NCBI GenBank assembly: GCA_040754495.1
Contig: JBFMCO010000046.1
Span: 1 to 61,134 of the forward strand
DNA: 61,134 nucleotides
Origin: Candidatus Micrarchaeota archaeon
Lineage (GTDB): Archaea > Micrarchaeota > Micrarchaeia > Anstonellales > Bilamarchaeaceae
Direction of reading: 5' to 3'
Positions 1 to 61,134 of this stretch are shown here, one piece after another; position 1 is the first letter of the stretch; each line of letters begins with the position of its first letter. The position numbers were made by a program, and so were the translations under genes. A model generated the notes under the pieces. It searched no databases. It worked only from the letters and a program-made list of their open reading frames with translations, and had not been told where the DNA came from.

Positions 1-119
1 TCAAGAAGCCACTGTGGAATAGGTATTATCGGAACATACATGCGGTCCAGCAGTCTATCCGCAACTTTGTCAAGAAGGGTTTCGTGATGCCCAAAATGTT
101 CGCCTATTTATGTCCCTGA
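1..119 (+). mobile_element. 3' tail of putative IS630-family transposase and element right end (partial, runs off window)
   Basis: Frame +3 is open from the window edge to TGA 117-119 and reads KKPLWNRYYRNIHAVQQSIRNFVKKGFVMPKMFAYLCP. This resembles the C-terminal helix that follows the DDE Glu in IS630 transposases. It is immediately followed by TA (121-122), the IS630 target dinucleotide. Confidence 0.5.
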
Positions 120-120
120 C

Positions 121-810
121 TATGAGAAATGTCTTCAGGACTTTTATGAACGTCGTTTAAAGACAATCGATGGCCTCCAGCTTAAGCGAGTCCTCGCCAG
201 AAAAAACCCCTACCTCTACAAGGCACTCGCAACTGAAAAAGCGTCCGATATCGTCGAAAAAATATTGGCGGATTATGTAAGTTCTTCAGATGAAACAATC
301 TTCGGCGATGCGTTCTTCGAACCAATCGCCCTGGCTGTTTCTGGGGGTAAAGTGTCCGAAGCACCGGGAGTTGATTTCAGCATAGAATCAAAAAAGAAAT
401 TCGTCGCCGTAGCCCTTAAATCAGGCCCGAACATCTACAATTCAAGCCAGAAGAAGCGGCAGTCCGACGAGTTCAACAGTTTACGTAGTCGCCTCCTAAA
501 ACTGCACAAGCAGTTTGATCCCATCCTTGGTCATGCCTATGGCAAGCTAAATAAAAAACCCCAAAAAGACCTCTCGTACCGTGATTTATCTGGGCAGGCT
601 TTTTGGGAAGAGGTTACCGGCGATTCCGATTTCTATCTCAAGCTTATTCGCTTGATGAAAGAGAAACCGACAGAATACAAGAAGCAGTACCAAGTTGCAT
701 GGGACGCAGCCGTAAATCGATTTACTCTCGAGTTCGCGAAGGACTTTTGTTTCAAGGACGGGCGGATTGATTGGGAAAGGTTTACCAAATACGTTAGTAG
801 CACAAGATAA
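121..810 (+). pseudogene. Type II restriction endonuclease, EcoO109I/PmeII-like, 5'-truncated
   Basis: Frame +1 from 121 reads YEKCLQDFYERRLKTIDGLQLKRVLARKNPYLYKA...SSDETIFG...GVD...LKSGPN...GQAFWE..TGD...FTLEF...DGRIDWE, which matches the family pattern. Conserved sequence begins well upstream of the track start (TTG 265), yet there is no in-frame start codon between the stop at 85-87 and 265. Confidence 0.7.
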
Positions 811-825
811 CCTCTCATCTCCAAT

Positions 826-1617
826 CTATTCAAAATACTCCTTCAGCTTCCTGACGTCGGTCTTCGCGCTGAAAATCTTATCCAGCGTCGTCGCCAGCTC
901 CTCTTTCGTGGCATGATGGACGTAACGCTGCAAGCTGTCGAGGCGGGTATGCCCCGAGAACGTCTGCAGCTTGAAGATGTCCCCTCCGACGGCCCGCGCG
1001 ACCTCCGTTATACCGTTGTGCCTCAGCGAATGGCTCGAAAGTCGGTACAGCGGCCGGCCGTCCCGCGAAACCGCGTACGCTGTCGCTAGGCCGCACTTCA
1101 CGACGCTCTCCCTGAACAGCTTCCGTGCATAGTTCTCATTCAGGTGCGGCATCGCCTGCTTCTTGTTCGTCGGAGGCTTATCCGAGAACCAGAGGCAGTT
1201 GTCGCACAGCCGTATCGCCTCGCGGTTCTTGTCCAGGTACACCGCGAGGCGGCTGAACATCTCAATCGGGATGGTCTTCTCCATGTTCCGCCCGGTCTTG
1301 GGCTCCCTGATGATGGCGGTCCTCCTGAAGAGGTCGAGGTCGGACACCCGCATCTTCACAACCTCGGAGATGCGCAGCGCGAGGCACATTTGCATCCCGA
1401 ACATGAGGCGATACTTCTCGTTCGGCAATCCCTCGAAGAACGCCTTCAGCTCCTCGGAGTTGAACGTCCTGTCCACGCCGGCGGAGAGGTTGGCGTCCTG
1501 ATTGTAAAGCTCCTTCCTGACGCGGTTCACGACCTTGGAAATCCTCTTCAGCTGGTTATCGCTGAGCGTCAGGCAGAACTCCTTCAAGCGAGCGAAAAAC
1601 GCAGAATCGAGGCGCAC
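826..1617 (-). CDS. Tyrosine recombinase/integrase (start uncertain: GTG 1617, or C-terminal part of a split integrase)
   Basis: All catalytic residues are visible: LALRISE (R), EPKTG (K), SHSLRH (HxxR), SGH and LQRYVH (Y). The gene lies directly downstream of the tRNA-Asp 3' end, and the frame stays open to 1800 through the tRNA. Confidence 0.88.
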   Translation of the reverse strand: MRLDSAFFARLKEFCLTLSDNQLKRISKVVNRVRKELYNQDANLSAGVDRTFNSEELKAFFEGLPNEKYRLMFGMQMCLALRISEVVKMRVSDLDLFRRTAIIREPKTGRNMEKTIPIEMFSRLAVYLDKNREAIRLCDNCLWFSDKPPTNKKQAMPHLNENYARKLFRESVVKCGLATAYAVSRDGRPLYRLSSHSLRHNGITEVARAVGGDIFKLQTFSGHTRLDSLQRYVHHATKEELATTLDKIFSAKTDVRKLKEYFE

Positions 1618-1649
1618 CCGTTTATGTGGTAATCGACGATAAAATAAGT

Positions 1650-1796
1650 CGCCTTGGCCGGGATTCGAACCCGGGTCGCGAGAGTTCCGTTCCGCCTTAC
1701 AGCCCGTTTTGGGCCGCCTTTTCCTAAAAGGCGGAATGACAGTCTCGTATGCTGGACCAGTACGCAAGAGCGTAGCTCTTTCTACACTACCAAGGC
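1650..1796 (-). tRNA. tRNA-Asp(GTC) with two introns (1761-1780, 20 nt, D-loop at about 16/17; 1685-1736, 52 nt, canonical 37/38)
   Basis: Removing both introns gives a 75-nt cloverleaf: GCCTTGG TA GTGT AGACTGGTCCA GCAT A CGAGA CTGTCAC TCTCG CGAC CCGGG TTCGAAT CCCGG CCAAGGC G. Both introns can be drawn with bulge-helix-bulge junctions. Confidence 0.93.
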
Positions 1797-1854
1797 ACAA
1801 TCAGCTTATCGTTACTACTGACTTAGTTTTAAAAAAGAATCGCTGGGGCCCATG

Positions 1855-4425
1855 CTAAGCCGCATTCTTCGCCCGCGCCGCGGTCCTCCTCTGCTCCATG
1901 GCATAGAATATCCTCTTGCTTATCTCGACGACCGCCACGTACGAGGCGACTATGCCAAGGACCATGCCGAGCACCATCAGCGGAATCTGCGCGAACTGGA
2001 AGAACGGCCCGAGCGGAGAATATGCCATCCCTATGACAAGCAGGCCGCAGAGGACCGATGCGGCGACGAGCAGGTGGCCGGGCCTGGACTGGTATATCGG
2101 CTTGTAGGACCTTATCGCGAAGATGACGCATATCTCGCTCAGCGCGGATTCGACGAACCAGACGCTCCTGAAAAGGTCCGTCTGCGCGCTGAGCACGAAC
2201 AGGATTACCGCCATCGTTATCAGGTCGAACACCGAGCTTATCAGGCCGAAAAACACCATGAAGCGCTTCATCTGCCCGATGTCCCATTTCTTGGGCTTGC
2301 GCAGCTCGTCCTTGTTCACGGTGTCGGTGGATATCGTGAGCATGGGGACGTCCGTTAGCAGGTTGTTCAGCAGTATCTGCGACGGGAGCAGCGGTATGAA
2401 CGGCAGGAACAGCGAAGCGATGGAGAGCGTGAACATGTTGCCGAAATTCGCGCTGATTGTGGAGTTGATATACTTGATTATGTTGTTGAAGGTCTTCCTT
2501 CCCTCTGCGATGCCATTCGCCACGACGTTCAGGCTCTTGCTCATGAGCACGACGTCCGCGGCATCCTTGGCTATGTCGGCCCCGTTCTTCACCGAGATGC
2601 CGACGTCCGCCGCCTTCAGGGAGGGGGCGTCGTTAACGCCGTCGCCCATGAAGCCGACTATGTGGCCGTTTGCACGCAGGGCGTTCACGATTGCGAGCTT
2701 GTCGCTCGGCGCGACCCTCGCGTATATGTTGTGCGTCTTCACGCTCTGCCGCAGCTCCTCCTCGTTCATGCCTGCAAGGTCCTCGCCCTGCAGTATGATT
2801 CCGGACTTGTTTACCACTCCGACCTGCTTGCAGATGTTCTCGGTGACAAGCGGGCCGTCCCCGGTCAGGACGTATATGTCCACCCCCAGCTTCCTGAAGC
2901 TATCAAGTGCCGGCAGCGCATCCTTCTTTGGCGGGTCCATCAGGATGAGAAATCCCATGAACAAGAGCCCCTCCTCGTCGTCCTTGGTGTAGTCCTTTTT
3001 CGTCCCCGCCTCCTTGTACGCCACCGCGATGACGCGGTATCCCTCGGAGCCGAATCCCTCGCCCATGCTCCTGACGCGGCTTATGATCTTCGAGAAAGGC
3101 ACCGCCTTCCCCCCCATCTTGCCCTTCCTGCATACCGGGAGGATGGTTTCCGGCGCTCCCTTCGCTATGAGAATCCGCCTGCCCGCTTTCTCGACCACCG
3201 TGCTCATCCGCTTGCGCTCGTAATCGAATGCTATTACCTCGAGCTGCTTGTAGGGCTTGAGCTTTTGGAGGTCGAATTTGGAAATGGCGTACGTCCAGAT
3301 GGCCGAATCCACCGTGCCGCCCTTGACTCTTCCATGGTGCACGATGGCAGTATTGCACAGGAGCGAATAGGCCAGGATGGCCTCATCCTCCTTCCCGTCC
3401 GAATCCACATACCGGATAAGCTCGACGCGGTTCTCGGTGAGCGTCCCTGTCTTGTCCGCGCAAAGGACCGTCATGTTCCCCAAATCCTCAATGGCCTGCA
3501 GCCTTTTCACCGCGACGTTCTTCTTCACGAGCGTCATGGCCCCCTGCGAGAGGCCGATGGTGATTATCACCGGCAGGAGCTCGGGCGTGATGCCGACGGC
3601 TATGGCGAGGGCGAAAAGGAAAGACTCGAGCAGGCCGTGGCCGAGCACGCTGTTTATCAGGAACACGAACACGGTCATGGCGAGTATCACGCGGACAAGC
3701 ATGTCGCCGAAGCTGCGTATGCTCTTCTCGAAGTCTGTGGGGGGCTCTGCGTTCCCGAGCGCCTTCGCGCTCTTTCCGAGATACGTCTCCCTGCCGGTGG
3801 CTATCACCACCGCCTTGCCGTGGCCTGCCGTGATGGTCGAGCCCATGAAGACGGTGTTCGACAGCTCGTGCACCGGCACCTTGTCTTTATCGATGGGCCC
3901 TGCCTCCTTATGGACCGGGTTCGATTCGCCGGTGAGTATGGATTCGTTAGTTTCAAGCTCGTTGGCCTCCATCAGCCTGGCGTCCGCGGGCACTATGTCG
4001 CCAATCGAAACGAGAACCAGGTCTCCGGTGACGAGCTCGCGCGCCTCTATCTCGACCGCCTGGCCCCCCCGGAGCACCCTGGCGGTCATGGACACGTATT
4101 TGCGCAGCTCCTCGAGCGCCTTTTCCGAGCGGTATTCCTGCACGAATCCCAGCACCGCGTTCACGAGCACGATGGCGAGGATGATGATAGCCTCGGTCTG
4201 CTCACCGAGGAAGAACGCGGTGGCCGTCGCCCCGATGAGTATGTATATCAGGGGATTCTGGAACTGAGAGACGAAAATCCCGAGCGGCGTCTTCTTGTCC
4301 GCAGCCTGTATCTCGTTCGGGCCGTGCTCGGCAAGCCTTTCCTTGGCTTCCTTGGGGCTGAGGCCGGCATCGCTCGTGGAATAGGCGGAGAAAACCGCGT
4401 CGCGCCCCATCTGCCAGTGCTCCAT
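1855..4425 (-). CDS. mgtA: Magnesium-translocating P-type ATPase
   Basis: Motifs TGES, PELLP, DKTGTLT (phosphorylation site), KGAPE, TGD and GDGVNDAPSL, with about 10 TM helices. The PELLP and SANFGN context fits the MgtA subfamily. Confidence 0.85.
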   Translation of the reverse strand: MEHWQMGRDAVFSAYSTSDAGLSPKEAKERLAEHGPNEIQAADKKTPLGIFVSQFQNPLIYILIGATATAFFLGEQTEAIIILAIVLVNAVLGFVQEYRSEKALEELRKYVSMTARVLRGGQAVEIEARELVTGDLVLVSIGDIVPADARLMEANELETNESILTGESNPVHKEAGPIDKDKVPVHELSNTVFMGSTITAGHGKAVVIATGRETYLGKSAKALGNAEPPTDFEKSIRSFGDMLVRVILAMTVFVFLINSVLGHGLLESFLFALAIAVGITPELLPVIITIGLSQGAMTLVKKNVAVKRLQAIEDLGNMTVLCADKTGTLTENRVELIRYVDSDGKEDEAILAYSLLCNTAIVHHGRVKGGTVDSAIWTYAISKFDLQKLKPYKQLEVIAFDYERKRMSTVVEKAGRRILIAKGAPETILPVCRKGKMGGKAVPFSKIISRVRSMGEGFGSEGYRVIAVAYKEAGTKKDYTKDDEEGLLFMGFLILMDPPKKDALPALDSFRKLGVDIYVLTGDGPLVTENICKQVGVVNKSGIILQGEDLAGMNEEELRQSVKTHNIYARVAPSDKLAIVNALRANGHIVGFMGDGVNDAPSLKAADVGISVKNGADIAKDAADVVLMSKSLNVVANGIAEGRKTFNNIIKYINSTISANFGNMFTLSIASLFLPFIPLLPSQILLNNLLTDVPMLTISTDTVNKDELRKPKKWDIGQMKRFMVFFGLISSVFDLITMAVILFVLSAQTDLFRSVWFVESALSEICVIFAIRSYKPIYQSRPGHLLVAASVLCGLLVIGMAYSPLGPFFQFAQIPLMVLGMVLGIVASYVAVVEISKRIFYAMEQRRTAARAKNAA

Positions 4426-4475
4426 GCCCCCTACTCTCCGCATAGGTTAAATTAGGTTCCTGGGCTATTCCTCCG

Positions 4476-5327
4476 ATGATAGACCTGCACGCCCACACGA
4501 CCGCTTCCGACGGCACGCTCGGCTTCGATGAGCTTGTCACGGAAGCCGCCCGCGCGGGGCTGAGGGCAATAGCAATCACCGACCATGACAACGTGTGCAG
4601 CGCAGGCCTGATTACCGGCAACGAGCCGCTTGAGGTCATAGCCGGAGTGGAGCTCTCCGTATTCGACCGGGAAAGAGGCTATATGGACGTGCATGTTCTC
4701 GGCCTGTTCATAGACCCGAAACACAAAACCCTGAACTCAAAACTCGATACCCTCCAAGCGGAGCGCGAAGCCCAGAAGCGCGAGACCGTGGAGAAGCTGC
4801 GGGAACTCGGCTACGAAATCACATTCGAGGAGGTAAAGGCCGAGGCAAAAGGAGTCGCCGGCAGGCCGCACATCGCGAGAGTCCTGCTCAGGAAATACCC
4901 GAAAGAATTCGCCTCCCTCGCGTCCGTTTTCGACAAGCTCCTTGGCCGCGGAAAGCCTGCTTATATTGAGCGCGAGGCCGGATTCTCCCTCTCCGAGGCC
5001 GTCAGGCTCGTCCATGGCGCGGGCGGCCTCGCCGTCCTCGCGCACCCGTTCGTCTATCCGTACGATGCGGAAAAACTGCTCCGGGATTTCAAGGGGGCCG
5101 GGGGCGACGGCGTGGAGACATATTACGATTACATCAAGAATCGTCCTGAAGTCAAAACCACCAAAACCCAAAACTCAAAACTCACAACCCTCGCCAGGAA
5201 ACTGGCTGCCGGATGCGGCCTGCTGGAGTCCGGCGGGAGCGATTTCCACGGGGCGAACAAGGGCCAGGAGCTGGGGCAATTCGGCGCTCCGGATTGGATA
5301 TTGGATAGATTGAAGAAGGCGTTATGA
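4476..5327 (+). CDS. PHP-domain metal-dependent phosphoesterase (TrpH/YciV-like)
   Basis: DLHAHTTASDG, AITDHD, GRPHIA, LAHP and GGSDFHG. Confidence 0.9.
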   Translation: MIDLHAHTTASDGTLGFDELVTEAARAGLRAIAITDHDNVCSAGLITGNEPLEVIAGVELSVFDRERGYMDVHVLGLFIDPKHKTLNSKLDTLQAEREAQKRETVEKLRELGYEITFEEVKAEAKGVAGRPHIARVLLRKYPKEFASLASVFDKLLGRGKPAYIEREAGFSLSEAVRLVHGAGGLAVLAHPFVYPYDAEKLLRDFKGAGGDGVETYYDYIKNRPEVKTTKTQNSKLTTLARKLAAGCGLLESGGSDFHGANKGQELGQFGAPDWILDRLKKAL

Positions 5328-5367
5328 ATGAAAGTCCCTGCCTGTCATCGGTAAAATAATCCGGCGC

Positions 5368-6462
5368 TCATATCCTGACCGCACGTTCTGATTCAAGAAG
5401 CTGCAGAAGGGACTCGCAGCACATCCCGAATTTTTCGCCAGAGAAGCAGGCGCAGGATTCGTCCCTTCCCATATTCCTAAGTACATCCGCCAGCATTTTC
5501 CGGTATTCCGAGTAGTCTACTCCTGAGCCGATGCCGTACTCATATTCGTACACCTTGTAGGCCAGCCATCTCAGGTATAATGGAAGGAATTTCATGCTGA
5601 CCGCCTGCTCAGCGCGGCCAAGGCATTGCTTCGTAATTAGTCGCTGGTATGCCTCGTTTGTATCGTAAATTGCACGGAGCCCTTCCGGCAAAGAATCGGC
5701 GTAATCGGCTGCCGCGCCCGGATTTGCGAGGAATTCGGCCGCCTCCGCGGCATGGAGCACCCCTACAAACAGCCTTGTGTCCAGGAGCTCCGCCCGCCAG
5801 TGGGCGGTCCTTGCCGCGAGAAGGCTCTTAAAAGTCGTTCTTTTCTCCACGTATTGCCTCACTGCCCCCTCCGGAAGACCGCTGACGCGTCTGAGCGATT
5901 CCGTCTCGATGCGTTTCATCTCCTCCACTGTCATACGGTCAATCCAGGTGCACTGGAAAAAATCAGCCAGCATCCTCTCGGTTTCTTCAGGAGCATACGC
6001 CAGCCGTATTGCATCCGTCAGGTCGATTGCCGACCCCTGCGCCCTGCCCCTCGCTTCAGCATCGATCAGAACCTGCTCGGCTTCGTCCCATGGGAATATG
6101 GAATGCCACTCGAACCTCTCGCAGAACCTCAGCCTCGGCCTATCGTCTATGAGCGATTCCGCGATATAATCCCTGATTCCGAGCCGCTCTGCTTTTCCGG
6201 TCTTCTTTGCCAGCGCCCCTTCTGCCAGTTCGGTCTCATAGCCTTCCGCAAGGATGTAATCCAGCGGAGCGAACTGCGAAACCGCAGCGTCGATTGCGTT
6301 TGCCGCGTCACCGCCGTATTTTTTGAACTCGCCGCCGTGGCCGTGCATGAAGCCGAAAACAGTTATCGTCCTCCTTCCAGTGGCCGATTCCCGCTCAATT
6401 GCCGGAAAGCGGCCTGAGACCGGGCCACTGCCTGGCTGGAGGGGCACTTTCAGGGCGCTCAT
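5368..6462 (-). CDS. Hypothetical protein, possible TraB/Tiki-like fold with C-terminal SEC-C-like motif
   Basis: 364-aa ORF. Contains ITVFGFMHG...YILAEG and R..W.....LFVGVLH patterns, plus C-terminal CACFSGEKFGMCC. Confidence 0.6.
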   Translation of the reverse strand: MSALKVPLQPGSGPVSGRFPAIERESATGRRTITVFGFMHGHGGEFKKYGGDAANAIDAAVSQFAPLDYILAEGYETELAEGALAKKTGKAERLGIRDYIAESLIDDRPRLRFCERFEWHSIFPWDEAEQVLIDAEARGRAQGSAIDLTDAIRLAYAPEETERMLADFFQCTWIDRMTVEEMKRIETESLRRVSGLPEGAVRQYVEKRTTFKSLLAARTAHWRAELLDTRLFVGVLHAAEAAEFLANPGAAADYADSLPEGLRAIYDTNEAYQRLITKQCLGRAEQAVSMKFLPLYLRWLAYKVYEYEYGIGSGVDYSEYRKMLADVLRNMGRDESCACFSGEKFGMCCESLLQLLESERAVRI

Positions 6463-7154
6463 CTTGCGAACCCCTTTCTGTATACGGTCATTGCTCTTCC
6501 GTGCGGATCAACCGCAACTTTGCCGGAGAGCTTAAGCATCTCGCCCTTTTGAGAAATCCCGAACCCGGCGTTTTCCGCATTCTCGACTAATTTTCCCTTC
6601 TCCGCGTTCAGCCAGGCCTGGGTTTTCCTTACAAGCTCTTTCCAGTCCGGCCTCTGGAAGAAATCGCTGCGCTCAATCGTGGGCCGCCACGATTCATACT
6701 CACCATACCCCGGGTCCATTAGCTTTGTGCGGGCATAAGCCATCTCAAGGAGAATCGCCTGGTATTGCGGGATTGTCCCCGTGTCGTCCCCGAAATCCGG
6801 CACCCGTATGGCCGCGAGGCAGTGGAAAGCCATCAGTTGCGGAAGGATGGCAGCGACGTTGGTCGGAGACCTAAGATGCCTGTTGAAGAAGAGGTATTGC
6901 TCATCCAACCTCGCCATTATCCCTGCGAACTTCTCCATCTCGAAGAGCCGCAAGAGCTCGGATTCTTTCACGATGGCTGCACGGACTGCCACGCTGAAAT
7001 CGCCGAGTTCCACCGGAACGACGACCTTTCTTGATCTGCCGTATATGCGCCTCGCCGTTTCGAATGGGTCCTCGAGCGACAGTTTAAGCTCAATTGTGCA
7101 TTCCAGGCACTGCTCCAGGGCGAGCTGGGGCGTCATGGATAGTGTGAGTTGCAT
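6459..7154 (-). CDS. Hypothetical protein
   Basis: 231-aa ORF whose stop overlaps the start of the next gene by 4 bp. An AT-rich promoter-like region lies upstream. Confidence 0.65.
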   Translation of the reverse strand: MQLTLSMTPQLALEQCLECTIELKLSLEDPFETARRIYGRSRKVVVPVELGDFSVAVRAAIVKESELLRLFEMEKFAGIMARLDEQYLFFNRHLRSPTNVAAILPQLMAFHCLAAIRVPDFGDDTGTIPQYQAILLEMAYARTKLMDPGYGEYESWRPTIERSDFFQRPDWKELVRKTQAWLNAEKGKLVENAENAGFGISQKGEMLKLSGKVAVDPHGRAMTVYRKGFAR

Positions 7155-7324
7155 GGCAAATTAATGATACGGAGAAGCTATAAAGGTTTCATTTTATGGT
7201 TTCACGTGTTTTTCAAAGCCATCCGGCGCCCACGGCCCCCTCCTGCGGGAAAACCTTTTTAATAGGCCCAATTCATATCGTTTAACTGGTTCTCATAGCA
7301 TTAAAAGCGCCGGAGGAAATTTCC

Positions 7325-8875
7325 ATGAAAATCAGGCGGGCACTGATAAGTGTTTACGACAAGACCGGCGTCATAGAACTGGCCAGGGTGCTGCAGCAGC
7401 TCGGGGTGGAAATCCTCTCAAGCGGCGGGACCGCGAAGCACCTCTCAGACAACGGCGTCAAGGTCATAGAGGTCTCGGACTACACCGGCTCGCCCGAGAT
7501 GATGGACGGCCGGGTGAAGACGCTCCACCCGAAAATCCACGCGGCAATCCTTGCCGACCGCGACAGCAGGAAGCACATGGCCGAGGCCAAGAAGCACGGC
7601 ATCGGCCTCATAGACCTGGTCGTGGTCAATCTCTACCCGTTCGAGGAGACGGTCTCGAAGAACGCCTCCATGAAGGAGATAATAGAGAGCATAGACATCG
7701 GGGGCCCGACGCTTTTGCGCGCGGCTGCCAAGAACTACCGCCATGTCGCTGTTGTCTGCAGGCCCCGGCGCTACCAGTCCCTCGTCGAGGAGCTGAAGCG
7801 CTCGGATGGCTGGCTGGCGGAGAAGACGCTCGAGCGCCTGGCGGTCGACACGTGGGAGCACGTCTCTCACTACGACGTATTCATAGAGCAGTTCTTCAGG
7901 CGCGCATTCGGCTTCCAGGACGAGTTCCCGGACCACCTGAACCTGACGTTCAACAAGAAGCAGGACCTTCGCTACGGCGAGAACCCGCACCAGAGGGCGT
8001 CGGTCTACCGCGACGACCTGTACAGGAACCCATCTTTCCTGGATGCCAAGCAGCTCCAGGGCAAGGAAATCTCCTACAACAACGTGCTGGACTGCAACGC
8101 GGCTTTCAAGCTCATACGCGAGTTCGACGAGCCGACCGGCGTCATAATCAAGCACAACAACCCCTGCGGCGTCGCATCGTCCCAAAGCATACTGGAAGCG
8201 TTCAAGATGGCAAAGTCCGTGGACCCGGAAGCCTCGTTCGGCGGCGTCGTCGCGCTCAACCGGAAGGTGGACGAGGCGCTCGCGAAGGAAATCACGAGCA
8301 AGTTCGTGGACATCGTCCTCGCCCCGGGGTTCGAGGACAAGGCCCTTGAAATCCTGCGCGCGAAGAAGAACATGCGCGTCATGCTCACGCCCGGCCTGAA
8401 TGTGAAGCGCAGCCCGTACCGCAAATACCGCTCCATCCTCGGCGGCCTGCTCGTGCAGGACGCGAACGTCAAGCTGCTCGACCAGACCAAGGTCGTCACG
8501 AGGCGCCAGCCATCCGAGAAGGAGATGAAGGCCCTCCTATACGCATGGAAGATAGTGAAGTACGTCAAGTCGAACGCCATCGTCTTCGCCCGCGAGAACC
8601 GGGCCGTCGGAATCGGGGCCGGGCAGATGAAGCGCATAGACGCGGCGAAGCTCGCGGCCACGATAGCGAAGGATTACGGAGAGGACCTCAGGGGCTGCGC
8701 GATGGCCAGCGACGCCTTCTTCCCGTTCCGCGACGGCATAGATTATGCTGCAAGGCTCGGAATAAGCGCCATCATCCAGCCGGGCGGCTCCATCCGCGAC
8801 GCGGACGTCATCAAGGCCGCGGACGAGCACGGGATTGCGATGGTCTTCACAGGCATACGGCACTTTAGGCACTAA
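7325..8875 (+). CDS. purH: Bifunctional AICAR transformylase/IMP cyclohydrolase
   Basis: [53 protein letters not shown] and QPGGS; C-terminal GIRHFRH; GGAGG RBS. Confidence 0.97.
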
Positions 8876-8923
8876 AACCCACCCATAGCAACAAATAAAA
8901 ACAGTGTGCCGCAATAGCTAATC

Positions 8924-10105
8924 ATGTCCAGATACAAGACTCATTACCGGAGGCACCGCCAGCCCGAGGCCGAAAAGCCTCCGGCCGACAAGAAGAGGAA
9001 GCTTTTCCTCCTGGTTCCGCCGCTCGTGGGAGCCGCGGTGGCTTACAACCAGCACCAGCAGATGAAGGCGAAGGCCGACGAGCTGCGCGGCTCCATCCAG
9101 AGGGAAAGGCAGGAGTTCACGAACAGCTACCTGCGGCAGTCGGTCTCGGTCGCCAGGGACATGATGCAGGATACGCAGTTCAGCCAGGCGGTCGCCGACC
9201 TCCGGGCCGGCAAAAGCATCGATTATCAGCGCCTCCGCGAGCTGGATGCCAGGATACTCCAGGAAAGGCCTGAATACGTCACGGACCTTGCGACTACGAT
9301 GCTGACCAGCGCTTTTACTATACGGAGGCTCCAGACGCAGTTGCAGCAGACCGAGCGCGACACGACGCCGAGCACGGCGAAGGCCTTCGCAATCGGGACC
9401 GGCCTTCCATACCTGGCGATGGCCCTTTTCGTAGTCTACAACGGCCTCAGGGCGAGGCTCGCTTCCAGGATGCGGGAAGCGCGTGCCGAAAAAACCGCAG
9501 AGCCTGAGGAAAGGCCGTCCGAGCCTCCGAGGCTGAGAAGCAAGCCTCCAATCGCGCTCCTTCCGGCCCCCAAAGATGAGAAACCAGCGGCTCCCGAGCC
9601 GGTCGTGGAGTTCCTGCCGGTGCGCCGGCCGGAAAAAAGCAGGGCGAGGGCGGAAGCCTCCGAAACGCCAGCCAAGGGCCTGCCGGCCCTGGATGCGTTC
9701 GCGGCCCCGGGGAGGCAAGACGGGAACGGGAAGAAGCGCAGCATGGAGAGCACGATATTCTCGGAAGAGTCCTCTGCCGAGCTCACGCCCAAGGGCTTCG
9801 ACCCGAAGGTCGTCGAGAAAGCGCTCATTCGCGCATTCAAGATACTGAGCAAGAACAGCATCCTGGTCGGCATGCGCTATGGCCAGGCTCCCGATGTGAA
9901 GAGGGACATCAAGCGGGCCGTCGGCGACGACTACCGGGCCGCCATGCTTCTTGCCCTCCTCGAGGAGGAGGGGATGCTTATCCGGCACAAGGGCGGGGAC
10001 TGCCTCAGCCTGAACCCGCACCCGGAAGGCGACCTCGGGAAGCTGATGGTGCGGGACATAACCGCGAATCTCGTCAGGATGGGGAAGACCAGAGTTTCCG
10101 CCTGA
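8924..10105 (+). CDS. Hypothetical membrane protein (basic N-terminus, two hydrophobic segments, Pro/Glu/Ala-rich linker, small C-terminal domain)
   Basis: 393-aa ORF that fills the gap between purH and the CDF gene, with a codon style like its neighbours. Confidence 0.7.
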   Translation: MSRYKTHYRRHRQPEAEKPPADKKRKLFLLVPPLVGAAVAYNQHQQMKAKADELRGSIQRERQEFTNSYLRQSVSVARDMMQDTQFSQAVADLRAGKSIDYQRLRELDARILQERPEYVTDLATTMLTSAFTIRRLQTQLQQTERDTTPSTAKAFAIGTGLPYLAMALFVVYNGLRARLASRMREARAEKTAEPEERPSEPPRLRSKPPIALLPAPKDEKPAAPEPVVEFLPVRRPEKSRARAEASETPAKGLPALDAFAAPGRQDGNGKKRSMESTIFSEESSAELTPKGFDPKVVEKALIRAFKILSKNSILVGMRYGQAPDVKRDIKRAVGDDYRAAMLLALLEEEGMLIRHKGGDCLSLNPHPEGDLGKLMVRDITANLVRMGKTRVSA

Positions 10106-10107
10106 GC

Positions 10108-11004
10108 TCAATGCTCTTTTTTCCTGTGCCTCAGCATGTGGCACATGTTCTGGCTCCGGCATGAGCAGCCGAAGGGCTCGAACTGCACGGTGGCGTGAGA
10201 GATGCCGAACTCGCGATGGAGCTTCTCCTCGATTTTCAGGGACATGGCCCTCGCATCGATAAGCTCCACGTTCTCCGTCTCCACGTGCATCATAGCGAAC
10301 ACGAATTCCGAGCACGTGCGCCAGACATGCACGTCATGCACGCCCTTAACCCCGCTCACGGACATCACCGAGGCCGTTATCTTCTCGGTCCCGGTCTCGT
10401 AAGGCGCGGACTCGAGCAGTATGGAGAGCGAGCTGCGCAGCAGCTTGTACGCGCTGAACGTGATTATGCTCGCGACAAGGAGGCTCACCGCGACGTCTAT
10501 GACGAACTCGCCGGTCAGCATGATGAGAACCGCCCCTATGATGACGCCGACGGAGGACAGGGCATCCCCGGCCGCATGGATGAATGCGCTGCGCACGTTC
10601 AGGTTCTCCTCGTGCTGGAGGTGGTACGCGACGTATATGTTGCCGGCAAGGCCGATCAGCGAGGTGAGCAGCATCGGAAGCCCATGGACCGGATAGCCGG
10701 CGCCAAAGCGCTGGAACGCCTCATAGGCTATCAGGCCGGCCATGAGAACCAGCAGCGTCCCGTTGAAAAGCGCCGCGAAGACCTCTGCCCTGTGGAACCC
10801 GAAGGTCCTCCGGTCGCTCGGCGCCCGGAGCGCGAGCCACATGGCCGAGAGCGACGCCCCGATTGCGAGGATGTCCGAGAACACGTGCGCGGAATCGCCA
10901 AGCAGCGCCAGGCTGTTCGAGTAATAGTATCCCGCGAGCTGGACAGCCAGCACGGCCGCGGTCACGATGAAGGCCCTGCCCATCTCCCTGATGCCGTCTT
11001 CCAT
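10108..11004 (-). CDS. Cation diffusion facilitator family transporter (CzcD-like)
   Basis: SLALLGDSAHVFSD, TFGFHRAE, NVRSAFIHAAGD, VHDVHVW and HATVQFE. Start moved to MEDGIRE (11004). Confidence 0.92.
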   Translation of the reverse strand: MEDGIREMGRAFIVTAAVLAVQLAGYYYSNSLALLGDSAHVFSDILAIGASLSAMWLALRAPSDRRTFGFHRAEVFAALFNGTLLVLMAGLIAYEAFQRFGAGYPVHGLPMLLTSLIGLAGNIYVAYHLQHEENLNVRSAFIHAAGDALSSVGVIIGAVLIMLTGEFVIDVAVSLLVASIITFSAYKLLRSSLSILLESAPYETGTEKITASVMSVSGVKGVHDVHVWRTCSEFVFAMMHVETENVELIDARAMSLKIEEKLHREFGISHATVQFEPFGCSCRSQNMCHMLRHRKKEH

Positions 11005-11005
11005 C

Positions 11006-11962
11006 TCACAACCTCTTCGCATAGCTCTCGGCGAGCAGGACGTACCTGTCCATCTTCTGCCTCGCCGCATCGTCCGTCCTCTGCAGCCACTCGATTGCAG
11101 AAATCTTGGCCCGTACGTTGGCCCTGTAGCACTTGTAGAACGGGAGGAGGGTTTCGAGTTCGGGGTCCTGCGTCCTGGAGATGTACTCCTCCACGAAGGC
11201 GGACGACAAGTCCTCCCTTCCGGCGTAATCGAGGTCCATGGCCATGAAAGCGACGTCGCTCGCCACGTCTATGCAACGGAAGTCCCTGCTGAACTCGATG
11301 CAGTCCACGACCTTTATGCCGTCCTCGAAGAAGACGTTGGCGGAGTGCAAATCGCCATGGCAGTCGCGGACCATGCCGCCCTCCATGCGCCTGCGGAGCA
11401 GCGCCCCGTTCCTTCTTATGAACATGGCAGAGCGCGAGAGTATGCCATCCACCCATTTTCCGAGGCCCGACGCCTTCTCTATCGTGTCCCTGTGCAGGGA
11501 CAGGTCGGCAATCTGGGAAGCTATCATCTCCGGAGAGTTGTATTCCCCGCCTGCCGGCTTCTCCTTCATGTGGAAATCCGCCACGACGCCGGCAAGCCTC
11601 CGGACATCCTTCTCTTCAAGCGTGCCCAGGGAGAGCATCCTGTCCATCATCCTCCCCTCCGGGAGGCGCTTCATCTTCACAGCGTATTCTGCAATCTCGC
11701 CGCTTCCCTCGAAGGAAAGGCGGCCATGGTCCAGGTATAGCGGAACGACTCCGAGATAGACGTCCTGCGCGAGCCTGCGGTTGAGGCGGACCTCCTCCTC
11801 ACAGAAAAACCGTCTCTTCTCAAGCGTGGAGAAATCAAGGAAGGAGAAGCTCACCGGCTTCTTCACCTTGTAAACGACCTTCTCGCCGAGCAGGACCCAC
11901 GAGATGTGCGTCTCGATGAGGGAGAACCCCCCGCCGGCAGCAAGCGCCGCGATATTATCCAT
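11006..11962 (-). CDS. Aminoglycoside-phosphotransferase-like kinase (COG2187-type)
   Basis: IETHISWV, VYKVKKPV, EVRLNRRLA, RDCHGDLH, DCIEF and DVAFMAMDL. Confidence 0.85.
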   Translation of the reverse strand: MDNIAALAAGGGFSLIETHISWVLLGEKVVYKVKKPVSFSFLDFSTLEKRRFFCEEEVRLNRRLAQDVYLGVVPLYLDHGRLSFEGSGEIAEYAVKMKRLPEGRMMDRMLSLGTLEEKDVRRLAGVVADFHMKEKPAGGEYNSPEMIASQIADLSLHRDTIEKASGLGKWVDGILSRSAMFIRRNGALLRRRMEGGMVRDCHGDLHSANVFFEDGIKVVDCIEFSRDFRCIDVASDVAFMAMDLDYAGREDLSSAFVEEYISRTQDPELETLLPFYKCYRANVRAKISAIEWLQRTDDAARQKMDRYVLLAESYAKRL

Positions 11963-12452
11963 GCACGAACCCCTCCACAAGCCTCAGCCGCTCCTTCATC
12001 GGAAGGGACGAATCCAGCTTAAGATGCGCCGCGCCGATGGGCTCGAACGCTTCCTTCAGCTTCAGGTATACGGAAAAATCAGCGTCGCTCGGCCCCCCCT
12101 TCTTCCTCCGCGAGAGCCTCCTGCGGACCTCGTCCTCGGGAAGGGCGCAGAGCACGAGCCATGCCTTCGCGCCGCTCTGGGATGCGAGTTCCGAGAACCT
12201 CTCCCTCTCGCTCCTCTTGTGGAACGTAGCATCCACCACGACCGCGCTTTTTCCGGAAGAAAGCGCTTCCCGGGCCAGCCGCTCCATCTCGGAATAGACA
12301 GCGGCCTTCTCCTCGGGGGTGTATTTAGGCATGCCGAACATCCTCTTTCTGACAATATCGCTGCTGATGTGGACGGCCGAGAATCTCCTCGTGAGGGCCC
12401 GTGCCAGGGTGGTCTTGCCGCTCCCGGGAAGGCCGCAAACGATTATAAGCAT
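11955..12452 (-). CDS. P-loop kinase, AAA_33/COG0645-type
   Basis: The likely start is MLIIVCGLPGSGKTT (12452). Contains SSDIVRK, VVDATF and SDADFSVY. The longer track ORF is a shadow over the GGR gene. Confidence 0.85.
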   Translation of the reverse strand: MLIIVCGLPGSGKTTLARALTRRFSAVHISSDIVRKRMFGMPKYTPEEKAAVYSEMERLAREALSSGKSAVVVDATFHKRSERERFSELASQSGAKAWLVLCALPEDEVRRRLSRRKKGGPSDADFSVYLKLKEAFEPIGAAHLKLDSSLPMKERLRLVEGFVHG

Positions 12453-12497
12453 GATTCTTAATACCTCTATAACTTTAATAAACGAGTTTTTGGTGAG

Positions 12498-13721
12498 ATG
12501 ATGGCAGAAGAATACGACGTCATAGTAATAGGCGGCGGGCCGTCCGGCTCTTCGGCAGCTTCGTTCCTGGCCAAGGCCGGGAAGAAGGTCCTCCTGCTTG
12601 ACCGGGCGAAGTTCCCGAGGGACAAGACGTGCGGCGACGGCATAAGCGGCCGCTCGGTCTCGGTCCTGAAGGAAATGGGGGTGCTTGACGACTTCAAGGG
12701 AGCCGAGCACCAGGACATGTTCGGGGTTACGTTCTCCTCCCCGAAAGGGACTGTGGTCCCGATATCGTCCAGGAAGGAGGGGATGAAGGACGCGCCGGGC
12801 TTCGTCTGCAGGCGCGAGGTGTTCGACAACGTCCTTTTCCAGTTCGCTAAAAAGCGCGTGGCAAGATGCATCGAGGGCTTCATAGCCACCGACCTCATCA
12901 TGGACGGCGGCCGCGTCGCGGGAGTGAAAGGCAAGCTCGAGGGCAAGGACGTCGAGTTCCGCGCCAAGGTCGTGGTCGGCGCTGACGGCGCGGCCGGGAT
13001 AACCGCCAGGAAGCTGAACTCGCTCAACGACGACGAGGGCCACCAGTGCGCGGCCATACGCTGCTATTACGACAACGTGGGCGGCATGGGGGACAAAATC
13101 GAGCTCCATTTCATTGACGGCGTCCTCCCCGGCTACTTCTGGATATTTCCGCTTCCGGACAGGAGGGCGAACGTAGGCATCGGGATGCTGGTCAAGGACA
13201 TGAAGAAAAAGAAGACGAACCTGCAGAAGCTCATGCTGGACACCATCGAGAAGCACCCCGCCTTCCAGGAGCGCTTCAAGGGTTCGAAGAGGATAAGCGA
13301 CGTCAAGAGCTGGATACTGCCTCTCGCCTCCAAGAGGATGAACCTTGTCGGCGACGGGTACGTTCTTGTCGGGGATGCGGCCTCGCTCATCGACCCGTTC
13401 TCCGGGGAAGGCATAGGGAACGCCCTGACGAGCGGAAAGTACGCGTCGCAGGTCATCCTGAAGGCGTTCGAGAAGAACGACTTCTCCGCGGCCGTCCTTT
13501 CAGAATACCCGAAACTGCTATGGGAGAACATAGGCAACGAAATCGACACCAACTACCGGATGCAGAAGCTGGCCAACAACAAATTCCTGCTCAACCTCAT
13601 AATAGGGAAGGCCGGGAGGAGCGAGGAGATACGCCACGTCATCAGCGACGCGCTCATCGACCCGCACAACCACAAGAAGCTCATCGACCCGCTCTTCATC
13701 GTGCGCGCGCTCCTCGCCTGA
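12498..13721 (+). CDS. Geranylgeranyl reductase family FAD-dependent oxidoreductase
   Basis: VIGGGPSGS, FPRDKTCGDG, GADG, PGYFWIFP and VGDAASLIDPFSGEGI. Confidence 0.9.
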   Translation: MMAEEYDVIVIGGGPSGSSAASFLAKAGKKVLLLDRAKFPRDKTCGDGISGRSVSVLKEMGVLDDFKGAEHQDMFGVTFSSPKGTVVPISSRKEGMKDAPGFVCRREVFDNVLFQFAKKRVARCIEGFIATDLIMDGGRVAGVKGKLEGKDVEFRAKVVVGADGAAGITARKLNSLNDDEGHQCAAIRCYYDNVGGMGDKIELHFIDGVLPGYFWIFPLPDRRANVGIGMLVKDMKKKKTNLQKLMLDTIEKHPAFQERFKGSKRISDVKSWILPLASKRMNLVGDGYVLVGDAASLIDPFSGEGIGNALTSGKYASQVILKAFEKNDFSAAVLSEYPKLLWENIGNEIDTNYRMQKLANNKFLLNLIIGKAGRSEEIRHVISDALIDPHNHKKLIDPLFIVRALLA

Positions 13722-13784
13722 TTCCCCCGCTCTTTTTCTTTCCCCTCCCTTCCCCATCCCATTTTTTAACCCTGCCACCCTACT

Positions 13785-14885
13785 ATGGACATGAGAGCCG
13801 TAATAGTACTTGCTGTTTTTGCGCTGCTGGCCGTACTTGTCTTTCCCGGCGTTGTGCTGGCTGGCGAAAAGCCACCGCCCCCGGACGGAGGGCCCGCTCA
13901 AGAAGAAGACGATACCAAGGACGAGATGGACGTGGCCGTCAACCTTTCCTGCGGTGGCAACCTCGTCACGGTGTCCGACTTCGCGTTGGACCCGCTTGAG
14001 GGCGCGCACGTTGTGGTCAGGGACGTGTCGGACGCATCATATGTGGCTGTTGGGGACACAGGCAGCGAAGGAACGTTTGCCTTCGACGCCTGCGGGAAAA
14101 AGGTCGACATCAAAATCACCCTTTCAGGCTACAGCGCCGTGCTGCAGACGATGAACCTCGTCGAGTGCAGCGAATGCAGGGAGGGCAGCTGCACATCCGA
14201 CGCCCAGTGCCCCGCAGACCAGCAGTGCGCGGACGGATACTGTGCGACGCTTCCCTGCGAATGCGGCGTCGCGGACAACCATGCGTGCATCCAGTACGAA
14301 TGCTGCTCGGACGGGGATTGCCCGGAAACCCAGTATTGCGACATTCCGGTCGGCGCGGCGGCCGGCTCCTGCAGGGATGTAAGCGGCTGCGGCAGCGTGC
14401 TGAACCACACGCTTGTGCCATACCGCTGCGGCAACGCTCCTGACTGCCCGCTATGCCCGGAGGGCTACATCTGCATCAATAACGGCTGTCTGCAGGGCAA
14501 CGTCACCTGCCCGGCAACGGCAATTGTGGGCGACCAGAAGGATTGCAGCGCGATGGAAAACGGGGAGCCCTGCGTGGACTGCGACTATGAGGTGACAGAC
14601 CCAACTGGCAAGAAATCAGCCGGCAAGACAGGCGAGAACGGGAGTTTCCTCCTTCCGTTAAGCATGGCCGGTGCGTACAACGTCACGCTGCTGAGCAACG
14701 GCACGCTGCTGAAGACGATTCAGGTGAACGTCTTACCCGGCGCAGGAATGGACGGTGCGGACAAGGGCTCCCTAAGCTTCGATTTCATGCCCTTCGTCTG
14801 GCTGCTGGCGATAATCGTGCTTGCGGCTCTGCTGGTACTCTACTGGAGGGGCAGGGCCCCGGAGAAGCCTAAGGAGAAAGCCTGA
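13785..14885 (+). CDS. Cys-rich surface protein with signal peptide and C-terminal TM anchor
   Basis: N-terminal hydrophobic signal, more than 20 Cys in repeated CxxDxxC clusters, beta-sandwich-like flanks, and a C-terminal TM followed by a basic tail. Confidence 0.8.
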   Translation: MDMRAVIVLAVFALLAVLVFPGVVLAGEKPPPPDGGPAQEEDDTKDEMDVAVNLSCGGNLVTVSDFALDPLEGAHVVVRDVSDASYVAVGDTGSEGTFAFDACGKKVDIKITLSGYSAVLQTMNLVECSECREGSCTSDAQCPADQQCADGYCATLPCECGVADNHACIQYECCSDGDCPETQYCDIPVGAAAGSCRDVSGCGSVLNHTLVPYRCGNAPDCPLCPEGYICINNGCLQGNVTCPATAIVGDQKDCSAMENGEPCVDCDYEVTDPTGKKSAGKTGENGSFLLPLSMAGAYNVTLLSNGTLLKTIQVNVLPGAGMDGADKGSLSFDFMPFVWLLAIIVLAALLVLYWRGRAPEKPKEKA

Positions 14886-14992
14886 TTTTTATTGTTTTTG
14901 AAGGTCGAAAATACTGCCGGCTTCAGCCCGCGGCTAGCGAGCCCCATCCTCAGAAACGCAAGCGCTTTTATCCTTCCCTCCTTAATCCCCCC

Positions 14993-16339
14993 ATGCAGAA
15001 GTTCGACCTTATCGTGATTGGCGCAGGCTCGGGGCTGGACGTCATGGCGGCCGCTGCCGGCCGCGGGATGAAAGTGGCCCTCGTAGAGGAAGGGCCGATG
15101 GGCGGAACGTGCCTCAACCGCGGATGCATCCCATCAAAGATACTCATCCATGCCGCGGACGTCATGCAGGCGATAAGGAGCGCGCACAAGTTCGGCATCA
15201 GCGTCGGCAAGGTCTCGGTGGATTTCAAAAAAACCATGGCACGCGCCCGGATGGTGGACGAGGAGGCCGCCCAGATAGAGGCCAATATCAGGAAATCGAA
15301 AAGCATCACCCTGTTCAAGGAGCGGGCGGTATTCAGCGGGCAAAAGACTATCCGGCTCAAGGGCGGGGAGATCACGTCGGACAAAATAGTGATTGCGGCA
15401 GGCACGAGGCCGGCAGTCCCGCCAATCGAGGGGCTGGACAAGGTCCCTTTCATGACGAGCGACGGGGCCCTGCGCGCGGAGCGTCTCCCGGAAAAGCTCA
15501 TCGTAATCGGCGGCGGCTACATCGCGTGCGAGCTTGCCCATTTCTTCGGCTCCATGGGGTCCTCGATAACCATACTCCAGCGCAACGTGCGCCTGCTCCC
15601 TGACGAGGACGAGGAGATATCGGCGAAATTCACCGAGCTTTTCTCGAAGCAGCACGAGGTGCACCTGAAATTCGCGGTGAAGCGCGTGGAGAAGACGGGC
15701 GGGAAGATAATAGTCTATGACGCCGATGGAAACAGCGTCGAGGGCACCGACCTCATGATAGCCACGGGCCGGGTGCCGAACTCGGACATCCTTGACGTCT
15801 CTAAGACCGGGGTGAAGACGAACAAGCACGGCTACATAGAGACGAACGAATTCCTTGAGACCAATGTCCCAGGCATCTGGGCCTTCGGCGACATCGCAGG
15901 CAAATACCTCTTCAAGCACTCTGCGAACCTGGAGGCCGAATACGTAACCATCGCGCTCATCACGCCCCAGCACAGGCATCCAGTGGATTATACCGCGATG
16001 CCCCACGCGGTCTTCTCCAGTCCGCAGGTCGCAGGAGTCGGGGCGACCGAGCAGGAGCTGAAGGAAAAAGGGGTCGATTACCTTGTCGGCAGGTACAAGT
16101 ACGCGGACACCGGCATGGGCGAGGCCATGGCCGAGGAAGACGGCTTCGTGAAATTCCTTGCAGATTACGAGGGCAAAATCCTCGGCTGCCACATCATCGG
16201 GCCCGAGGCTTCGACCCTCATCCACGAGGTGCTCGTCTCGATGAAGGCAGGGAAAAGCCACGTCAATGACATCGTGAACACGGTCCACATCCACCCGGCA
16301 TTGAGCGAAGTAGTGCAGCGCGGTGCCGGCTCCGTCTAG
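14993..16339 (+). CDS. Class I pyridine nucleotide-disulfide oxidoreductase (dihydrolipoamide dehydrogenase/mycothione reductase-like)
   Basis: GAGSG, GGTCLNRGCIPSK redox-active CxxxxC, GGGYIA, WAFGD and C-terminal HIHPALSE. Confidence 0.9.
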   Translation: MQKFDLIVIGAGSGLDVMAAAAGRGMKVALVEEGPMGGTCLNRGCIPSKILIHAADVMQAIRSAHKFGISVGKVSVDFKKTMARARMVDEEAAQIEANIRKSKSITLFKERAVFSGQKTIRLKGGEITSDKIVIAAGTRPAVPPIEGLDKVPFMTSDGALRAERLPEKLIVIGGGYIACELAHFFGSMGSSITILQRNVRLLPDEDEEISAKFTELFSKQHEVHLKFAVKRVEKTGGKIIVYDADGNSVEGTDLMIATGRVPNSDILDVSKTGVKTNKHGYIETNEFLETNVPGIWAFGDIAGKYLFKHSANLEAEYVTIALITPQHRHPVDYTAMPHAVFSSPQVAGVGATEQELKEKGVDYLVGRYKYADTGMGEAMAEEDGFVKFLADYEGKILGCHIIGPEASTLIHEVLVSMKAGKSHVNDIVNTVHIHPALSEVVQRGAGSV

Positions 16340-16710
16340 TTCACGACCGTTTCAAGGAGCGGCTTCCTTTCCGCGAACAGGCTGCCCGGCGCGAGGCCTA
16401 CCGAGAAGAACGGCGCAAGGACATTCGAGCACTGGAAGATGACCTTTAGCCTCGGATTCATGATGTTTTCGAAGGTCTCCTCGTCCAGGCTGAGGTTGAG
16501 GTCCCACGCGCCTCCCTTCGGGCCGCCTTCCGGCGGTGCCATGGTCTTCAGAAGGAAATCAGCGCACGCCCCGTTTTCAGGGCAGTACGTGCGCAGCCTG
16601 ACCATCTGCGCGGACTGCACCCTGGTGAATGCGCGCACATCGAGCTTTATCGTGATTTTGTCGAACGGCTCCCCGATTCTCTTTCCGTCCTCCTTCTTCG
16701 CAGGAATCAT
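16336..16710 (-). CDS. Hypothetical protein
   Basis: 124-aa ORF, convergent with the oxidoreductase and overlapping its stop by 4 bp. Confidence 0.55.
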   Translation of the reverse strand: MIPAKKEDGKRIGEPFDKITIKLDVRAFTRVQSAQMVRLRTYCPENGACADFLLKTMAPPEGGPKGGAWDLNLSLDEETFENIMNPRLKVIFQCSNVLAPFFSVGLAPGSLFAERKPLLETVVN

Positions 16711-16865
16711 GCCGACCGCCTCACTATTTTTTTCGTAATTCCGTGGGGAATCGGGAATTTATATAATTTTGTCGGTTTCGGACGTAATAAAATCCGAAAA
16801 ATGCGATTTCCGGAAAAATTTTCCAGCCGCACGACGTTTATTAACCGGAAGGCAGAATCGCTTCC

Positions 16866-17846
16866 ATGCGTTTTTTCCTGGTCATGGCCGCGGCCATGCT
16901 TCTGGGCTGCATGATGCAGGAAAGCCCCCCTGCGAACCCGCAGAATGTCACGGCAACGCCCGAAGGAAGCACTACTGCGCTCCAGAATACGTCTAACGCA
17001 ACCACCCCGCCCACGAACACATCGGAACTGAACGCAAACCTTCCGCAAAACGGCACGAACATAACAATCGCCACCTTCAACATCCAGATTTTCGGCGAAT
17101 CCAAGCGCTCGAAGCCCGAAGTGATGGACGTTCTCGCGAAGGCCGCGAGGCGCTACGATGTCATGGTGGTGCAGGAGCTGCGCGACGACACCGAGACGAC
17201 GCTCCCCATTTACGTGGAGAAAATCAATTCCCTGCCCGGCCCGCGCTATGATGCGGTCTCGAGCCCGCGCCTCGGCCGCACGTCCAGCAAGGAGAACTAC
17301 GCTTTTGTCTATAACACCGAGACCGTCATCCTGGTTCCCGGAAGCAACTATACCTTCGCCGACCCCCCGGCCGGTTCCAGCGCCGACATTTTCCAGCGCG
17401 AGCCCTTCATCGCCCGGTTCGTTTCCGGCGGCTTCGATTTCGCGCTCATCACGATCCACACCGACCCGGACGAGACGCCGCAGGAGCTGGACGATTTGCC
17501 CCTCGCCCTCGCGGACGCGCAGGCCCGTTTCCCGGACGAGGACGATTTCATAATGCTCGGGGACATGAACGCTGACTGCGCCTATCTCAGGCCGTCGCAC
17601 AATGTCTCGCTGCGCAACTACTCGTTCGTTTGGCTGGTGCCCGACGATGCGGACACCACCACGAAATCGACCGACTGCGCCTACGACCGCATCGTGCTCA
17701 TGAATTCGACAATGGAGGATTACTCCGGGCAGTGGGGGGTCTTCCGCTTCGATACGGAATACGGCCTGAACCAGAGCTTCACGGAAAGCGTGTCGGACCA
17801 TTACCCGGTCTGGGCAACGTTCAATAGCGACAGGGACACGGGCTAG
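16866..17846 (+). CDS. Secreted DNase I-family nuclease (EEP superfamily), lipoprotein-like
   Basis: LLGC lipobox-like signal and T/N/P-rich linker, followed by IATFNIQIFG, VQELRD, LGRTSSKENYAFVY, FQREPF, IHT, GDMNADC, CAYDRIV and VSDHYPV. Confidence 0.9.
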   Translation: MRFFLVMAAAMLLGCMMQESPPANPQNVTATPEGSTTALQNTSNATTPPTNTSELNANLPQNGTNITIATFNIQIFGESKRSKPEVMDVLAKAARRYDVMVVQELRDDTETTLPIYVEKINSLPGPRYDAVSSPRLGRTSSKENYAFVYNTETVILVPGSNYTFADPPAGSSADIFQREPFIARFVSGGFDFALITIHTDPDETPQELDDLPLALADAQARFPDEDDFIMLGDMNADCAYLRPSHNVSLRNYSFVWLVPDDADTTTKSTDCAYDRIVLMNSTMEDYSGQWGVFRFDTEYGLNQSFTESVSDHYPVWATFNSDRDTG

Positions 17847-18223
17847 TTGCACGCCCGCATTATCGCCTCTTCGAGAGGCCTCTGCTCAGAAAGCAGGCGG
17901 CCCGGGCTGATGCCCTCCACCCTGAAGCTGGCGGTTGCCTTGCTGTGCCTGAACACGACGTCGTGGCCGGGTTCGAGCGCGTCCTTGAGCATGCTCCAGC
18001 CGAGCTTCGCCGCGACTGTTGCCGGGTCGTCCCTCAGGCCGGCCCGATTCTGCACGTTCCTGAGCACCAGACTGACCGAGCAGTTCATCTCGGGGCATAT
18101 GGCGTGGAGCAGGACGTATTTCGACCATTTCATGCGGTTTACGTCGTCGGCTTTCTCGAGCTCGATGAGTACGGGCTCCTTCCCCACCATGGAGCCCTTT
18201 ACGGTCTTTTTGCGCCGAGGCAT
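17843..18223 (-). CDS. Hypothetical protein
   Basis: The likely start is MPRRKK (18223). The longer track ORF runs through tRNA-Tyr and the repeats. Confidence 0.6.
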   Translation of the reverse strand: MPRRKKTVKGSMVGKEPVLIELEKADDVNRMKWSKYVLLHAICPEMNCSVSLVLRNVQNRAGLRDDPATVAAKLGWSMLKDALEPGHDVVFRHSKATASFRVEGISPGRLLSEQRPLEEAIMRACN

Positions 18224-18273
18224 GTTTTTTTGTTGTCGGCACGGATTTTTAAAAGTTGGTTGTTTGTGGGTTC

Positions 18274-18315
18274 GGAACCCAAAACCGGAAACAGAAAACT
18301 GGAAACCCGAAACCG
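18274..18315. repeat. Degenerate 7-bp tandem array, 6 units
   Basis: GGAACCC AAAACCG GAAACAG AAAACTG GAAACCC GAAACCG. Confidence 0.85.
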
Positions 18316-18330
18316 GTTGCCGGAAAAATA

Positions 18331-18466
18331 TCCCGTCGGCCTGACTTGAACAAGCAACCTTCCCGTATCCACTCGTAAAAACCGAGGAAACCAAACTACA
18401 GCGGGACGCTCTGCCATTACCCCTTGGCGATTGCGAAAGCAGCCGCCAAAATTGAGCTACGACGGG
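18331..18466 (-). tRNA. tRNA-Tyr(GTA) with two introns (18417-18451, 35 nt, D-loop 15/16; 18367-18395, 29 nt, canonical 37/38)
   Basis: The spliced 72-nt cloverleaf is CCCGTCG TA GCTC AATGGCA GAGC G TCCCG CTGTAGA CGGGA AGGTT GCTTG TTCAAGT CAGGC CGACGGG A. The D-loop intron has a clear BHB (GCTC/GGGT helix with AAT bulges). Confidence 0.9.
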
Positions 18467-18537
18467 TGACACGCCCCACGCTGGGGGCAAATATCACATA
18501 CTAACGCGCCTGAAGTCCTTAAAAAACTGCCGTCGCA

Positions 18538-18586
18538 GGAACAGGGAACCGAAAACCCGAAACCGGAAACCCGGAACCCGAAACCC
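18538..18586. repeat. Degenerate 7-bp tandem array, 7 units
   Basis: GGAACAG GGAACCG AAAACCC GAAACCG GAAACCC GGAACCC GAAACCC. Confidence 0.85.
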
Positions 18587-18620
18587 CCCCGAGAGGACAG
18601 CGTATGCCTGGGTGCGGCCC

Positions 18621-19487
18621 CTATCCCCACTGGCACGTGCCCTGCACGCAGCCGCACGAAACTCCCGCAGCCTCGGAATCGTAGCAGTCGCGCCACTCGC
18701 AGGTCGTTATCGCCGACGGCTCGCCCTTCGACTGGCACACCTGCCCGGAGCATCCGCCCTTCACGCAGTCGGAATCAGACGCGCACGAGCCGCCGGTGCT
18801 CCAGCCGCAGAACGACTGCGTCGTCGGATAGACCTTCCTGCCGTCATACTGGACCTCTACATCGCCGCTGAAGCCGGTTATGTTGATTTCCCACGGGATG
18901 GCCCCGGTGCATTGCACGCAGACCTCCGCATCCGTGGGCTTGCTTGTCAGCTTGAACGTGTAAGCCCCGCTGCTCTTCTCGACGAGCGCGCTCACGAAAT
19001 AGCAGGGGTTCGGGGCGGCAATCCTGCCATAAAGCCTGGTTCCCCATGCGTTGTCCTCGCGCTGGGGCTTCGCCTCGTTCCCGCACTCGCCATGGCCGGA
19101 AAAGAGCGTAACCTTCTCTTCCGGCGGCGTCGCGTTCCCCGGCTCCTCCACGGAGTCGGCTACGGCCACGCACCTGTCATTCACGCATTCGCCGTGCGAG
19201 AGCTGTATCGGGCACATGCACTGCGGCTCGCCCGGCGGGCATTCCGCCTTCTGGTTGTACTTATTGACGTATTCGCCCATGCCGCAGTCGCAGCACTTGT
19301 TGAGCCTGACGCAGTCGCTGTCGTTCCGGCAGTAGTCCTTCACTTCGTAGCCGGGCGGTATTGTGGCGTTTCCGGTTCCCGGTCCACCGTTTCCGGTTGT
19401 GTTGTTCTGGGTTCCGTTTCCGGCGGGGGGCTGCGTGCAGCCCGCGATAACCAGTCCGATGGCCAGGAGAAATGCGAAAGCCTTCAT
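18621..19487 (-). CDS. Secreted Cys-rich lipoprotein-like protein with C-terminal eight-cysteine-cluster domain
   Basis: Signal MKAFAFLLAIGLVIAGC. The C-terminal FCGWSTGGSCASDSDCVKGGCSGQVC...CEWRDC...CGCVQGTCQW matches the archaeal eight-Cys cluster pattern. Confidence 0.8.
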   Translation of the reverse strand: MKAFAFLLAIGLVIAGCTQPPAGNGTQNNTTGNGGPGTGNATIPPGYEVKDYCRNDSDCVRLNKCCDCGMGEYVNKYNQKAECPPGEPQCMCPIQLSHGECVNDRCVAVADSVEEPGNATPPEEKVTLFSGHGECGNEAKPQREDNAWGTRLYGRIAAPNPCYFVSALVEKSSGAYTFKLTSKPTDAEVCVQCTGAIPWEINITGFSGDVEVQYDGRKVYPTTQSFCGWSTGGSCASDSDCVKGGCSGQVCQSKGEPSAITTCEWRDCYDSEAAGVSCGCVQGTCQWG

Positions 19488-19567
19488 GAGCCGGATTCCG
19501 CGTTTCTTTTTAATAAATGGCGCCGCTAAGGGCGCATTTATAATCATATATTAACACATATTACCCT

Positions 19568-21736
19568 ATGCATCCATTATCCCTCAGGCTGATTCCCGAA
19601 GCCGCGCGCGCCTCCGCGATAGCGCTGGCCCTCTCAGGATGCATGCACCCGATGGCCGAAGGGCCGAGGGGCCCCGCGACCGCCATGGCGGCCCCGCAGC
19701 GCACCGCCATAGTCTCCGAGCTCGGGCAGGCAAGGTTCTACGCGCTCATCATCAACGGCGACATGGAGGAGCGGCATCTGCAGAACGTCGAGCGCGCGGT
19801 GGAGGCCCTCAGGGCGAACTCGCTCGACAGGGATTCCATCGTCGTCTCATCCGCGAGCCTCCGCAACGCCACAAGGGAGAAGCTCGACATCATCGTGAGG
19901 GGCATGAGCGGCTGGCTTGGCCCTGCCGACGGCCTCATAGTCTATGTCACCGGCCACGGGACGCCGGAGGGCTTCGTCCTCCAGGACGGGACCATACTCG
20001 CCCATGAGGAATTCGTGTCGATGATGAAGCCCTTCCGGGGAAAAAAGGCAATATTCGTTTTCGATACCTGCTATTCGGGTGCCCTGCCCGGCAAGCTAAT
20101 CGAGGCTGGCTTCGATGCGGTCGGAATGGCCCCGGTAGCCGAAGGCCAGGAGTCGCAATGCCACCTTTTCTCGCCCTACCTCTGGTCCGCGGTCAAAAGC
20201 GGGATGGACTCGAACAACGACGGCAAGACGACTTTCGAGGAGGTCTTCCGCTCGGCTATGGAAGTCTATAACGCGAAAAGGAGGGCCGCGGGGATGGAGC
20301 CGGTCTTCGGCGTATTCGACCGCCCGCTCCCCGAGCTTCATGATTTATCGGAAATCCGGAAGGGGAACGCAATAGTCGAGCTTTCCGCCAGCTGGTGCGG
20401 GCCGTGCAAGATGCAGAGGCGGGAACTCAACACGTTCCGCTCGCTGATGGACGGCGAGGTGAAGGTTTTCACCGTGGATGTCGAGAGCACGCAGCTACTC
20501 CCGGAGCTTCAGCGGGCTGCCGGCCGCGACATCCTCGGCGGGGTGCCGCGCCTGCTTTATTTCAGGGACGGCGCTTTCGTCGACATGGGCACGGGCCTCA
20601 CGGAGACGCCGGCTCTCATCGGGATGGCAGGGAAGGCTTTCGGCCTGGGGAAGGGCGGCAATCCTGTCCTTGTCGGGAAGCTTAAGCAGAACCTCTCGAG
20701 CCGCGATACGCAGCTCCGCTTCGGGAGCCTCTCGGCCCTCCTTGCGATGGGCGTGTGCGATGCGGAAGTGGCGCAGGGGTTCCTCTCCGCCATCAGCCGG
20801 TCCGAGCCCCGGGAAGCCGCAGCGCTGCTTGTCGAGGTCGCGGCGCTTCCCGGATACAAATCCCTGCTCGAGCGCATCGGGCCCGAGGGGGAAAGAAAAA
20901 TAAGCGCGGTCATGGACGATGCGTTCAGGGGCGAGGCCCGCTTCATCGTAAGCCACATCCGAGGTCCGGAGCCGGTCGCCTCATACGCGCGCAACCTGCT
21001 TCTGGGGACTGCGCTCCTCCTGCGGAGGCAGGAGGACGGCATGGGAGTCCTTGGCGATAATGTCCCGATGTTTTCGCTGAGGCTGGCCGGCTCTCTCAGC
21101 ATCCTCAGGGAAGAGGCACGCCCTCTCGTCCTGGAGCGCCTTCAGACATCAACCGATTATCAGTTTTACTGGGCGACTCTCTCAGGCTTCCTCGGATACG
21201 CCGAGGCGGTCCCGCGCCTCAGCGCTCTTGCGGCGGAAGGCAAGGACATCGGAGTGCGGATGGCATCCATCTTCGCCCTCGGCAACATAGCAGAGCCTTC
21301 ATCCCTCGACCCCGTGAAGGGATTCGCCAAAAGCAGGGACGCGAAAATCAGGCGCTCGGCAGTCCTCGCGCTCTCCCGCTTCTACGTGACGCGTGAATCC
21401 AGCATCCAGTCCCAGGACGGGACGACAATCATAAGCAAAAGGGTGCCGGCCGCATTCGATACGATAAAATCCGCCATGAAGGACGCCCATCCTTCCGTGA
21501 GGCTCGCGGCCGCGCTGGCGATGGGCGACATCGGGACTGACGAGGCGCTAAAAGCAGTAGTCTCCCTCAGGCGCGACCCGGTACCGCAGGTAAGGCTCGG
21601 CGTGCTGAGCGCGCTCTCATCCATAAGGGGCGAGGAAGCCCTCCGCTACATAGACGATATGGCAAAGAACGACAAGGATGCGGGGCTCCGCTCGGATGCC
21701 GAAGGCGTCGCAAGGGAGCTGCGGGCGCGGAAATGA
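19568..21736 (+). CDS. Multidomain protein: caspase/legumain-like (C13/C14) protease domain + thioredoxin domain + HEAT repeats
   Basis: LSGC signal, YVTGHG and VFDTCYSG (His/Cys dyad), SASWCGPCK, and repeated R.SAV.AL/VRLAAALAMG helices. Confidence 0.75.
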   Translation: MHPLSLRLIPEAARASAIALALSGCMHPMAEGPRGPATAMAAPQRTAIVSELGQARFYALIINGDMEERHLQNVERAVEALRANSLDRDSIVVSSASLRNATREKLDIIVRGMSGWLGPADGLIVYVTGHGTPEGFVLQDGTILAHEEFVSMMKPFRGKKAIFVFDTCYSGALPGKLIEAGFDAVGMAPVAEGQESQCHLFSPYLWSAVKSGMDSNNDGKTTFEEVFRSAMEVYNAKRRAAGMEPVFGVFDRPLPELHDLSEIRKGNAIVELSASWCGPCKMQRRELNTFRSLMDGEVKVFTVDVESTQLLPELQRAAGRDILGGVPRLLYFRDGAFVDMGTGLTETPALIGMAGKAFGLGKGGNPVLVGKLKQNLSSRDTQLRFGSLSALLAMGVCDAEVAQGFLSAISRSEPREAAALLVEVAALPGYKSLLERIGPEGERKISAVMDDAFRGEARFIVSHIRGPEPVASYARNLLLGTALLLRRQEDGMGVLGDNVPMFSLRLAGSLSILREEARPLVLERLQTSTDYQFYWATLSGFLGYAEAVPRLSALAAEGKDIGVRMASIFALGNIAEPSSLDPVKGFAKSRDAKIRRSAVLALSRFYVTRESSIQSQDGTTIISKRVPAAFDTIKSAMKDAHPSVRLAAALAMGDIGTDEALKAVVSLRRDPVPQVRLGVLSALSSIRGEEALRYIDDMAKNDKDAGLRSDAEGVARELRARK

Positions 21737-21778
21737 GCCCCCGGAACCTATTCAAAACCCAAAACCCATAACCAGCCC

Positions 21779-22837
21779 ATGCGCACCGGAACAATCGACC
21801 TCCCATTGCATGGCGGCAAGTGCCCGCCGTGGCTTTTCTGGCGCATGCGCTCCCTTGCCCGCGAGATTTCGCGCATAATCATCGACAGCTATGGCACGAA
21901 AGAGCTTCTGTCCCGCCTTGCCGACCCGATGTTCTTCCAGGCGTTCAGCTGCGCCATAGGCTTCGACTGGCACTCGTCCGGGACGACCACCACCGCATGC
22001 GGGGCGCTCAAGGAGGCGCTGACTCCCGAAATGGGCGTGATGGCTGCCGGGGGCAAGGGGAGGGCGTCAAGGAACGCGCTCGATGAGCTTTCCTCAAGGT
22101 GCCAAATCTTCGGCCTCGACAGCGCTCCGCTCGTGAAAGCGAGCGTGATGAGCGCTAAAGTGGACGGCTGCTGCATACAGGACGGCTACGAGCTTTACCA
22201 CCATTCCTTCTTTTTCGACGAGAAAGGCAACTGGGCTGTCGTGCAGCAGGGGCTGGATGATGCAAGCGGATACGCGCGCCGCTACCACTGGCTGAACGCA
22301 AGCAGTTTCGTGGACGACCCTCCTGACAAAATCGCCGGCGTCCCGAAGCCCGAAACCCTGAACCTGGTCAGCAAAGACAGCGCGGAGGCGCGGAAAATCT
22401 CGGTGGAACTCGTCAACGACAACCCCGTCCACCTGCGCAAGTATCTAACAGGCCAGACCACCCTGCTGGACGACCACCGCCGCCTCCCCCAAAGGCACGA
22501 AATCCTGCGCTGCGACCTCACCGAGCGCGACTGGAAGCTCCTTAATGACGCCTACGATCTCCAGCCGCAGAATTACGAGGAGCTTGTCTGCCTGCGCGGA
22601 ATGGGGAAGAAGAAGTTGCGCGCTCTTGCGCTGCTTTCAAAGCTCATCCACGGGACTGAACTCGACTGGAAGGACCCGGTGAAATACTCATTCGCCCACG
22701 GAGGCAAGGACGGCATCCCATATCCCGTGGACCGCGAGTCGTACGACCATACGATACGGTTTTTGCGCGACGCCATCGACGGAATCGGGCTGAAGGAAAA
22801 GAGCGGTGCGCTTGTCCGGCTGGCTGCGATTTCATGA
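21779..22837 (+). CDS. DUF763 family protein
   Basis: GTIDLPLHGGKCPPWLF, IGFDWHSSGTTT, IQDGYELYHH, WAVVQQG, RRYHW and FAHGGKDGIPYPVDR. Confidence 0.9.
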   Translation: MRTGTIDLPLHGGKCPPWLFWRMRSLAREISRIIIDSYGTKELLSRLADPMFFQAFSCAIGFDWHSSGTTTTACGALKEALTPEMGVMAAGGKGRASRNALDELSSRCQIFGLDSAPLVKASVMSAKVDGCCIQDGYELYHHSFFFDEKGNWAVVQQGLDDASGYARRYHWLNASSFVDDPPDKIAGVPKPETLNLVSKDSAEARKISVELVNDNPVHLRKYLTGQTTLLDDHRRLPQRHEILRCDLTERDWKLLNDAYDLQPQNYEELVCLRGMGKKKLRALALLSKLIHGTELDWKDPVKYSFAHGGKDGIPYPVDRESYDHTIRFLRDAIDGIGLKEKSGALVRLAAIS

Positions 22838-24211
22838 CGCCCCGGAAAAGGAAGACGGCCTCACCGCGTTCCTTTTCCAGTATTTTTTTATCGCGTCATA
22901 CAGCTCAGAGCTGCCCTCGGAGGTATCGTCCGGCTCCGGTCCGAGCCTGAAGTTGAAATCGTTTTGCGCCTCGTTGTATCTCTCCGATAAGGGCTGCCAG
23001 GACCAGATGGCGTAGTTCATGCCGCTTTCCTCGAACCTGGCCATCTCGTCATCCAGGAACTCCGCGGCGCCCGGCTGCCACCTTTGCACGCCGTATTCGG
23101 TTACCGCCACCGGTGCGCCGCGCTCAGCCTTGAAATCATCAGCGGTGCCGAGAAGGCCGTCTATCCACGCCTTGTCGAAGTCCTCTTCGTTTTCGTCATA
23201 ATCAGTGTCGAATCTTCCCGGGTATCCGTTGCCCAGCCCGAACGCCTGGTGCGTGTACTGCTCCTGGGGCTCGTACTGGTGGAACGTATATACCGTCCGG
23301 TTGTCCGCACCCGCCTTGATGTAAGGAAGCCACCTGACGCTGCTCCAGCTCATACCCCCGATGAGTATCGGCGTATCGTTATCCACTTCCCGTATGGCCC
23401 CGCTCAAGCGCGGGTGCATCTGGTTCCAGTCATAGGTGGTGTCGCCGTATGCAGCGTAGAACTCTGAAGGCTCATACATGTCCAGCCACACGCCGTTCGA
23501 GTTCGGCTCCACCATCAGCTCGTATCCGACGACGTTGGAGCGGTTCCGGTACCGTGCTGCCGCGTACCTCCACATCTCCACCCATTTGTCCTGGGCGTTC
23601 TTGTCCTTCCAGACGTCGTCGTTGAGATGGCTCATGCCGAACTGGTCGTCCTCTTCCACGCCGAAAAACCCGAATTCGCTCCTTCCCGGCCCGGTACGGA
23701 ACGCAATCACGACGAACAAGTCCGCCTCCTGCGCCATGTCTATGAATCTGTCAAGATTGTCCTGCACGCTCTTGTTCAGCGCGTATGGCGGCAAATCATC
23801 GTACAATCCGGGATGCGAGAGCACGACCACGTTTGCGCCGGCGGCGGAGAGCGCGTCAAAATCCTCCTGCGTGAAGACCGGTCCGAGCGGGCCGCTGCCC
23901 CACGCCTCCGGGTCGTCATACCCGTCCGGGTACACGTGCCGCTGGTAGATATCAGCCCCCCGCAGCAGCGTGCCGTTGGACCAGAGCGAGAACTTGTCCA
24001 GGGCCGGCGCGGCGGACGGCGGAGCGCTGTCTGTCGTGTTAGTCCCTGCTGGCGCTGTTGCGTTTTCCGGCGCTGCAGGGTCGTTCGGCTGCGACGGAGG
24101 AGCGGGGGCCGGTAAAACGGTTGCATTTACGGGAGCCTCGGGCACTGGCTGGGCGCAGCCGAAAAGAAAAGCCACCGATGCGAGGAGAAGGACAAAAAGA
24201 GAGGGTCTCAT
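22832..24211 (-). CDS. Glycoside hydrolase family 5 (cellulase-like), lipoprotein-like
   Basis: FGC signal and Pro-rich linker; GANVVVL, VVGYELMVEP (acid/base), TFHQYEP and VAVTEYG (nucleophile); YAIWSW. Confidence 0.8.
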   Translation of the reverse strand: MRPSLFVLLLASVAFLFGCAQPVPEAPVNATVLPAPAPPSQPNDPAAPENATAPAGTNTTDSAPPSAAPALDKFSLWSNGTLLRGADIYQRHVYPDGYDDPEAWGSGPLGPVFTQEDFDALSAAGANVVVLSHPGLYDDLPPYALNKSVQDNLDRFIDMAQEADLFVVIAFRTGPGRSEFGFFGVEEDDQFGMSHLNDDVWKDKNAQDKWVEMWRYAAARYRNRSNVVGYELMVEPNSNGVWLDMYEPSEFYAAYGDTTYDWNQMHPRLSGAIREVDNDTPILIGGMSWSSVRWLPYIKAGADNRTVYTFHQYEPQEQYTHQAFGLGNGYPGRFDTDYDENEEDFDKAWIDGLLGTADDFKAERGAPVAVTEYGVQRWQPGAAEFLDDEMARFEESGMNYAIWSWQPLSERYNEAQNDFNFRLGPEPDDTSEGSSELYDAIKKYWKRNAVRPSSFSGAS

Positions 24212-24316
24212 GGATTGGCTCGGTGCCCGAACCTTATAAATGTGCTTTAAGGGTTCCGGCCCAGTTCCCAAACAGGAAACCGGGGCCGGAAACCCCACCA
24301 CTCCTACCCACCAGCA

Positions 24317-25096
24317 TCAGTCTTTTCCCCGCGCCTCGAGCCTCGAGGCGAGGCGGCCTGCTTCCTCCCTGACTAGCGCATTCCCATCGCGCTCCCGCAC
24401 CGAATGCAGTTCGGCGAGCACGCAGCCGAGGCCTGATTCGTCCAGCCCCCCGGCCAGCCCCTCCAGCCTCCTGAGGGCCTTCAGCCTCGGCGCATAGCGC
24501 TTCGGGCGCCTGGGGTTGCCCCCGAGCAGGCCGAGCTGCTCCCTTATCCTCCCGGGAAGCCGCTCCTCGCAAAACAGCGTGAAGGTCCTCATCTTCTCCC
24601 CGAAGGCGTCCGACAGGGATTCTATGAGGTCGCCGTACCTCAGCGAAAGCGACATGAAATGCGATATGTAGTCCGTCCCCCCTATGGAAACGTCCACGAG
24701 CCGCCCGGCAGCGCCGCCCTGCGGGGCCTGCACCATGAGCATCTGCACCTGCTCCATCTCGCCCCCCTCCACGAAAGGCGTGCATGTCCCGGGCCGCATG
24801 CTCGGAAGCACCTCGCGCGCAAGGGCTAGCTCGGTATACCTCAGGTCGTCGTGCTGGCTGCAGATTTCCGGAAGGTCGAGCCTTTCCCCGGCAGTCGAAA
24901 CAACGAGGTACACCTTCCCCCCGTCGACAAAGGTTTCGCGGCAGCATAATGTCCTGACGACGCTTTCCGCGCTGAGCCCGGCCACCCTCGCCTTGTCCTT
25001 GCACGTCGACGTAGGCTCCGGCAGCATGACGAGCGTTGCCCTGCCGCTCCGTATCAGCATTTCGAGGTAAGGCCTGCCTGCAAGGCGCATGTCCAT
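24317..25096 (-). CDS. YbaK/ProX-like aminoacyl-tRNA editing domain protein with C-terminal helical extension (start uncertain)
   Basis: TCKDKARVAGL.AESVVRTL, YLVV.TAGERLDL, PGTCTPF and VSIGG follow the YbaK-fold pattern. Confidence 0.55.
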   Translation of the reverse strand: MDMRLAGRPYLEMLIRSGRATLVMLPEPTSTCKDKARVAGLSAESVVRTLCCRETFVDGGKVYLVVSTAGERLDLPEICSQHDDLRYTELALAREVLPSMRPGTCTPFVEGGEMEQVQMLMVQAPQGGAAGRLVDVSIGGTDYISHFMSLSLRYGDLIESLSDAFGEKMRTFTLFCEERLPGRIREQLGLLGGNPRRPKRYAPRLKALRRLEGLAGGLDESGLGCVLAELHSVRERDGNALVREEAGRLASRLEARGKD

Positions 25097-25383
25097 CCCG
25101 AGGCCATTCCACTCCCGCGAATCCGGCTCTATGGCTCTCGAGCGCGCATCCGGCGCCAGCTTGAGGCGCCCTGTTTCCCTGGAGAATCCCGGCGCGCTCC
25201 GGGCCTCGGGTGCAATCCTGAACGTAGGTCGGCTCATGGGACGGACACGCGAATGGCCCAAATATAAATATTAACCCGAATCAATCGGAAATTGTCCAAA
25301 AAAAGCTCATATTTTTATACTTATGCCGGATATTATCCAATACAATAGACGGAAAAGCAGATGATGGGGATACAAAACCCCAA

Positions 25384-25863
25384 ATGGGGAAGCTTGAGGG
25401 TTTTGATGTGAAGGAGATAAAGCTGGATGAAACAGATTACCTGCTCCTTGATGCTCTGAAGAAAGACGCAAGGCAGACCATCGCCGAGCTGTCGAGTGCG
25501 CTCGGCGTACCCCGTGCAACAGTGCACGAACGGATAATGCGGATGAAGAAGGCGGGCGTGATAAAGCGCTTTACCATCGAGGAGGATTACTCCAAGACCG
25601 GCCTTCCGACGCTGTCCTTCGTGTTCGCCGAGTACGACCGGCAGTCCCGAGTGAACCAGCACGAGGTCGCGCGGCAGATAGCGAAGATAAGCGGGGTGCT
25701 CGGGGTCTACATCGTTTCCGGGGAGTGGGACCTCCTCATCAAGGTGAGGGGAAAGACGATAGAGGACATCGGCAACCTGATACTCGACAGGATACGCGGC
25801 ACGCCGGGCGTCTTCAAGACGTACACGATGGCCTGCTTCGACGTTGCGAAAGACGAGATTTGA
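25384..25863 (+). CDS. Lrp/AsnC family transcriptional regulator
   Basis: LDETDYLLLDALKKDARQTIAELSSALGVPRATVHERIMRM HTH, plus an effector domain (VSGEWDLLIKV). Confidence 0.93.
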   Translation: MGKLEGFDVKEIKLDETDYLLLDALKKDARQTIAELSSALGVPRATVHERIMRMKKAGVIKRFTIEEDYSKTGLPTLSFVFAEYDRQSRVNQHEVARQIAKISGVLGVYIVSGEWDLLIKVRGKTIEDIGNLILDRIRGTPGVFKTYTMACFDVAKDEI

Positions 25864-26934
25864 TCAGCCGAGCCTTTCAAGGAGCTTGGAATAAAGCCCG
25901 GCCACTTCGCGGAGGCTCTTCACGCTCACCCACTCGTCGGCCCGGTGCTCGTTGCGCCCCTCCGGCCCTATGATTGCGATGGGGATTCCGAGCAGGGCGA
26001 GGGCATTCTCGTCCCCGACGCTGCTCCCGATGTGCAGCGAAGGCTCGCCGAGGCTTTCCTGCACGATGCCCGCGACGCGGCTTATGAACGGGTGATTCTC
26101 GAACGAATACGGCTCCAGGTAGGGCGTCTGCCGCTTTTTCAGCCCAGCAGGCGCGCCGAAGTGCGTTGAAAGCAGCCCCTGGAAGTCCGTGCCTTTCTCC
26201 GAGGGGTGTATGAGCACATCGACGTCCATCTCGGCCTTGTCCGGGACGCTCAGGCCCCGCGAGCTAGCGCAGAAGCGCCTCACGACAATCCTGCTTGCTG
26301 TCTTTGGCATCGAATGCATGCACGAGTGCAGCCAGTCCACCCAGTCCTGCCCGGCTGTGGCCGCGTGGCCGGCGCCGAGCTCCTTCACGAGATGGAACGC
26401 CTTCCTCCCCTGCCTTCCATATGATATGTGCCGTGCCCCGCCATAAGTGCCGGGCTCGTTTCCGGCCTCGGCGGAGATAATGCCATTTATGCCTTTGAAG
26501 AACCCCTTATCCCCGATGGCCTTCCAGCCGCCCTTGCTGATTTCCTCCTCGTCCACAGTGACGAGGACCGCCATGTCCTTTGCACCTTGCGCCGCATGCA
26601 GGATGGCCGCCAGCCCTCCTTTCATGTCCCACGCGCCGAGGCCGTAAGCCCTGTCCCCCTCCACGGTCAGCCTCAACGGATTCTTCGCCCACGAATCCAC
26701 GGGGGGAACGGTGTCCATGTGGCCGAAGAACAGGAGCGAGGGCTCCCCCTTGCGCGCAAAAATGTTGCTCCTCCTGCCTTCAACTGCCTGGTAGCGGACG
26801 TCGAAGCCGGACGCGGAGAGAGCATCCCCTATGCGCGCGGCTATCCGCTCCTCGCGGCCGGAAACGGAGCCTGTCTCAACAAGCCCCTTCAGTATCTCCA
26901 GGACATCATGCTGCGGTCGCCGGGACAAGCTCAT
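25864..26934 (-). CDS. M20 family metallopeptidase/deacylase (ArgE/DapE-like)
   Basis: FGHMDTV, YGLGAWDMKGG, TVDEEE, AEAG and EHRADEWV. Confidence 0.88.
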   Translation of the reverse strand: MSLSRRPQHDVLEILKGLVETGSVSGREERIAARIGDALSASGFDVRYQAVEGRRSNIFARKGEPSLLFFGHMDTVPPVDSWAKNPLRLTVEGDRAYGLGAWDMKGGLAAILHAAQGAKDMAVLVTVDEEEISKGGWKAIGDKGFFKGINGIISAEAGNEPGTYGGARHISYGRQGRKAFHLVKELGAGHAATAGQDWVDWLHSCMHSMPKTASRIVVRRFCASSRGLSVPDKAEMDVDVLIHPSEKGTDFQGLLSTHFGAPAGLKKRQTPYLEPYSFENHPFISRVAGIVQESLGEPSLHIGSSVGDENALALLGIPIAIIGPEGRNEHRADEWVSVKSLREVAGLYSKLLERLG

Positions 26935-27937
26935 GCTCCAGCCCCTCCTTGCGGGAATAGCTCTGCGTAGGGGGATTAATACCTATCCCTCCGGAAAGGC
27001 CGAGCAGGAAGCCCCGGGCCTCGGCGATGCCCTGCTGGGTGCTCATTCCTGATGCCACCCGCTCATAGACCGCTATCGCGAGGCCGACCATATGCGTCTC
27101 CTCCTCCAGCGACGCGATGGCGTCTATCGCCCTGAACTCCACGCTTATGTTGCCGTTCTCGAGGCGCAAGTCCGGCCTGATGCGGGCCGGGCTGAACAAC
27201 TTGTCAGGGGTGAGCGTGAGCGGCCCCCCGTCAGGGAACATGCGCGGGAACATGGCCATTGCCGCAGCTTCCGTGCCTTCCCTGGCCATCCTCGCGCGCA
27301 TCATCAGCGACATGCGCTCCATGAAGTCGGAAAAATCCGCCATGCTCCGGAAATCCTGCGGCAATATGAGCTCGCCGAACTCCCTTGCAAGGGTCCCGGT
27401 CATCTCGAGCCTACCCCTCCCGCCGCCGAGCATGCTGCTCATGGTCATGAACCATGGCGCGAGCGCGTTCATCTGCCGGTAAGCATGGACCGCGACCTCG
27501 GTGGGCGTCTCGAAGTGCACATGGAGCGAGTTCGCGTGCACGAGGGCATCCACCGTGCCCGGGAATGCGAGCGTGGTGAAATACTCGTTGTGCCCCGGAT
27601 ACGCATGCGCGGGCTGGTTCGTCCAGCACGGCCGGACGCCCAATGAGCCTGAAATGTCCTCGACGCCTGCCCTGAGCGAGGACAATTTGTCGGCGAAAGA
27701 CGCCTTGTCTATGAGCGAGAACTTGACCTCGACCGAATTGTGGGCGACCTCCCTGTCTATGCATGATATCCCGATGGCAGCGGCGCGCGACTCGAGCGCG
27801 CTCCTGAACCTGTCCATCTCCCCCCTGTGCAGGGGCCTGCCTTCTTTCCAGAGGGAGAACTCCCTCTCCATGCTTATCCGGGGCATATGAGTCACCCTTG
27901 TGGCTCCATCTACTCTTTTGGGAAGCACTGTCGTCAT
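26906..27937 (-). CDS. Glutamate-cysteine ligase family 2 (carboxylate-amine ligase)-like protein
   Basis: SMEREF, DREVAHNSVEV, NSLHVHF, ARIRP and VEFRAID match the GCS2 motif order. Confidence 0.7.
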   Translation of the reverse strand: MTTVLPKRVDGATRVTHMPRISMEREFSLWKEGRPLHRGEMDRFRSALESRAAAIGISCIDREVAHNSVEVKFSLIDKASFADKLSSLRAGVEDISGSLGVRPCWTNQPAHAYPGHNEYFTTLAFPGTVDALVHANSLHVHFETPTEVAVHAYRQMNALAPWFMTMSSMLGGGRGRLEMTGTLAREFGELILPQDFRSMADFSDFMERMSLMMRARMAREGTEAAAMAMFPRMFPDGGPLTLTPDKLFSPARIRPDLRLENGNISVEFRAIDAIASLEEETHMVGLAIAVYERVASGMSTQQGIAEARGFLLGLSGGIGINPPTQSYSRKEGLEHELVPATAA

Positions 27938-28072
27938 GGATTAATATCTGTGTGTATCACTTTTTAAATATATCGTAAAGATTCTACTAATTTCGTAATA
28001 AAGTCGGCACATTATTTCGTAATTCGAATCAGGCGCCGTCCGCTTTATTATCCTTAGCCGAGTGGATGCTCC

Positions 28073-28483
28073 ATGAAGCTCGACGACACCGACGCGAAAA
28101 TCATCGAGATGCTGAAAAAGGACGCGCGGGCGAGCAACACCTCCATCGCGCGCTCCATCGGGCTCACCGAGGGCGCCGTGCGCTTCCGGATAAGGAAGCT
28201 CGCCTCATCCGGCGTCATCCGGCGCTTCACCGTGGAGGTATCTGAAGAGGCCAGCACATTCGCGGTCCTCATGGTCAAGGCGCGGGGCGAGACCAAGCGC
28301 ATGATGGGGGCCATATCGGACCTCGGCGTCCAGAAGGACGCATACGAGATATCAGGCGAGTTCGACGGCTGCATCATACTGGAGGGGGCTTCCGTAGACG
28401 AGATAGACCGGAAGATAGACCGCGTGAGGAAGCTCAAGGAGGTTGCCGACACGCGCACCTTCATATCCTTCAGGAGATGGTAG
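28073..28483 (+). CDS. Lrp/AsnC family transcriptional regulator
   Basis: LDDTDAKIIEMLKKDARASNTSIARSIGLTEGAVRFRIRKL and YEISGEFD. Confidence 0.93.
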   Translation: MKLDDTDAKIIEMLKKDARASNTSIARSIGLTEGAVRFRIRKLASSGVIRRFTVEVSEEASTFAVLMVKARGETKRMMGAISDLGVQKDAYEISGEFDGCIILEGASVDEIDRKIDRVRKLKEVADTRTFISFRRW

Positions 28484-28484
28484 G

Positions 28485-30050
28485 TCAGTCTATCGTCCCG
28501 AGCAGCATCTTTCTCATCTCTATCGGCTCCAGGTCTTTCAGCGCGTTGATGGCGAAACCGAGGTTGGACTCGCTCTGCGCGTAGATGGTGAACATCTTGT
28601 CGCCCTTCTCCACCCGGTCTCCCCGAAGCCGGTGGAGGAGCACGCCTGCGCCCTTGTCCCGGGGCGCGCCTGCTATCCGGGCGATTTTCGAGATTACCTT
28701 GTTGTCGATGTGGAATATGCTCCCGGCCACGTCCGAAGTCACGGCATGCGTGTACTGGCCGACAGGTATGTCCGACATCCTGACCTTCGGGTTGCCCCCC
28801 TGGAGCTCTACTATCTCCCTGAACTTGGCCATCGCCTTGCCGCTTGTCACGAGCCCTTCGGCGACCGAATAGCCCTTGCCCCGCTCGACCTTGCCGGAAA
28901 GCTCCAGCAGCTTGCCGGCCATGAGCAGGCCCTTGTGGCGCAGATCATCCGGCCCCTTCCCGTCCAGCACCTCCATCACGTCCAGGCACTCCAGGCCGGG
29001 ACCGACGCCGTTTCCGACAGGCTCCGCCCCATCCGTAATGATCGCCTCTATCTTCATGTCCAGCCTCTCACCGACTGAGAGGAAATGCTTGGCGAGCTCG
29101 TTGCCGCGCTCGACATACGGGACCTTCACCCCCCGGCCGACAGGGATGTCGATGAGGACGCATTCGGCCCCCACGCTCTTCTTCTTCCCCAGGATGCTCG
29201 CAAGCAGCATGCCCTCCGGGTCCAGGCTTAGCGGGTGCCTTATCTTGATGAGCTTGTCGTCCACCGGCGCGAGCTTCATGCCGCCGCCCCATACGATGGC
29301 CCCGTTCGCCTTCAGGACCATTGAGCGCAGCTCTTCCATGTTGAAAGTGACGTTAGCCAGCACTTCCATGGTGTCGGCAGTGCCTGCGGCCGATGTGATG
29401 GCGCGCGATGACGTCTTTGGTATATACAGCCCGGCCGCAGCGATTATCGGCACGATGACCATGGTCGTCCTGTTCCCGGCGACGCCCCCTATGCAGTGCT
29501 TGTCCAGGACAGGGCTCTTGCCGAGGTTGAGCTGCTCTCCGGATTCGACCGTAGCGTAAGCGAGCGCTATAACCTCGTCGTCGGAAAGGCCGTTGATGTA
29601 CGCCGCCGTTATCCATGCCGACGTTTCGATCTCGCTCAGCCGGTTCTGCATTATCTCCCTGACTATGGTGCGGATTTCAGCATCGTTCAGGGTGCCCTTG
29701 TCGAGCTTCTTCCTGATGTAGCGGATGGATTCCGGCCGGTCCATGTGCACTATCTCCACCACCTCCCCGTTCTTGAGGTTGTAATACTGCGCAATATCCC
29801 TGAAAACCCCGACCTCGCCCCGCTTGATGAGGTCCTCGCTGACATCCACGATTACGGTGTGCGGCTTCCCTTCGATATGCATCTCCGTGCGGTATCCCCA
29901 GTAGATATCGTGGTCCTGGGCCTCGCTCTTGTTGAGGACGATTATCTTCGCTCCTGTCAATATGTCGATTATTTTTACCCTGCACTCGTACTTCTTCAGC
30001 TTCCAGACATCCACTCTCTTCGTCGTCTTCTCTACGTATTCCACCATCAT
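28485..30050 (-). CDS. AMP phosphorylase (thymidine phosphorylase family)
   Basis: DKHCIGGVAGN, IPKTSSRAITSAAGTAD, APVDD and ASILGKK, with the archaeal N-terminal extension. Confidence 0.92.
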   Translation of the reverse strand: MMVEYVEKTTKRVDVWKLKKYECRVKIIDILTGAKIIVLNKSEAQDHDIYWGYRTEMHIEGKPHTVIVDVSEDLIKRGEVGVFRDIAQYYNLKNGEVVEIVHMDRPESIRYIRKKLDKGTLNDAEIRTIVREIMQNRLSEIETSAWITAAYINGLSDDEVIALAYATVESGEQLNLGKSPVLDKHCIGGVAGNRTTMVIVPIIAAAGLYIPKTSSRAITSAAGTADTMEVLANVTFNMEELRSMVLKANGAIVWGGGMKLAPVDDKLIKIRHPLSLDPEGMLLASILGKKKSVGAECVLIDIPVGRGVKVPYVERGNELAKHFLSVGERLDMKIEAIITDGAEPVGNGVGPGLECLDVMEVLDGKGPDDLRHKGLLMAGKLLELSGKVERGKGYSVAEGLVTSGKAMAKFREIVELQGGNPKVRMSDIPVGQYTHAVTSDVAGSIFHIDNKVISKIARIAGAPRDKGAGVLLHRLRGDRVEKGDKMFTIYAQSESNLGFAINALKDLEPIEMRKMLLGTID

Positions 30051-30056
30051 AACACC

Positions 30057-30992
30057 TCATTCGTAAAGCTTTATCCCCAGTTTCTGCGTGGCCATCGCGA
30101 AGAACGACTGGGGCGGTATGACCCCCGCCTCAGTGATGTATCCGCTGATGTACTTTGCGGCCGTGGCCTCGAATGCCGGGTTCCTGATTTTCACGCCCCT
30201 TGGCGGCCTGTCCCAGACCTCTTTCGGGTCGCGCTCCTCGATTTTTTCCAGCGTCCCGAAAATGGTCATGGGGCTGTACTTGAACAGCTCGGCCGCGCTG
30301 TAGAACGACACGTCGTTCATCCTTGCGATGTGTGCAAGCGCCGAGGTCCCTATCTTGTTGATGAGGTCGCCCCTTGAGGTCACCGAATCCGCGCCCACGA
30401 TGACTATGTCGGCCTTCTTCATGAGGAGGTTCATCGCCCCGTCTACTGACAGCGTGACGTCTATCCCGGCCTTCGCGAGCTCGGCGGCCGTCGTCCTCCC
30501 CTGGTAGCGCGGCCTGGTCTCGAAGCAGGCGACGCTGAATTTTTTCCTCATCTTTTTTGCCGCTATCAGGACGCGCGTCGAGGTGGAGGAATGGCAGTGC
30601 GTGAGGACGAGCGCGCCATCGGGAATGAGCTTGGCTCCGTACTCGGAGAGCCTCTTCGCCCCCTCATCCACCCTGGCGAGCATCTCCCTCTCGTGGGCAA
30701 GGAGCAGTCTCTTCAGCTCCGCGACGCCCGAGGCTTCAGGGGCGTTCCCGGCCGCAAAGCGCGACGCCTCGTCCAGCATGTTCCTCATCATCGGCTCCGT
30801 GGGCCGGCTCGCTGAAAGGGCATCTGCGGCAAGCGTTACGTCCTTGCAGAACGCTGAAAGCGTCTTCGCTTTCGAGTCCTTCGCCGCGGCCATCAGCGCC
30901 GAGACGGCGCTTTTGGCGACGTTCCTCGCGCCTTGTATCTTAAGCGATTTGATATCCCTGATGGTCGCCAACACGTCCCTGTGCATACGCAC
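30057..30992 (-). CDS. Ribose-1,5-bisphosphate isomerase (eIF-2B family)
   Basis: IQGARNVA, SRPTEP, LTHCHSST, ETRPRYQG, VGADSV, NKIGT and NPAFEAT; adjacent to AMP phosphorylase. Confidence 0.9.
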   Translation of the reverse strand: MRMHRDVLATIRDIKSLKIQGARNVAKSAVSALMAAAKDSKAKTLSAFCKDVTLAADALSASRPTEPMMRNMLDEASRFAAGNAPEASGVAELKRLLLAHEREMLARVDEGAKRLSEYGAKLIPDGALVLTHCHSSTSTRVLIAAKKMRKKFSVACFETRPRYQGRTTAAELAKAGIDVTLSVDGAMNLLMKKADIVIVGADSVTSRGDLINKIGTSALAHIARMNDVSFYSAAELFKYSPMTIFGTLEKIEERDPKEVWDRPPRGVKIRNPAFEATAAKYISGYITEAGVIPPQSFFAMATQKLGIKLYE

Positions 30993-31018
30993 TTGTAACA
31001 GAGGCTAGGAATAAATAT

Positions 31019-31543
31019 TTACTGGAAGACGAGGACGCGTGACAGGCCCGGCGCGTCGTCGTTGAAATTGTACCTGCCATCGTCCACGATGCTGACTGCA
31101 CGATTGTGCCTTCTCCTGACGAACCCGGCAAGGGAGTCGAACCCCTTAGCGAAATCCCCCTCGCCAAGATGAATGAGGCTCCGCAGATAGGCGAGCACTT
31201 TCCCGAATGAGATGCCGTCCCCGCTTATCGCGGTCACGATGCCGACAGGCTTGGCCGGGACGTCCGTGTAGGGGTCAGCGCCTATTATTGCGCAGTCCCG
31301 GAATGCGTCCTGGACGTGCGCAGCCTCGAGCGCCCCGGTGAAGCGCCGCGGGACGTCCCTCAGGAGGCGGCCGAGGCGCACACCGTCCTCGCTTTCCAGC
31401 AGGGCCCTGCGCACCTCCAGGTTGTCGGGCAGCGGCCGGTGGGCGGTCAGGATAATCCTGGCCCCGGCCCGCCTCAGGGCCGGAATCGTCCTCATGGCCT
31501 CCGAGTTCATGCCATCGCGCAAAATAAGCGCGCCGTATTCCAC
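31019..31543 (-). CDS. Hypothetical protein (start uncertain)
   Basis: 174-aa ORF filling the gap. The frame is open further upstream but has no ATG. Confidence 0.55.
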   Translation of the reverse strand: MEYGALILRDGMNSEAMRTIPALRRAGARIILTAHRPLPDNLEVRRALLESEDGVRLGRLLRDVPRRFTGALEAAHVQDAFRDCAIIGADPYTDVPAKPVGIVTAISGDGISFGKVLAYLRSLIHLGEGDFAKGFDSLAGFVRRRHNRAVSIVDDGRYNFNDDAPGLSRVLVFQ

Positions 31544-31710
31544 AAGCAGCGTCTTGCCGGCCCAGGGGCTGTTGCACGCGCAGAAGTGTCCCCCGGGAGA
31601 GCCCTGGCCATCAGCATGGATATATCTCTGTGTAGCAATAATTATAAAATTGTGTCACAAGTAGTGCGGATGATAAATGAAAAGAAAATAAAGGAAAAAA
31701 GGAGAGAAAG

Positions 31711-32025
31711 CTAACCGAACAGCGAAGCAAGACCTTCAGCGGCCTGCTCCTCCTTCTTGCCTTCGTCCTCCTTCTTCTCTTCCTTCTTCGCCTCGCCGGC
31801 GGCCGCCGGAGCGGCTGCGGCCGGGGCTGCAGCCACCATCATGGACTGCTTGAGCAGGTCCTCGAAGTTCACGCCCTTGACCGCTTCGGCCAAGACCTTC
31901 GCGCGGGCCTCGTCTACGTCGGCGCCGCTCGCCTTCACGACGGCCACTATGCCGTCCTTGCTCACTTCCTTCCCGGCCCCGTGCAATACGAGCACGGCGT
32001 GCAAATATGGGTCAACCTTCGTCAT
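31711..32025 (-). CDS. rpl12: 50S ribosomal stalk protein P1/P2 (aL12)
   Basis: YLHAVLVLH, Ala-rich hinge and acidic C-terminus AAEGLASLFG. Confidence 0.95.
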   Translation of the reverse strand: MTKVDPYLHAVLVLHGAGKEVSKDGIVAVVKASGADVDEARAKVLAEAVKGVNFEDLLKQSMMVAAAPAAAAPAAAGEAKKEEKKEDEGKKEEQAAEGLASLFG

Positions 32026-32069
32026 GTACACACCTCTGAAAGGAACCACGGTTCCTTTTCATCTTCCTT

Positions 32070-32924
32070 TTATTTCTTCAGGCCCTCCAGAGCCATCCCC
32101 TGCCTCATGGCAGAGGAGAGAAGCCGCTCTATGGAGCCTGATGAGTATAATCCGCCGTTCAGGGACACGTTCATGGCCTGCCTCAGTGCGTCCCCGAGGA
32201 GCACGTCTATGTTCTGCCCGGTCGGGTAGCAGATGTTGAGCGAGAGGTTGAGCCCCTGCGAAAGGCCCGCGGCCATGTCAGCGCTTATCGTGTCGCCGAT
32301 GTCGAGGAGCTCCTTGCCATAGACGTATTCGCCGTCGAATCCGAACAGCAGGTTAGCCGTCAGCTCGAAGGGCATCACGCCCAGGCTCTGGAGCGCCTTG
32401 ACCTTGGGCCCGGTGAGCTTCTCGCCGCCTTTTGCGACGACGCTCTCCTTGGAGACGATGATCTTGCCGCCCTTTATCTGGACGTTCACGCCGCCTGCCT
32501 TGAGCTCGGAGAGCGCCGGTCCGGGCGGGAGGTCCGTTTCCCCTTCGGGAATGACTATGTCCGCGACAGCCACATCTCCGACCTTTGCCGCCCTCTTCTT
32601 CTTGTGCTGCTTGAAGAAGGAATTCACCTCGTATGCGGACTTGTTGGTGAGTATGAGCGCGACGGGCTTCTCAGTCTCGCCCACCTTCGCCGCGAGCTTC
32701 TTGTTAGAAGCGAGGACGCGGCTGATTACCGCCTTCTTGAGGACGAACACCTTCCCTCCGTCGTCCCTTATCCTCTTCCTGAGGGACTGGAAAAGCGCGT
32801 CCGGCAGCTTGCGCAAATCGAGCACGGCGACGGTCTTGTATCTCTTCATCTCGGCGATGGTCGTCGCGGTCTGCTCGACCTTCCTCCTCACTTCCTTCCT
32901 GTTAATATCAGTCTTGTATGCCAT
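32070..32924 (-). CDS. rpl10: 50S ribosomal protein uL10 (P0)
   Basis: Lies between rpl1 and rpl12; contains AKVGDVAVADIVIPEGETDLPPGP and IKGGKI. Confidence 0.93.
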   Translation of the reverse strand: MAYKTDINRKEVRRKVEQTATTIAEMKRYKTVAVLDLRKLPDALFQSLRKRIRDDGGKVFVLKKAVISRVLASNKKLAAKVGETEKPVALILTNKSAYEVNSFFKQHKKKRAAKVGDVAVADIVIPEGETDLPPGPALSELKAGGVNVQIKGGKIIVSKESVVAKGGEKLTGPKVKALQSLGVMPFELTANLLFGFDGEYVYGKELLDIGDTISADMAAGLSQGLNLSLNICYPTGQNIDVLLGDALRQAMNVSLNGGLYSSGSIERLLSSAMRQGMALEGLKK

Positions 32925-32934
32925 GATTATCCCC

Positions 32935-33573
32935 TCAGGCGACCCTCACGGGCTTGCCCATCGTCAGCTTCACGAAGACCGAGCGGATGTTGCCTTCGTT
33001 CACCCTCGCCTTCACCGCATCATATACGCTCTCGGCGTTCTCGACCAGGTCCTCGGTCTCCATGGCCTCGGTCCCGATGAGCGCCTGGGCGGTCGGCAGG
33101 TATTTCCCCTTGGACACTATCCTCACGCTCTTCTTCGAGCGCTCGAGCAGCTCCTTTATGTTGCCCGTCATGGGCTTGGGGAGCTTGCCCCGTTTGCCGA
33201 GCGACTGGCCGAGCGATTTTGCGACCACGCCCATCAGGTTCGGCTGCGCGAGCAGGAAATATCCGTCTGCCAGCTCCTTGACCTTGGCCGGCTGCGCCCA
33301 GGACGCGATGGAATCCGGCGTGATTATGAGATCCGCCCCCGCCCTCTTCGCATCGTCGGCCGTGGTCCCCTCCGCGAATACCGCGGACCTGAGCTCCTTG
33401 CCGCCTTTGCCCTTGGGAAGCACTATATCCAGGTTGAGCCTGTTCTCGCTCTTGTTGAAGTCGATGCTCCTGATGTTGATGATGAGCTCGACGCTCTGCC
33501 TGAACTTCCTCTTTCCTTTCTCTTCAAGGGCCTTCTTGATGGCCTCTACAAGCTTTTTCCTGTCCATAAACAA
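32935..33573 (-). CDS. rpl1: 50S ribosomal protein uL1
   Basis: KRKFRQSVELIINI, LGKRGKLPKP and SVFVKLTMGKP. Confidence 0.95.
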   Translation of the reverse strand: MFMDRKKLVEAIKKALEEKGKRKFRQSVELIINIRSIDFNKSENRLNLDIVLPKGKGGKELRSAVFAEGTTADDAKRAGADLIITPDSIASWAQPAKVKELADGYFLLAQPNLMGVVAKSLGQSLGKRGKLPKPMTGNIKELLERSKKSVRIVSKGKYLPTAQALIGTEAMETEDLVENAESVYDAVKARVNEGNIRSVFVKLTMGKPVRVA

Positions 33574-33725
33574 GCCCTCCTACCTGGATGCCCGGCAGCC
33601 CGCAACGGGTTTCCGGTTTCCAGTAGTGATATCGGGTGAGAGTTATTGTATGGGGGTATTATTATAAAGCTATTCCAGGGCCGGCGTCGTCCCGGGCGGC
33701 TCAGGTCCGCCCTGCGGGCACCCGC

Positions 33726-34217
33726 TCATTCCTGTGCAGTTATTATGGCGCCCTCGGTCTCTGCCGACACGTGCACGCAGCCGAGCACCCCGTTCGCCTT
33801 CGCGAAGTGGTACGGCAGCCTGCGGACCGCGACGCGAAACAAGCTCATGTCCATCCGCATCCCGCCCCACACTTTCTGCTCTTCATAGAGCGGAAGCGCA
33901 ACATCCCCCTCGTACCTGCCGTTGTTGAAGAGCATCGCGACAAGCCGCCCCTGCTCGTCGAGGTGGGTGAACCTCATCTCGAAGACGCCCCTTCCGGCCC
34001 TTATCCTGATGCCTTCTCCGGCGCGCACGTTCTTGAGTGCGTTCCTGGCCCCATTCCTGTCCTCAAGGTCCAGTTCCGCGACGATGCACACCCCGTTGCC
34101 CGAAGAAGCCGCTATTATTGCCTCGACCTTGGGCTCGGGCGCCTGCCTCAATGCCGGGAGTGGCTCCCTCCCGTGGCGCTTCCCGTAAGCTGAATTGAAG
34201 TCGAGGACTTTGGCCAT
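33726..34217 (-). CDS. Hypothetical protein
   Basis: The likely start is MAKVLDF (34217), giving 163 aa. Confidence 0.55.
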   Translation of the reverse strand: MAKVLDFNSAYGKRHGREPLPALRQAPEPKVEAIIAASSGNGVCIVAELDLEDRNGARNALKNVRAGEGIRIRAGRGVFEMRFTHLDEQGRLVAMLFNNGRYEGDVALPLYEEQKVWGGMRMDMSLFRVAVRRLPYHFAKANGVLGCVHVSAETEGAIITAQE

Positions 34218-34371
34218 GCAAAAGAATAAATGTGGTAAAATATTTAAAGATGAGTTATTTCTTGGCCGGCGGCTCGCATATCGGGCCGCCGAAGCAGTCC
34301 CACACCGGCAGGGCGATTTCCCCGCAGGCCCTCTCAATGACACGCGGCACTGGCGGCCAGGAATCCACAGC

Positions 34372-34399
34372 CGGTTTCGGGTTTCCGGTCTCCCGTTTC
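34372..34399. repeat. Degenerate 7-bp tandem array, 4 units (T-rich orientation)
   Basis: CGGTTTC GGGTTTC CGGTCTC CCGTTTC. Confidence 0.7.
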
Positions 34400-34445
34400 G
34401 CGTCGTGGAGGCCTGGCTTGGATTCGGGGGGCTTGCGTCCGTTCA

Positions 34446-34559
34446 TCAGAGTTCACCGACCCTTCTTTTCATCTTCCTCTTGAGCCTCTTGCGCCTTTTC
34501 TTGACCCATTTCCAGCGCATGCGGTTCTTCTTCTTCCATTTTCTCGGTTTTGCACCCAT
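34446..34559 (-). CDS. rpl41e: Ribosomal protein eS32 (eL41), 37 aa
   Basis: [37 protein letters not shown] matches the archaeal PRKWKKKxRMRWKW pattern. It is below the ORF-track size cutoff. Confidence 0.88.
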
Positions 34560-34707
34560 GAGTCCACCTGAATGAATGACTGGCGATAATTCGTGGACTG
34601 ATAATCAATAGTTCAACTTAAATATGTTTCGGGTTGTTTTTCTGACCGGGCCGACCTAGATTCCCCGGCAGGACCGGTCCGACTGATTTAGCATGGAGGG
34701 GTTTTCA

Positions 34708-35385
34708 ATGAAATACAAGATTGAGGGCGACGTGATGCAGATACTCACCCTGGAGCTGGACCAGGGCGACGAGGTTTTCTCGGAATCGGGCGCGATGGCA
34801 TGGATGAGCGCCAACATGGAGATGGAATCCTACATGCGCGGCGGCCTGGGTGCCGGCCTTGGCAGGATGTTCACCGGGGAGTCGCTGTTCCTGGTGAAGT
34901 TCAAGAGCGGCGCTGGCAAGGGCATCGTATCGTTCGCCCCGTCTTTCCCGGGCAAGATACTGCCCCTCGAGATAGCGCCGGGCAAGGAGATGATATGCCA
35001 GAAGGACTCGTTCCTTGCTGCCCAGGAATCCGTAAATCTCGAGACCGTCTTCAGGAAGAAGCTCGGCGTCGGCCTTTTCGGGGGCGAGGGCTTCCTGCTC
35101 CAGAAGCTGACCGGGAGCGGCATGGCGTTTGCCGAAATCGACGGCGAGGTGTTCGAGATGCAGCTGAAACCCGGCGAGAAGCTCAAAGTCGACACCGGCT
35201 CGATAGCGATGTTCGAGCCGTCGATAAAATACGAAGTCGAGATGGTTAAAGGCGTGAAGAACATGCTTTTCGGCGGGGAAGGCCTGTTCCTCGCTACTCT
35301 CGAAGGGCCCGGCAAAATCTGGCTCCAGAGCATGCCGGCAAGCAGCGTGGCGCAGAAAATCCTCCAGTACATGCCAAGGGGCTGA
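34708..35385 (+). CDS. TIGR00266/AIM24 family protein
   Basis: ESGAMAW, FTGESLF, CQKDSFLA, FGGEGF, VDTG and GPGKIWLQS. Confidence 0.9.
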   Translation: MKYKIEGDVMQILTLELDQGDEVFSESGAMAWMSANMEMESYMRGGLGAGLGRMFTGESLFLVKFKSGAGKGIVSFAPSFPGKILPLEIAPGKEMICQKDSFLAAQESVNLETVFRKKLGVGLFGGEGFLLQKLTGSGMAFAEIDGEVFEMQLKPGEKLKVDTGSIAMFEPSIKYEVEMVKGVKNMLFGGEGLFLATLEGPGKIWLQSMPASSVAQKILQYMPRG

Positions 35386-35387
35386 AG

Positions 35388-35678
35388 ATGGAATCGAAGG
35401 ACGTCATGCTCGCGGCGGCATCGCTTGCCGCCGTGCTCTTCCTTATCCTCGTCGGAGTCATCGCCCTGGTCTTCCTTTTTACGCTGGGCTCGCCCCTGAT
35501 GATGCTCGCCGGGCTCCTCGCGATGGGCGCCCTCGGCCTAATCGCGCTTTTCGGGCTGCTCGCGGCCCTCGTGAGCGTGTGGTATGTAATCTACGCGCTC
35601 CTGAAATCCGCGATGGAGCAGAAGGCTCCTGAGAAGCAGAAGGGCGGATACACGCTCGGGCGGATAAAGAAAGCCTAG
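35388..35678 (+). CDS. Small membrane protein
   Basis: Long hydrophobic stretch (2 TM); starts 2 bp after the AIM24 stop. Confidence 0.7.
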   Translation: MESKDVMLAAASLAAVLFLILVGVIALVFLFTLGSPLMMLAGLLAMGALGLIALFGLLAALVSVWYVIYALLKSAMEQKAPEKQKGGYTLGRIKKA

Positions 35679-36142
35679 GATGCGGCGAGCGCTTTTGCCC
35701 GCTCATAAATCCTCATGATGTTCTTCCAGTGCCCGCCTTCCCAGAAAACCCTGCCGCATCTTGTGCAGCGCCAGAACTGGTCGTTGTGCTCAATCACGTT
35801 CGCCGGAAGGTCCTTCACGCTCTCCTTTGGGGCCTTCACAAGCTCCCCGTTGCAGGAGGCGCACCTTGTTTTTTCAGGGAAGGTGATGTGCCCGCCGTAT
35901 TCCCTTATAATCTGGGCGAGCTGCTCCTCAATCCTGTCGCTCTTGATGAGCATGAACTGCACGCCGTGCTTCTCGCACCGCAGGGAGAGCGGAAGGTCCC
36001 TCGTAACGAAAACCAGGCCGTTCTTTTCGGCATAAGCGAGGAGCTGGCTGTCGGATTTGCCAGGGAGGAACTCGGAGTCCAGCCCGAGTATCCTGCACCA
36101 TGAAGCGAGGCGCTTTAGCATCTCGTCGAAAAGGAATCGCAT
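35675..36142 (-). CDS. Mut7-C RNase domain protein (PIN-like + Zn ribbon)
   Basis: MRFLFDEMLKRLASWCRILGLD, FVTRD, RCASCNG and CTRCGRVFWEGGH. Confidence 0.9.
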   Translation of the reverse strand: MRFLFDEMLKRLASWCRILGLDSEFLPGKSDSQLLAYAEKNGLVFVTRDLPLSLRCEKHGVQFMLIKSDRIEEQLAQIIREYGGHITFPEKTRCASCNGELVKAPKESVKDLPANVIEHNDQFWRCTRCGRVFWEGGHWKNIMRIYERAKALAAS

Positions 36143-36144
36143 AA

Positions 36145-36450
36145 CTAGCTCAGGTTTATCTTGACGAACACGTTCGTCGGGACCTTTATCCTGAGAATCT
36201 GCTTTATCATCTTCTCTTCGCCCTCGACGTCGCAGAGGCGCTTGAAGACCCTCTTCTCCCAGTGCTCGTAGGTGTCGGTTCCGTCGCCGCAGGGCGTCCT
36301 CCTGCAGGAGATTTCGAGCTTCTTGCGCGGGAGCCTGACCGGGCCTATGAACTTCATGCTGAGGCTGTCCGATAGCGCCTTTATCTGGGCTACCACATTG
36401 TCCAGGGCCGCAGGGTCCTCTCCGCTGAGCTTGATTCTGACTTTTGTCAT
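36145..36450 (-). CDS. rps10: 30S ribosomal protein uS10
   Basis: KVRIKLSG, GPVRLP, RRTPCGDGTDTYEHWEKRVFKRL. Confidence 0.95.
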   Translation of the reverse strand: MTKVRIKLSGEDPAALDNVVAQIKALSDSLSMKFIGPVRLPRKKLEISCRRTPCGDGTDTYEHWEKRVFKRLCDVEGEEKMIKQILRIKVPTNVFVKINLS

Positions 36451-36563
36451 AAACGTTCACCGTAAGGATTTACCCCCTCTGAGAGAGTAAAATTCGCAGG
36501 GTAAATAGTAATGCCAAAGGTATTTAAAGTTGCTGACTGCCATTCCCGACGGAGGCAATCCGT

Positions 36564-37487
36564 ATGCAGCACGCGCTTTTCCTGAAGGATTTCGACTCGA
36601 AGTGGATTGAATCCGTTGTGGAGCTTGCGCTCGATATCAAGAAGAGCCCTGAAAAGTACTCGCAGGCGCTTTCGCGCAAGTCGCTCGCCATGATATTCCA
36701 GAAGTCGTCCACGCGGACGCGCATCTCGTTCGAGACCGGGATGACGAAGCTCGGCGGCCATGCAATCTTCATAGACTGGAGGACGACGCAGATAGGGCTC
36801 GGGGCGGTCGCGGACGAGGCCAAAGTCATCTCCCGCTACGTGGATGCCATCATGGTGCGCCCGATGCGCCATGCCACGGTGGCAGAGTTCGCGAAAGCCT
36901 CGCGCGTCCCCGTGATAAACGGGCTGTGCGAGAAGTACCATCCCTGCCAGGCGCTCGCGGACATCCTGACGATAAGGGAGAAGCTCGGGAAGCTGGAAGG
37001 GGCCAGGGTCGTCTATGTCGGCATAGGCAACAACGTCAGCAACTCCCTTTCGGTCGCCTGCGCGAAGGCAGGCTGCGACTTCACGCTCTGCGTGCCCGAG
37101 AAGGACCCGGACAGCCTTGATTCGGAGCAGCAGGAGATGCTCGACAAATCAGGCCATTACCGCGAGGAGCCGGACATAAAAAATGCGGTCAGGGGCGCGG
37201 ACATCCTCTACACGGACACCTGGGTGAACATGGAGTTCTTCAACGACCCGAAATTCGCGCAGGAAAAAGCCCGGCGCGAGAGGGTGTTCATGCCATACCA
37301 GCTCAACAAGGCGATGCTCGATCTGGCCGGCCCGCAGGCGCATTCGATGCACGACATGCCCGCGCACATCGGCTACGAAATCGACGAATACGCGCTCCGC
37401 GGGCCGCGCTCGCTCGCATTCGACCAGGCGGAGAATCGGATGTGGGCGCAGATGGCCCTGCTCATCAAGCTCCTTGGCAAAGGATAA
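36564..37487 (+). CDS. argF: Ornithine carbamoyltransferase
   Basis: FQKSSTRTRISF, PVINGL, HPCQALAD, GIGNNV, YTDTW and QAENR; the cluster also contains carAB. Confidence 0.88.
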   Translation: MQHALFLKDFDSKWIESVVELALDIKKSPEKYSQALSRKSLAMIFQKSSTRTRISFETGMTKLGGHAIFIDWRTTQIGLGAVADEAKVISRYVDAIMVRPMRHATVAEFAKASRVPVINGLCEKYHPCQALADILTIREKLGKLEGARVVYVGIGNNVSNSLSVACAKAGCDFTLCVPEKDPDSLDSEQQEMLDKSGHYREEPDIKNAVRGADILYTDTWVNMEFFNDPKFAQEKARRERVFMPYQLNKAMLDLAGPQAHSMHDMPAHIGYEIDEYALRGPRSLAFDQAENRMWAQMALLIKLLGKG

Positions 37488-37502
37488 GGAGGCAGACACG
37501 GG

Positions 37503-37550
37503 CGGTTTCCAGTCTCCCGTTTCCGGTTCGGGTTGCCCGTTTGCGGTTTT
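37503..37550. repeat. Degenerate 7-bp tandem array, about 7 units (T-rich orientation)
   Basis: CGGTTTC CAGTCTC CCGTTTC CGGTTC GGGTTGC CCGTTTG CGGTTTT. Confidence 0.8.
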
Positions 37551-37618
37551 CGTCGTCTGCCGAATCCTGTTCCAGAGATTTATATTCTTTCCCTGCGATT
37601 GTCTTCCGAGGTGGATGG

Positions 37619-38503
37619 ATGTTCGTAGCAGTATTGTCCGACAAGCCTGAGCTTCGCGAGGCGTTCTGCAAGTCCCTCGGCAAAGGGGAATCGGCCGGAG
37701 AGCTGGCCGTCTACACTGCGGAGCATGAAGGGAAGCGCATAACGCTCATAGACCCGGTCCAATACCCGGAGAAGGTCCAGCCTTTTCTCTACTCTCTCTC
37801 CATGGCCGATTACGTCGTGCTTTTGGTTGATGCGCTCACGCCGAAAATCGGGGAGATAATCGTGGCGGTGAATTCGCTCAAGCTTGATCGGGGCGTAATC
37901 GTCTCGAAATCGCCGCTTCCGCTTGCCGGCACGACGCTCGACAAATTCGACAAGGTGGCGGATAGCGAGGCTGCGAAAGGCAGGGTGCTGTCATTCCAGC
38001 GGGGCGAGCCCGGAGAGGCAGTGCTTGCGCTTGTCGACCGCACGGAGAACGTAAAAAGCATGGGCAATGTCGCCCACTGCGTCCTCAGGTCCGGAAAATT
38101 GAAGAAGTCGGACAAGGTGTTCCTGCTCCCGGAGAAGAAGGACGTCGAGGCCCGCAGCCTCATGCTGGATGGGAGCGAGGTCGAGGAGGTCTCCGCAGGC
38201 GCGCGCTTCTCGATGGCATACAAGGGCGAGCAGTTCGAGCGGGGCATAATCGTCCCCCTGCGCCACGAGCACGAGGTCGGCAACGTAGTAAATGGCCGAT
38301 TTCTCAGGAGCCCGTTCTTCAAGGACGAATTGAAGGGGAAAATCCACGCTTATGCCAACATGCAGTTCGTGGAGGGCCATCTTTCAGAGAACGACCTGAC
38401 GCTGAGCCAGCCGATTGCCTACGAGAAGGGCGAGCTCATCCTTGTCGTGGATGCCAGCAACCAGAAGCTCAGGATTGCGGGTGCGTTCCAGAGCAAGTGG
38501 TGA
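37619..38503 (+). CDS. EF-Tu/SelB-like protein with degenerate G domain
   Basis: The G-domain, beta-barrel, beta-barrel order is recognisable (ITLIDPVQYPEK, TPKIGEII, GNVAHCVLRSG.LK..DKV, ARSL, LRIAGAF). There is no canonical GxxxxGKS/T. Confidence 0.7.
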   Translation: MFVAVLSDKPELREAFCKSLGKGESAGELAVYTAEHEGKRITLIDPVQYPEKVQPFLYSLSMADYVVLLVDALTPKIGEIIVAVNSLKLDRGVIVSKSPLPLAGTTLDKFDKVADSEAAKGRVLSFQRGEPGEAVLALVDRTENVKSMGNVAHCVLRSGKLKKSDKVFLLPEKKDVEARSLMLDGSEVEEVSAGARFSMAYKGEQFERGIIVPLRHEHEVGNVVNGRFLRSPFFKDELKGKIHAYANMQFVEGHLSENDLTLSQPIAYEKGELILVVDASNQKLRIAGAFQSKW

Positions 38504-38513
38504 GTTGCGGGCG

Positions 38514-38541
38514 GAAACCGAAAACTGGAAACCGGAAACCC
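38514..38541. repeat. Degenerate 7-bp tandem array, 4 units
   Basis: GAAACCG AAAACTG GAAACCG GAAACCC. Confidence 0.8.
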
Positions 38542-38611
38542 CCCCGGCCCCACCGATACCACATCAGCAGTATTATAAACTCCGCCATGCCCTATAATAT
38601 TCTGATTCTTC

Positions 38612-39691
38612 ATGGGCAAAGACTTGCGAGCAGCATTAGTGTTGAAAGACGGCACCGTGCTGCAGGGCCTCGGTTTCGGCGCAAAGGCCGAGACGATGGG
38701 CGAGCTGGTCTTCAACACGTCCATGACGGGCTACCAGGAGGCCCTCACCGACCCGAGCTACGGCGGGCAGATCCTGCTCATGACCTACCCGCTTGTCGGC
38801 AATTACGGCACGAACGACAATGACCGGGAGAGCGGCAGAATCCACGCCTCGGGTTTCGTAATCCGGGAGCTGAGCGAGGATGCAGAGCACCGGGACTCGA
38901 AGCGCACGCTTGATTCCTTCCTGAAGGAGCACGGGATTCCGGGTATATCCGGCATAGACACCCGCTACGTCGTGAGGCGCATCCGCGACAAGGGGGTGAT
39001 GCCTGCGATTCTCGCGGTCTCGGACCGCGAAGCAGACCTCAACCCGAAAAAGCTGCTCGAGCGCCTGGCATTCGACTACTCGGCGATTGATTTCGTCTCG
39101 AAAGTAACTACGAAAGAGCCGAAGGTCTTCGGGAAGGGTGGAAAAAGAAAGCGCGTCGCGCTGATAGACTACGGCGTCAAGATGGGCATCGTCCGCCGCC
39201 TCGTGGCGCTCGGATGCGAGGTGCACCTGCTCCCGAGCTTCAGCACCTCTAAAGACGTCAAGGCAATCGAGCCGGACGGAATCCTGCTCTCGAACGGGCC
39301 GGGCGACCCGGCGATTCTCACGGGCGCGCACAAGGCTATACGCGAGCTTGAAGGCTACCGGCCGATTTTCGGCGTGTGCCTCGGGCACCAGCTCCTTGCC
39401 CACGCGTTCGGGGGCGGCACCTACAAGCTGAAGTTCGGCCACAGGGGCTCGAACCACGCGGTGATGGAGCTCAACACGAAAAAGATTGCGATAACCACCC
39501 AGAACCACGGGTTCGCGGTCGGGAAGATGCCAAAGGGATTCGAGCTGACGCATGTCAACGTCAACGACAGGAGCGTGGAGGGGATGAGCAGCGAAACAAA
39601 GCGGATATTCAGCGTCCAGTACCACCCCGAGGCGTCGCCAGGGCCGCACGATTCGTTCGGCCTGTTCGACAGGTTCATGAAAATGATGTGA
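38612..39691 (+). CDS. carA: Carbamoyl-phosphate synthase small subunit
   Basis: VFNTSMTGYQE, DPSYGGQ, GIDTR, SNGPGDP, GVCLGHQ and QYHPEASPGP. Confidence 0.97.
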   Translation: MGKDLRAALVLKDGTVLQGLGFGAKAETMGELVFNTSMTGYQEALTDPSYGGQILLMTYPLVGNYGTNDNDRESGRIHASGFVIRELSEDAEHRDSKRTLDSFLKEHGIPGISGIDTRYVVRRIRDKGVMPAILAVSDREADLNPKKLLERLAFDYSAIDFVSKVTTKEPKVFGKGGKRKRVALIDYGVKMGIVRRLVALGCEVHLLPSFSTSKDVKAIEPDGILLSNGPGDPAILTGAHKAIRELEGYRPIFGVCLGHQLLAHAFGGGTYKLKFGHRGSNHAVMELNTKKIAITTQNHGFAVGKMPKGFELTHVNVNDRSVEGMSSETKRIFSVQYHPEASPGPHDSFGLFDRFMKMM

Positions 39692-39701
39692 GAGTGATTT
39701 T

Positions 39702-40226
39702 ATGGCAGACATGAGCGAGGAGGAAGTTGTGAAGAAGGCCAACGAGGATGCGAACAACGTGAAATGCAGCTTCTGCGGCAACGAGGCTTACTGCGAGCCG
39801 TGCAAGAACGAGCCGGCGAAGATGGCGGGATTCGAGCACATGTGCTTTGAGTGCCACCAGCGCATGGGGCAGGTGCCCGAGAACGTGCGCGACAAGACGC
39901 ACCTGTGCATCCCGCCGGAGAAGCTGCAGGAGAACTTCGAGCGGTTCATGAACGACGTCACGCAGCGCGCTTTCGACGACCTCTGGAACGCGGAGAAGAA
40001 GAAGCTGAAGGAGATGTCGAGGCAGGAGCTTGCGCAGGCGTCGTTCTTCGAGGGCGCGAGCTTCATGTTCCACCTGATGCAGCGGATGTCCCAGCAGCCG
40101 GCAGCCGGTCCCCAGCCTCCGGTTTCGGGCAACCGGGAGCCGGAGACCGGAGAAACGAAGCCTGGGAACAGTCCACCGCGAGCCGAAGGCGAGCGCAGTG
40201 AACAAAAACGGGAAACCGCGGAGTGA
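39702..40226 (+). CDS. Hypothetical protein with CxxC/CxxC/CxxC cluster and a heptamer-encoded C-terminal tail
   Basis: CSFC...CEPC...CFECH; inserted between carA and carB; codon style is host-like. Confidence 0.7.
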   Translation: MADMSEEEVVKKANEDANNVKCSFCGNEAYCEPCKNEPAKMAGFEHMCFECHQRMGQVPENVRDKTHLCIPPEKLQENFERFMNDVTQRAFDDLWNAEKKKLKEMSRQELAQASFFEGASFMFHLMQRMSQQPAAGPQPPVSGNREPETGETKPGNSPPRAEGERSEQKRETAE

Positions 40227-43200
40227 AGCAGAAGTGAAAGACAAACCGAAGAAAGTCCTCGTCATCGGCTCGGGGCCGATAGTGATAGGCCAGTCCGCGG
40301 AGTTCGACTACTCCGGCGCGCAGGCATGCCGGGCGCTGCGCGAGGAGGGGATAACCGTGGTGCTTGCCAACTCGAACCCGGCCACCATCCAGACCGACAA
40401 GGACACCGCGGACATCGTCTATATCGAGCCCCTCACCGTCCCTGTGCTCGAGAAAATCATAGAGCGGGAGAAGCCGCAGGGCATCATCGCGACAATGGGC
40501 GGCCAGACTGCCCTGAACCTCGCGATGGAGCTCCACCGCAAGGGCATCCTCGCGAAGCACGGCGTGAGCTTCCTCGGGACCGGCGCGGAGGCGATAGACG
40601 CTGCCGAATCCAGGGAGCGCTTCAACGGCCTCATGCGGAAGCTCGGCATGCCGATTCTTCCCGGCAAGGTCGTGAACGACGTCGAAAGCGGTGTGGGGGC
40701 GGCGCGGGAAATCGGCTACCCGGTTATCGTGCGCCCGTCATTCACCCTCGGTGGGACCGGAGGGGGCACGGTCTACGGCGAGGAGGAGCTGCGGAAGCTC
40801 CTTGAGCTGGCCCTGCGCCTGAGCATGACCGGCGAGGCGCTTGTAGAGAAAAGCGCCATCGGCTGGGGCGAGTTCGAATACGAGGTGGTGCGGGACTCCT
40901 TCGGGAACGCGCAAATCATCTGCAACATGGAGAACATCGACCCGATGGGCGTACATACCGGCGAAAGCATAGTCATCGCGCCGTCCCAGACGCTCAGCGA
41001 CGCGGACCACCAGGTTTTGCGCGATGCTGCCCTGAAAATCGCGGACGGCATAGGAATCGAGGGCGGATGCAACGTTCAGTTCGCAATGGACCAGGATAGC
41101 GGCAATTTCACGGTAATCGAGGTCAACCCCCGCCTCTCGCGCTCATCCGCGCTCGCATCCAAGGCGACCGGCTGCCCCATCGCCAGGGTCGCGACCAAAA
41201 TCGCGCTCGGCCATCCGCTCCCGGAGATAAGGAATGCCATAACCGGCACGTCGGCCGCGTTCGAGCCGGCGCTGGATTACGTCGTAGTCAAGATTCCCCG
41301 CTGGCCCTTCGACAAGTTCCCGAAGACCTCGCGGGTAATCGGGACCCAGATGAAGAGTACCGGCGAGGTCATGGCCATCGGCAGGACGTTCCAGGAAGCC
41401 CTGAACAAGGCAATCCGGAGCCTCGAGATAAGGCTCCCGAAGCAGATAAACCCGGACGAGCACCTGTTCCCTCCGACAGACCTGCGCGCCTTCGCCATCT
41501 TAGATGCCCTGAGGCGCGGCAGGGGCGTGGAGGAGCTGCACAAAATCACAAGGATACACCGCTGGTTCCTGCGCCGCATGGAGCGCATCGTCGCCCTTGA
41601 GAAGCGCATCGCTTCCTCGAAGATGACAAAGGAACTCATGCTGGAAGCAAAGCGGGCGGGATTCCCGGACGCGCAGATTGCCGCCCTCACGAAAAGCGAC
41701 GAGATGTCCGTGCGCAAGGCGCGCAAAGCCTTCGGCATCCTCCCCACCTACAAGATAGTGGATTCCTGCGCAGGGGAGTTCGAGGCCATCACGCCGTATT
41801 ATTATTCGACTTACGAGACCGAGAATGAAGCCGCCCCTCAGCCGGAAACACGAAACGCGGAACTGGGAACCGGAAGCGGGAAACCGGGAACCGCCGAAGG
41901 GGGGCCTGAGCCGCAGAAGAAAATCGTGGTCATCGGCTCGGGGCCAATCCGCATCGGGCAGGGCATAGAATTCGACTACTGCTGCTCGCATGCGGCATTC
42001 GCCCTCCGCGACATGGGTTACCGGAGCATCATGGTCAACAACAACCCCGAAACGGTCAGCACGGACTTCGATTCCAGCGACCGCCTGTATTTCGAGCCCC
42101 TGACATTCGAGGACGTCATGAACATCGTGGAAAACGAGTCTCCCGAAGGCGTGATTGTCCAGCTCGGCGGCCAGACGAGCCTGAATCTCGCGCACAAGCT
42201 CGCGGATGCAGGGGTGAGGATACTTGGCACCGGCATCGAGGGCATAGACATAGCCGAGAACCGCGAGCGCTTCAGGGAGCTTGCGACAAGGCTCGGCATA
42301 CCGCAGCCCGAGAATGGCACTGCAACGAGCGAGGAGCAGGCGCTGGATGCCGCCTCCAGAATCGGCTACCCCGTAGTAGTGAGGCCGAGCTACGTGATTG
42401 CCGGGCGCGCGATGGAAATCGTGCGCAGCGACGAGGAGCTGCGCCGCTACATGCACGAAGCCGTGGAAGTGAGCGGGAAGAGGCCGGTGCTCATAGACCG
42501 CTACATAGACAACGCCATAGAGTGCGAAGTGGACGCTGTGAGCGACGGGACCGAGGTGCTGATAGGCGGGCTTATGGAGCACATCGAGCCAGCGGGCGTG
42601 CATTCCGGGGATGCGAACATCGTCCTTCCATCCATGCGCCTGACGGAGGCCGAAAAGGCCACAATAACCGGTTACACCGGGAAAATCTCCCAGGCGCTCG
42701 GCGTGGTAGGCTTCGTGAACATCCAGTTCGTGGTCAAGGACAAGGTCTACATCCTGGAAGCCAACCCCCGCGCGAGCAGGACCGTTCCCTTCGTCAGCAA
42801 GGCAATAGACGTGCAGCTCACGAAGCTGGCGGTAGCATCGATGCTCGGAAAGAGGCTCCCCAAAGTCAGGACCGAGCTGGACCACTTCGCCGTGAAAAGC
42901 GTGGTCTTCCCGTTCCTCAAGCTCCTCGGAACGGACATAAAGCTCGGGCCTGAGATGCGCAGCACGGGCGAGACGATGGGCATAGGGCGGACCTTCGAGA
43001 TGGCCTACTACAAGGCCCTTCTCGCGGCAGGCATCCGCCTCGAGGACGGAAAGGAGCATTGCGCTTTCATCAGCCTGCGGGACGAGGACAAGAAGGAAAT
43101 GCCCAAGCTCGCCGAGCTGCTCCGGAAGCTGGAATTCAGGATATACGGAACCATGGGAACCGTGGGCTCGGTGCCGGGTGCCATCCCGATTCCAAAAATA

Positions 43201-43440
43201 GGGCAGGGGCATCCGGACGCCGTGGAGCTGATAGAGTCCGGCACGGTTACGCTGGTCATAAACACGCCGACAAGGGGCGGGGCGGCGCACACGGACGGAT
43301 TCCGGATACGGCGCTCATCCATCCTGAGCGGCATCCCATGCATCACCAACATAAGCACGGCGCAGGAGCTTCTCAAGGCCATGCTCGAATTAAGGAAGAA
43401 GGAGCTGGACATCAGGCGGGCGGACGAATACTCGAAATGA
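40198..43440 (+). CDS. carB: Carbamoyl-phosphate synthase large subunit
   Basis: VIGSGPIVIGQSAEFDYSG, NSNPATIQTD, HTGES, EVNPRLSRSS, a second half starting IGSGPIRIGQGIEFDY, EANPRASRT and an MGS domain. Confidence 0.97.
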   Translation: MNKNGKPRSEAEVKDKPKKVLVIGSGPIVIGQSAEFDYSGAQACRALREEGITVVLANSNPATIQTDKDTADIVYIEPLTVPVLEKIIEREKPQGIIATMGGQTALNLAMELHRKGILAKHGVSFLGTGAEAIDAAESRERFNGLMRKLGMPILPGKVVNDVESGVGAAREIGYPVIVRPSFTLGGTGGGTVYGEEELRKLLELALRLSMTGEALVEKSAIGWGEFEYEVVRDSFGNAQIICNMENIDPMGVHTGESIVIAPSQTLSDADHQVLRDAALKIADGIGIEGGCNVQFAMDQDSGNFTVIEVNPRLSRSSALASKATGCPIARVATKIALGHPLPEIRNAITGTSAAFEPALDYVVVKIPRWPFDKFPKTSRVIGTQMKSTGEVMAIGRTFQEALNKAIRSLEIRLPKQINPDEHLFPPTDLRAFAILDALRRGRGVEELHKITRIHRWFLRRMERIVALEKRIASSKMTKELMLEAKRAGFPDAQIAALTKSDEMSVRKARKAFGILPTYKIVDSCAGEFEAITPYYYSTYETENEAAPQPETRNAELGTGSGKPGTAEGGPEPQKKIVVIGSGPIRIGQGIEFDYCCSHAAFALRDMGYRSIMVNNNPETVSTDFDSSDRLYFEPLTFEDVMNIVENESPEGVIVQLGGQTSLNLAHKLADAGVRILGTGIEGIDIAENRERFRELATRLGIPQPENGTATSEEQALDAASRIGYPVVVRPSYVIAGRAMEIVRSDEELRRYMHEAVEVSGKRPVLIDRYIDNAIECEVDAVSDGTEVLIGGLMEHIEPAGVHSGDANIVLPSMRLTEAEKATITGYTGKISQALGVVGFVNIQFVVKDKVYILEANPRASRTVPFVSKAIDVQLTKLAVASMLGKRLPKVRTELDHFAVKSVVFPFLKLLGTDIKLGPEMRSTGETMGIGRTFEMAYYKALLAAGIRLEDGKEHCAFISLRDEDKKEMPKLAELLRKLEFRIYGTMGTVGSVPGAIPIPKIGQGHPDAVELIESGTVTLVINTPTRGGAAHTDGFRIRRSSILSGIPCITNISTAQELLKAMLELRKKELDIRRADEYSK

Positions 43441-43459
43441 GAGAAAATATTAACTTTAC

Positions 43460-44173
43460 ATGCCAAAGCCGCTTATGTTAGGCACAAGCAGAGTAATGGC
43501 AATCTCCATCGCGGCCCTCCTGTTTCTTTTGGGATGCACAGGAGTCAGCGAAGGCGACAAGTGTGTCGGTCAGACCGACATCACGATTAACGGCGTCACG
43601 AAAGTCTGCGTGAATGGCACGCTGACCGGCTCCTGCACCGTTAAGGGGCAGGTTTACTCGGAATCCACCGACTCGAGGATAGTCTGCGAGGGCGGCGTCT
43701 GGGTCAGCAAGGACAAGGAATCCGGAAGCCAGCCGGCAGGGACTGAAGGTCCGGGAACCGGACAGGCTGCGGAGGCCGAAGAGAAGTGCGCCGGAAAAGC
43801 ATTCGCGACAGCGAACGGCGTCACCTCTGCCTGCGTGGGCGGCGTGTGGACGACCGAATGCGCCAGCGAGGGCGAGGTCTACACCGTATCCGAGGCATTC
43901 CAGACCAAGGTCGTCTGCAAGGGCGGAATCTGGGTGGAGGAGGAGCTTGCGCCCGGGGAAAATGTGACCATCGCGCCCGAGGAACCCTCCGTCGGGGAGG
44001 AGCCCTGCATGGGCACGTCGTGGGAGTCTTCAGACAATATCACGAAGGCCTGCGTGGGCGGCGTGTGGACGACCGAATGCGCCAGCGAGGGCGAGGTGTA
44101 CGACGTTTCAGACTTCCTCGAAACAAAAATCGTGTGCGAGGGCGGCGTCTGGGTCAGCAAGGACCTGGGATAG
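43460..44173 (+). CDS. Secreted lipoprotein-like protein with three internal Cys-containing repeats
   Basis: LLGC signal. The unit C..(V/G)CVxG..T..C...G.VY......T..VCxGG.W occurs three times. Confidence 0.75.
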   Translation: MPKPLMLGTSRVMAISIAALLFLLGCTGVSEGDKCVGQTDITINGVTKVCVNGTLTGSCTVKGQVYSESTDSRIVCEGGVWVSKDKESGSQPAGTEGPGTGQAAEAEEKCAGKAFATANGVTSACVGGVWTTECASEGEVYTVSEAFQTKVVCKGGIWVEEELAPGENVTIAPEEPSVGEEPCMGTSWESSDNITKACVGGVWTTECASEGEVYDVSDFLETKIVCEGGVWVSKDLG

Positions 44174-44197
44174 CCCCCTTCACGTTTTTTCTTTTTT

Positions 44198-45352
44198 TCA
44201 TATCCTTATCCTGAACAGCAGCATCAGCGTCGGCAGTATTATGGAGCCCATGAGGTTCGTCCTCTCGACTCCGAGCCTGAGCGTCAGCAAGCCGAGGCCG
44301 GTCGATACTCCGAGCGCAAGCAGCCCCTCCGGCCCGTCTATCACGAAGGTCACTGCGGCAAGATAAACAGCGAGCACAATGTTTATTTTGGAGAAATCCG
44401 CCCCGGCCAGCCTTGCAACCGTTTTTCTCGCCGCGAAGGCGAGGATGGCGGCCGCCCCGAGGCTGAGCAGGAAAAGCAGGACAAGCACCGCCAGGTTCGA
44501 TGGGACGTCCGTGCTCTCGGAGAGCCATGCGGTCGCGCCAACCCTGCTTTTCCCTATGCTTGCAGACGTGGCGAGGGAGAAAACCGCCTGGCTGACCGAG
44601 ATTGAGCTGATGAGGGCGAGGTATCCTGCCGCCCCGGGCGGCATGAGAATCGTGGCGAAGGTGGCGACCTGGGAGGGCGAGCCAATGCCCGGGAGGAGGT
44701 CCGCAAGCATCCCGAGGGCGACTCCGGGCAGGACGAATGCGGCAAATCCACGCCCGGCACCGCATTCCCGCTGCTGCGGCACGTCCCCCTTCCTGTAGCT
44801 TATTATGGCCGCCATGGCGAACATACCTGAAAAAAGCGGAAGGTATGGGTCCTGCATCCCGCTTCCAAGGCAGAGCTGGCCGAGAATGCCGGCAAGGGCG
44901 AAGATAAGGGCCGAGAGGTGCGGCTTCCTGCTCCTTGCAAGCAGGAACAGCACCAGAGAGAGGAGGATGAGCCCGATATGGGGGCGGATTGCAGAGTAGG
45001 CGAGCGGGAAGAATTGGAGCGAAGGGATGAAAAGAAGCGCGGAAAGCGTGGCCGCAAGGAGGCACGAGAGCAGGACAATCCTGAGCGCGGCAGGCCCGAG
45101 GCCCATCCTCACCATGCGCTGGCCCGGGAGCACGGATGCCGCGGTGTCGGCCTCAGGGACTGAGAAGAATATCGAAGGGATGAAAGAGGCGACAAGGTGC
45201 GCCGGGTAGAGCGCTATTATCATGAAGGCCAGCGCCTCGCCGTCGTATCCGAGCGACGCGAGGATGGAAATGAGCGTGTTCGAGTGGAGGCCCGGAAGGA
45301 GGCCCCCGAAAAATCCCAGGATGAAGCCTGCCGCATAGTATTGTCCGCTCAT
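44198..45352 (-). CDS. Tripartite tricarboxylate transporter permease (TctA-like, archaeal short form)
   Basis: GGLLPGLHSN, FIPSIFFSVP, SVLPGQRM and LLPGIGS; very hydrophobic. Confidence 0.8.
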   Translation of the reverse strand: MSGQYYAAGFILGFFGGLLPGLHSNTLISILASLGYDGEALAFMIIALYPAHLVASFIPSIFFSVPEADTAASVLPGQRMVRMGLGPAALRIVLLSCLLAATLSALLFIPSLQFFPLAYSAIRPHIGLILLSLVLFLLARSRKPHLSALIFALAGILGQLCLGSGMQDPYLPLFSGMFAMAAIISYRKGDVPQQRECGAGRGFAAFVLPGVALGMLADLLPGIGSPSQVATFATILMPPGAAGYLALISSISVSQAVFSLATSASIGKSRVGATAWLSESTDVPSNLAVLVLLFLLSLGAAAILAFAARKTVARLAGADFSKINIVLAVYLAAVTFVIDGPEGLLALGVSTGLGLLTLRLGVERTNLMGSIILPTLMLLFRIRI

Positions 45353-45409
45353 TCTCCCCCGCGGAAAGCGGCGCGCCATGCTAAATAATCCTTTGCCCCG
45401 GCGGGCTGT

Positions 45410-46717
45410 TCATCCGATGGCTACGTTCTTCACCCTGATGTGCGGCCCCCCATCGCTCACGGGGACCTGCTGGGAGAACTTGCCGCACACGCCCGGGCTC
45501 GTCCCGAAGTCGTTGCCCACGCATTCGACATCAAGGAGCGTCTGCATGATATTGCCGGTAATGGTGGCGTCGCGCATGATGCGGCCCAATTCGCCGTTCT
45601 TTATCTCGTAGGCCTCCTCGGCCTTGAACATGAACCCCCCTGAGAATATGTCCACGCTGCCCCCCTTCATGCCCTTAAGGTAGATGCCGGATGATATGTC
45701 GAACACATCCCCTTCGGAAGAGCCGCCCTTCTGGAAATACGTGTTGCTCATCCTCACGATGGGGACCGTGCCGTAATCCTCGGCCCGGGCATGGCCGTTC
45801 TGGGCAAGCCCCAGCTCCTTGGCCGTCTCCATGGAATGCAGGTAGCCCTTCAGCACACCATTCTCCACGAGAGGGACGGCCCTCGCCTCCACGCCCTCGT
45901 CGTCGAAAGAGTAATGCCCGAAATCCGGCGCGGACGGGTCGTCGATTATCGTCACGAGCTCGTTGCCGATTCTTTTGCCGAGCTTGTCTGCCAGGATGGA
46001 TTCGCGGTCCACGACGGAATCGGCCTCGCACGCGTGGCCCACGGCCTCGTGGGAGAACACGCCGGTCATCTCCGGGTCGAAGATGGCGGTGAACCTGCCT
46101 TTGGGCGGCGGGGCCGCATCGAGCAGCCGCAGCGCCTTGTCCCTCGCCCTGATTGCGGTCTCTGCGGTTTTTATCCCTCCGAATCCGCTCTTCGACCAGT
46201 TGCGCTCGGAGCCGCGCTGGATGATGTCACCGGAGCGGGCTATGCACGCGCAGGAGAGGTACGTATAACCGCTCTCCTGTATTATCTCCGCCCCGGCCGA
46301 GTTGTAGAACTCCTTCCGGATAAGCGAATCGGTGCATGAGAGTATCCTTGACGACACCCTGTCCGCGCGCATCGCCGCCGCGGCCTCGATGAGGGATTTC
46401 ACCTGGAGCTCGGCCTCGACCGGCTCGACCTTGTCCCTTACCTCCTTCTTCAGGGCCTGCGGCTCGATTTTTATGCCCCCCTTCCCGATGCGGGCGAGCC
46501 TCTCCGCGCCTTTCAGCAGCTCGTCCACGCTCCTCCTTCCGCTGGTGCAGGAGGCGAAGCCCCAGGAGCCGTCGATGAGCACCCTGACGCCAATGCCTTC
46601 CGAGGAGCCTGATGAATGCCTGACCTCGTCGTCCTTGATGCTGATGAAGGATTCGCCGCTGCGCTCTATGCGCAGCTCGGCATAATCGTACCTCGAGAGG
46701 GCCTTTTCATACTCCAT
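45410..46717 (-). CDS. TldD/PmbA family metalloprotease
   Basis: GIGVRVLIDGSWGFA, HEAVGHACEAD (HExxxH), FDDEGV, GHARA, RMSNTY and GVCGKFSQQVPVSDGGP. Confidence 0.92.
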   Translation of the reverse strand: MEYEKALSRYDYAELRIERSGESFISIKDDEVRHSSGSSEGIGVRVLIDGSWGFASCTSGRRSVDELLKGAERLARIGKGGIKIEPQALKKEVRDKVEPVEAELQVKSLIEAAAAMRADRVSSRILSCTDSLIRKEFYNSAGAEIIQESGYTYLSCACIARSGDIIQRGSERNWSKSGFGGIKTAETAIRARDKALRLLDAAPPPKGRFTAIFDPEMTGVFSHEAVGHACEADSVVDRESILADKLGKRIGNELVTIIDDPSAPDFGHYSFDDEGVEARAVPLVENGVLKGYLHSMETAKELGLAQNGHARAEDYGTVPIVRMSNTYFQKGGSSEGDVFDISSGIYLKGMKGGSVDIFSGGFMFKAEEAYEIKNGELGRIMRDATITGNIMQTLLDVECVGNDFGTSPGVCGKFSQQVPVSDGGPHIRVKNVAIG

Positions 46718-46721
46718 AAAA

Positions 46722-47045
46722 TCAGACGTAAGCCTTGGCCTTCTGGGCGTACTCGGCCACCATCTTCTTCTCCTCGCGGTCCTTGATAAGCCCGCAGAAG
46801 ACGTGGTTCTTGATGGGCACCATGACGAGCAGCAGGCCGTCGAAGGAAATCTCGACCTCGTTCTGCGAGTCGTCCATCCTCTTCATAAGGGCGTCCGACA
46901 TGTTCGCGACAGAGGCGAGCAGTCCGGCGCTGAGGTCGTTCAGGGCTATCGTGGACGCGACGGCCACGCCGTCGGAGCGGACCACCGCGCCCCCGATGCC
47001 CTTCCCTTTCATCTCGTTCAGTATCGCTTCAAGCTCACCAGCCAT
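46722..47045 (-). CDS. Roadblock/LC7 domain protein
   Basis: 107 aa with a helix, then GGAVVRSDGVAVAS, a helix, beta strands and a terminal helix. Confidence 0.75.
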   Translation of the reverse strand: MAGELEAILNEMKGKGIGGAVVRSDGVAVASTIALNDLSAGLLASVANMSDALMKRMDDSQNEVEISFDGLLLVMVPIKNHVFCGLIKDREEKKMVAEYAQKAKAYV

Positions 47046-47117
47046 TGAAAACCCTCTCTGCCATTCTTAGTGGGGTTTTCCATCCCCATCTACTGCACGA
47101 CCCAAGTTCCATATCAT

Positions 47118-47211
47118 CAGTCTCCTGCACCCGGTTCCCGGCATCCTGTCATGGGTTTCCGGTTTTGTGTTCCGCGTCCCGACAAAACCGGGAACCGGAG
47201 ACCGGAAACCA
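47118..47211. repeat. Head-to-head 7-bp arrays forming an inverted repeat/hairpin
   Basis: A T-rich arm (GGGTTTC CGGTTTT GTGTTCC) is followed by an A-rich arm (AAAACCG GGAACCG GAGACCG GAAACCA). 47154-47166 pairs with 47184-47196 at 12 of 13 positions. Confidence 0.8.
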
Positions 47212-47213
47212 TC

Positions 47214-47924
47214 TTAGACAATCGTTACCCCCGTAGGCCCGACCCTTATCGGTATCGGCAAGTCCAGCTCGGGCACGCTCAGCACGAACTTCCCGCCCTT
47301 GTCCGCAATAGTGTATGTCCCGTCCATCCCGTGCTCTATGAGGCTTATCATCTGCTTGTCATGGACGCCTTCGTCCACGAGGTACATGGCGGTCGCGCCG
47401 ACCGTCTTCAGCCTGCCCGCTATCACCGAAAGGAACTTCCTGATCGAATCCTGCGGATTGTAGAGCACGAAAGTTGAGAGGGTGTCGAAGACCACCCTCA
47501 TCTTCTTCCCGGTGCTCTCCTTGATGGCCTCGTTCAGCATGAGCGAGATGTCGTTCAGCGCCCCCGGGCCCGGCACCATCCTCACCCTCTCGCCGCTCTT
47601 TACCTCCACGTTGCCGAGGCTGGAGCTGTAGCAGTCGATGAAATAGACGTTCGGCCGGTTCAGGTTTATCCCGATGGTTGAGGCCTTGTTCATTATGTCG
47701 GCCGGGGACGAGTTCCCGCATATTATGTACGCGTTCTCGTTCTGGCCTGCCGAGGCCGCGAAGTGGTACGCGAAAGCCGCCTTCTCCATCCCGCTCGGCC
47801 CTATCAGCACGATGTTGCCGGGGTTGAAGTAGCCGCCTTCCAGTATCATGTCCAAATCCGGTATGCCTGTTGAAAGCCTGTTGGCCTTCAGGATGGGCAT
47901 CGCCTCGTTCACTCCCATAGCCAT
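47214..47924 (-). CDS. RAD55/KaiC-like RecA-fold ATPase, degenerate Walker A
   Basis: STGIPDLDMILEGG, GPSGMEKAAF (Walker A altered), FIDCYS, VFDTLS and HGMDG. Confidence 0.8.
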   Translation of the reverse strand: MAMGVNEAMPILKANRLSTGIPDLDMILEGGYFNPGNIVLIGPSGMEKAAFAYHFAASAGQNENAYIICGNSSPADIMNKASTIGINLNRPNVYFIDCYSSSLGNVEVKSGERVRMVPGPGALNDISLMLNEAIKESTGKKMRVVFDTLSTFVLYNPQDSIRKFLSVIAGRLKTVGATAMYLVDEGVHDKQMISLIEHGMDGTYTIADKGGKFVLSVPELDLPIPIRVGPTGVTIV

Positions 47925-47959
47925 AGGCGGGAATTATGTTAGAAGATTTAAATAATGTA

Positions 47960-49212
47960 TTACCCCCAAGACGGCCATGAAGTTCCCTTTTTTTTAGACG
48001 GGGTAGATTGGTCCCGTCGCGGAAATGAACTCTCCTCCCATTTATCAATTCCCCCTTGGCAGGAGCGTCATGGGGGACGTAAGAGTATGGAAATACCGAC
48101 TTTATGCGTCGAAAAGCCAGCAGAAGGAGCTTGCCTCCCGTCTCTATTCCTGCAAAGACCTATGGAACAATCTTCTAGAATATACCAAAAAACACTACGA
48201 TGAAACCGGTAGGCTCCCCGCAAGAAAGGAATTGTATCTTCGGACCAAGGGAAGCCCTCTCTACTCACAGGTCGCCCAGAACGTTGCAGATCGTCTTAGC
48301 AAATCCCTGAAAGGAATGCTGGCGAGAAGACGTGCAGGCAGGAAAGCAGGTTTTCCAAGATTCAAGACAATTGAGCGACTGAAGTCATTTACCTACCCAC
48401 AATTCGGCTTCAGGCTTGGGGATAAGCTTCAATTGTCTGGGATAGGGGAAATCCCAATCAAAAAGCACAGGGAAATCTGCGGAAGGATGAAAACATTAAC
48501 GCTAAAGAAATCGCCCTCTGGCAAATGGTTTGCCGTCTTCACCACCGAGGTTGAAGCTGCAAAACCGGAGAAAAAAGAAGGGCATCAGGTGGGCCTGGAC
48601 CTTGGCATCGAGCATTTCGCTCACCTCAGCGACGGCGATATTATTGAAAATCCGCGGCATCTGAAAAGGGTAGAGGGCAAACTGGGGCTGGAACAGACAA
48701 GGCTTTCAAGAAAGAAGAAAGGCGGCAAAAACAGGGACAAAAGCAGAATGAAATTCGCAATTGCATATGAAAAACTTAGAGACCGAAGAAGAGATTTTCT
48801 TCACAAAGTCAGCAGGAATCTCGTAAACAAATATTCGTTCATAGCAATGGAAAAGCTGGATGTCTCCGGTCTAGCCGGAGGTTTCCTTGCAAAATCCGTG
48901 CTTGACTGCGATTGGGCTGAATTTGTAGGCATGCTTCGCTACAAAGCGGCGGAAGCTGGTTGCGAAGTCGTGCTTGTTGATCCTGCCCACACAACCCAAT
49001 TGTGTAGCGGCTGCGGCGTAGTGCGGAAAAAATCGCTTGCGGAGAGGTGGCATATCTGCTCATGCGGGGCATACATGCACAGGGACCTCAATGCGGCGAT
49101 AAACATACTCGACAGAGCTACCCTGGGGCACAGGGTAAGTAACGCTTGGGGAGAAGGGAGCTATTCCCTCGTTGAACCAAGAAGCCCCGCCATTTAGGTG
49201 GGGGCGTGTCAC
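47960..49212 (+). mobile_element. TnpB-only (IS1341-type) IS200/IS605 element; left end approximate
   Basis: No tnpA gene. The right-end hairpin CCCCGCC-ATTTA-GGTGGGG (49185-49203) is followed by a terminal TCAC (49209-49212). The region is AT-richer than its flanks. Confidence 0.7.
48070..49197 (+). CDS. tnpB: TnpB RNA-guided endonuclease (IS200/IS605 family)
   Basis: WKYRLY, GFPRFK, GLDLG (D), AMEKL (E), TTQLCSGCG and CSCG Zn ribbon, HRDLNAAINI (D). Confidence 0.95.
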   Translation: MGDVRVWKYRLYASKSQQKELASRLYSCKDLWNNLLEYTKKHYDETGRLPARKELYLRTKGSPLYSQVAQNVADRLSKSLKGMLARRRAGRKAGFPRFKTIERLKSFTYPQFGFRLGDKLQLSGIGEIPIKKHREICGRMKTLTLKKSPSGKWFAVFTTEVEAAKPEKKEGHQVGLDLGIEHFAHLSDGDIIENPRHLKRVEGKLGLEQTRLSRKKKGGKNRDKSRMKFAIAYEKLRDRRRDFLHKVSRNLVNKYSFIAMEKLDVSGLAGGFLAKSVLDCDWAEFVGMLRYKAAEAGCEVVLVDPAHTTQLCSGCGVVRKKSLAERWHICSCGAYMHRDLNAAINILDRATLGHRVSNAWGEGSYSLVEPRSPAI

Positions 49213-49265
49213 AACTAGCTAAAGCTGGGAAGAAGAGAAATTAGAAAAAAGAGATGAAAGGGATT

Positions 49266-49640
49266 TCAGGAAACGCTTACCGCGCAGACGTCCGACGAGG
49301 TCGTTCCCAGGAGGGCTGCTATTAACGGCGGCATGATGATGTATATGACGATGCCGATGACAGCTCCAGTGAGCATTGCAGTCGCCCACACCGCTGCCCT
49401 TGCCCTCGTTTCCGCACCGAGCACCTGGCCGACCGCGTAGGTCGCGCCAGCGAGCACGACCAGAATCATGGCGGTCGCGCCGAGGAACGTCTTTGCGTTC
49501 GTACAGAGGATGTTTAGAGCGGAAGCCAGGTTGCCGGCCGTGGGGTCAGCGGCTGCGGCCAGAGGCGCGAGCGCCAGAACGGCCAGCAGCAAATACTTTC
49601 CGATAGCATTAACTTTATTCATGTAGCCGATTATGTTCAT
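49266..49640 (-). CDS. TrbC/VirB2-like pilin family protein
   Basis: Signal peptide plus two hydrophobic helices separated by GAETRARAAVWA, with two Cys; 124 aa. Confidence 0.65.
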   Translation of the reverse strand: MNIIGYMNKVNAIGKYLLLAVLALAPLAAAADPTAGNLASALNILCTNAKTFLGATAMILVVLAGATYAVGQVLGAETRARAAVWATAMLTGAVIGIVIYIIMPPLIAALLGTTSSDVCAVSVS

Positions 49641-49714
49641 CCGTTCACCTTGGCGTTATTCTGGAGGTTAATATTTAAAAGTCTATCCGACCGACTTAAT
49701 GACGGGTATCCGTC

Positions 49715-51190
49715 GTGAAACTATCACTCAAACTGCCAGATGACGACCGCAGGCTCATCCTTCTGCTTGTGGCCCTTTTCCTCCTCACCCGGCTGCCCCT
49801 GCTCACGTACCTTCCACTCACCAAGGACGAGGCGATATACGCTGTGATGATAGAGGAGCAGGTGCGCTCCCCGACTCTCGTCCCGACGTTCCTGGGCTAT
49901 CCTGTGAGCTGGAAGCCCATACTCTTCTTCTGGGTGTACTCCATTCTTTCCCGGCTGCCGCTTCCACTCGAACTCGCCTATCGCCTGCCATCCCTGCTTT
50001 TCGGGATGATTTCGGTTCCCCTGCTGTATCATATCTTCAGGGAAGCTGGTGGGGCCAGCAGGACGCTGGCATTCTTCTCTACGGCAATTTTCCAGCTTTC
50101 GCTCATATCACTCTATCCCAACTCCGCCCTCCTTCTCGACAGCCTCATGTTCCTGATAATCCTCCTGGCCTTCTACCTTTACACGCAGCAGAAGGCAGGG
50201 CGCTACCGCTTCCTCCTCTGCGCAGCCCTCTCCATCCTCGCCTTTTTCACGAAATTCATCCTTGCAGCGATGATACCCGTCCTTGCGGCCGGCTATTTCT
50301 GGCAGAATGGCCGCAAAACCCTCAAGGACCCGCTCTTCCTGCTGTCCCTGCTCGCGGTGCCCTCCGCGCTGGCGGTCAATGTCCTGCTTTTCGGGCAGGC
50401 CGGAATCACCACCGAGAATGAAATTCCCCTCGCGAGCAACGTGGTGGCTGGCGGCCTCGGCGGCCAGCTTAACTCGGTTTTCGGGGCGCTCGTCGCGATT
50501 TTCCTGGGGGCCGGTTTTTGGGCCGTCCTGTCCCTCCAGGGAATCCTCAAGTTCTGGAAAGAGAGCAGGTTCATGGCGCTCTGGGCTTCGCTGACGCTGC
50601 TGCCCCTGCTTCTTGCCTCCCTCCTGTTCTGGTATTACCTGCCTGTCCTGCCCGCAATCTCTTTCTTTTCCGCCCTGCTGCTCCTCAGGTGGGACGGCAA
50701 GGAGCGCCCTGACGCGCTCTTCGCAATTGTCTTCTGCATGCTCGCGGCAGTATCGCTCGCCTCGGCCTTTTACATCGAATTCCTGGTCTACGGAGCCAGC
50801 AAGCCCGAGATGGAAGCGGGCCTCCTTCTTGCAGGGAAGGAGAACGTCCTCATAATAGGCCGCTACCCGACCACGCTCGTAGGCTACAAGATGCTGACCG
50901 AATACCATGAGCTTGGGCATCCCCTGGATTTCGGATGGGTGACTTCGAGCCGCGGCATGCCCCAGGAAGCCATTGCCGAATATCTCCGCGATTACCATTC
51001 TGACAGCTACCCTGCGGCCGATGGCTCCTTCAACGAGATATACACGACGAACAAGACGTTCCGGAAGGACACGAATATCACGTCTTTCGATTACATCGCG
51101 GTAACCGCATTCGACAAGCCCGAAATCCCGAATTCGACAATCGTTTATGAGAAGCTTGACATAACGGTCTATAAGGTTGCCCGCGGTTAA
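49715..51190 (+). CDS. GT-C fold membrane glycosyltransferase (PMT/ArnT-like)
   Basis: LTKDEAIY after TM1, WKPILFFW, YRLPS and FTKF; multiple TMs and a C-terminal extracellular domain. Confidence 0.8.
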   Translation: MKLSLKLPDDDRRLILLLVALFLLTRLPLLTYLPLTKDEAIYAVMIEEQVRSPTLVPTFLGYPVSWKPILFFWVYSILSRLPLPLELAYRLPSLLFGMISVPLLYHIFREAGGASRTLAFFSTAIFQLSLISLYPNSALLLDSLMFLIILLAFYLYTQQKAGRYRFLLCAALSILAFFTKFILAAMIPVLAAGYFWQNGRKTLKDPLFLLSLLAVPSALAVNVLLFGQAGITTENEIPLASNVVAGGLGGQLNSVFGALVAIFLGAGFWAVLSLQGILKFWKESRFMALWASLTLLPLLLASLLFWYYLPVLPAISFFSALLLLRWDGKERPDALFAIVFCMLAAVSLASAFYIEFLVYGASKPEMEAGLLLAGKENVLIIGRYPTTLVGYKMLTEYHELGHPLDFGWVTSSRGMPQEAIAEYLRDYHSDSYPAADGSFNEIYTTNKTFRKDTNITSFDYIAVTAFDKPEIPNSTIVYEKLDITVYKVARG

Positions 51191-51204
51191 CCCGCCTGAT
51201 TCGC

Positions 51205-51948
51205 ATGAAAAAATCGGAATTCGTCGAATGGAACGAGCGGATGTTCAAAAAATACAACAACGTCCGGCTCTATGACCACCCGAATCCGTTCATCCGCCTG
51301 ACCGAGAGGATGAGGGCAGCCGAAGCCGTGCGCAGCGTGGCAGGCAACGGGCGCGTCCTGGACCTCGGCTGCGGCGAAGGATACATGCTCAGGCAAATCC
51401 GCGCGCGGTCGCTAGTCGGGGTGGACATCTCCCGGACGGCCCTTCTGCGCGCCGCAAAGGTCTCCGGGGCGGTTCTTGTGCGGGCCTACGCGGAAGAGCT
51501 TCCTTTCCAGGACAGCTATTTCGATGCCGCGGTTTGCAGCGAGGTCATCGAGCACACCATGGAGCCGGCGGGGATTGTCGCGGAGCTGGCCCGCGTCGTC
51601 CGTCCCGGTGGGAAGATAGTAATCACGGTGCCCAATGAGCCTTTCATCAACAGGATAAAGGACATCGTCTGGTCGGTCGGGCTCGCAGGGCTGCTGCTGC
51701 CGGGAATCCCGCGCCGCCAGAACGAGGAATGGCACCTGCACTCGTTTGACCTGGCGATGCTCCGCCGCCTCTGCGGCGGGAAGCTGGAGATTGCCTCCGT
51801 CCGCGCGATCCCGTTTTTCCTTTTCCCTGTCCGGTATGTCGCCATCTGTACCAATCCGAAGGGAGGCCCGCCCGGCGCTGGAAGCCTTTTCAGCAGAAAG
51901 ATAAACAAGAGGGGCCCTTATTACGACGCCATCGGGAGGCGAAAGTGA
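51205..51948 (+). CDS. Class I SAM-dependent methyltransferase
   Basis: VLDLGCGEG, GVDIS, AEELPF, FDAAVCSEVIEH, LRPGG-like VRPGG and ITVPN. Confidence 0.9.
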   Translation: MKKSEFVEWNERMFKKYNNVRLYDHPNPFIRLTERMRAAEAVRSVAGNGRVLDLGCGEGYMLRQIRARSLVGVDISRTALLRAAKVSGAVLVRAYAEELPFQDSYFDAAVCSEVIEHTMEPAGIVAELARVVRPGGKIVITVPNEPFINRIKDIVWSVGLAGLLLPGIPRRQNEEWHLHSFDLAMLRRLCGGKLEIASVRAIPFFLFPVRYVAICTNPKGGPPGAGSLFSRKINKRGPYYDAIGRRK

Positions 51949-52024
51949 CTGGCAGGCGAAGGGCGGAATCCGCGCCTCAGGCTTCCTTATGTCCGTGCGC
52001 GCCAAGCCTGCGGGGCCAGCCGCT

Positions 52025-52681
52025 TCAGAAGAATCTCCTCAGCGCCAGGTATGCGCCTATCTCGAAACCGTGCAACACGCTCAGCTTGGTCTTTCCCCTC
52101 CGCGCCCCATATGTTATTGGCACCTCGCAGATGCCGATCCCCTTCTTCGCGCATTCTGCGTAGAAGTTCGCCTCGAGCTCGAAATGCTTAGAGTTCACTT
52201 CTATGGCCTTGTAGGCTCTCTTCCTGAAGGCCCAGAAGCCGGAGCATACGTCGCTTATCCTTTTCCCATAGAGCGCGTTGGCCATAGCGGTGAGGGCGCG
52301 GTTGCCCAGCCTGTTCAAAAAGGGCATAGAGCCTCCGGCTATCCTTCCCCTGAATCTGCTCCCGACGACTACGTCGCAACTCTCAAGGGCCCTGATGAAG
52401 AGCGGTATCTCCTCGGGCGCATAGCTCGCGTCGGAATCCAGTATGACTGCGATGTCGTCTTCGATATCCGAGAACGCCTTCCTGATGGCCGTCGCTTTGC
52501 CACGCTTGTTTATTGAGATGATGGCCGCGCCCTTCCCTTTCGCGATGTCGACCGTCCCATCGCTGCTCCCGCCGTCCACCACGCATACCCTGTATCCGCC
52601 CTCGAGCTTCTTCACCCTGTCGATTATCTGCCCTATGGATTCGGCTTCGTTGAAGGTGGGAAGAAGCACGCAGAGTCTCAT
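52025..52681 (-). CDS. Glycosyltransferase family 2 (DPM1-like)
   Basis: LLPTFNEA, VVDGGSSDGT, ILDSD (DxD), VVGSRF and DVCSGF. Confidence 0.9.
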   Translation of the reverse strand: MRLCVLLPTFNEAESIGQIIDRVKKLEGGYRVCVVDGGSSDGTVDIAKGKGAAIISINKRGKATAIRKAFSDIEDDIAVILDSDASYAPEEIPLFIRALESCDVVVGSRFRGRIAGGSMPFLNRLGNRALTAMANALYGKRISDVCSGFWAFRKRAYKAIEVNSKHFELEANFYAECAKKGIGICEVPITYGARRGKTKLSVLHGFEIGAYLALRRFF

Positions 52682-52734
52682 CGAGCTAGTTCGTTTCGCA
52701 TGTTTTTAAATCATAATCTCCAAACTCCGGTATC

Positions 52735-54318
52735 ATGCAGACGGCGGCCAGCGATTTCCTTGTGAAAAAGGTTCCCGACCTGGTCTACCACGGCCTCTGG
52801 GCCCTGTTCCTTTTCTCCGTGGCCGCGGTCTTGCTGACATCCGTGGCCAAAATCGACAAGCTGCCGTATCTGGTGGAAAATTTCCATGCGGACAGCTATG
52901 ACACCATGCTGAGCGTCAAGTTCTTCTCCGAATTCGGGCCGTTCGGCAACGTCCCCTACTATTCCGGCCCCTACCGCCTCTTCGGATATTTCCCGCTGCT
53001 GTTCGCGGCTCTCGCAAGCCTCCTGAATTACGCGCTCAATGACGTCTCGCTGAGCACCACGATGCTCTACTGGATGACCGACATCGCGATGGCGGCGCTG
53101 CTCTGGGAGAAGTTCCTGAAAAAATGCGACTGGAAGGTGCGCGCGCTGTTCGTGGCATTCTTCCTCGTGAACCTCATATTCGGGAATCTCTTCCCCCTCG
53201 GCTTCAGGAAAAGGCAGCAGCTCGCAGTGCTGCTCGGAATGATAATGTTCCTGAACGCAGGCATCGCCATGAACGCGGCCCTGGGCTTCGCTGCATTGCT
53301 GGCCCAGCCCTTTACAGGCGCGGCCATAGTGCTCCTGAGGGCCGCCGAATTCATCGGGAAAAGGGAATTCCGCGGAGCCGCCCTGATGCTGGGTGCAGCC
53401 GCCCTCGCATACCCCTTCTACGCCGGCCTCATCTCCGCTACCTTTCTCGAGCCCGCCATGCCGGGATGCGGCTTGCTGACCAACCAGCAATTCTTCGGAT
53501 TGCGCGTCCTGTTTTTCGTCGCGGTCCTTGCCTTCTATCTCGCCAACATGCAAAAGCGGGACCTGCTGCTTGACGCATCGCTCGTCCTTGCGGCATTCTA
53601 TCCCGTCTCGCTCATGCTGTTCCTGATGGCAAAGGACTTCCTGCCTCTCGCCGCGGCGCAGAAGGTCCTGTACGTGCTGTCCATGCCATGCAGCGAAAGC
53701 ATGTTCCAGGCGGCAGCCCTCGGAATCGTCGCCTTCATCTACCTGAGGAATCATTGCAACCTCACGCGGCCGGTCCTCGCGCTGCTTCTCTTCATGAGCG
53801 TGCTGAGCCTCAATATCCTGGAAACCTACCTGCTGGAAGAGTCCACCGTAGACGGCAGATACCAGGCCGTCCTCGGCCTGCTGCAGGACCTCGGCCTGCA
53901 CCGCATCAAGACCGCAGAGGTCGTCGTTTCGCAGTATTCGGGAACCCTGAATTTCCTGCCGACATTCACATTGTTTCCGGTCCAGGGATACGCGATGCTC
54001 CGCGGCTACAATGTGACTTTCGTTGACGAATTCAACCTCCCGCCCCAGATCTCCCGCGGCATGACCAACGTTTATATGTTCAGCCTGCCGAAGTCGATAT
54101 ACGAGGAGGACATTGATTCGTGCAGGGCCACAGTGGCCGGGCTGAAAGGCGCCGGCGTCGAGGGGCTGATATTCCTGATAGGCTCCGATATGACCCTCCC
54201 GCCGGATTTCGATATGGAAAAGATGCTGGACGATGACTTCCTGTCCAGGTGCGGCCTGAAAAAGGAATCGCTCGGAAGCGGCGGAAGCTCCATCGCGGTT
54301 CTCTACAGCATAAAGTGA
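52735..54318 (+). CDS. Polytopic membrane protein, probable GT-C-like
   Basis: About 11 TMs, an acidic loop after TM1 (HADSYD) and a C-terminal soluble domain; lies within the GT cluster. Confidence 0.6.
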   Translation: MQTAASDFLVKKVPDLVYHGLWALFLFSVAAVLLTSVAKIDKLPYLVENFHADSYDTMLSVKFFSEFGPFGNVPYYSGPYRLFGYFPLLFAALASLLNYALNDVSLSTTMLYWMTDIAMAALLWEKFLKKCDWKVRALFVAFFLVNLIFGNLFPLGFRKRQQLAVLLGMIMFLNAGIAMNAALGFAALLAQPFTGAAIVLLRAAEFIGKREFRGAALMLGAAALAYPFYAGLISATFLEPAMPGCGLLTNQQFFGLRVLFFVAVLAFYLANMQKRDLLLDASLVLAAFYPVSLMLFLMAKDFLPLAAAQKVLYVLSMPCSESMFQAAALGIVAFIYLRNHCNLTRPVLALLLFMSVLSLNILETYLLEESTVDGRYQAVLGLLQDLGLHRIKTAEVVVSQYSGTLNFLPTFTLFPVQGYAMLRGYNVTFVDEFNLPPQISRGMTNVYMFSLPKSIYEEDIDSCRATVAGLKGAGVEGLIFLIGSDMTLPPDFDMEKMLDDDFLSRCGLKKESLGSGGSSIAVLYSIK

Positions 54319-54326
54319 GTGTTGCC

Positions 54327-55016
54327 ATGCTCTCCGTGATAGTGCCCGTCCACAACGAAGCGAAGATTCTCGCCTCCACCATCCGGGCCCTCTCCGCCGC
54401 GATGGATGCGCTCGGGGACTACGAGATCATAATCTCAGAAGACGGAAGCACGGACGGGACGCCCCGGATAGCAAAAGGGCTGGCGTCCGGCAACGTCCGG
54501 GTAATCAGCTCGGGAAAGCGCCTCGGCCGCGGGCTTTCCCTGTCCAATGCGATGCGGGCTGCGCGCGGCGACATAGTGATTTACATGGACGCGGACCTGG
54601 CGGCAGATTTGGGAAGCACCCGCAGGCTGGTCAGCGAGATAGAGAAGGGCGCGGACATAAGCACCGGCTCGCGCCTCCTTCCCGGCTCGGAGGTAGTCGG
54701 GAGGAGCCGCCTGCGGGATTTTTTCAGCAGGGGCTACAACATCTTCCTGAGGCTGCTTTTCCGGACCTCCGTGCGCGACCACCAGTGCGGCTTCAAGGCG
54801 TTCAGGAAATCATCAATCCTGCCCCTCGTCGCCGAGGTCAAGGACCGGCACTGGTTCTGGGACAGCGAGCTGATGATACGGGCCCAGGACCGCGGCATGA
54901 AAATCGCAGAGATCCCCATCAGGTGGACCGACCGGAAGGAGAGCGGAGTGAAGCTGGAATCGGACATCATATACATGGGGCTGGCCGCGGTTCGCTTGAG
55001 GCTGGCGTTGCGCTAA
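54327..55016 (+). CDS. Glycosyltransferase family 2 (dolichyl-phosphate glycosyltransferase-like)
   Basis: VIVPVHNEA, SEDGSTDGT, GRG, YMDADL, DHQCGFKAF and WFWDSEL. Confidence 0.9.
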   Translation: MLSVIVPVHNEAKILASTIRALSAAMDALGDYEIIISEDGSTDGTPRIAKGLASGNVRVISSGKRLGRGLSLSNAMRAARGDIVIYMDADLAADLGSTRRLVSEIEKGADISTGSRLLPGSEVVGRSRLRDFFSRGYNIFLRLLFRTSVRDHQCGFKAFRKSSILPLVAEVKDRHWFWDSELMIRAQDRGMKIAEIPIRWTDRKESGVKLESDIIYMGLAAVRLRLALR

Positions 55017-55047
55017 TGGCTTTAAACCCTCCCTACGCCTTTGGTTT

Positions 55048-56475
55048 ATGGATTCCAATGACCGTCCGCTTCTGCTGGTCGTCTTCATCTCCGGCGCATG
55101 CTCCCTGCTGGTCGAAATCGCCGGCGCTCGCGTCCTCGCACCGTACCTCGGCACCACCATCTACTCGTGGGCGGCCGTCATAGGGGTGGTGCTGGCATCC
55201 CTCAGCATCGGCTATTACGCCGGCGGCGTGCTCGCCGACAGGCATCACGACAAAAAGCACTTCTCGCTCATCCTGCTCTCGGCCGGCCTCTCCACGCTCC
55301 TCACGCCGTTCCTGGGGATGGCGCTCCTTCCCATAACGCTGGCCCTTGACGTCGCGTCTGCCAGCCTCATCGGCGCGCTCATCTTCGCTCCTGCAAGCCT
55401 GTTCTACGGCATGGTCTCGCCCTACGCGATAAAGCTGACCGCGAAAAAAGGCGAGGAGGGGAAAAGCTCGGGCTCCGTGTTCGCGCTCTCCACCGTCGGC
55501 AGCATCATGGGCGCCATAGGGACCGGCTTCGTCCTCATACCGAACCTTCCCGTAACCCAGATTTTCATACTCGCGGCCTTCCTCATGCTCGCATCCAGCT
55601 GGGCCGCATCCGGAATCAGGAAGGAGAGCGTGCTCGATGCCCTCCCGTTTTTGGCCATGAGCTTCCTGATGCTCGGCGCCCAGCTCGAGCCCCCGGTCAA
55701 GGGAACCGTTGTGTACAGCGGAGACAGCGCCTATTACCATCTGCGCGTCATCGACACGACCTGGCGCGGGGGCCCTGCGCGCGTGCTTTTCCTGGACAAC
55801 GCCGCGTCATCCGGCGAGAGGCCGGACGGCGAGCCGGCCTTCGAGTACGTGAAGACGACACGCCTGGCCTACGAGATTCCCGTGAACGTGAGCCGGGCAC
55901 TGGTCATAGGCTCGGCCGCCGGGACCGAGATGGAGGAGCTGAAGAGGGTTTATCCGGATGCGCAGGTGGACGGCGTGGAAATAGACGAGAAGGCGGTCTC
56001 GCTCGGCAAGGAATACTTCTCTTTCGAGGACGACAACAGGACACAGGTTATCATAGACGACGCGAGGAGGTACGTGCTCCGCGCAAACGCCACCTATGAC
56101 CTCGTCCTCATCGACGCCTTCAGGGGCACGAGCCTGCCCTACCACCTTGCCACGAAGGAATACCTGTCCGCGCTCAGGCAGAAGCTCTCCCCGGACGGGC
56201 TTGTCGTCGTCAATATCATCTCCTCGGTCGATGGAGAAAAAGCCGGCGTCCTGGATTACATGCACGGCACGTTCTCCTCGGTTTTCAGTGACGTCGTAAT
56301 CATCCCGACCGGCAACGACACCGGGAAGCTCCAGAACATCGTCCTCATCGCCTCCGACCGGGACCTCTCCGGATTCCGCGCCGCCCATGCGGACAGGGTA
56401 TACACCGGGCCGGTCGCGGAGAAGCCTCCGCTCACCGACGAGCTCAACCCCATCGAGCTCTACGTGGCGAGGTAG
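55048..56475 (+). CDS. Fused membrane domain/spermidine synthase-like protein
   Basis: N-terminal TM block (LLVEI, GTTIYSW, STVGSIMG), then IGSAAG, VEID, DDARRY and LIDAF. Confidence 0.85.
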   Translation: MDSNDRPLLLVVFISGACSLLVEIAGARVLAPYLGTTIYSWAAVIGVVLASLSIGYYAGGVLADRHHDKKHFSLILLSAGLSTLLTPFLGMALLPITLALDVASASLIGALIFAPASLFYGMVSPYAIKLTAKKGEEGKSSGSVFALSTVGSIMGAIGTGFVLIPNLPVTQIFILAAFLMLASSWAASGIRKESVLDALPFLAMSFLMLGAQLEPPVKGTVVYSGDSAYYHLRVIDTTWRGGPARVLFLDNAASSGERPDGEPAFEYVKTTRLAYEIPVNVSRALVIGSAAGTEMEELKRVYPDAQVDGVEIDEKAVSLGKEYFSFEDDNRTQVIIDDARRYVLRANATYDLVLIDAFRGTSLPYHLATKEYLSALRQKLSPDGLVVVNIISSVDGEKAGVLDYMHGTFSSVFSDVVIIPTGNDTGKLQNIVLIASDRDLSGFRAAHADRVYTGPVAEKPPLTDELNPIELYVAR

Positions 56476-58557
56476 TCAGAGCAGCTTCCTGAAGGAGCAT
56501 GCGCACGCATACAGCGCAGCCGCAATCAGCAGGGATGCGGTGAATCCCAGCGTTATGGCAGATGCGAGAGACAGGACTGGCGCGAGAACCGATGCGAACC
56601 CGTTTACCGCCCAGACGAACCCCTCCGAGCCGGGGGCAACCTTGCGCATCCTCTCGAATCCGCTCGGGAAGAAGATGCCCATGAGGAATGCCGGGACGGC
56701 GATGGCGGCTATCGAGAGCAGGATGGCGCCGCCGGGCGCCAATCCGGAGGCTGCAAAGACGATGTCCTGCCAGAAGAGCGCGAGCAGGACGAGAACCAGC
56801 GGGAGCAGGAGCGCCGCCTTCCGCATGGCTGAGAATCCGCTTGCAAGGCTGCCGGCGGCGCTGAAAATCAGGAAGGAGGAGAAAACGAGGGCAATCGTCA
56901 GCGTCGGGTCGTGGAGGAGCAGGAGGAGCCTCTGGAGGAATGTCGTCTCCACGGCCATGTAACCCATGCCTATCAGGGCGAAAAACGCCCCCCCATGCAG
57001 CCATTCCGCCTTCGCCTTCCTTCCGGCGAGCCTCATGGCAGCCAGCCCCGCCCCGACCAGCGCGACGAAGACGATGAACAGGAAGCCCGCGCCGCCCATG
57101 TTGAAGAACACGAACGGCGAGTCGTCAGTCGCTGCCCTTTCCCCTCCCGGAACGGCGTCCCGGATAACGAATCCGAGCCCAGCGGCGATTCGGGCAGCAT
57201 TCTCCCTCTCCGCTTCCGTGAAGGGCTCCCGCTTCACAAGCAGGGTTGAAACCGTGGCGCCGTCACTGTCCTTCGCCTCCACGAGAAGCATGTGCGCAGC
57301 GGCGTCATCCACGCCCAGCGCAGCGAGCGCGGACTCCGCAATCGCTACGATGCGGGGCATCGTTGCGCCCCAGTAGGTTATCGACAGCATTCCGCCGCTT
57401 TTGAGAGCGTCCATGAACGAGACGGCGGCTTCCCGGGTGTAAAGATAATTCTCCGTAAGGGCGAAGGTGCCCGATGAGACCGCCGCCCACGTGTCCACTA
57501 GGCTGAGCTGTATCATGTCGAATCTCTCTCCGGATTCCGGGACGACCTCCCTCCCGTCCCCCTGCACCAGCTCCACGCCCGGATTTTCGTACGGCGCGAA
57601 AATGCGCGCGCCCTCTATGATGGCGGGGTTTATCTCTATGGCAAGGACCCTTCCCGCCCCGGCTTCAACCGCGCCTATCGCGTCCCTCCCGCCGCCGCTG
57701 CCGATTATCGCGACGGATGCGTTCCTCCCGAGAAGATGGTAGCCGAAATGCGTTATGTCGCGCGCTATCACGCCGTCAGGGTCGCCCTCCGGGAGCAGCG
57801 CAGTCGCGGCGTTGGAGTCTATCTGCATAAGATACGATGCCGGCTCTTCTCCTGCGCCGGAGCCCCATAGCACGGGGCCGGATACGTTGCGGACTGTTAT
57901 GTAAGAGAACGAGTTCCACCGCTCCCACATGACGTTTTCGGAGTTCCAGTCAAGGGACAATAGCGCCAGCGACGCGAAAATTGCAACGATGAGTGCCGGG
58001 ATGAAAAGTCCGGCCCCCCGCTTTTGCGGCCCCCGTCCCACGAGCGGAAGGGCCGTCGAAACAAGGGCGCATGCGAGCATGCCGTGGAACGGCGTGAAAC
58101 TGCCCATAGATATGACCGCGAACAGGGCCCCGGAGCCGTTGCCAAGAAGGTTGGACGCATAGGAGGATGATGCGGCTTTGCTTCTGTCGAGATGGTAAAG
58201 CGTGAGGTAGCTTGCCGAAAAGAGGGCAACAAATCCTGCAAAACCTGCAAAAGGCGGAAGGAAGACGGTGAAGGGCCAGATGCGCGCCATCAGCGCGAAG
58301 ACTATAAGCGAGAGCGGAAGCGCAAGCGACATCCCCTTGGCCCACTCACTCCTTCCATCCCCGTCCTGCCTCAGGTAGTGCGCGCCTGACAGAAAGAATG
58401 CGAGCATGGTGAGGCTTAAGGCCAGGAACGCGAAATGGTACGTAAGATACCCCGAGGCTATCCTCGTGATGAATATCTCGAACGCGAGGACGACGAAGCC
58501 GAGGATGAAAAGCGCCGCCATGAGCCCCGGGCCCTCATCTGCCGCCTGCGCCTTCAT
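56476..58557 (-). CDS. Membrane-embedded spermidine synthase/class I methyltransferase-like protein
   Basis: TM blocks on both sides of a Rossmann domain (WNSFS, IIGSGGGRD, IEINP, GDGRE, FDMIQLSLVDTW, ENYLYT, WAVNGFASV). Confidence 0.8.
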   Translation of the reverse strand: MKAQAADEGPGLMAALFILGFVVLAFEIFITRIASGYLTYHFAFLALSLTMLAFFLSGAHYLRQDGDGRSEWAKGMSLALPLSLIVFALMARIWPFTVFLPPFAGFAGFVALFSASYLTLYHLDRSKAASSSYASNLLGNGSGALFAVISMGSFTPFHGMLACALVSTALPLVGRGPQKRGAGLFIPALIVAIFASLALLSLDWNSENVMWERWNSFSYITVRNVSGPVLWGSGAGEEPASYLMQIDSNAATALLPEGDPDGVIARDITHFGYHLLGRNASVAIIGSGGGRDAIGAVEAGAGRVLAIEINPAIIEGARIFAPYENPGVELVQGDGREVVPESGERFDMIQLSLVDTWAAVSSGTFALTENYLYTREAAVSFMDALKSGGMLSITYWGATMPRIVAIAESALAALGVDDAAAHMLLVEAKDSDGATVSTLLVKREPFTEAERENAARIAAGLGFVIRDAVPGGERAATDDSPFVFFNMGGAGFLFIVFVALVGAGLAAMRLAGRKAKAEWLHGGAFFALIGMGYMAVETTFLQRLLLLLHDPTLTIALVFSSFLIFSAAGSLASGFSAMRKAALLLPLVLVLLALFWQDIVFAASGLAPGGAILLSIAAIAVPAFLMGIFFPSGFERMRKVAPGSEGFVWAVNGFASVLAPVLSLASAITLGFTASLLIAAALYACACSFRKLL

Positions 58558-58627
58558 GATTAGGTGTTCGTGCGGCTATATTAAAAAAGCGGCGATGGGG
58601 CCGGGCTTTAATTGCTTAGCGGGCCAA

Positions 58628-59404
58628 ATGAAGGCCATGCGCGTCAGGCTCTTCTTCAACAAGTCCGTCCATGAGAACGCCGCCTACTACTACGAGCGGG
58701 CCAAGGAGAGCCGGGAGAAGGTCAAGGGCGCCGAGCAGGCGATTGCAGAGACCGAAAAAGAGATAGCCGAGGCGAAGAAAGGGGAGAAGAAGGAGGTGCG
58801 CATGAAGCGCGCGAAGGAGTGGTTCGAGAAATTCCACTATGCAGTCGCCTCCGGAGGCAGGCTGGTGCTCGGCGGCCGCAGCGCCCAGCAGAACGACCAG
58901 CTTGTCGCCAAGCACATGGACGAAAAAGACCTCTTCTTCCATGCCGACATCCAGGGCGGCTCAGTTGTAATCCTGAAAGGCGGGCTGGATGCCGGAGACG
59001 CGGAACTCAACGAAGCCGCGCAGCTCGCGGCGTGCTTCTCGAACGCATGGAAGAACGCGAATGCGGCTGTGGACGTTTATGCGGTCAGCCGGAACCAGCT
59101 CACGAAAAACGTGAGCGGCGGCTTCGTCCCCTCGGGCGCCTTCGCTATCCTCGGCGAGCGGAAATGGTTCCGGGCGGTGAGGCTCGCCCTGCGCATTGGG
59201 AAGGGGGAAAAGGGCGTGGAGCTGCTTCCGGACTGCTCGGCGCGCAGGCTCGCCGACGAGCTCGTTCTCGTGCCTTCGCCTGCCGGAAAGGACAAGGGAC
59301 AGCTAGCGAAATCGCTTGCGAAGCGCTTTTCCGTGCATCCGGACGAGCTCCTCGAGCTGCTGCCGAACGGAAAGACGAAAACCGCCGGGAGCAGCCAGCC
59401 CTGA
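58628..59404 (+). CDS. NFACT RNA-binding domain protein (Rqc2/DUF814-like)
   Basis: SVHENAAYYY, WFEKFH, GGRSAQQND, FFHADIQG, AACFSNAWK and SGAFAI.GERKW. Confidence 0.85.
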   Translation: MKAMRVRLFFNKSVHENAAYYYERAKESREKVKGAEQAIAETEKEIAEAKKGEKKEVRMKRAKEWFEKFHYAVASGGRLVLGGRSAQQNDQLVAKHMDEKDLFFHADIQGGSVVILKGGLDAGDAELNEAAQLAACFSNAWKNANAAVDVYAVSRNQLTKNVSGGFVPSGAFAILGERKWFRAVRLALRIGKGEKGVELLPDCSARRLADELVLVPSPAGKDKGQLAKSLAKRFSVHPDELLELLPNGKTKTAGSSQP

Positions 59405-59461
59405 CGTTTTATCAATATTTATAAGTTTTCTCTAAGATGCTTCGAATAGGTGGTGAAGCCG

Positions 59462-60142
59462 ATGAGAAAAAACATCCTCGTTCTTTTAGGGGTGCTTGTC
59501 ATGGGCGCCGGCCTCGCGCTGGCGATTTCAGGCGCAACGCCGACACAGGTCTCCCAGACGCGGTGGGCCGGCGACGCGGCGTCGAGCCAGACGACGGAAG
59601 GCGGCAACATCTCGGTCGTTAACGTCAGCGGGACCGCCCTCACGGACAAGTGGGCGGCCTATTCCGGCAACGTCAGCGGAAGGATAACCCTTGACGACAA
59701 CGGGGCCGGGGCGGCGGTGTTCAACTGGACATGGACCCCCTCCACAGGAGGAGAGGTGTGCGTCTCGACGAACAGCGCCTACGACTTCACAGCGGCGACC
59801 ACGGCCGCGGCGGCCGGCATAGACACGGCCTGGGGCTTCACGGCGACCGACGCCGACAGCGCCGCCAACACGTACACTTCGACCTGCGGCACCGCGCTGA
59901 CGTTCGCGCAGTCCAGCGTTGCAGGTACCACCGCTGCGGCAGACCTGCAGGGCTTCAGCTCGTTCCTGAGCTGCGCGGTCGACGACACCGGCGCTGCGGA
60001 GACGAACTACGCCTTCTGCACGCAGGTGCAGTCTGCGGGAACGAACTACAACAACCAGTCGGCCCATTACGAGCTGATGGTCCCCACGACCGCAGGTCCC
60101 TCGGCGACCGAGACGTACTTCTTCTACCTCGAGCTCGACTGA
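59462..60142 (+). CDS. Secreted beta-rich Thr/Ala/Ser/Gly-rich protein
   Basis: Signal peptide; EGGNISVVNV, WAAYSGNVSGRITL and C-terminal YFFYLELD; four Cys. Confidence 0.75.
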   Translation: MRKNILVLLGVLVMGAGLALAISGATPTQVSQTRWAGDAASSQTTEGGNISVVNVSGTALTDKWAAYSGNVSGRITLDDNGAGAAVFNWTWTPSTGGEVCVSTNSAYDFTAATTAAAAGIDTAWGFTATDADSAANTYTSTCGTALTFAQSSVAGTTAAADLQGFSSFLSCAVDDTGAAETNYAFCTQVQSAGTNYNNQSAHYELMVPTTAGPSATETYFFYLELD

Positions 60143-60193
60143 GGCCGGAAGGTTCTTTATTTTGCTTTTTCCCATCATTACGGGAGGTGCATC

Positions 60194-61134
60194 ATGAGAC
60201 TTGCCACGCTGCTTATCCTGACTCTGCTCGGCGTATCCTTCGCGGAGGACTACGTCGCAATCAACTCCAATGACGGCCGCGACGTCCTCTCCGGCATATT
60301 CTACGCGAACGTGAAAGGGCTGCCGGTGAAATTCATGCCGGTCCCCGGCGCGGACCCGGACGTCTTTTCCGCGAAAATCGGCTCGGGCCACGACGTACTG
60401 CTGATACAGGGAAGCGTTCCGGCCAGCACTTTCGTGGAGTCGTCCCTGAGGGACCGGAACAATACTATAGAAATCTACGCCTCTTCGGACGGGGGCGCGA
60501 CCAACCTGGAGCTGGCAAAGCGCAGCGGCGCCTCGGGGTTCATAATAGCCGATTCAGCCTATTCAGACAGCGCGCTCTCTGTCATCGCGTACGCTGCAAA
60601 GACGAAATCCTACGTAATACTCGCCGACAAGAACAACATCGCGGAAGTGAAGGAGATCGTGCGGGGCAGGCAGGTCACGCTCTACGGGCTTCTCGATGCC
60701 GAGGTCAGGGACCAGCTCGCGGAATTCAGCCCGCAGGTTATAGGCAAGGGGGAGGACAAGTTCGAGGACAACGCCGAGATAGCCGGGAAGGCAATGGCCG
60801 AGTTCGGCATCGACCGCATAGTAATAGTCGACGGTTCCTTCGTCGAGGAGGGAATGGCGTCCGCTGACCAGCCCGTAGTGCTGTCCGGGCGCATCGTGCC
60901 TGAAACGACGTACGAATTCCTCAAGCGCAGCGTCAGGCAGGGCAAGCTGGCGCAGGTCATGCTGATTGGGAACGAGCTGGTAATCCCCATATACGACATG
61001 CGGGAGCGGATGGAGGAGGAGTTCGCGTCCGAAGGGCTGAACAAGTCGTTCGGCATAGTGGTCAAGTTCGCCCAGATAGTGCCGGCGGCTGGGAGCGGTG
61101 TGCTCACGCTGGACACATTCCACCTTCCCGCGTA
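60194..61134 (+). CDS. Secreted protein, cell-wall-binding-repeat-2-like (partial, runs off window)
   Basis: GGAGG RBS and signal peptide MRLATLLILTLLGVSFAE. DSALSVIAYAA...VILAD and GEDKFEDNAEIA resemble CWB2 repeats. There is no stop before the window end. Confidence 0.6.
   Translation, partial: MRLATLLILTLLGVSFAEDYVAINSNDGRDVLSGIFYANVKGLPVKFMPVPGADPDVFSAKIGSGHDVLLIQGSVPASTFVESSLRDRNNTIEIYASSDGGATNLELAKRSGASGFIIADSAYSDSALSVIAYAAKTKSYVILADKNNIAEVKEIVRGRQVTLYGLLDAEVRDQLAEFSPQVIGKGEDKFEDNAEIAGKAMAEFGIDRIVIVDGSFVEEGMASADQPVVLSGRIVPETTYEFLKRSVRQGKLAQVMLIGNELVIPIYDMRERMEEEFASEGLNKSFGIVVKFAQIVPAAGSGVLTLDTFHLPA

Follow-up and report, generated by a model that had tools for sequence, protein, structure and literature searches.

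Archaeal integrases of type I, the 'suicidal' integrases of SSV1/SSV2, pTN3 and pT26-2, carry attP inside the integrase ORF, use the 3' part of a tRNA gene as target and split their gene into an int(N) and an int(C) that come to lie at opposite ends of the element (She et al., 2001; She et al., 2002; Badel et al., 2020, PMC7253208; reviewed in PMC8371274). The 2021 review (PMC8371274) treats the suicidal integrases as one monophyletic group, with PF16795 as the mark of all known members, and describes them mainly from hyperthermophiles; outside hyperthermophiles, the published cases are five integrases from Methanosarcinales that belong to the pT26-2 family (PMC7253208). In pT26-2, the integrase gene and the tRNA gene are antiparallel (PMC7253208). 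Type II integrase genes, such as those of pNOB8, SNJ2 and PYG1, are intact after integration and have attP outside the ORF (PMC8371274). In the literature that we searched on Micrarchaeota or DPANN archaea we found no description of split or suicidal integrases, and the mobile elements of DPANN archaea are poorly known. Myxophage Mx8 has its attP within the coding sequence of intP, so that integration alters the integrase gene; there it is the 3' end of the gene that is exchanged, in a bacterial host, whereas in the Micrarchaeota family described here the 5' end, with the promoter and start codon, appears to be detached.

The locus analysed here lies in a 61,134-nucleotide stretch (G000:C46:1-61134, hereafter the window) from a Micrarchaeota (DPANN) archaeon. 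We are confident in explaining positions 826–1800 as the attL junction of a mobile element in a tRNA-Asp gene, with an integrase gene that contained attP and was split by integration, and this integrase has very probably lost its promoter and start codon by its own insertion. Judged by its sequence and that of its relatives, the window integrase would be type I, self-splitting, by function; by sequence family it lies outside SSV/pTN3/pT26-2. Its family shares with type I the position of attP in the integrase ORF, the 3' part of a tRNA gene as target, the distribution of int(N) and int(C) at opposite element ends in two-ended relatives, the use of many tRNA targets within one family and the presence of hybrid or relic att sites (L061). 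The family differs in being Xer-like, with PF00589 and without PF16795, in having Micrarchaeota as hosts, and in a very small N part for which disorder is predicted, all folded domains being in int(C). Unlike in pT26-2, the integrase gene here is parallel to the tRNA gene and int(C) is fused in frame behind it. With type II integrases, the family has in common the tRNA-gene targets, the PF00589-type domain and islands with restriction-modification or defence cargo, but its start codon lies beyond the core.

The tRNA gene of the window is a tRNA-Asp(GTC) with two introns (positions 1650–1796, minus strand; Rfam RF00005, 39.5 bits against a gathering score of 29). Rfam alignment blocks place its exon pieces at 1796–1782, 1752–1738 and 1683–1650 and its anticodon GTC at 1740–1738, with inserts at 1781–1753 (29 nt, D-loop region) and 1737–1684 (54 nt, after the anticodon), all on the minus strand. 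These exons align to intron-poor tRNA-Asp genes located 5' of homologous integrases (L009, L010, L014). ARAGORN with default settings did not find the tRNA-Asp gene in the window and, with introns allowed, called it a tRNA-Ser, a miscall that was decided by Rfam in favour of tRNA-Asp(GTC). As noticed in the first-pass annotation, whose factual observations all proved correct, the integrase ORF stays free of stops through the whole tRNA: the stop-to-stop frame (826–1800, minus strand, 324 aa) crosses 1796–1650, the 3' exon (1683–1650) is read as ..SRDPGSNPGQG, its T arm and acceptor giving PGSNPGQG, and in-frame ATG codons begin at residue 133. We take the 3' exon (1650–1683, minus strand) as the att core at attL, the same part of the tRNA that is spanned by the attL and attR repeats of relatives; int(C), the coding sequence 3' of the core, occupies 826–1649 (minus strand, stop at 826–828). 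Two non-ATG starts lie further upstream on the same strand, a GTG at 1617–1615 (residue 62 of the ORF) and the TTG at 1585–1587 (residue 72) that was chosen by the gene caller for P0001 (253 aa). Owing to the high GC content of the region, a second frame (..TRVRIPAKA..) is likewise stop-free over the 3' exon and the spacer, so that for the window copy taken singly the absence of stops through the tRNA is not significant; its significance comes from comparison across the family. The spacer that separates the tRNA end from the folded domain (1601–1649, minus strand) contains a T-rich run (1647–1638) and two copies of TCGATT (1636–1631 and 1610–1605), degenerate counterparts of the GGTTCGR motifs of relatives; TCGATT as such is not enriched in the window (5 found, 2.6 expected). 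Just 5' of GTG 1617, the alignment shows a conserved P-x-K-R motif common to the window protein and P0130, which favours a spacer that is translated.

The window protein itself is recorded from a single contig. Relatives of the window integrase were found in metagenome-assembled genomes of Candidatus Micrarchaeota. When 401 genomes from the phylum of the window were sampled, 105 had homologues, a tally that counts the unpublished genome G199, which supports this number only. The IMG/VR viral contigs held no relative of the window integrase. A same-strand tRNA gene lies directly 5' of the integrase gene in 28 of 34 oriented loci, and at least 12 isoacceptors are used as targets, including Asp, Glu, Arg, Lys, Ser, Trp, Pro and Asn. 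Of the loci with such a tRNA, 27 were scored: in 26 of them no stop interrupts the integrase frame between the beginning of the T arm and the conserved domain, whereas the two other frames are stop-free over this stretch in 12 and 3. Exceptions in the family include L039, which has in-frame stops. Each of the three frames is used to read the tRNA end in one lineage or another (GSNP.., RVRIP.., GFES..), and P0007 differs from P0004 by a compensated frameshift that leaves the spacer open, so what is selected appears to be the open frame and not a particular peptide. Separately, in the tRNA-Glu(TTC) elements (L066, L067 and L068; proteins P0009–P0020), the 3' strand of the acceptor stem provides an in-frame ATG or GTG (..IPMGA..) that gene callers take as the integrase start, and an N-truncated integrase could begin inside the tRNA sequence in some hosts.

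Elements assembled at both ends indicate where the missing 5' end of the gene goes. On a 1.05-Mb contig of genome G001, the tRNA-Asp/integrase junction is followed, 13.2 kb further downstream, by a partial 3' half of tRNA-Asp, and an ATG-started ORF enters this attR in the same phase (..TRVRIPAKA) as int(C) leaves the tRNA at attL; a second element on the same contig, of 4.1 kb in tRNA-Arg(TCT), has the same in-phase int(N) arrangement. We then fetched 20 regions of up to 20 kb, and in 11 of them the 3' part of the tRNA is repeated in the same orientation on the downstream side of the integrase gene (L013 was re-found by the same script). These repeats are mostly 26–50 nt long, at least one reaching about 62 nt, and delimit elements of 2.2–11.7 kb. 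Counting the repeats of the fetched regions together with L009/L019 and L086, an ATG-started ORF in phase with int(C) is present at 12 of 16 attR copies and in only 5 of 32 control frames, the ATG standing 13–20 codons before the repeat in eleven of the 12 and 32 codons before it in L061. A stricter automatic count gave 10 of 15 versus 4 of 30 control frames (Fisher p=5e-4). The exceptions are L064, with an open frame that has no ATG, L086, with an ATG-started ORF that is one frame off, and L071, a tandem and decayed array. Conserved TATA-like boxes and GGTTC motifs lie 5' of these ATGs. In this family, the integrase promoter and start codon are therefore found at the opposite end of the inserted element.

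Some of these attR regions have further features. Several copies of a TTTACTCTACATGA-like motif, which may be iterons or regulator sites, occur a few hundred nt upstream of int(N) in L019 (1760–1900, minus strand) and L013 (13560–13760), and the promoter regions of both G001 elements are near-identical (CGCACCCGATG..TATATAAATT). In L061 (7640–7790), the int(N) of the tRNA-Arg(CCT) element still has the remains of a tRNA-Arg(TCG)-type core, read in frame as VAGSNPVMP and placed immediately before the present core; this looks like the trace of a change of target or of a hybrid reconstitution of the kind suggested for the integrases of pT26-2. Tandem attR/int(N) modules are seen in L065 (11320–11910), two of them 522 nt apart, and L071 (2268–5098, tRNA-Leu(TAG)) has several partial cores and a full tRNA duplicate with an integrase 5' end; the modules at both loci look like stacked or decayed elements.

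The window protein is only about 30–35% identical to the integrases of the two-ended loci, and nearer relatives were therefore searched for exhaustively. The nearest are P0130 (46%), P0129 (46%) and P0131 (41%), which are intact, ATG-started genes of 300–316 aa on contigs of 2.6–6.4 kb with small unannotated genes on both sides of the integrase gene. No tRNA gene was found on these contigs by ARAGORN or by Rfam at E<=1. Within each gene, a segment resembling a tRNA 3' end lies 17–33 codons after the ATG, and that of P0130 (L088:399–431) equals the window tRNA-Asp 3' exon (1682–1650) at 31 of 33 bases. The ATG codons of these genes are 50–60 codons upstream of the position aligned to GTG 1617 of the window. 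GGTTCGR motifs are concentrated at the same place: against an expectation of 0.77 sites per contig, L092 (6.4 kb) has 7, of which 6 fall within 170 nt at the integrase 5' end, and the 4 sites on L088 all cluster there as well. The synteny around P0129 is equal in three independent assemblies. The absence of tRNA genes and the gene content suggest that these virus- or plasmid-like contigs are free forms, and the intact genes appear to represent the attP state of the closest kin of the window integrase, with attP inside the integrase ORF. Contigs L088–L094 showed no terminal overlap pointing to circularity, and PHROGs and Pfam assigned no function to the genes of the free-form contigs. The P0129-carrying contigs encode a 920-aa protein (L093, 3233–5995, minus strand) with a weak DUF2341 match, next to other genes that have no family match.

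Four other loci were considered as candidate free forms on the basis of their N-termini. L084 is a decayed junction, and L086 and L087 are integrated behind intron-bearing tRNA-Ala genes, their TTG 'starts' being inside the tRNA. L085 (515–1465; DAHXBN010000042.1) encodes an intact 316-aa integrase with ATG, leader and tRNA-Leu-like core in one ORF, and neither a tRNA gene nor a second core was found within 11 kb; the context is ambiguous, as the contig breaks off 514 nt upstream and the downstream side has host-like genes (Rpb6, SMC).

The enzyme itself belongs to a different family from the known suicidal integrases. The window integrase matches PF00589 (Phage_integrase) with E 4e-17 and 63 bits against a cut-off of 27.1, whereas PF16795 (Phage_integr_3, the SSV-type family) gave no match at E<=10 for the integrases of the window, L013 or L009. 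The catalytic residues R143, K168, H257, R260, H284 and Y293 are all present, and their columns are invariant or nearly so in a 46-sequence alignment (A2). In the AF2 model of the window ORF (mean pLDDT 75.6), residues 1–59 have a pLDDT below 50 and order begins at about residue 61, the folded enzyme extending from about residue 62 to the end of the 324-aa ORF. Foldseek matched this model, with its helical N-domain and catalytic domain, at probability 1.0 to IntI4, XerA, XerH, Cre and lambda Int, and also returned Tn1549 Int. Among proteins of known structure, those closest in sequence are XerA, IntI4 and XerD (E ~1e-4), and SSV1 integrase is absent from the PDB matches by both sequence and fold. 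The int(C) of the window thus looks like an intact, ordinary Xer-like PF00589 tyrosine recombinase. The label 'SSV1/pTN3-type' in the first-pass annotation does not hold as a family name: only PF00589 is matched, PF16795 is not, and the nearest structures are those of IntI4, XerA, XerH and Cre. Its proposal of an int(C) from a virus or plasmid integrated in a DPANN host otherwise agrees with our data as to its logic, attP in the integrase gene and int(C) fused to the tRNA at attL, for which the two-ended elements and the tRNA-free intact genes of relatives provide the evidence.

The likeness to XerA and XerC/D (4a8e, 5hxy, 1a0p) extends to the R-K-H-R-H-Y catalytic set and to a place among the closest solved sequences and folds, but the similarity is just E ~1e-4. 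XerA dimer resolvases are characterized by a single chromosomal copy at dif and no mobile element; the window integrase is not one of these, because its family is multicopy (three paralogues in its own genome, up to six in others), tRNA-adjacent, located at element ends with direct repeats and found on extrachromosomal, virus- or plasmid-like contigs. Two further paralogues in the same genome, at G000:C13:353-1024(-) (L083) and G000:C14:48555-49220(-) (L082), with 31–32% identity, were of no help for the window junction, as they belong to another subfamily and have no adjacent tRNA gene by Rfam or ARAGORN. This subfamily has long upstream open frames, and two of its relations, L073 and L075, have an upstream tRNA 3'-end-like sequence on the opposite strand.

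A unifying model based on these observations is the following. In the free circular element, the 5' end of the integrase gene would hold a copy of the tRNA-Asp 3' exon as its attachment site, in the order promoter, ATG, leader of about 15–35 codons, tRNA-like core, spacer with T-loop-like GGTTCG motifs (putative integrase-binding sites) and folded enzyme, and the integrase would be expressed from the promoter that precedes the core. By recombining this core with the 3' exon of the tRNA-Asp gene in the chromosome, the integrase would insert the element and restore a complete tRNA, leaving int(C), the whole enzyme-coding part, in frame behind the tRNA with neither promoter nor start codon. The int(N), consisting of promoter, ATG and leader, would move to the far end beside the duplicated tRNA 3' segment (attR). 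Insertion would in this way disconnect the integrase from its expression signals and presumably stop its expression, and excision would need integrase in trans, for instance from a related or tandem element, or else weak translation of int(C) from an internal start such as GTG 1617. The window copy presumably had an int(N) of this kind. Its own split rests on homology, because the contig ends 825 bp beyond the integrase gene and its attR is unassembled: BLAST of positions 1600–1800 against its own genome, an 80%-complete assembly, returned only an intron repeat and no second core, and a search of the same assembly with a 25-nt core pattern (up to 3 mismatches) matched the window alone, with no attR/int(N) copy.

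The models also indicate how little of the protein this split would remove. In AlphaFold predictions, the leader, the core-coded peptide and the spacer all lie outside the fold, in the window ORF as in the intact P0130 (pLDDT 83.7), which is disordered to about residue 50 and folded from a helix at 55. The part detached would therefore be only the promoter, the ATG and a leader that is predicted to be disordered. The statement that neither fragment is active after integration, a feature of type I, may not hold here because all predicted folded domains are in int(C), and 'suicidal' may overstate the fate of the window integrase. With these domains in int(C) and the fold beginning at GTG 1617, a working enzyme in the integrated state is conceivable. 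Taken further, this leads to the possibility, which we consider real even if we lean against it, that only a dispensable, disordered leader is lost, that the integrated int(C) yields an active enzyme from an internal start (GTG 1617, or the acceptor-stem ATG/GTG of tRNA-Glu) on read-through transcripts from the tRNA promoter, and that the element excises itself. The disorder predicted for leader, core peptide and spacer in both proteins fits this possibility, as do the reading of the core in all three frames across lineages, which suggests an unconstrained peptide, and the in-frame acceptor-stem ATG of the tRNA-Glu elements that gene callers use. However, the upstream ATG and open leader are kept in many lineages, which suggests that the long form is the functional product, and the integrated copies L084 and L086 have decayed.

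We think it unlikely that the window junction is merely the attL left by an old insertion, the body of the element having since disappeared or been rearranged so that attR is gone. The failure to find attR in the assembly, the endonuclease ORF that has no canonical start after an in-frame TGA (see below), the degenerate spacer motifs and an integrase GC content equal to that of the host would all suit a dead remnant. Yet int(C) retains a clean 324-codon frame with every catalytic residue, and the contig simply ends 825 bp away, as do the contigs of many relatives at their integrase loci, which is expected of strain-variable islands.

Still less probable, in our judgement, is a classical type II (pNOB8- or lambda-like) integrase that is complete from GTG 1617 or TTG 1587 and has its own promoter after the tRNA, the open frame being a by-product of GC-rich tRNA sequence: a self-sufficient gene is physically possible, with a T-rich, TATA-like run about 25 nt upstream of GTG 1617, a predicted fold that starts there (residues 62–66), a second frame equally open through the 3' exon, TTG 1587 as the choice of the gene caller and no attR in the assembly, but the nearest relatives start with an ATG 50–60 codons further upstream and include the tRNA-like core in their reading frame, stops in the tRNA end are much rarer across the family in the integrase frame than in control frames, an ATG sits in phase at attR, and the T-rich run also fits an ordinary archaeal tRNA terminator. 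The first-pass annotation had kept an intact gene from GTG 1617 as its alternative. Relatives start upstream of the core, but the GTG coincides with the predicted start of the fold and may therefore be a secondary start once the element is integrated.

We find it likely, with somewhat less confidence than for the junction itself, that these enzymes are a second, independent origin of self-splitting integrases, in a Xer-like PF00589 family with attP in a disordered N-terminal leader and present in about a quarter of the sampled Micrarchaeota genomes and on small virus- or plasmid-like contigs. Gene splitting by integration would then be a recurrent design for shutting off integrase expression, not a quirk of one lineage found chiefly in hyperthermophiles, and could be tested in a further group of archaea. 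On the sequence comparisons, the same gene-splitting logic seems to operate in an unrelated integrase family that is common in DPANN archaea. The family may also serve as a contrast case for the question of why attP sits inside an integrase gene: because only expression signals and a disordered leader would be lost, the arrangement may serve to regulate expression and not to destroy the enzyme. Since gene callers systematically mis-start these integrase genes and tRNA finders miss intron-rich tRNAs, such elements are invisible to standard annotation.

All of the assembled element interior of the window is contained in positions 1–825, position 1 being the end of contig C46. Its cargo is an EcoO109I-like type II restriction endonuclease gene (88–810, plus strand; PF14511, E 2e-54), convergent with the integrase gene, whose frame matches profile positions 8–195 of 198 and whose GC content is 0.44–0.48 compared with about 0.6 in the integrase gene and the host flank. 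No ATG, GTG or TTG occurs near the start of this frame after the in-frame TGA at 85–87; an ATG is present in the frame at position 40, but the TGA then interrupts it, and the gene may be a nonsense pseudogene or have an unusual start. No methyltransferase gene is seen in the assembled stretch, which is cut off by the contig end.

The tRNA-Asp gene of the window has one further peculiarity. Its anticodon-loop intron (the introns lie within 1684–1781) carries a hairpin-plus-tail motif, TCCGCCTTTTRGGAAAAGGCGG CCCAAAAC, which BLAST finds about 20 times in genome G000 (on contigs C22, C24, C58, C59, C14 and others). In at least five cases it falls within an intron that ARAGORN called in another tRNA gene (Leu, Arg, Lys, Gln, Pro), while some copies are outside any called tRNA, and the motif may mark a family of related or mobile tRNA introns.

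Follow-up and report, generated by a model that had tools for sequence, protein, structure and literature searches.

Heptamer arrays along the window

The DNA analysed here, a stretch of 61,134 nucleotides from a small symbiotic Candidatus Micrarchaeota archaeon (hereafter the window), carries short tandem arrays of a degenerate heptamer, GAAACCG or its reverse complement CGGTTTC, both between its genes and within them. The dispersed period-7 family described in the original prediction is real, and all of the tracts that it cited were found at their places. Unit counts for the window are the units that match RRAAC in one phase. The longest array, on the plus strand at 18538..18586, has seven units, all of them matching, and lies just past a TATA-like box at 18519-18526. 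A CRISPR repeat model matched it weakly, at chance level (E 0.29; 19.3 bits, the gathering score being 35). This sub-threshold match was the only one to a CRISPR model, and the contiguous 7-nt units are unlike the 24-48-nt repeats of CRISPR arrays, which alternate with unique spacers and follow a leader; a CRISPR array was therefore rejected. A six-unit array (plus strand, 18274..18315; 6/6 units match) with a degenerate reverse arm (GGTTGTTTGTGGGTTC) in its 5' flank sits between the start of the minus-strand gene 17843-18223 and what is probably a tRNA with introns. The tools did not confirm the predicted tRNA-flanking position: ARAGORN and Rfam gave no tRNA at 18325-18476, although a minus-strand tRNA-like acceptor stem with introns can be recognised by eye.

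Three other clear intergenic arrays could be compared with orthologous spacers of related genomes. The four-unit array at 38514..38541 (plus strand, 4/4 units match) is located upstream of the promoter of the carA-like gene 38639-39691, and the G022 spacer is equal in length and free of an array. The orthologous G022 spacer likewise has no array in place of the four-unit reverse array at 34372..34399 (minus strand, 3/4 units match) in the divergent spacer 34218-34707. At 47118..47211, a dyad assigned to neither strand, composed of a reverse CGGTTTC-type arm degenerating outward followed by a forward arm at 47184-47211, fills the spacer between two minus-strand genes, the KaiC-like gene 47214-47918 and gene 46722-47045. 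It folds at -31.3 kcal/mol (z -5.4); the orthologous spacer measures 0-27 nt in six species, and a dyad is present in G010 and L253.

Within the PHP-domain gene 4476-5327 (Pfam PHP), an AAAACYC-type array of about four units was identified by TRF at period 7 (plus strand, 5161..5190 within the tract 5153-5192; 3/5 units in phase). It is sense-oriented, and the KTQNSKL-type peptide that it encodes is conserved in neither the G010 nor the G007 ortholog. Four members of the family are weak. A short three-unit AAAACCC array (TRF; plus strand, 21753..21773; 2/3 units match) lies in the spacer 21737-21844, and a two-unit remnant with GGATGCC-type units (minus strand, 33606..33620) lies in the 5' leader of the minus-strand gene 32935-33567, where an array occupies the equivalent place in G003 but not in G022. 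Downstream of gene 36564-37487, a degenerate reverse array (minus strand, 37503..37550; 2/6 units match, lag-7 identity 0.61) has an orthologous degenerate array in G022 and none in G021 or G011. The degenerate CGGNNNC period-7 tract at 40092..40175 (minus strand, lag-7 identity 0.53) falls in the non-conserved C-terminal part of gene 39702-40226, the orthologs of which align over the N-terminal part of the protein only. One cited tract, 24269-24295, is unconvincing as a member (1/4 units match, lag-7 identity 0.50).

A single motif dominates period-7 repeats in the genome

The window contains 15 three-unit matches, compared with a mean of 0.01 in 100 dinucleotide-preserving shuffles. A scan of the 1.63-Mb genome to which it belongs (G000, an assembly 80% complete) detected 113 chains of at least three RRAAC cores at lag 7 and 0-1 at the other lags from 4 to 12. 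By strict and permissive definitions the genome has 113 and 182 period-7 arrays, or in round figures about 150, between genes and within them. The four-unit pattern was matched 62 times genome-wide and the same pattern read backwards twice. TRF reported 167 arrays of period 7, against 51-63 for periods 6, 8 and 10, and one motif family accounts for 99 of the 167. Both orientations occur, as predicted, with 86 of the permissive arrays on the plus and 96 on the minus strand.

The unit has the consensus R-A-A-A-C-N-S (GAAACCG type). A3, A4 and C5 are conserved at 91-98%, position 6 is free and position 7 is G or C throughout; the information content ranges from 0.5 to 2.1 bits per position, and decay is hence non-uniform. 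Arrays comprise 3-7 units, most commonly four, and their size distribution peaks at this value without geometric decay. We found no fixed order of units within arrays. Identical units are adjacent in 3.6% of cases in G000 and 2.6% in the relative G010, compared with 5.0% and 4.0%, respectively, under a null of random unit order. In one G010 array a variant unit, CGGCACA, has been amplified locally to three copies.

Arrays face each other in one order only

About one third of the arrays are dyads with the order (CGGTTTC)n and then (GAAACCG)m. All 24 adjacent pairs separated by at most 20 nt in G000 are reverse-then-forward, and no forward-then-reverse pair was found within 100 nt. At least two reverse units lie just 5' of the array in 64 of 182 cases in G000 and in 32 of 124 in G010, as against 0/182 and 2/124 on the 3' side. 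The gap between the arms varies from 0 to 36 nt without phase preference. In both genomes the arrays end sharply on the inner side, whereas a GNNNCCG periodicity persists, fading, over another 2-3 units of the outer (3') flank; this polarity gradient is modest, with C at position 5 at 50-52% compared with a background of about 30%.

The dyads fold better than shuffled sequence (mean z -4.1 for 28 dyads), as would be expected of the RNA structures that had been proposed. However, identity of the two arms at variable positions is 0.57, compared with 0.61 when arms are re-paired. Because the arms do not covary, the folding stems only from the shared core, and selected RNA or DNA hairpins are not supported.

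Location relative to genes and inserts in proteins

Arrays are concentrated outside genes, the non-coding 10% of the genome holding 65% of them, although the gene calls came from an ad hoc crude caller and the location classes carry some error. They occupy 8.5% of divergent, 9.2% of tandem and 14% of convergent spacers, at densities of 1.4 per kb in convergent and 0.44 per kb in divergent spacers, and several are located in 5' leaders or between the genes of operons. Orientation with respect to the flanking genes showed no bias in G000: 37 single arrays between co-directional genes are sense and 35 antisense. The lack of orientation bias together with the similar spacer occupancy argues against a promoter or terminator role.

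Some 30-32% of the arrays lie inside predicted genes (57 in G000 and 40 in G010). An array length that is a multiple of 7 nt but not of three would shift the reading frame; the surviving coding arrays are all in frame, fixed as inserts, without any sign of phase variation. The best-defined example is in CarB (40198-43440), where Pfam and comparison with congeners delimit a 69-nt in-frame insert (plus strand, 41842..41910) in the linker between the two halves, that is, between domain D3 and the second pre-ATP-grasp domain. It contains seven heptamers at 41845-41893, six of which match RRAAC, and encodes PETRNAELGTGSGKPGTAEGGPE. These 23 codons are unique to G000, being missing from more than 20 congeners and also from two further relatives with CarB proteins of 1046 and 1048 aa. 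The idea that arrays are tolerated even within essential genes was thereby supported, and many more in-frame inserts found only in G000 or only in G010 coincide with arrays.

The sense strand of nearly all coding arrays encodes a hydrophilic ETGNRKP-type peptide, and sense outnumbers antisense by 50:7 in G000 and 40:0 in G010. This skew is what purging of the hydrophobic (RFPVSGF-type) reading would produce from arrays that arise in either orientation. As three heptamers make 21 nt, every sense-strand reading frame gives the same hydrophilic seven-residue cycle, so that arrays can seed linkers and tails, as in CarB.

Distribution among relatives

Arrays are almost confined to one family, in which copy number per genome ranges from 0 to 78 and matches were obtained in 46 of 76 genomes. 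Permissive arrays number 182 in G000, 124 in G010 and 0 in the 1.06 Mb of G007, an all-or-none pattern among lineages, and a CarB tree intermixes array-rich species with array-free ones. Distant genera and two other families carry the same motif; G034 and G145 are isolated array-rich genomes outside the family. Presence or absence at orthologous loci varies among relatives, and G000 and G010 tend to carry arrays in orthologous spacers (8/28 versus 15/435; odds ratio 11, p 2e-5), including within the stratum of 100-300-nt spacers (5/10 versus 9/102, p 0.003). In the recurring arrays the core is conserved, and flanks and variable positions have diverged, at about 25% protein divergence. Purifying selection on a function explains this recurrence just as well as the insertion process proposed below. 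The predicted spreading repeat holds in that the family is dispersed, lineage-specific and has repeatedly spread and been lost, but not with slippage as its generator (see below).

Search for a copying signature or a responsible gene

Distances between closest arrays are those expected if units had been reshuffled across arrays, save for a few local duplicates. Near-identical dyads occur at two loci in two cases, C4:14175-14235 with C56:21325-21385 and C4:13011 with C40:17815. There was no sign of target-site duplication, the longest word shared by the two flanks matching the shuffled-pair null, and neither conserved termini nor a full-length consensus was found, the outer ends fading instead.

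Searches of G000 (80% complete) found neither Y1_Tnp (PF01797), which was matched in control genomes, nor RVT_1. G000 contains no homolog of the small RT-like ORF seen in G010; RT-like ORFs are also present in the array-free G007, G016 and G024 and do not track arrays. Ku was not found in the genus. PolX, an integrase and a 570-aa protein of unknown function were tried and rejected as array-linked genes, none of them tracking the arrays. A co-occurring gene family, suggested at the outset, was consequently not found among PolX, the integrase, the 570-aa protein, RT, Ku and Y1 transposase; the genome subtraction used 75% of G007.

Origin of the arrays

The arrays have a defined anatomy and polarity, form lineage-specific inserts and pass an orientation filter in genes, and they bear no signature of slippage, copying or hairpin selection. 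The best explanation, which we put forward tentatively and at somewhat less than an even chance, is that they are the product of a motif-specific, polar insertion process that is active in one Micrarchaeota family and filtered by selection. From a nick, a break or a central start point, short runs of units would be written outward on both strands, yielding 5'-(CGGTTTC)n (GAAACCG)m-3', and one-sided events would give single arrays. The RAAAC core would be copied faithfully and positions 6, 7 and 1 loosely, making each array a fresh draw of variants. Existing arrays would probably be preferred substrates, so that they could still be recognised at orthologous sites as the DNA around them randomises; a lineage losing the activity would lose its arrays. 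Selection would then filter the products: any type of spacer could retain them, whereas within genes they would persist solely as in-frame inserts, placed in loops, linkers or termini and oriented so that the sense strand reads as hydrophilic E/T/G/N/R/K/P peptide. Entry at breaks or nicks, templating of the synthesis and the involvement of a lineage-specific enzyme are inferences. In its most specific form, a break- or nick-healing activity that needs no reverse transcriptase would write short degenerate heptamer runs onto the 3' ends of DNA, or from a start point outward, leaving telomere-like scars chromosome-wide and new peptide segments in essential proteins; this we regard as unlikely. 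The strict G/C at position 7 resembles a recognition constraint more than a mutational pattern and counts against insertion, as does the absence of a matching enzyme in the searches.

The main rival is that the arrays are cooperative binding sites for a small dimer that binds DNA, whether a regulator of the ribbon-helix-helix type or a nucleoid or partition protein, which would read one RAAAC core per 7 bp, the arrays being kept where the protein is present and decaying where it is lost. Position-specific conservation of the unit, the characteristic size of about four units, the strict relative orientation of neighbouring arrays, the wholesale loss in sister lineages and the recurrence at orthologous spacers with a kept core and diverged variable positions all suit such sites, and perfect tandem identity is apparently avoided, as expected of sites that need stability. 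Yet a third of the arrays lie inside coding sequence, including the CarB linker, without obvious use for a site; the variable, out-of-phase spacing of dyad arms fits cooperativity across the dyad poorly; neither promoters nor a gene-relative orientation are preferred, and no tested candidate binder tracks the arrays. Copy number, moreover, runs continuously from 1 to about 80 among genomes, more as in a proliferating repeat than in a regulon, and we consider binding possible but doubtful. Action at the RNA level, with dyad hairpins or phased U3/A3 tracts serving as terminators, stabilisers or RNA-binding sites (e.g. for stacked heptameric Sm-like rings), is very unlikely. It would account for the folding of the dyads, the highest per-kb density in convergent spacers, the arrays in leaders and operons and the fact that a dyad presents its U-rich arm first on either strand. 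The folding, however, comes from the core alone, the even split between sense and antisense makes transcripts U-rich or A-rich equally often, a hairpin followed by a U-tract is never seen, array-free sister species manage with 0-27 nt spacers at the same places, and coding inserts are common.

Two further explanations treat the arrays as familiar repeats. Roughly 150 dispersed elements, mostly intergenic, often palindromic and patchy among lineages, with a few near-identical dyad copies at two loci, could be non-autonomous mobile elements of the REP/REPIN or MITE type, in which the dyad represents inverted ends moved by a transposase encoded elsewhere or in the unassembled 20%; the array-rich G034 and G145 could then reflect horizontal transfer of the mobilising gene. 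This is highly improbable given target-site duplications no commoner than chance, outer ends that fade without a defined terminal repeat or full-length consensus, arrays that differ from each other as much as random combinations of units, the Y1 transposase not found in G000 and an integrase family that does not track the arrays. Ordinary heptanucleotide microsatellites, arising by slippage, later blurred by point mutation and commoner where repair is weaker, would explain why period 7 is kept while units vary, the CGGCACA amplification in G010 and the scatter of array-rich genomes on the tree. But slippage does not explain why one motif dominates the period-7 repeats and reappears in distant genera and two other families, why identical neighbours are rarer than chance, why decay differs over the seven positions, why sizes peak at four units, or the strict dyad polarity. 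This reading is largely refuted and retains scarcely any probability.

Short dispersed repeats of obscure origin occur in several prokaryotes, but we know of none that combines a 5-nt core in rarely identical units with a strict rule for the mutual orientation of arrays and routine in-frame inserts in conserved proteins. Should a dedicated activity write the arrays, it would be a new kind of archaeal DNA transaction; a healing activity would add a class of DNA synthesis, templated or guided by a protein, that has not been described before, and would give protein linkers a new origin. If a protein reads the arrays, they would constitute a genome-wide binding system in organisms with scarcely any characterised regulation. 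Relatives spanning 0 to about 180 arrays per genome provide a natural experiment for finding the responsible gene. The arrays are usable as a lineage marker, and they could confuse gene callers and short-read assembly.

Comparison with known repeat systems

Like microsatellite contingency loci, the arrays are short tandem units that can occur in coding sequence, but their neighbouring units are rarely identical and show no sign of phase variation. REP, BIME and REPIN elements of bacteria, with their RAYT (Y1) transposases, are likewise short and abundant; they lie between genes, convergent ones above all, often form palindromes and are patchy among relatives. They differ from the Micrarchaeota arrays, which have an internal 7-nt periodicity, lack an element-length consensus and arm covariation, lie to about one third in coding sequence, and occur in a genome in which Y1_Tnp was not found. 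The omega repressor of plasmid pSM19035, a ribbon-helix-helix protein, reads heptads and accepts only some relative orientations. Omega heptads and the met boxes of MetJ thus share with our arrays degenerate units of 7-8 bp in tandem arrays of 2-10 with limited orientations; they form a handful of promoter operators with contiguous units, whereas the Micrarchaeota arrays occupy some 150 sites genome-wide, with variable arm gaps, no promoter preference and a presence inside genes.

Telomeric repeats offer a different parallel. Interstitial telomeric sequences are reportedly laid down at break-repair sites in eukaryotes (Nergadze et al., 2004, are said to have described this), and the ends of the archaeal virus AFV1 carry telomere-like TTGTT clusters. 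Shared features are short degenerate units with the T/G-rich strand running 5' to 3' towards the junction, a head-to-head arrangement like that of end-to-end fusions and clean lineage-specific insertions at orthologous loci, and the polarity of the telomerase type is present (24 reverse-then-forward dyads versus none of the opposite order, with a sharp inner and a fading outer edge). The Micrarchaeota arrays differ in being very short, in the reverse transcriptase not found in G000 and in showing no sign of chromosome-end involvement.

The comparison made in the original prediction was with the short tandemly repeated repetitive (STRR) heptamers of heterocystous cyanobacteria, reportedly described by Mazel et al. 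in 1990. STRR1-3 have the motifs CCCCAGT, TTGGTCA and CAACAGT, a few fixed heptamers being repeated almost perfectly in each array. To our knowledge neither a function nor a generator is known for STRR, as is likewise the case for the Micrarchaeota arrays. Among the period-7 consensus units listed, none belongs to the CCCCAGT or CAACAGT class, and a rare consensus, AACCAGC (one array), is one base from the TTGGTCA class. STRR have been mentioned as a fingerprinting target (PMC5088731). The likeness holds at the level of tandem heptanucleotide arrays dispersed about a hundred-fold, mostly intergenic and lineage-restricted, and not beyond it. Neighbouring units in Micrarchaeota are almost never identical, only the RAAAC core and the G/C at position 7 being kept, and the description of STRR includes neither a strict dyad polarity nor frequent in-frame inserts in coding sequence nor a DPANN archaeal host.

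Degenerate heptamer arrays in the window and its genome

Every period-7 tract that the original prediction had listed in the window was recovered in its place. Their density is well above chance: a three-unit pattern (RRAACNN-RRAACNN-RRAAC) matched 15 times in the window, against a mean of 0.01 in 100 dinucleotide-preserving shuffles, none of which reached 15. Tandem Repeats Finder (TRF) reported period-7 arrays in the window at 5161, 18282, 18553, 21753, 34371, 38512, 41859 and 47185. When the sites were graded by the number of RRAAC cores sharing one phase, membership of a single family was clear for seven of the listed tracts (18274, 18538, 38514, 41845, 34372, 5153 and the dyad at 47118-47211) and weak or degenerate for four more (37503, 21754, 33606 and a CGGNNNC tract at 40092); the tract at 24269 was unconvincing.

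The same period dominates the whole assembly of the window's genome, G000 (1.63 Mb in 72 contigs, 80% complete; the window is contig C46), where lag 7 gave 113 chains of at least three cores and each other lag from 4 to 12 gave 0-1. Homologous proteins bear source names that assign this genome to the Micrarchaeota, and one congener's protein carries the label Candidatus Bilamarchaeum sp. A permissive scan found 182 arrays, or about 153 elements once neighbours were merged. The TRF-based, position-agnostic profile of the unit reads R (94%), A (84%), A (91%), A (97%), C (98%), N (C in 68%) and S, the last position being G in 65% and C in 35% of units and never A or T. Arrays in G000 are 3-7 units long with a sharp mode of four. 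A few local duplicates excepted, they resemble one another no more than units combined at random would.

GAAACCG arrays are frequently extended on their outer side by more degenerate G-N-N-N-C-Y-G units, and often run on into a second, minor heptamer family, GGATGCC/CGGCATC (TRF canonical ATCCGGC, 9 arrays genome-wide in G000), which is seen in the window at 33580-33600 and 47139-47152 and in a relative, L253, at 10773-10800. One arm of the CGGTTYC type in G000 is of the CGGCACA type in an ortholog from the related genome G010. A 143-bp tandem duplication in G000 (C22:87332-87560) holds a dyad and the word ATGATGGCAGTTTATGTCTGGGAAAGTCCGGA. At other loci (C4:13099-13130 and C6 upstream of glmS), arrays are followed by related words, one of which is at the glmS start.

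Polarity of neighbouring arrays

Neighbouring arrays in G000 have a single order on the top strand, with (CGGTTTC)n first and (GAAACCG)m second: 24 such pairs are separated by at most 20 nt and 6 further ones lie within 100 nt, against no pair in the opposite, forward-then-reverse order within 100 nt. This asymmetry is real because each arrangement is its own reverse complement. Counted by array, two or more reverse units lay no further than 40 nt away on the 5' side of 64/182 arrays and on the 3' side of 0/182; for G010, reverse units flanked 32/124 arrays on the 5' side and 2/124 on the 3' side. The gap between the arms in G000 ranges from 0 to 36 nt without any phase preference. In both genomes the inner array edge is abrupt, and the outer (3') flank keeps a G...CCG periodicity that fades over 2-3 units, with C at position 5 in 50-52% versus a background of about 30%.

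Two G000 dyads, at C4:13039-13070 and C40:17843-17878, have in common a conserved centre of 32-36 nt (GGCTGCGAATATTG...AAACTGCT.TTTCGTCC), which points to a specific small element or a promoter lying between the arms. The C40 copy is immediately upstream of the gene for PolX, a family X DNA polymerase.

Intergenic and coding arrays

According to location classes that rest on our own crude gene caller, by which 89.5% of G000 is coding, 118 of the 182 arrays are intergenic (binomial p = 3e-69). Occupancy is much alike among divergent (8.5%), tandem (9.2%) and convergent (14%) spacers. The original prediction had proposed a test of orientation bias relative to transcription and replication. In G000, arrays facing a gene start are 37 sense versus 35 antisense, and neither local GC skew nor gene-strand bias gave a significant association with array orientation. 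We also rejected the idea that arrays are scars at rearrangement breakpoints or islands, since synteny breaks are no commoner at spacers with arrays (5/33 in G010) than at the others (65/500).

Between two arrays of the window, positions 18325-18476 (minus strand) resemble an intron-interrupted tRNA with the acceptor stem CCCGUCG...CGACGGG, which was undetected by ARAGORN and Rfam. Contig C52 of G000 and the orthologous locus of G010 hold a comparable intron-bearing tRNA with arrays after it; at the G010 locus, GAAAC/GTTTC hairpins lie within the intron.

Inside predicted genes, GAAACCG lies on the sense strand in 50 of 57 arrays in G000 (p = 4e-9) and in 40/40 in G010 (p = 2e-12). Because 3 x 7 = 21, the sense strand encodes a cyclic ETGNRKP-type peptide in every frame; the antisense strand would give an RFPVSGF-type peptide. 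The array in the CarB gene (40198-43440) forms an insert of 69 nt, or 23 codons, placed exactly in the linker between the two halves of the protein defined by Pfam, and the insert was not found in more than 20 congeners, in out-groups or in two further relatives. Alignment with orthologs from G010 and the array-free G007 revealed in-frame inserts at other coding-array positions as well, many of them confined to G000 or to G010. A few coding arrays are common by descent, one of these being near-identical in G000 and G010 and shorter in G007. In a metagenome scan for strain-level variation, CarB matched none but distant relatives, with identity of at most 57%. Upstream of carB, a 174-aa gene (39702-40226) runs 29 nt into the start of carB; the C-terminal 40 residues of its product, which a degenerate period-7 tract encodes, lack conservation among relatives.

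Distribution among related genomes

Among 41 relatives, matches to a four-unit pattern were frequent in G000 (62), G010 (36), G012 (29), G003 (27) and G034 (23), numbered 2-8 in six genomes and were absent from the remainder; the reversed control pattern gave 0-2 matches. In a quick maximum-likelihood CarB tree, every array-rich genome has array-free sisters. G010, of which 1.16 Mb was covered, has 124 arrays with the size mode and dyad rule of G000, and the 1.06 Mb covered of G007, about 75% of that genome, has none. In a survey of 401 genomes of the phylum, the window's family had matches in 46/76 genomes, with 0-78 per genome, and families f6, f9 and f13 had none in 30, 17 and 94 genomes, respectively. 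Two genomes, G034 and G145, are array-rich outliers in other families.

The comparison with relatives proposed in the original prediction indeed uncovered presence and absence by species. The spacer between the KaiC-like gene (47214-47918, minus strand) and a 107-aa gene measures 0-27 nt in six species, versus 168 nt in G000, 61 nt in G010 and 94 nt in L253, in all three of which it contains a dyad. Two more window arrays have a counterpart at the corresponding position in a relative, G022 for one and G003 for the other. Genome-wide, 8/28 array spacers of G000 have an array in the orthologous G010 spacer, versus 15/435 of the array-less ones (odds ratio 11, p = 2e-5), and this co-occurrence holds within the 100-300-nt length class (5/10 versus 9/102, p = 0.003). 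The closest public relatives of the KaiC-like protein are 82-84% identical. In L253, a toxin-antitoxin-like HEPN/nucleotidyltransferase pair (11159-11838) is inserted in the otherwise syntenic KaiC-TldD region.

Search for a responsible gene

Genome subtraction for genes present in the array-rich G000 and G010 and missing at the syntenic place in the array-free G007 (75% covered) yielded 32 candidates. The co-occurring gene family for which the original prediction had suggested a search did not emerge: PolX, a 570-aa protein and an integrase family were followed across the 41 genomes, and the distribution of none of the three agrees with that of the arrays. PolX is present in array-free G011, G013, G019, G025, G027, G028 and G033, and no PolX was found in array-rich G003, G012 and G034; the 570-aa protein occurs in 18/24 congeners; the integrase family is also found in array-free G001, G014, G005 and G024. 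The PolX gene of G000 (C40:15991-17727, minus strand; L164-L171) has HHH_8, palm, thumb and PHP domains and is patchy in the order (9/41 genomes), uncorrelated with arrays. The window itself carries a phage-integrase family tyrosine recombinase (826-1587, minus strand), one of three paralogs in G000; this family is present in 8/41 related genomes.

Neither a reverse transcriptase nor a Y1 transposase was found in G000 (80% complete), and a search of the genus for Ku found none. The reverse transcriptase-like ORFs of relatives were rejected as generator because they occur in array-free genomes too. A small RVT_1-matching ORF (open frame of about 230 aa) is present in several congeners and not in G000, for example at G010 C4:75017-75436 (L077 14801-15490, minus strand) and G007 C8:32547-32978, and could be either a remnant or an independent reverse transcriptase-like gene.

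Origin of the arrays

We tentatively favour the explanation that the arrays are products of a motif-specific writing process, quite possibly the correct one. Units would be written outward from a point, or onto both 3' ends of a break, and selection would filter the written products. We prefer this explanation because lineage-specific in-frame inserts occur in conserved enzymes, because the sense bias reaches 50:7 in G000 and 40:0 in G010, because arrays ignore gene orientation, and because dyad polarity is absolute with unphased arms. It is possible, if rather doubtful, that a putative protein reads RAAAC every 7 bp and that the arrays are maintained by selection, which would explain equally well why they recur, with their core conserved, in orthologous spacers, why position 7 is strictly G or C and why sister species lack arrays wholesale. 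Writing and protein recognition are compatible, as a factor that recognises and extends arrays would explain all observations.

Roles at the RNA level are improbable. Single-strand folding of the dyads is strong (mean z -4.1), and it arises only through the shared core: arm identity at variable positions is 0.57 versus 0.61 +/- 0.02 for randomly paired arms, and this lack of covariation argues against selected hairpins and fold-back copying. Mobility of the REP/MITE type appears slightly more improbable still. The flanks of the CarB insert, CCT[C/G]AGCCG, resemble a target-site duplication; genome-wide, however, the sequence shared between flanks does not exceed that of shuffled pairs, and neither a fixed order of unit variants nor a master element was found among the G000 arrays, which together argue against a mobile element with defined ends. 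Plain slippage is very improbable as the generator, given the scarcity of identical adjacent units, 3.6% in G000 versus 5.0% +/- 0.9 with shuffled unit order and 2.6% in G010 versus 4.0%.

Comparison with known systems

Full-text searches of open-access papers for heptamer arrays in Micrarchaeota turned up no account of them. Closest among described phenomena is the cyanobacterial STRR heptamer family, which consists of near-perfect repeats with motifs other than the GAAACCG unit. The arrays have one or two features in common with each of REP/RAYT elements, interstitial telomeric repeats and omega-repressor heptads and differ from them in others. They belong among the dispersed short tandem-repeat families, within which their anatomy is unusual.

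Follow-up and report, generated by a model that had tools for sequence, protein, structure and literature searches.

The window analyzed here, a stretch of 61,134 nt from a Candidatus Micrarchaeota archaeon (contig JBFMCO010000046.1), carries a gene for an EF-Tu-like protein between argF and carA, and this gene is enclosed by two arrays of heptameric repeats in inverted orientation. Such an arrangement raises the question of whether the arrays delimit a cassette, looped out of an RNA or inserted as DNA, as had been proposed in an earlier sequence-only reading, or whether the bracket has come about by chance. Our answer is that the bracket is very probably a coincidence, in which two independent members of a dispersed, fast-turnover family of 7-nt repeats happen to flank the same gene. 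This explanation is based on the abundance of the repeats, their lack of orientation bias, bracketing at chance level, generic complementarity, array-free synteny in relatives and variability between strains. A cassette enclosed by inverted arrays is thus not a real functional or mobile unit.

Five genes, all on the + strand, make up the locus. The first is argF, encoding an ornithine carbamoyltransferase of 307 aa (36564-37487; Pfam OTCace_N, 9e-44, and OTCace, 5e-39), and it is followed by the EF-Tu-like (EF-like) gene (37619-38503), whose product of 294 aa is predicted to be an MM1309/aSelB-like protein of EF-Tu fold with a degenerate nucleotide-binding site (matches to 3WNB in PDB and Foldseek searches). 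Downstream lie carA, for the small chain of carbamoyl-phosphate synthase (38612-39691; Pfam CPSase_sm_chain, 3e-52, and GATase, 3e-49), a small Zn-finger-type ORF (39702-40226), taken from the ORF call only, and carB (40198-43440), with CPSase large-chain domains. The start of the EF-like gene was placed at ATG 37619 and not at GTG 37442 of the longest ORF, since 12 orthologues align from residue 1 and each of them has a GGTGG-type ribosome-binding site; its stop is TGA 38501-38503. The host genome has a size of 1.63 Mb and a G+C content of 59.5%.

The upstream array (37502-37571) lies in the spacer that leads from the argF stop to the putative promoter of the EF-like gene, and it consists of about 7-9 degenerate GGTTTCC units (T-type; wraparound scan score 57), in which the T tracts are only T3-T4. 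The downstream array (38511-38542), in the spacer between the stop of the EF-like gene and the putative carA promoter, comprises about four GGAAACC units (A-type; scan score 38) followed by a C-run, and it was also recovered by TRF at 38512-38540 (period 7, 4.1 copies, unit CGGAAAC). The earlier description of an A-rich array about 10 bp past the EF-like stop was accurate, as was that of two 11-mers lying as inverted repeats around the gene: read directly, CGGTTTCCAGT at 37503-37513 and ACTGGAAACCG at 38524-38534 are exact reverse complements. In a repeat search the match extended to arms of 29 nt with 83% complementarity (37500-37528 and 38516-38544, with 987 nt between them), a second register gave 23 nt with 87% (37503-37525 and 38512-38534), and the upstream array supplied arms of the inverted repeats I1-I3.

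The duplex between the two arrays was predicted at -44.3 kcal/mol. Nevertheless, when each array was compared with the whole set of potential partners in the genome, 56% of the A-type arrays paired with the upstream array as well as, or better than, its real partner, and 22% of the T-type arrays did so with the downstream array. Hence the match, although far above chance in random sequence, is unremarkable within the host genome, since T-type and A-type arrays pair with one another whichever two are taken. The complementarity belongs to the family as a whole and is not specific to the pair 37502-37571 and 38511-38542.

The extent of this family was determined with a wraparound alignment scan using the unit SSTTTSS and an array threshold of score >= 30. 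Two other detectors had been dropped: an nhmmer search with a (GGTTTCC)x5 query, which gave 78 matches, missed the upstream array, and a regular expression chaining the tracts likewise missed it, degenerate as it is. The scan detected 209 arrays in the host genome vs. 7 in an order-4 Markov simulation, and TRF reported 167 period-7 arrays with a predominance of AAACCGG-type units. Counts were GGTTTCC (97), GGTTTCG (50) and CGTTTCC (23) for the units, and 72 occurrences of the exact pattern GTTTCCVGTTTC in the host genome vs. 0 for the reversed-pattern control. About 13 arrays of the family lie within the 61-kb window. The flanks of 107 arrays shared no conserved positions, and therefore no larger element with fixed ends is present. 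Among same-genus genomes the pattern count was patchy, ranging from 0 to 41. With a common unit, a strong excess and rapid gain, loss and change of length, the arrays constitute a dispersed family of heptameric simple-sequence repeats.

All of the distribution and bracketing statistics rest on our own crude, ORF-based gene calls in a genome that is 80% complete and divided into 72 contigs, and on this basis 53% of the arrays were intergenic, against an intergenic share of some 12-18% in the genome. Orientation was not biased with respect to the flanking genes (13 A-type and 12 T-type in ++ spacers, 16 and 18 in -- spacers), and convergent, tandem and divergent spacers were occupied alike, at about 6-7% each. 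Arrays were found in 85 of 1487 spacers. Seven genes besides the EF-like gene had arrays on both sides, and these 8 cases compare with 4.6 expected under independence (Poisson P about 0.1); their orientation combinations were mixed. The same mixture was seen for arrays 400-2500 nt apart, with 10 T-A, 16 A-T, 11 A-A and 5 T-T pairs. The sequence-only reading had proposed a genome search for other genes bracketed by inverted arrays; that search placed bracketing at chance level and showed no preference for the inverted form.

Arrays were also detected inside coding sequences. Under a strict definition, 32 sense A-type and 6 T-type arrays lay within called CDS, and at least two of these six were miscalled ORFs. 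Only the hydrophilic reading (PETGNRKP-like) is tolerated inside proteins. One such case belongs to the locus itself, where an array at 41842-41902 on the + strand (scan score 54.5) encodes an in-frame insert of 23 extra residues in the linker between the two halves of CarB. Neither 9 orthologous CarB proteins nor the aligned DNA contain this insert, which indicates that arrays arise de novo. The CarB of locus L026 carries a different insert, of 18 residues, at another place. The family enters essential enzymes such as CarB in frame and turns over between strains, and the arrays are presumably nearly neutral.

To place the arrays in relation to the gene order, orthologous loci were compared. 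The order mut7-C gene, argF, EF-like gene, carA, Zn-finger ORF and carB recurs in 12-13 species, and the identity of their EF-like proteins to that of the host genome is 61-85%. None of these syntenic species has an array after the EF-like gene, and the A-type array was missing from each of the 11 orthologous spacers examined. In the spacer between argF and the EF-like gene, a T-type array was found elsewhere only in L026, in L031 and, as a short one, in L029. The recurrence of a T-type array at this place, in three or four species, could mean a local function, for example in argF termination, instead of coincidence or a hotspot.

Variation was also observed at the level of strains. The sequencing runs that matched the host genome were groundwater metagenomes only, with no RNA run among them. 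Within the T array, a related-strain contig from a groundwater run had scattered deletions amounting to about 18 nt. A second related-strain contig was about 96% identical over 38285-38505; the match stopped at 38505 and resumed at 38563, the exact start of the conserved promoter-like motif of carA, and this strain therefore lacks the A-array segment 38506-38562 or has it replaced. With the order kept in array-free species, and with arrays that vary even between strains, the order is much older than the arrays. The sequence-only reading had itself named two observations that would refute it, a gene order conserved in array-free relatives and inverted bracketing no more frequent than chance, and both were made.

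Each array lies precisely where non-conserved DNA separates a stop codon from a conserved TATA-type motif. A putative promoter element of the EF-like gene, GTTCCAGAG with a TATA-like TTTATAT box, lies at 37569-37587 (+ strand), and the motif GTTCCAGAGGTTTTTAT was found upstream of the orthologous gene in the aligned spacers of L022, L026, L027, L029, L030 and L031. For carA, the putative element ATCAGCAGTATTATAAACTCCGCC (38563-38586, + strand) is near-identical in L026, L029, L030 and L053, and the motif ATCAGCAGTATTAAAAACTCCGCC, at the same coordinates in the host genome, precedes carA across the aligned orthologous spacers. We take both motifs to be promoters from what is known of archaeal TATA and BRE elements, and the EF-like gene and carA would each be transcribed from a promoter of their own.

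The relatives also answered the question, raised earlier, of whether argF can lie directly beside carA. At least seven same-genus genomes (G023, G010, G018, G024, G005, G015 and G019) have argF and carA only a few bases apart, and there the EF-like gene lies on a different contig or was not detected. On the tree of the EF-like protein, the state "between argF and carA" requires at least 3-4 changes. In the evolutionary sense this gene was therefore inserted as an interloper between argF and carA, as these direct junctions and the lability of its position show. Furthermore, in species with the gene in the slot, the spacer between the EF-like gene and carA holds unrelated small genes, namely DUF1697 (L025, and twice in L034), DUF4365 (L021), one for an ankyrin-repeat protein (L041) and ORFs without a family; in L030 an additional ORF separates argF from the EF-like gene. 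The argF/carA junction is a slot that is both permissive and variable, with the arrays as another of its fillers.

In the explanation by coincidence, (GGTTTCC)n and (GGAAACC)n arrays would arise by insertion or expansion in unconstrained DNA, which at this locus is the spacer reaching from a stop codon to the conserved TATA-type promoter of the next gene. Their orientation is random, so that two neighboring arrays are inverted relative to each other in about half of the cases, and every T-type array is complementary to every A-type array. The EF-like gene, with a putative promoter of its own, entered the variable slot long before the arrays existed.

Three other explanations were weighed against coincidence. 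According to the sequence-only reading, the arrays could pair in a polycistronic RNA running from argF to carB and loop out the EF-like cassette of about 1 kb, in the manner of a processed intervening sequence. Their complementarity, with the predicted duplex given above, and the location of all five genes on one strand are compatible with such pairing, but more than half of the other A arrays in the genome would pair with the upstream array equally well or better, the two arrays never occur together in relatives that share the gene order, and in a close strain the A-array segment is absent or replaced. The conserved TATA-type motifs before both the EF-like gene and carA also argue against it. 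A search of 36400-40300 against Rfam gave no match at E<=1, and the locus showed neither a bulge-helix-bulge nor any other processing motif. Nor is the complementarity of the flanks specific and conserved, the real partner being no better than the median genomic array. With complementarity that is generic and flanks that are not conserved in orthologous loci, looping out of the RNA is a very improbable account. The same reading had offered, as a second option, that the arrays mark how the cassette was inserted, as terminal inverted repeats or scars of a mobile unit carrying the EF-like gene. In favor of this option are the direct argF-carA junctions in at least seven genomes, the at least 3-4 changes of position of the EF-like gene and the unrelated small genes occupying the slot in relatives. 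Nevertheless, the insertion is old, being common to species that have EF-like proteins of 61-85% identity and lack the arrays, whereas the arrays differ even between strains; the array flanks have no conserved element ends; and neither a Y1 transposase nor a reverse transcriptase was found in the 80% complete genome. In other species, EF-like genes outside the cluster are not flanked by arrays. The inverted repeats do not travel with their cargo, given that, of the 12 or more species with the gene in the slot, not one has both arrays and the majority are free of them. This second option is largely refuted, and its probability is as slight as that of the first.

The remaining explanation is that the arrays form boundaries, the T array acting as an oligo-T terminator after argF and the array of opposite strand blocking antisense transcription or read-through, so that the inserted gene is insulated. 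Archaeal RNA polymerase terminates at T-runs, a sense T-type array does lie immediately past the argF stop, and L026, L031 and, in short form, L029 have a similar one in the corresponding position. The genome-wide data speak against this function: no preference for sense-strand T downstream of genes was observed (A- and T-type being equal in tandem spacers, unlike the bias expected of an archaeal oligo-T terminator), divergent spacers, which need no terminator, were occupied as often as convergent ones, and arrays are also inserted in frame within proteins. Moreover, the tracts are just T3-T4, and the array after the EF-like gene is of sense A-type and unique to the host genome. A boundary role is accordingly unlikely, though less so than RNA looping or a mobile cassette. 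Coincidence of two members of the repeat family is left as the best explanation, and it follows that a striking inverted bracket can be a by-product of such a family and should not be read as a cassette boundary in these genomes.

A strict order was found at short range, and this T-first order of closely adjacent arrays is a new observation. Among arrays <=60 nt apart in the host genome, the T-type array preceded the A-type array in 15 cases and followed it in none. At a looser threshold the ratio was 31:1, and the sole exception was a spurious purine-rich match. A 400-kb sample of a second genome (G010) gave 4:0, that is, 19:0 together with the host genome. Since an arrangement of T followed by A reads alike on both strands, the polarity is a genuine feature of structure and cannot be put down to strand choice. 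No adjacent T/A pairs were present in 434 kb of loci from other species, which thus give no reading on polarity.

The strict polarity constrains how the arrays are made. Fold-back copying was considered as the source of the paired arrays and rejected, partner arms being no more complementary than random T x A combinations; compared with arms of other loci, the paired arms had a mean complementarity rank of 8.1 vs. 7.0 expected. With arms that are not specially complementary, recent fold-back copying is disfavored, as is selection for a specific hairpin. Close pairs were distributed over tandem, convergent and divergent spacers about as these classes themselves are represented, which argues against a terminator role.

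A tentative suggestion, which we rate as rather unlikely, is that the arrays are footprints of a polar process at DNA ends, with GGTTTCC-type repeats added independently to two 3' ends before these were joined. T-first pairs whose arms are not specially complementary are the pattern to be expected of such additions. Equally tentatively, the process could resemble telomere healing, or be a repair by polymerase reiteration, acting in Micrarchaeota at a break or an insertion site. Were this true, single arrays would be one-sided events, and selection would retain only the hydrophilic (A-sense) reading inside proteins. The low rating reflects that no enzyme could be tied to the arrays. The candidate partner enzymes RVT_1, Y1_Tnp and Prim-Pol were not found in the host genome (G000), in which a Y-family polymerase is present. 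PolX was rejected as the maker: it is present in the two genomes richest in arrays, G000 and G010, but also in array-poor genomes, and it was not found in G006, G012, G003 and G022, which bear arrays. A C5 DNA methylase, considered on account of the CCGG core, showed no correlation with array abundance.

Short repeats capable of forming hairpins have spread through small genomes elsewhere, as in the Rickettsia palindromic elements (RPEs) and the REP/BIME sequences, including by in-frame insertion into proteins. RPEs and REPs have a defined sequence of fixed length, and REPs have a partner Y1 transposase. The arrays of the host genome are likewise short, hairpin-capable and inserted in frame into conserved proteins, but they differ in being tandem heptamers of variable length with no conserved ends, and no Y1 transposase was found. 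In bacteria, heptameric repeats of the GGGNATC type were described in Xanthomonas and Nostoc (Rehm et al., 2015; PMC4692102). These resemble the arrays of the host genome in their 7-nt units, about four per array and hundreds of copies, as well as in their non-coding excess, location near stops or starts and variable number of units. The GGGNATC repeats are G-rich, quadruplex-forming, biased in strand and position, and rarer between divergent ORFs; the arrays of the host genome, in contrast, are built on a CCGG core with T3/A3 tracts and show no preference for orientation or spacer, and they are distinguished by frequent T-first inverted pairs, in-frame insertions in proteins and a DPANN host. 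The TAACTGA intergenic direct repeats of Beggiatoaceae (MacGregor, 2015; PMC4679880) are also abundant intergenic heptamers of patchy phylogenetic distribution, with 169 direct sets and one indirect, and a post-transcriptional role was proposed for them. Unlike these, the arrays of the host genome commonly form inverted pairs and have no orientation relative to genes. A literature search on tandem or intergenic repeats of Micrarchaeota and on archaeal heptanucleotide repeats returned nothing relevant. The family is the counterpart, in an archaeon, of the heptamer repeats of bacteria, which are themselves poorly understood.

The protein encoded between the arrays was also analyzed. The sequence-only reading had likened it to archaeal SelB/EF-Tu-like factors such as MM1309, and this resemblance was confirmed at several levels. 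A single-sequence search of the PDB gave 3wnb (E 2.9e-14), and a 38-sequence profile gave 3wnb at E 3.8e-43 over residues 2-281, followed by archaeal SelB (1.7e-24). According to its title, the 3WNB structure is that of MM1309, 'EF-Pyl', of Methanosarcina mazei. An earlier AlphaFold model from 13 sequences was poor in domains 2 and 3 (pLDDT 54), and the model from the 38-sequence alignment (pLDDT 93, pTM 0.90) was used instead; with it, Foldseek ranked 3WNB first (E 9e-22, TM 0.81), then SelB, and then EF-Tu and aIF2-gamma. Hence the protein has the three-domain EF-Tu/SelB fold and full-length similarity to this group.

Its nucleotide-binding site is a different matter. At the position of the P-loop stands SDKPELRE, unchanged within the genus across 13 orthologues, with both glycines and the Thr/Ser replaced. 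Neither a functional P-loop (GxxxxG[K/R][S/T]) nor the guanine-specificity Asp was found in the EF-like protein. The GxxxxGK motif was also not found in more distant Micrarchaeota homologues. MM1309 binds GTP via its P-loop (Gly7-Thr15), in which Arg14 replaces Lys, recognizes guanine through Asp103 and has been reported to bind Cys-tRNA(Cys) (Yanagisawa et al., 2015; PMC4329189). The two proteins are alike in their three EF-Tu/SelB-like domains in a closed arrangement, in the P-loop Arg and in a Tyr in place of the catalytic His. They differ in length, at 294 aa vs. 370 aa for the 3WNB chain, in the replaced P-loop residues and in the Arg101/Asp103 segment of MM1309, which has no counterpart in the profile alignment with 3wnb. 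GTP binding is doubtful for the EF-like protein, judging from the loss of the P-loop glycines and Thr/Ser and from the missing guanine-binding segment, and these features point to a probable pseudo-GTPase of MM1309-like fold. By analogy with MM1309, it may act as an aminoacyl-tRNA chaperone. This MM1309/SelB-like factor, which seems to have lost GTP binding, is common, though not universal, in the Micrarchaeota genomes searched, its gene being present in 25 of 41 related genomes.

The junction between argF and carA was found to be a variable slot. The gene for the MM1309/SelB-like protein, which occupies this position in the window, was present in 25 of the 41 related genomes searched. In at least seven genomes of the same genus, argF directly adjoined carA. 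At the orthologous loci L021, L022, L024, L025, L027, L030, L034 and L041, the spacer separating the EF-like gene from carA contained other fillers, which differed by species: one or two DUF1697 genes, a gene of the DUF4365 or ankyrin-repeat type, or ORFs that could not be annotated. The MM1309/SelB-like protein of the window (37619-38503) had lost both P-loop glycines, an invariant SDKPELRE standing in their place, and lacked the guanine-binding segment. This protein is likely a pseudo-GTPase.

Directly 5' of the carA ATG, the leader (window 38587-38611) read TATAA-GATTCTGATTCTTC. It was near-invariant in L026, L029, L030 and L053, although the rest of the spacer differed between species, and it may be a regulatory site of the arginine/pyrimidine pathway. 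In one genome of the same genus, the orthologue of carA (L067, G005:C10:18383-19444) contained a TAG in frame; this gene could be a pseudogene, or the TAG could stem from recoding or from a sequencing error.

When two heptamer arrays lay no more than 60 nt apart, the T-type array, (GGTTTCC)n, came first and the A-type array, (GGAAACC)n, second in all 15 pairs detected throughout the source genome (15:0), and the ratio was 31:1 at a looser threshold. The same order was observed in a 400-kb sample of the same-genus genome G010 (4:0; loci L079-L098). Examples of close pairs were located at 47131-47210 in the window and on contigs C14, C16, C28, C31, C33, C51 and C66 of the source genome. The partner arms of close T/A pairs matched each other no better than they matched arms from other loci.

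Arrays were also found in or at coding sequence. The linker between the two halves of CarB carried an in-frame insert of 23 residues built from the heptamer repeat (window 41842-41902), absent in all nine orthologues compared; a different insert, of 18 residues, was located close to the C-terminal domain of CarB in L026. An A-type array (window 40126-40253) made up the tail at the C-terminus of the Zn-finger ORF and overlapped the carB start, and arrays were likewise present at this Znf/carB junction in L021, L026 and L029.

A second heptamer unit, CCGGCAT/GGATGCC, also formed arrays genome-wide (TRF unit ATCCGGC, nine arrays) and was frequently interleaved with GGTTTCC units, for example in array flanks; a CCGG core at 3-nt spacing seems to be common to both units. 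GGGTTTT/CCAAAAC was a further variant, observed for instance at window 5149-5190 and 21753-21773.
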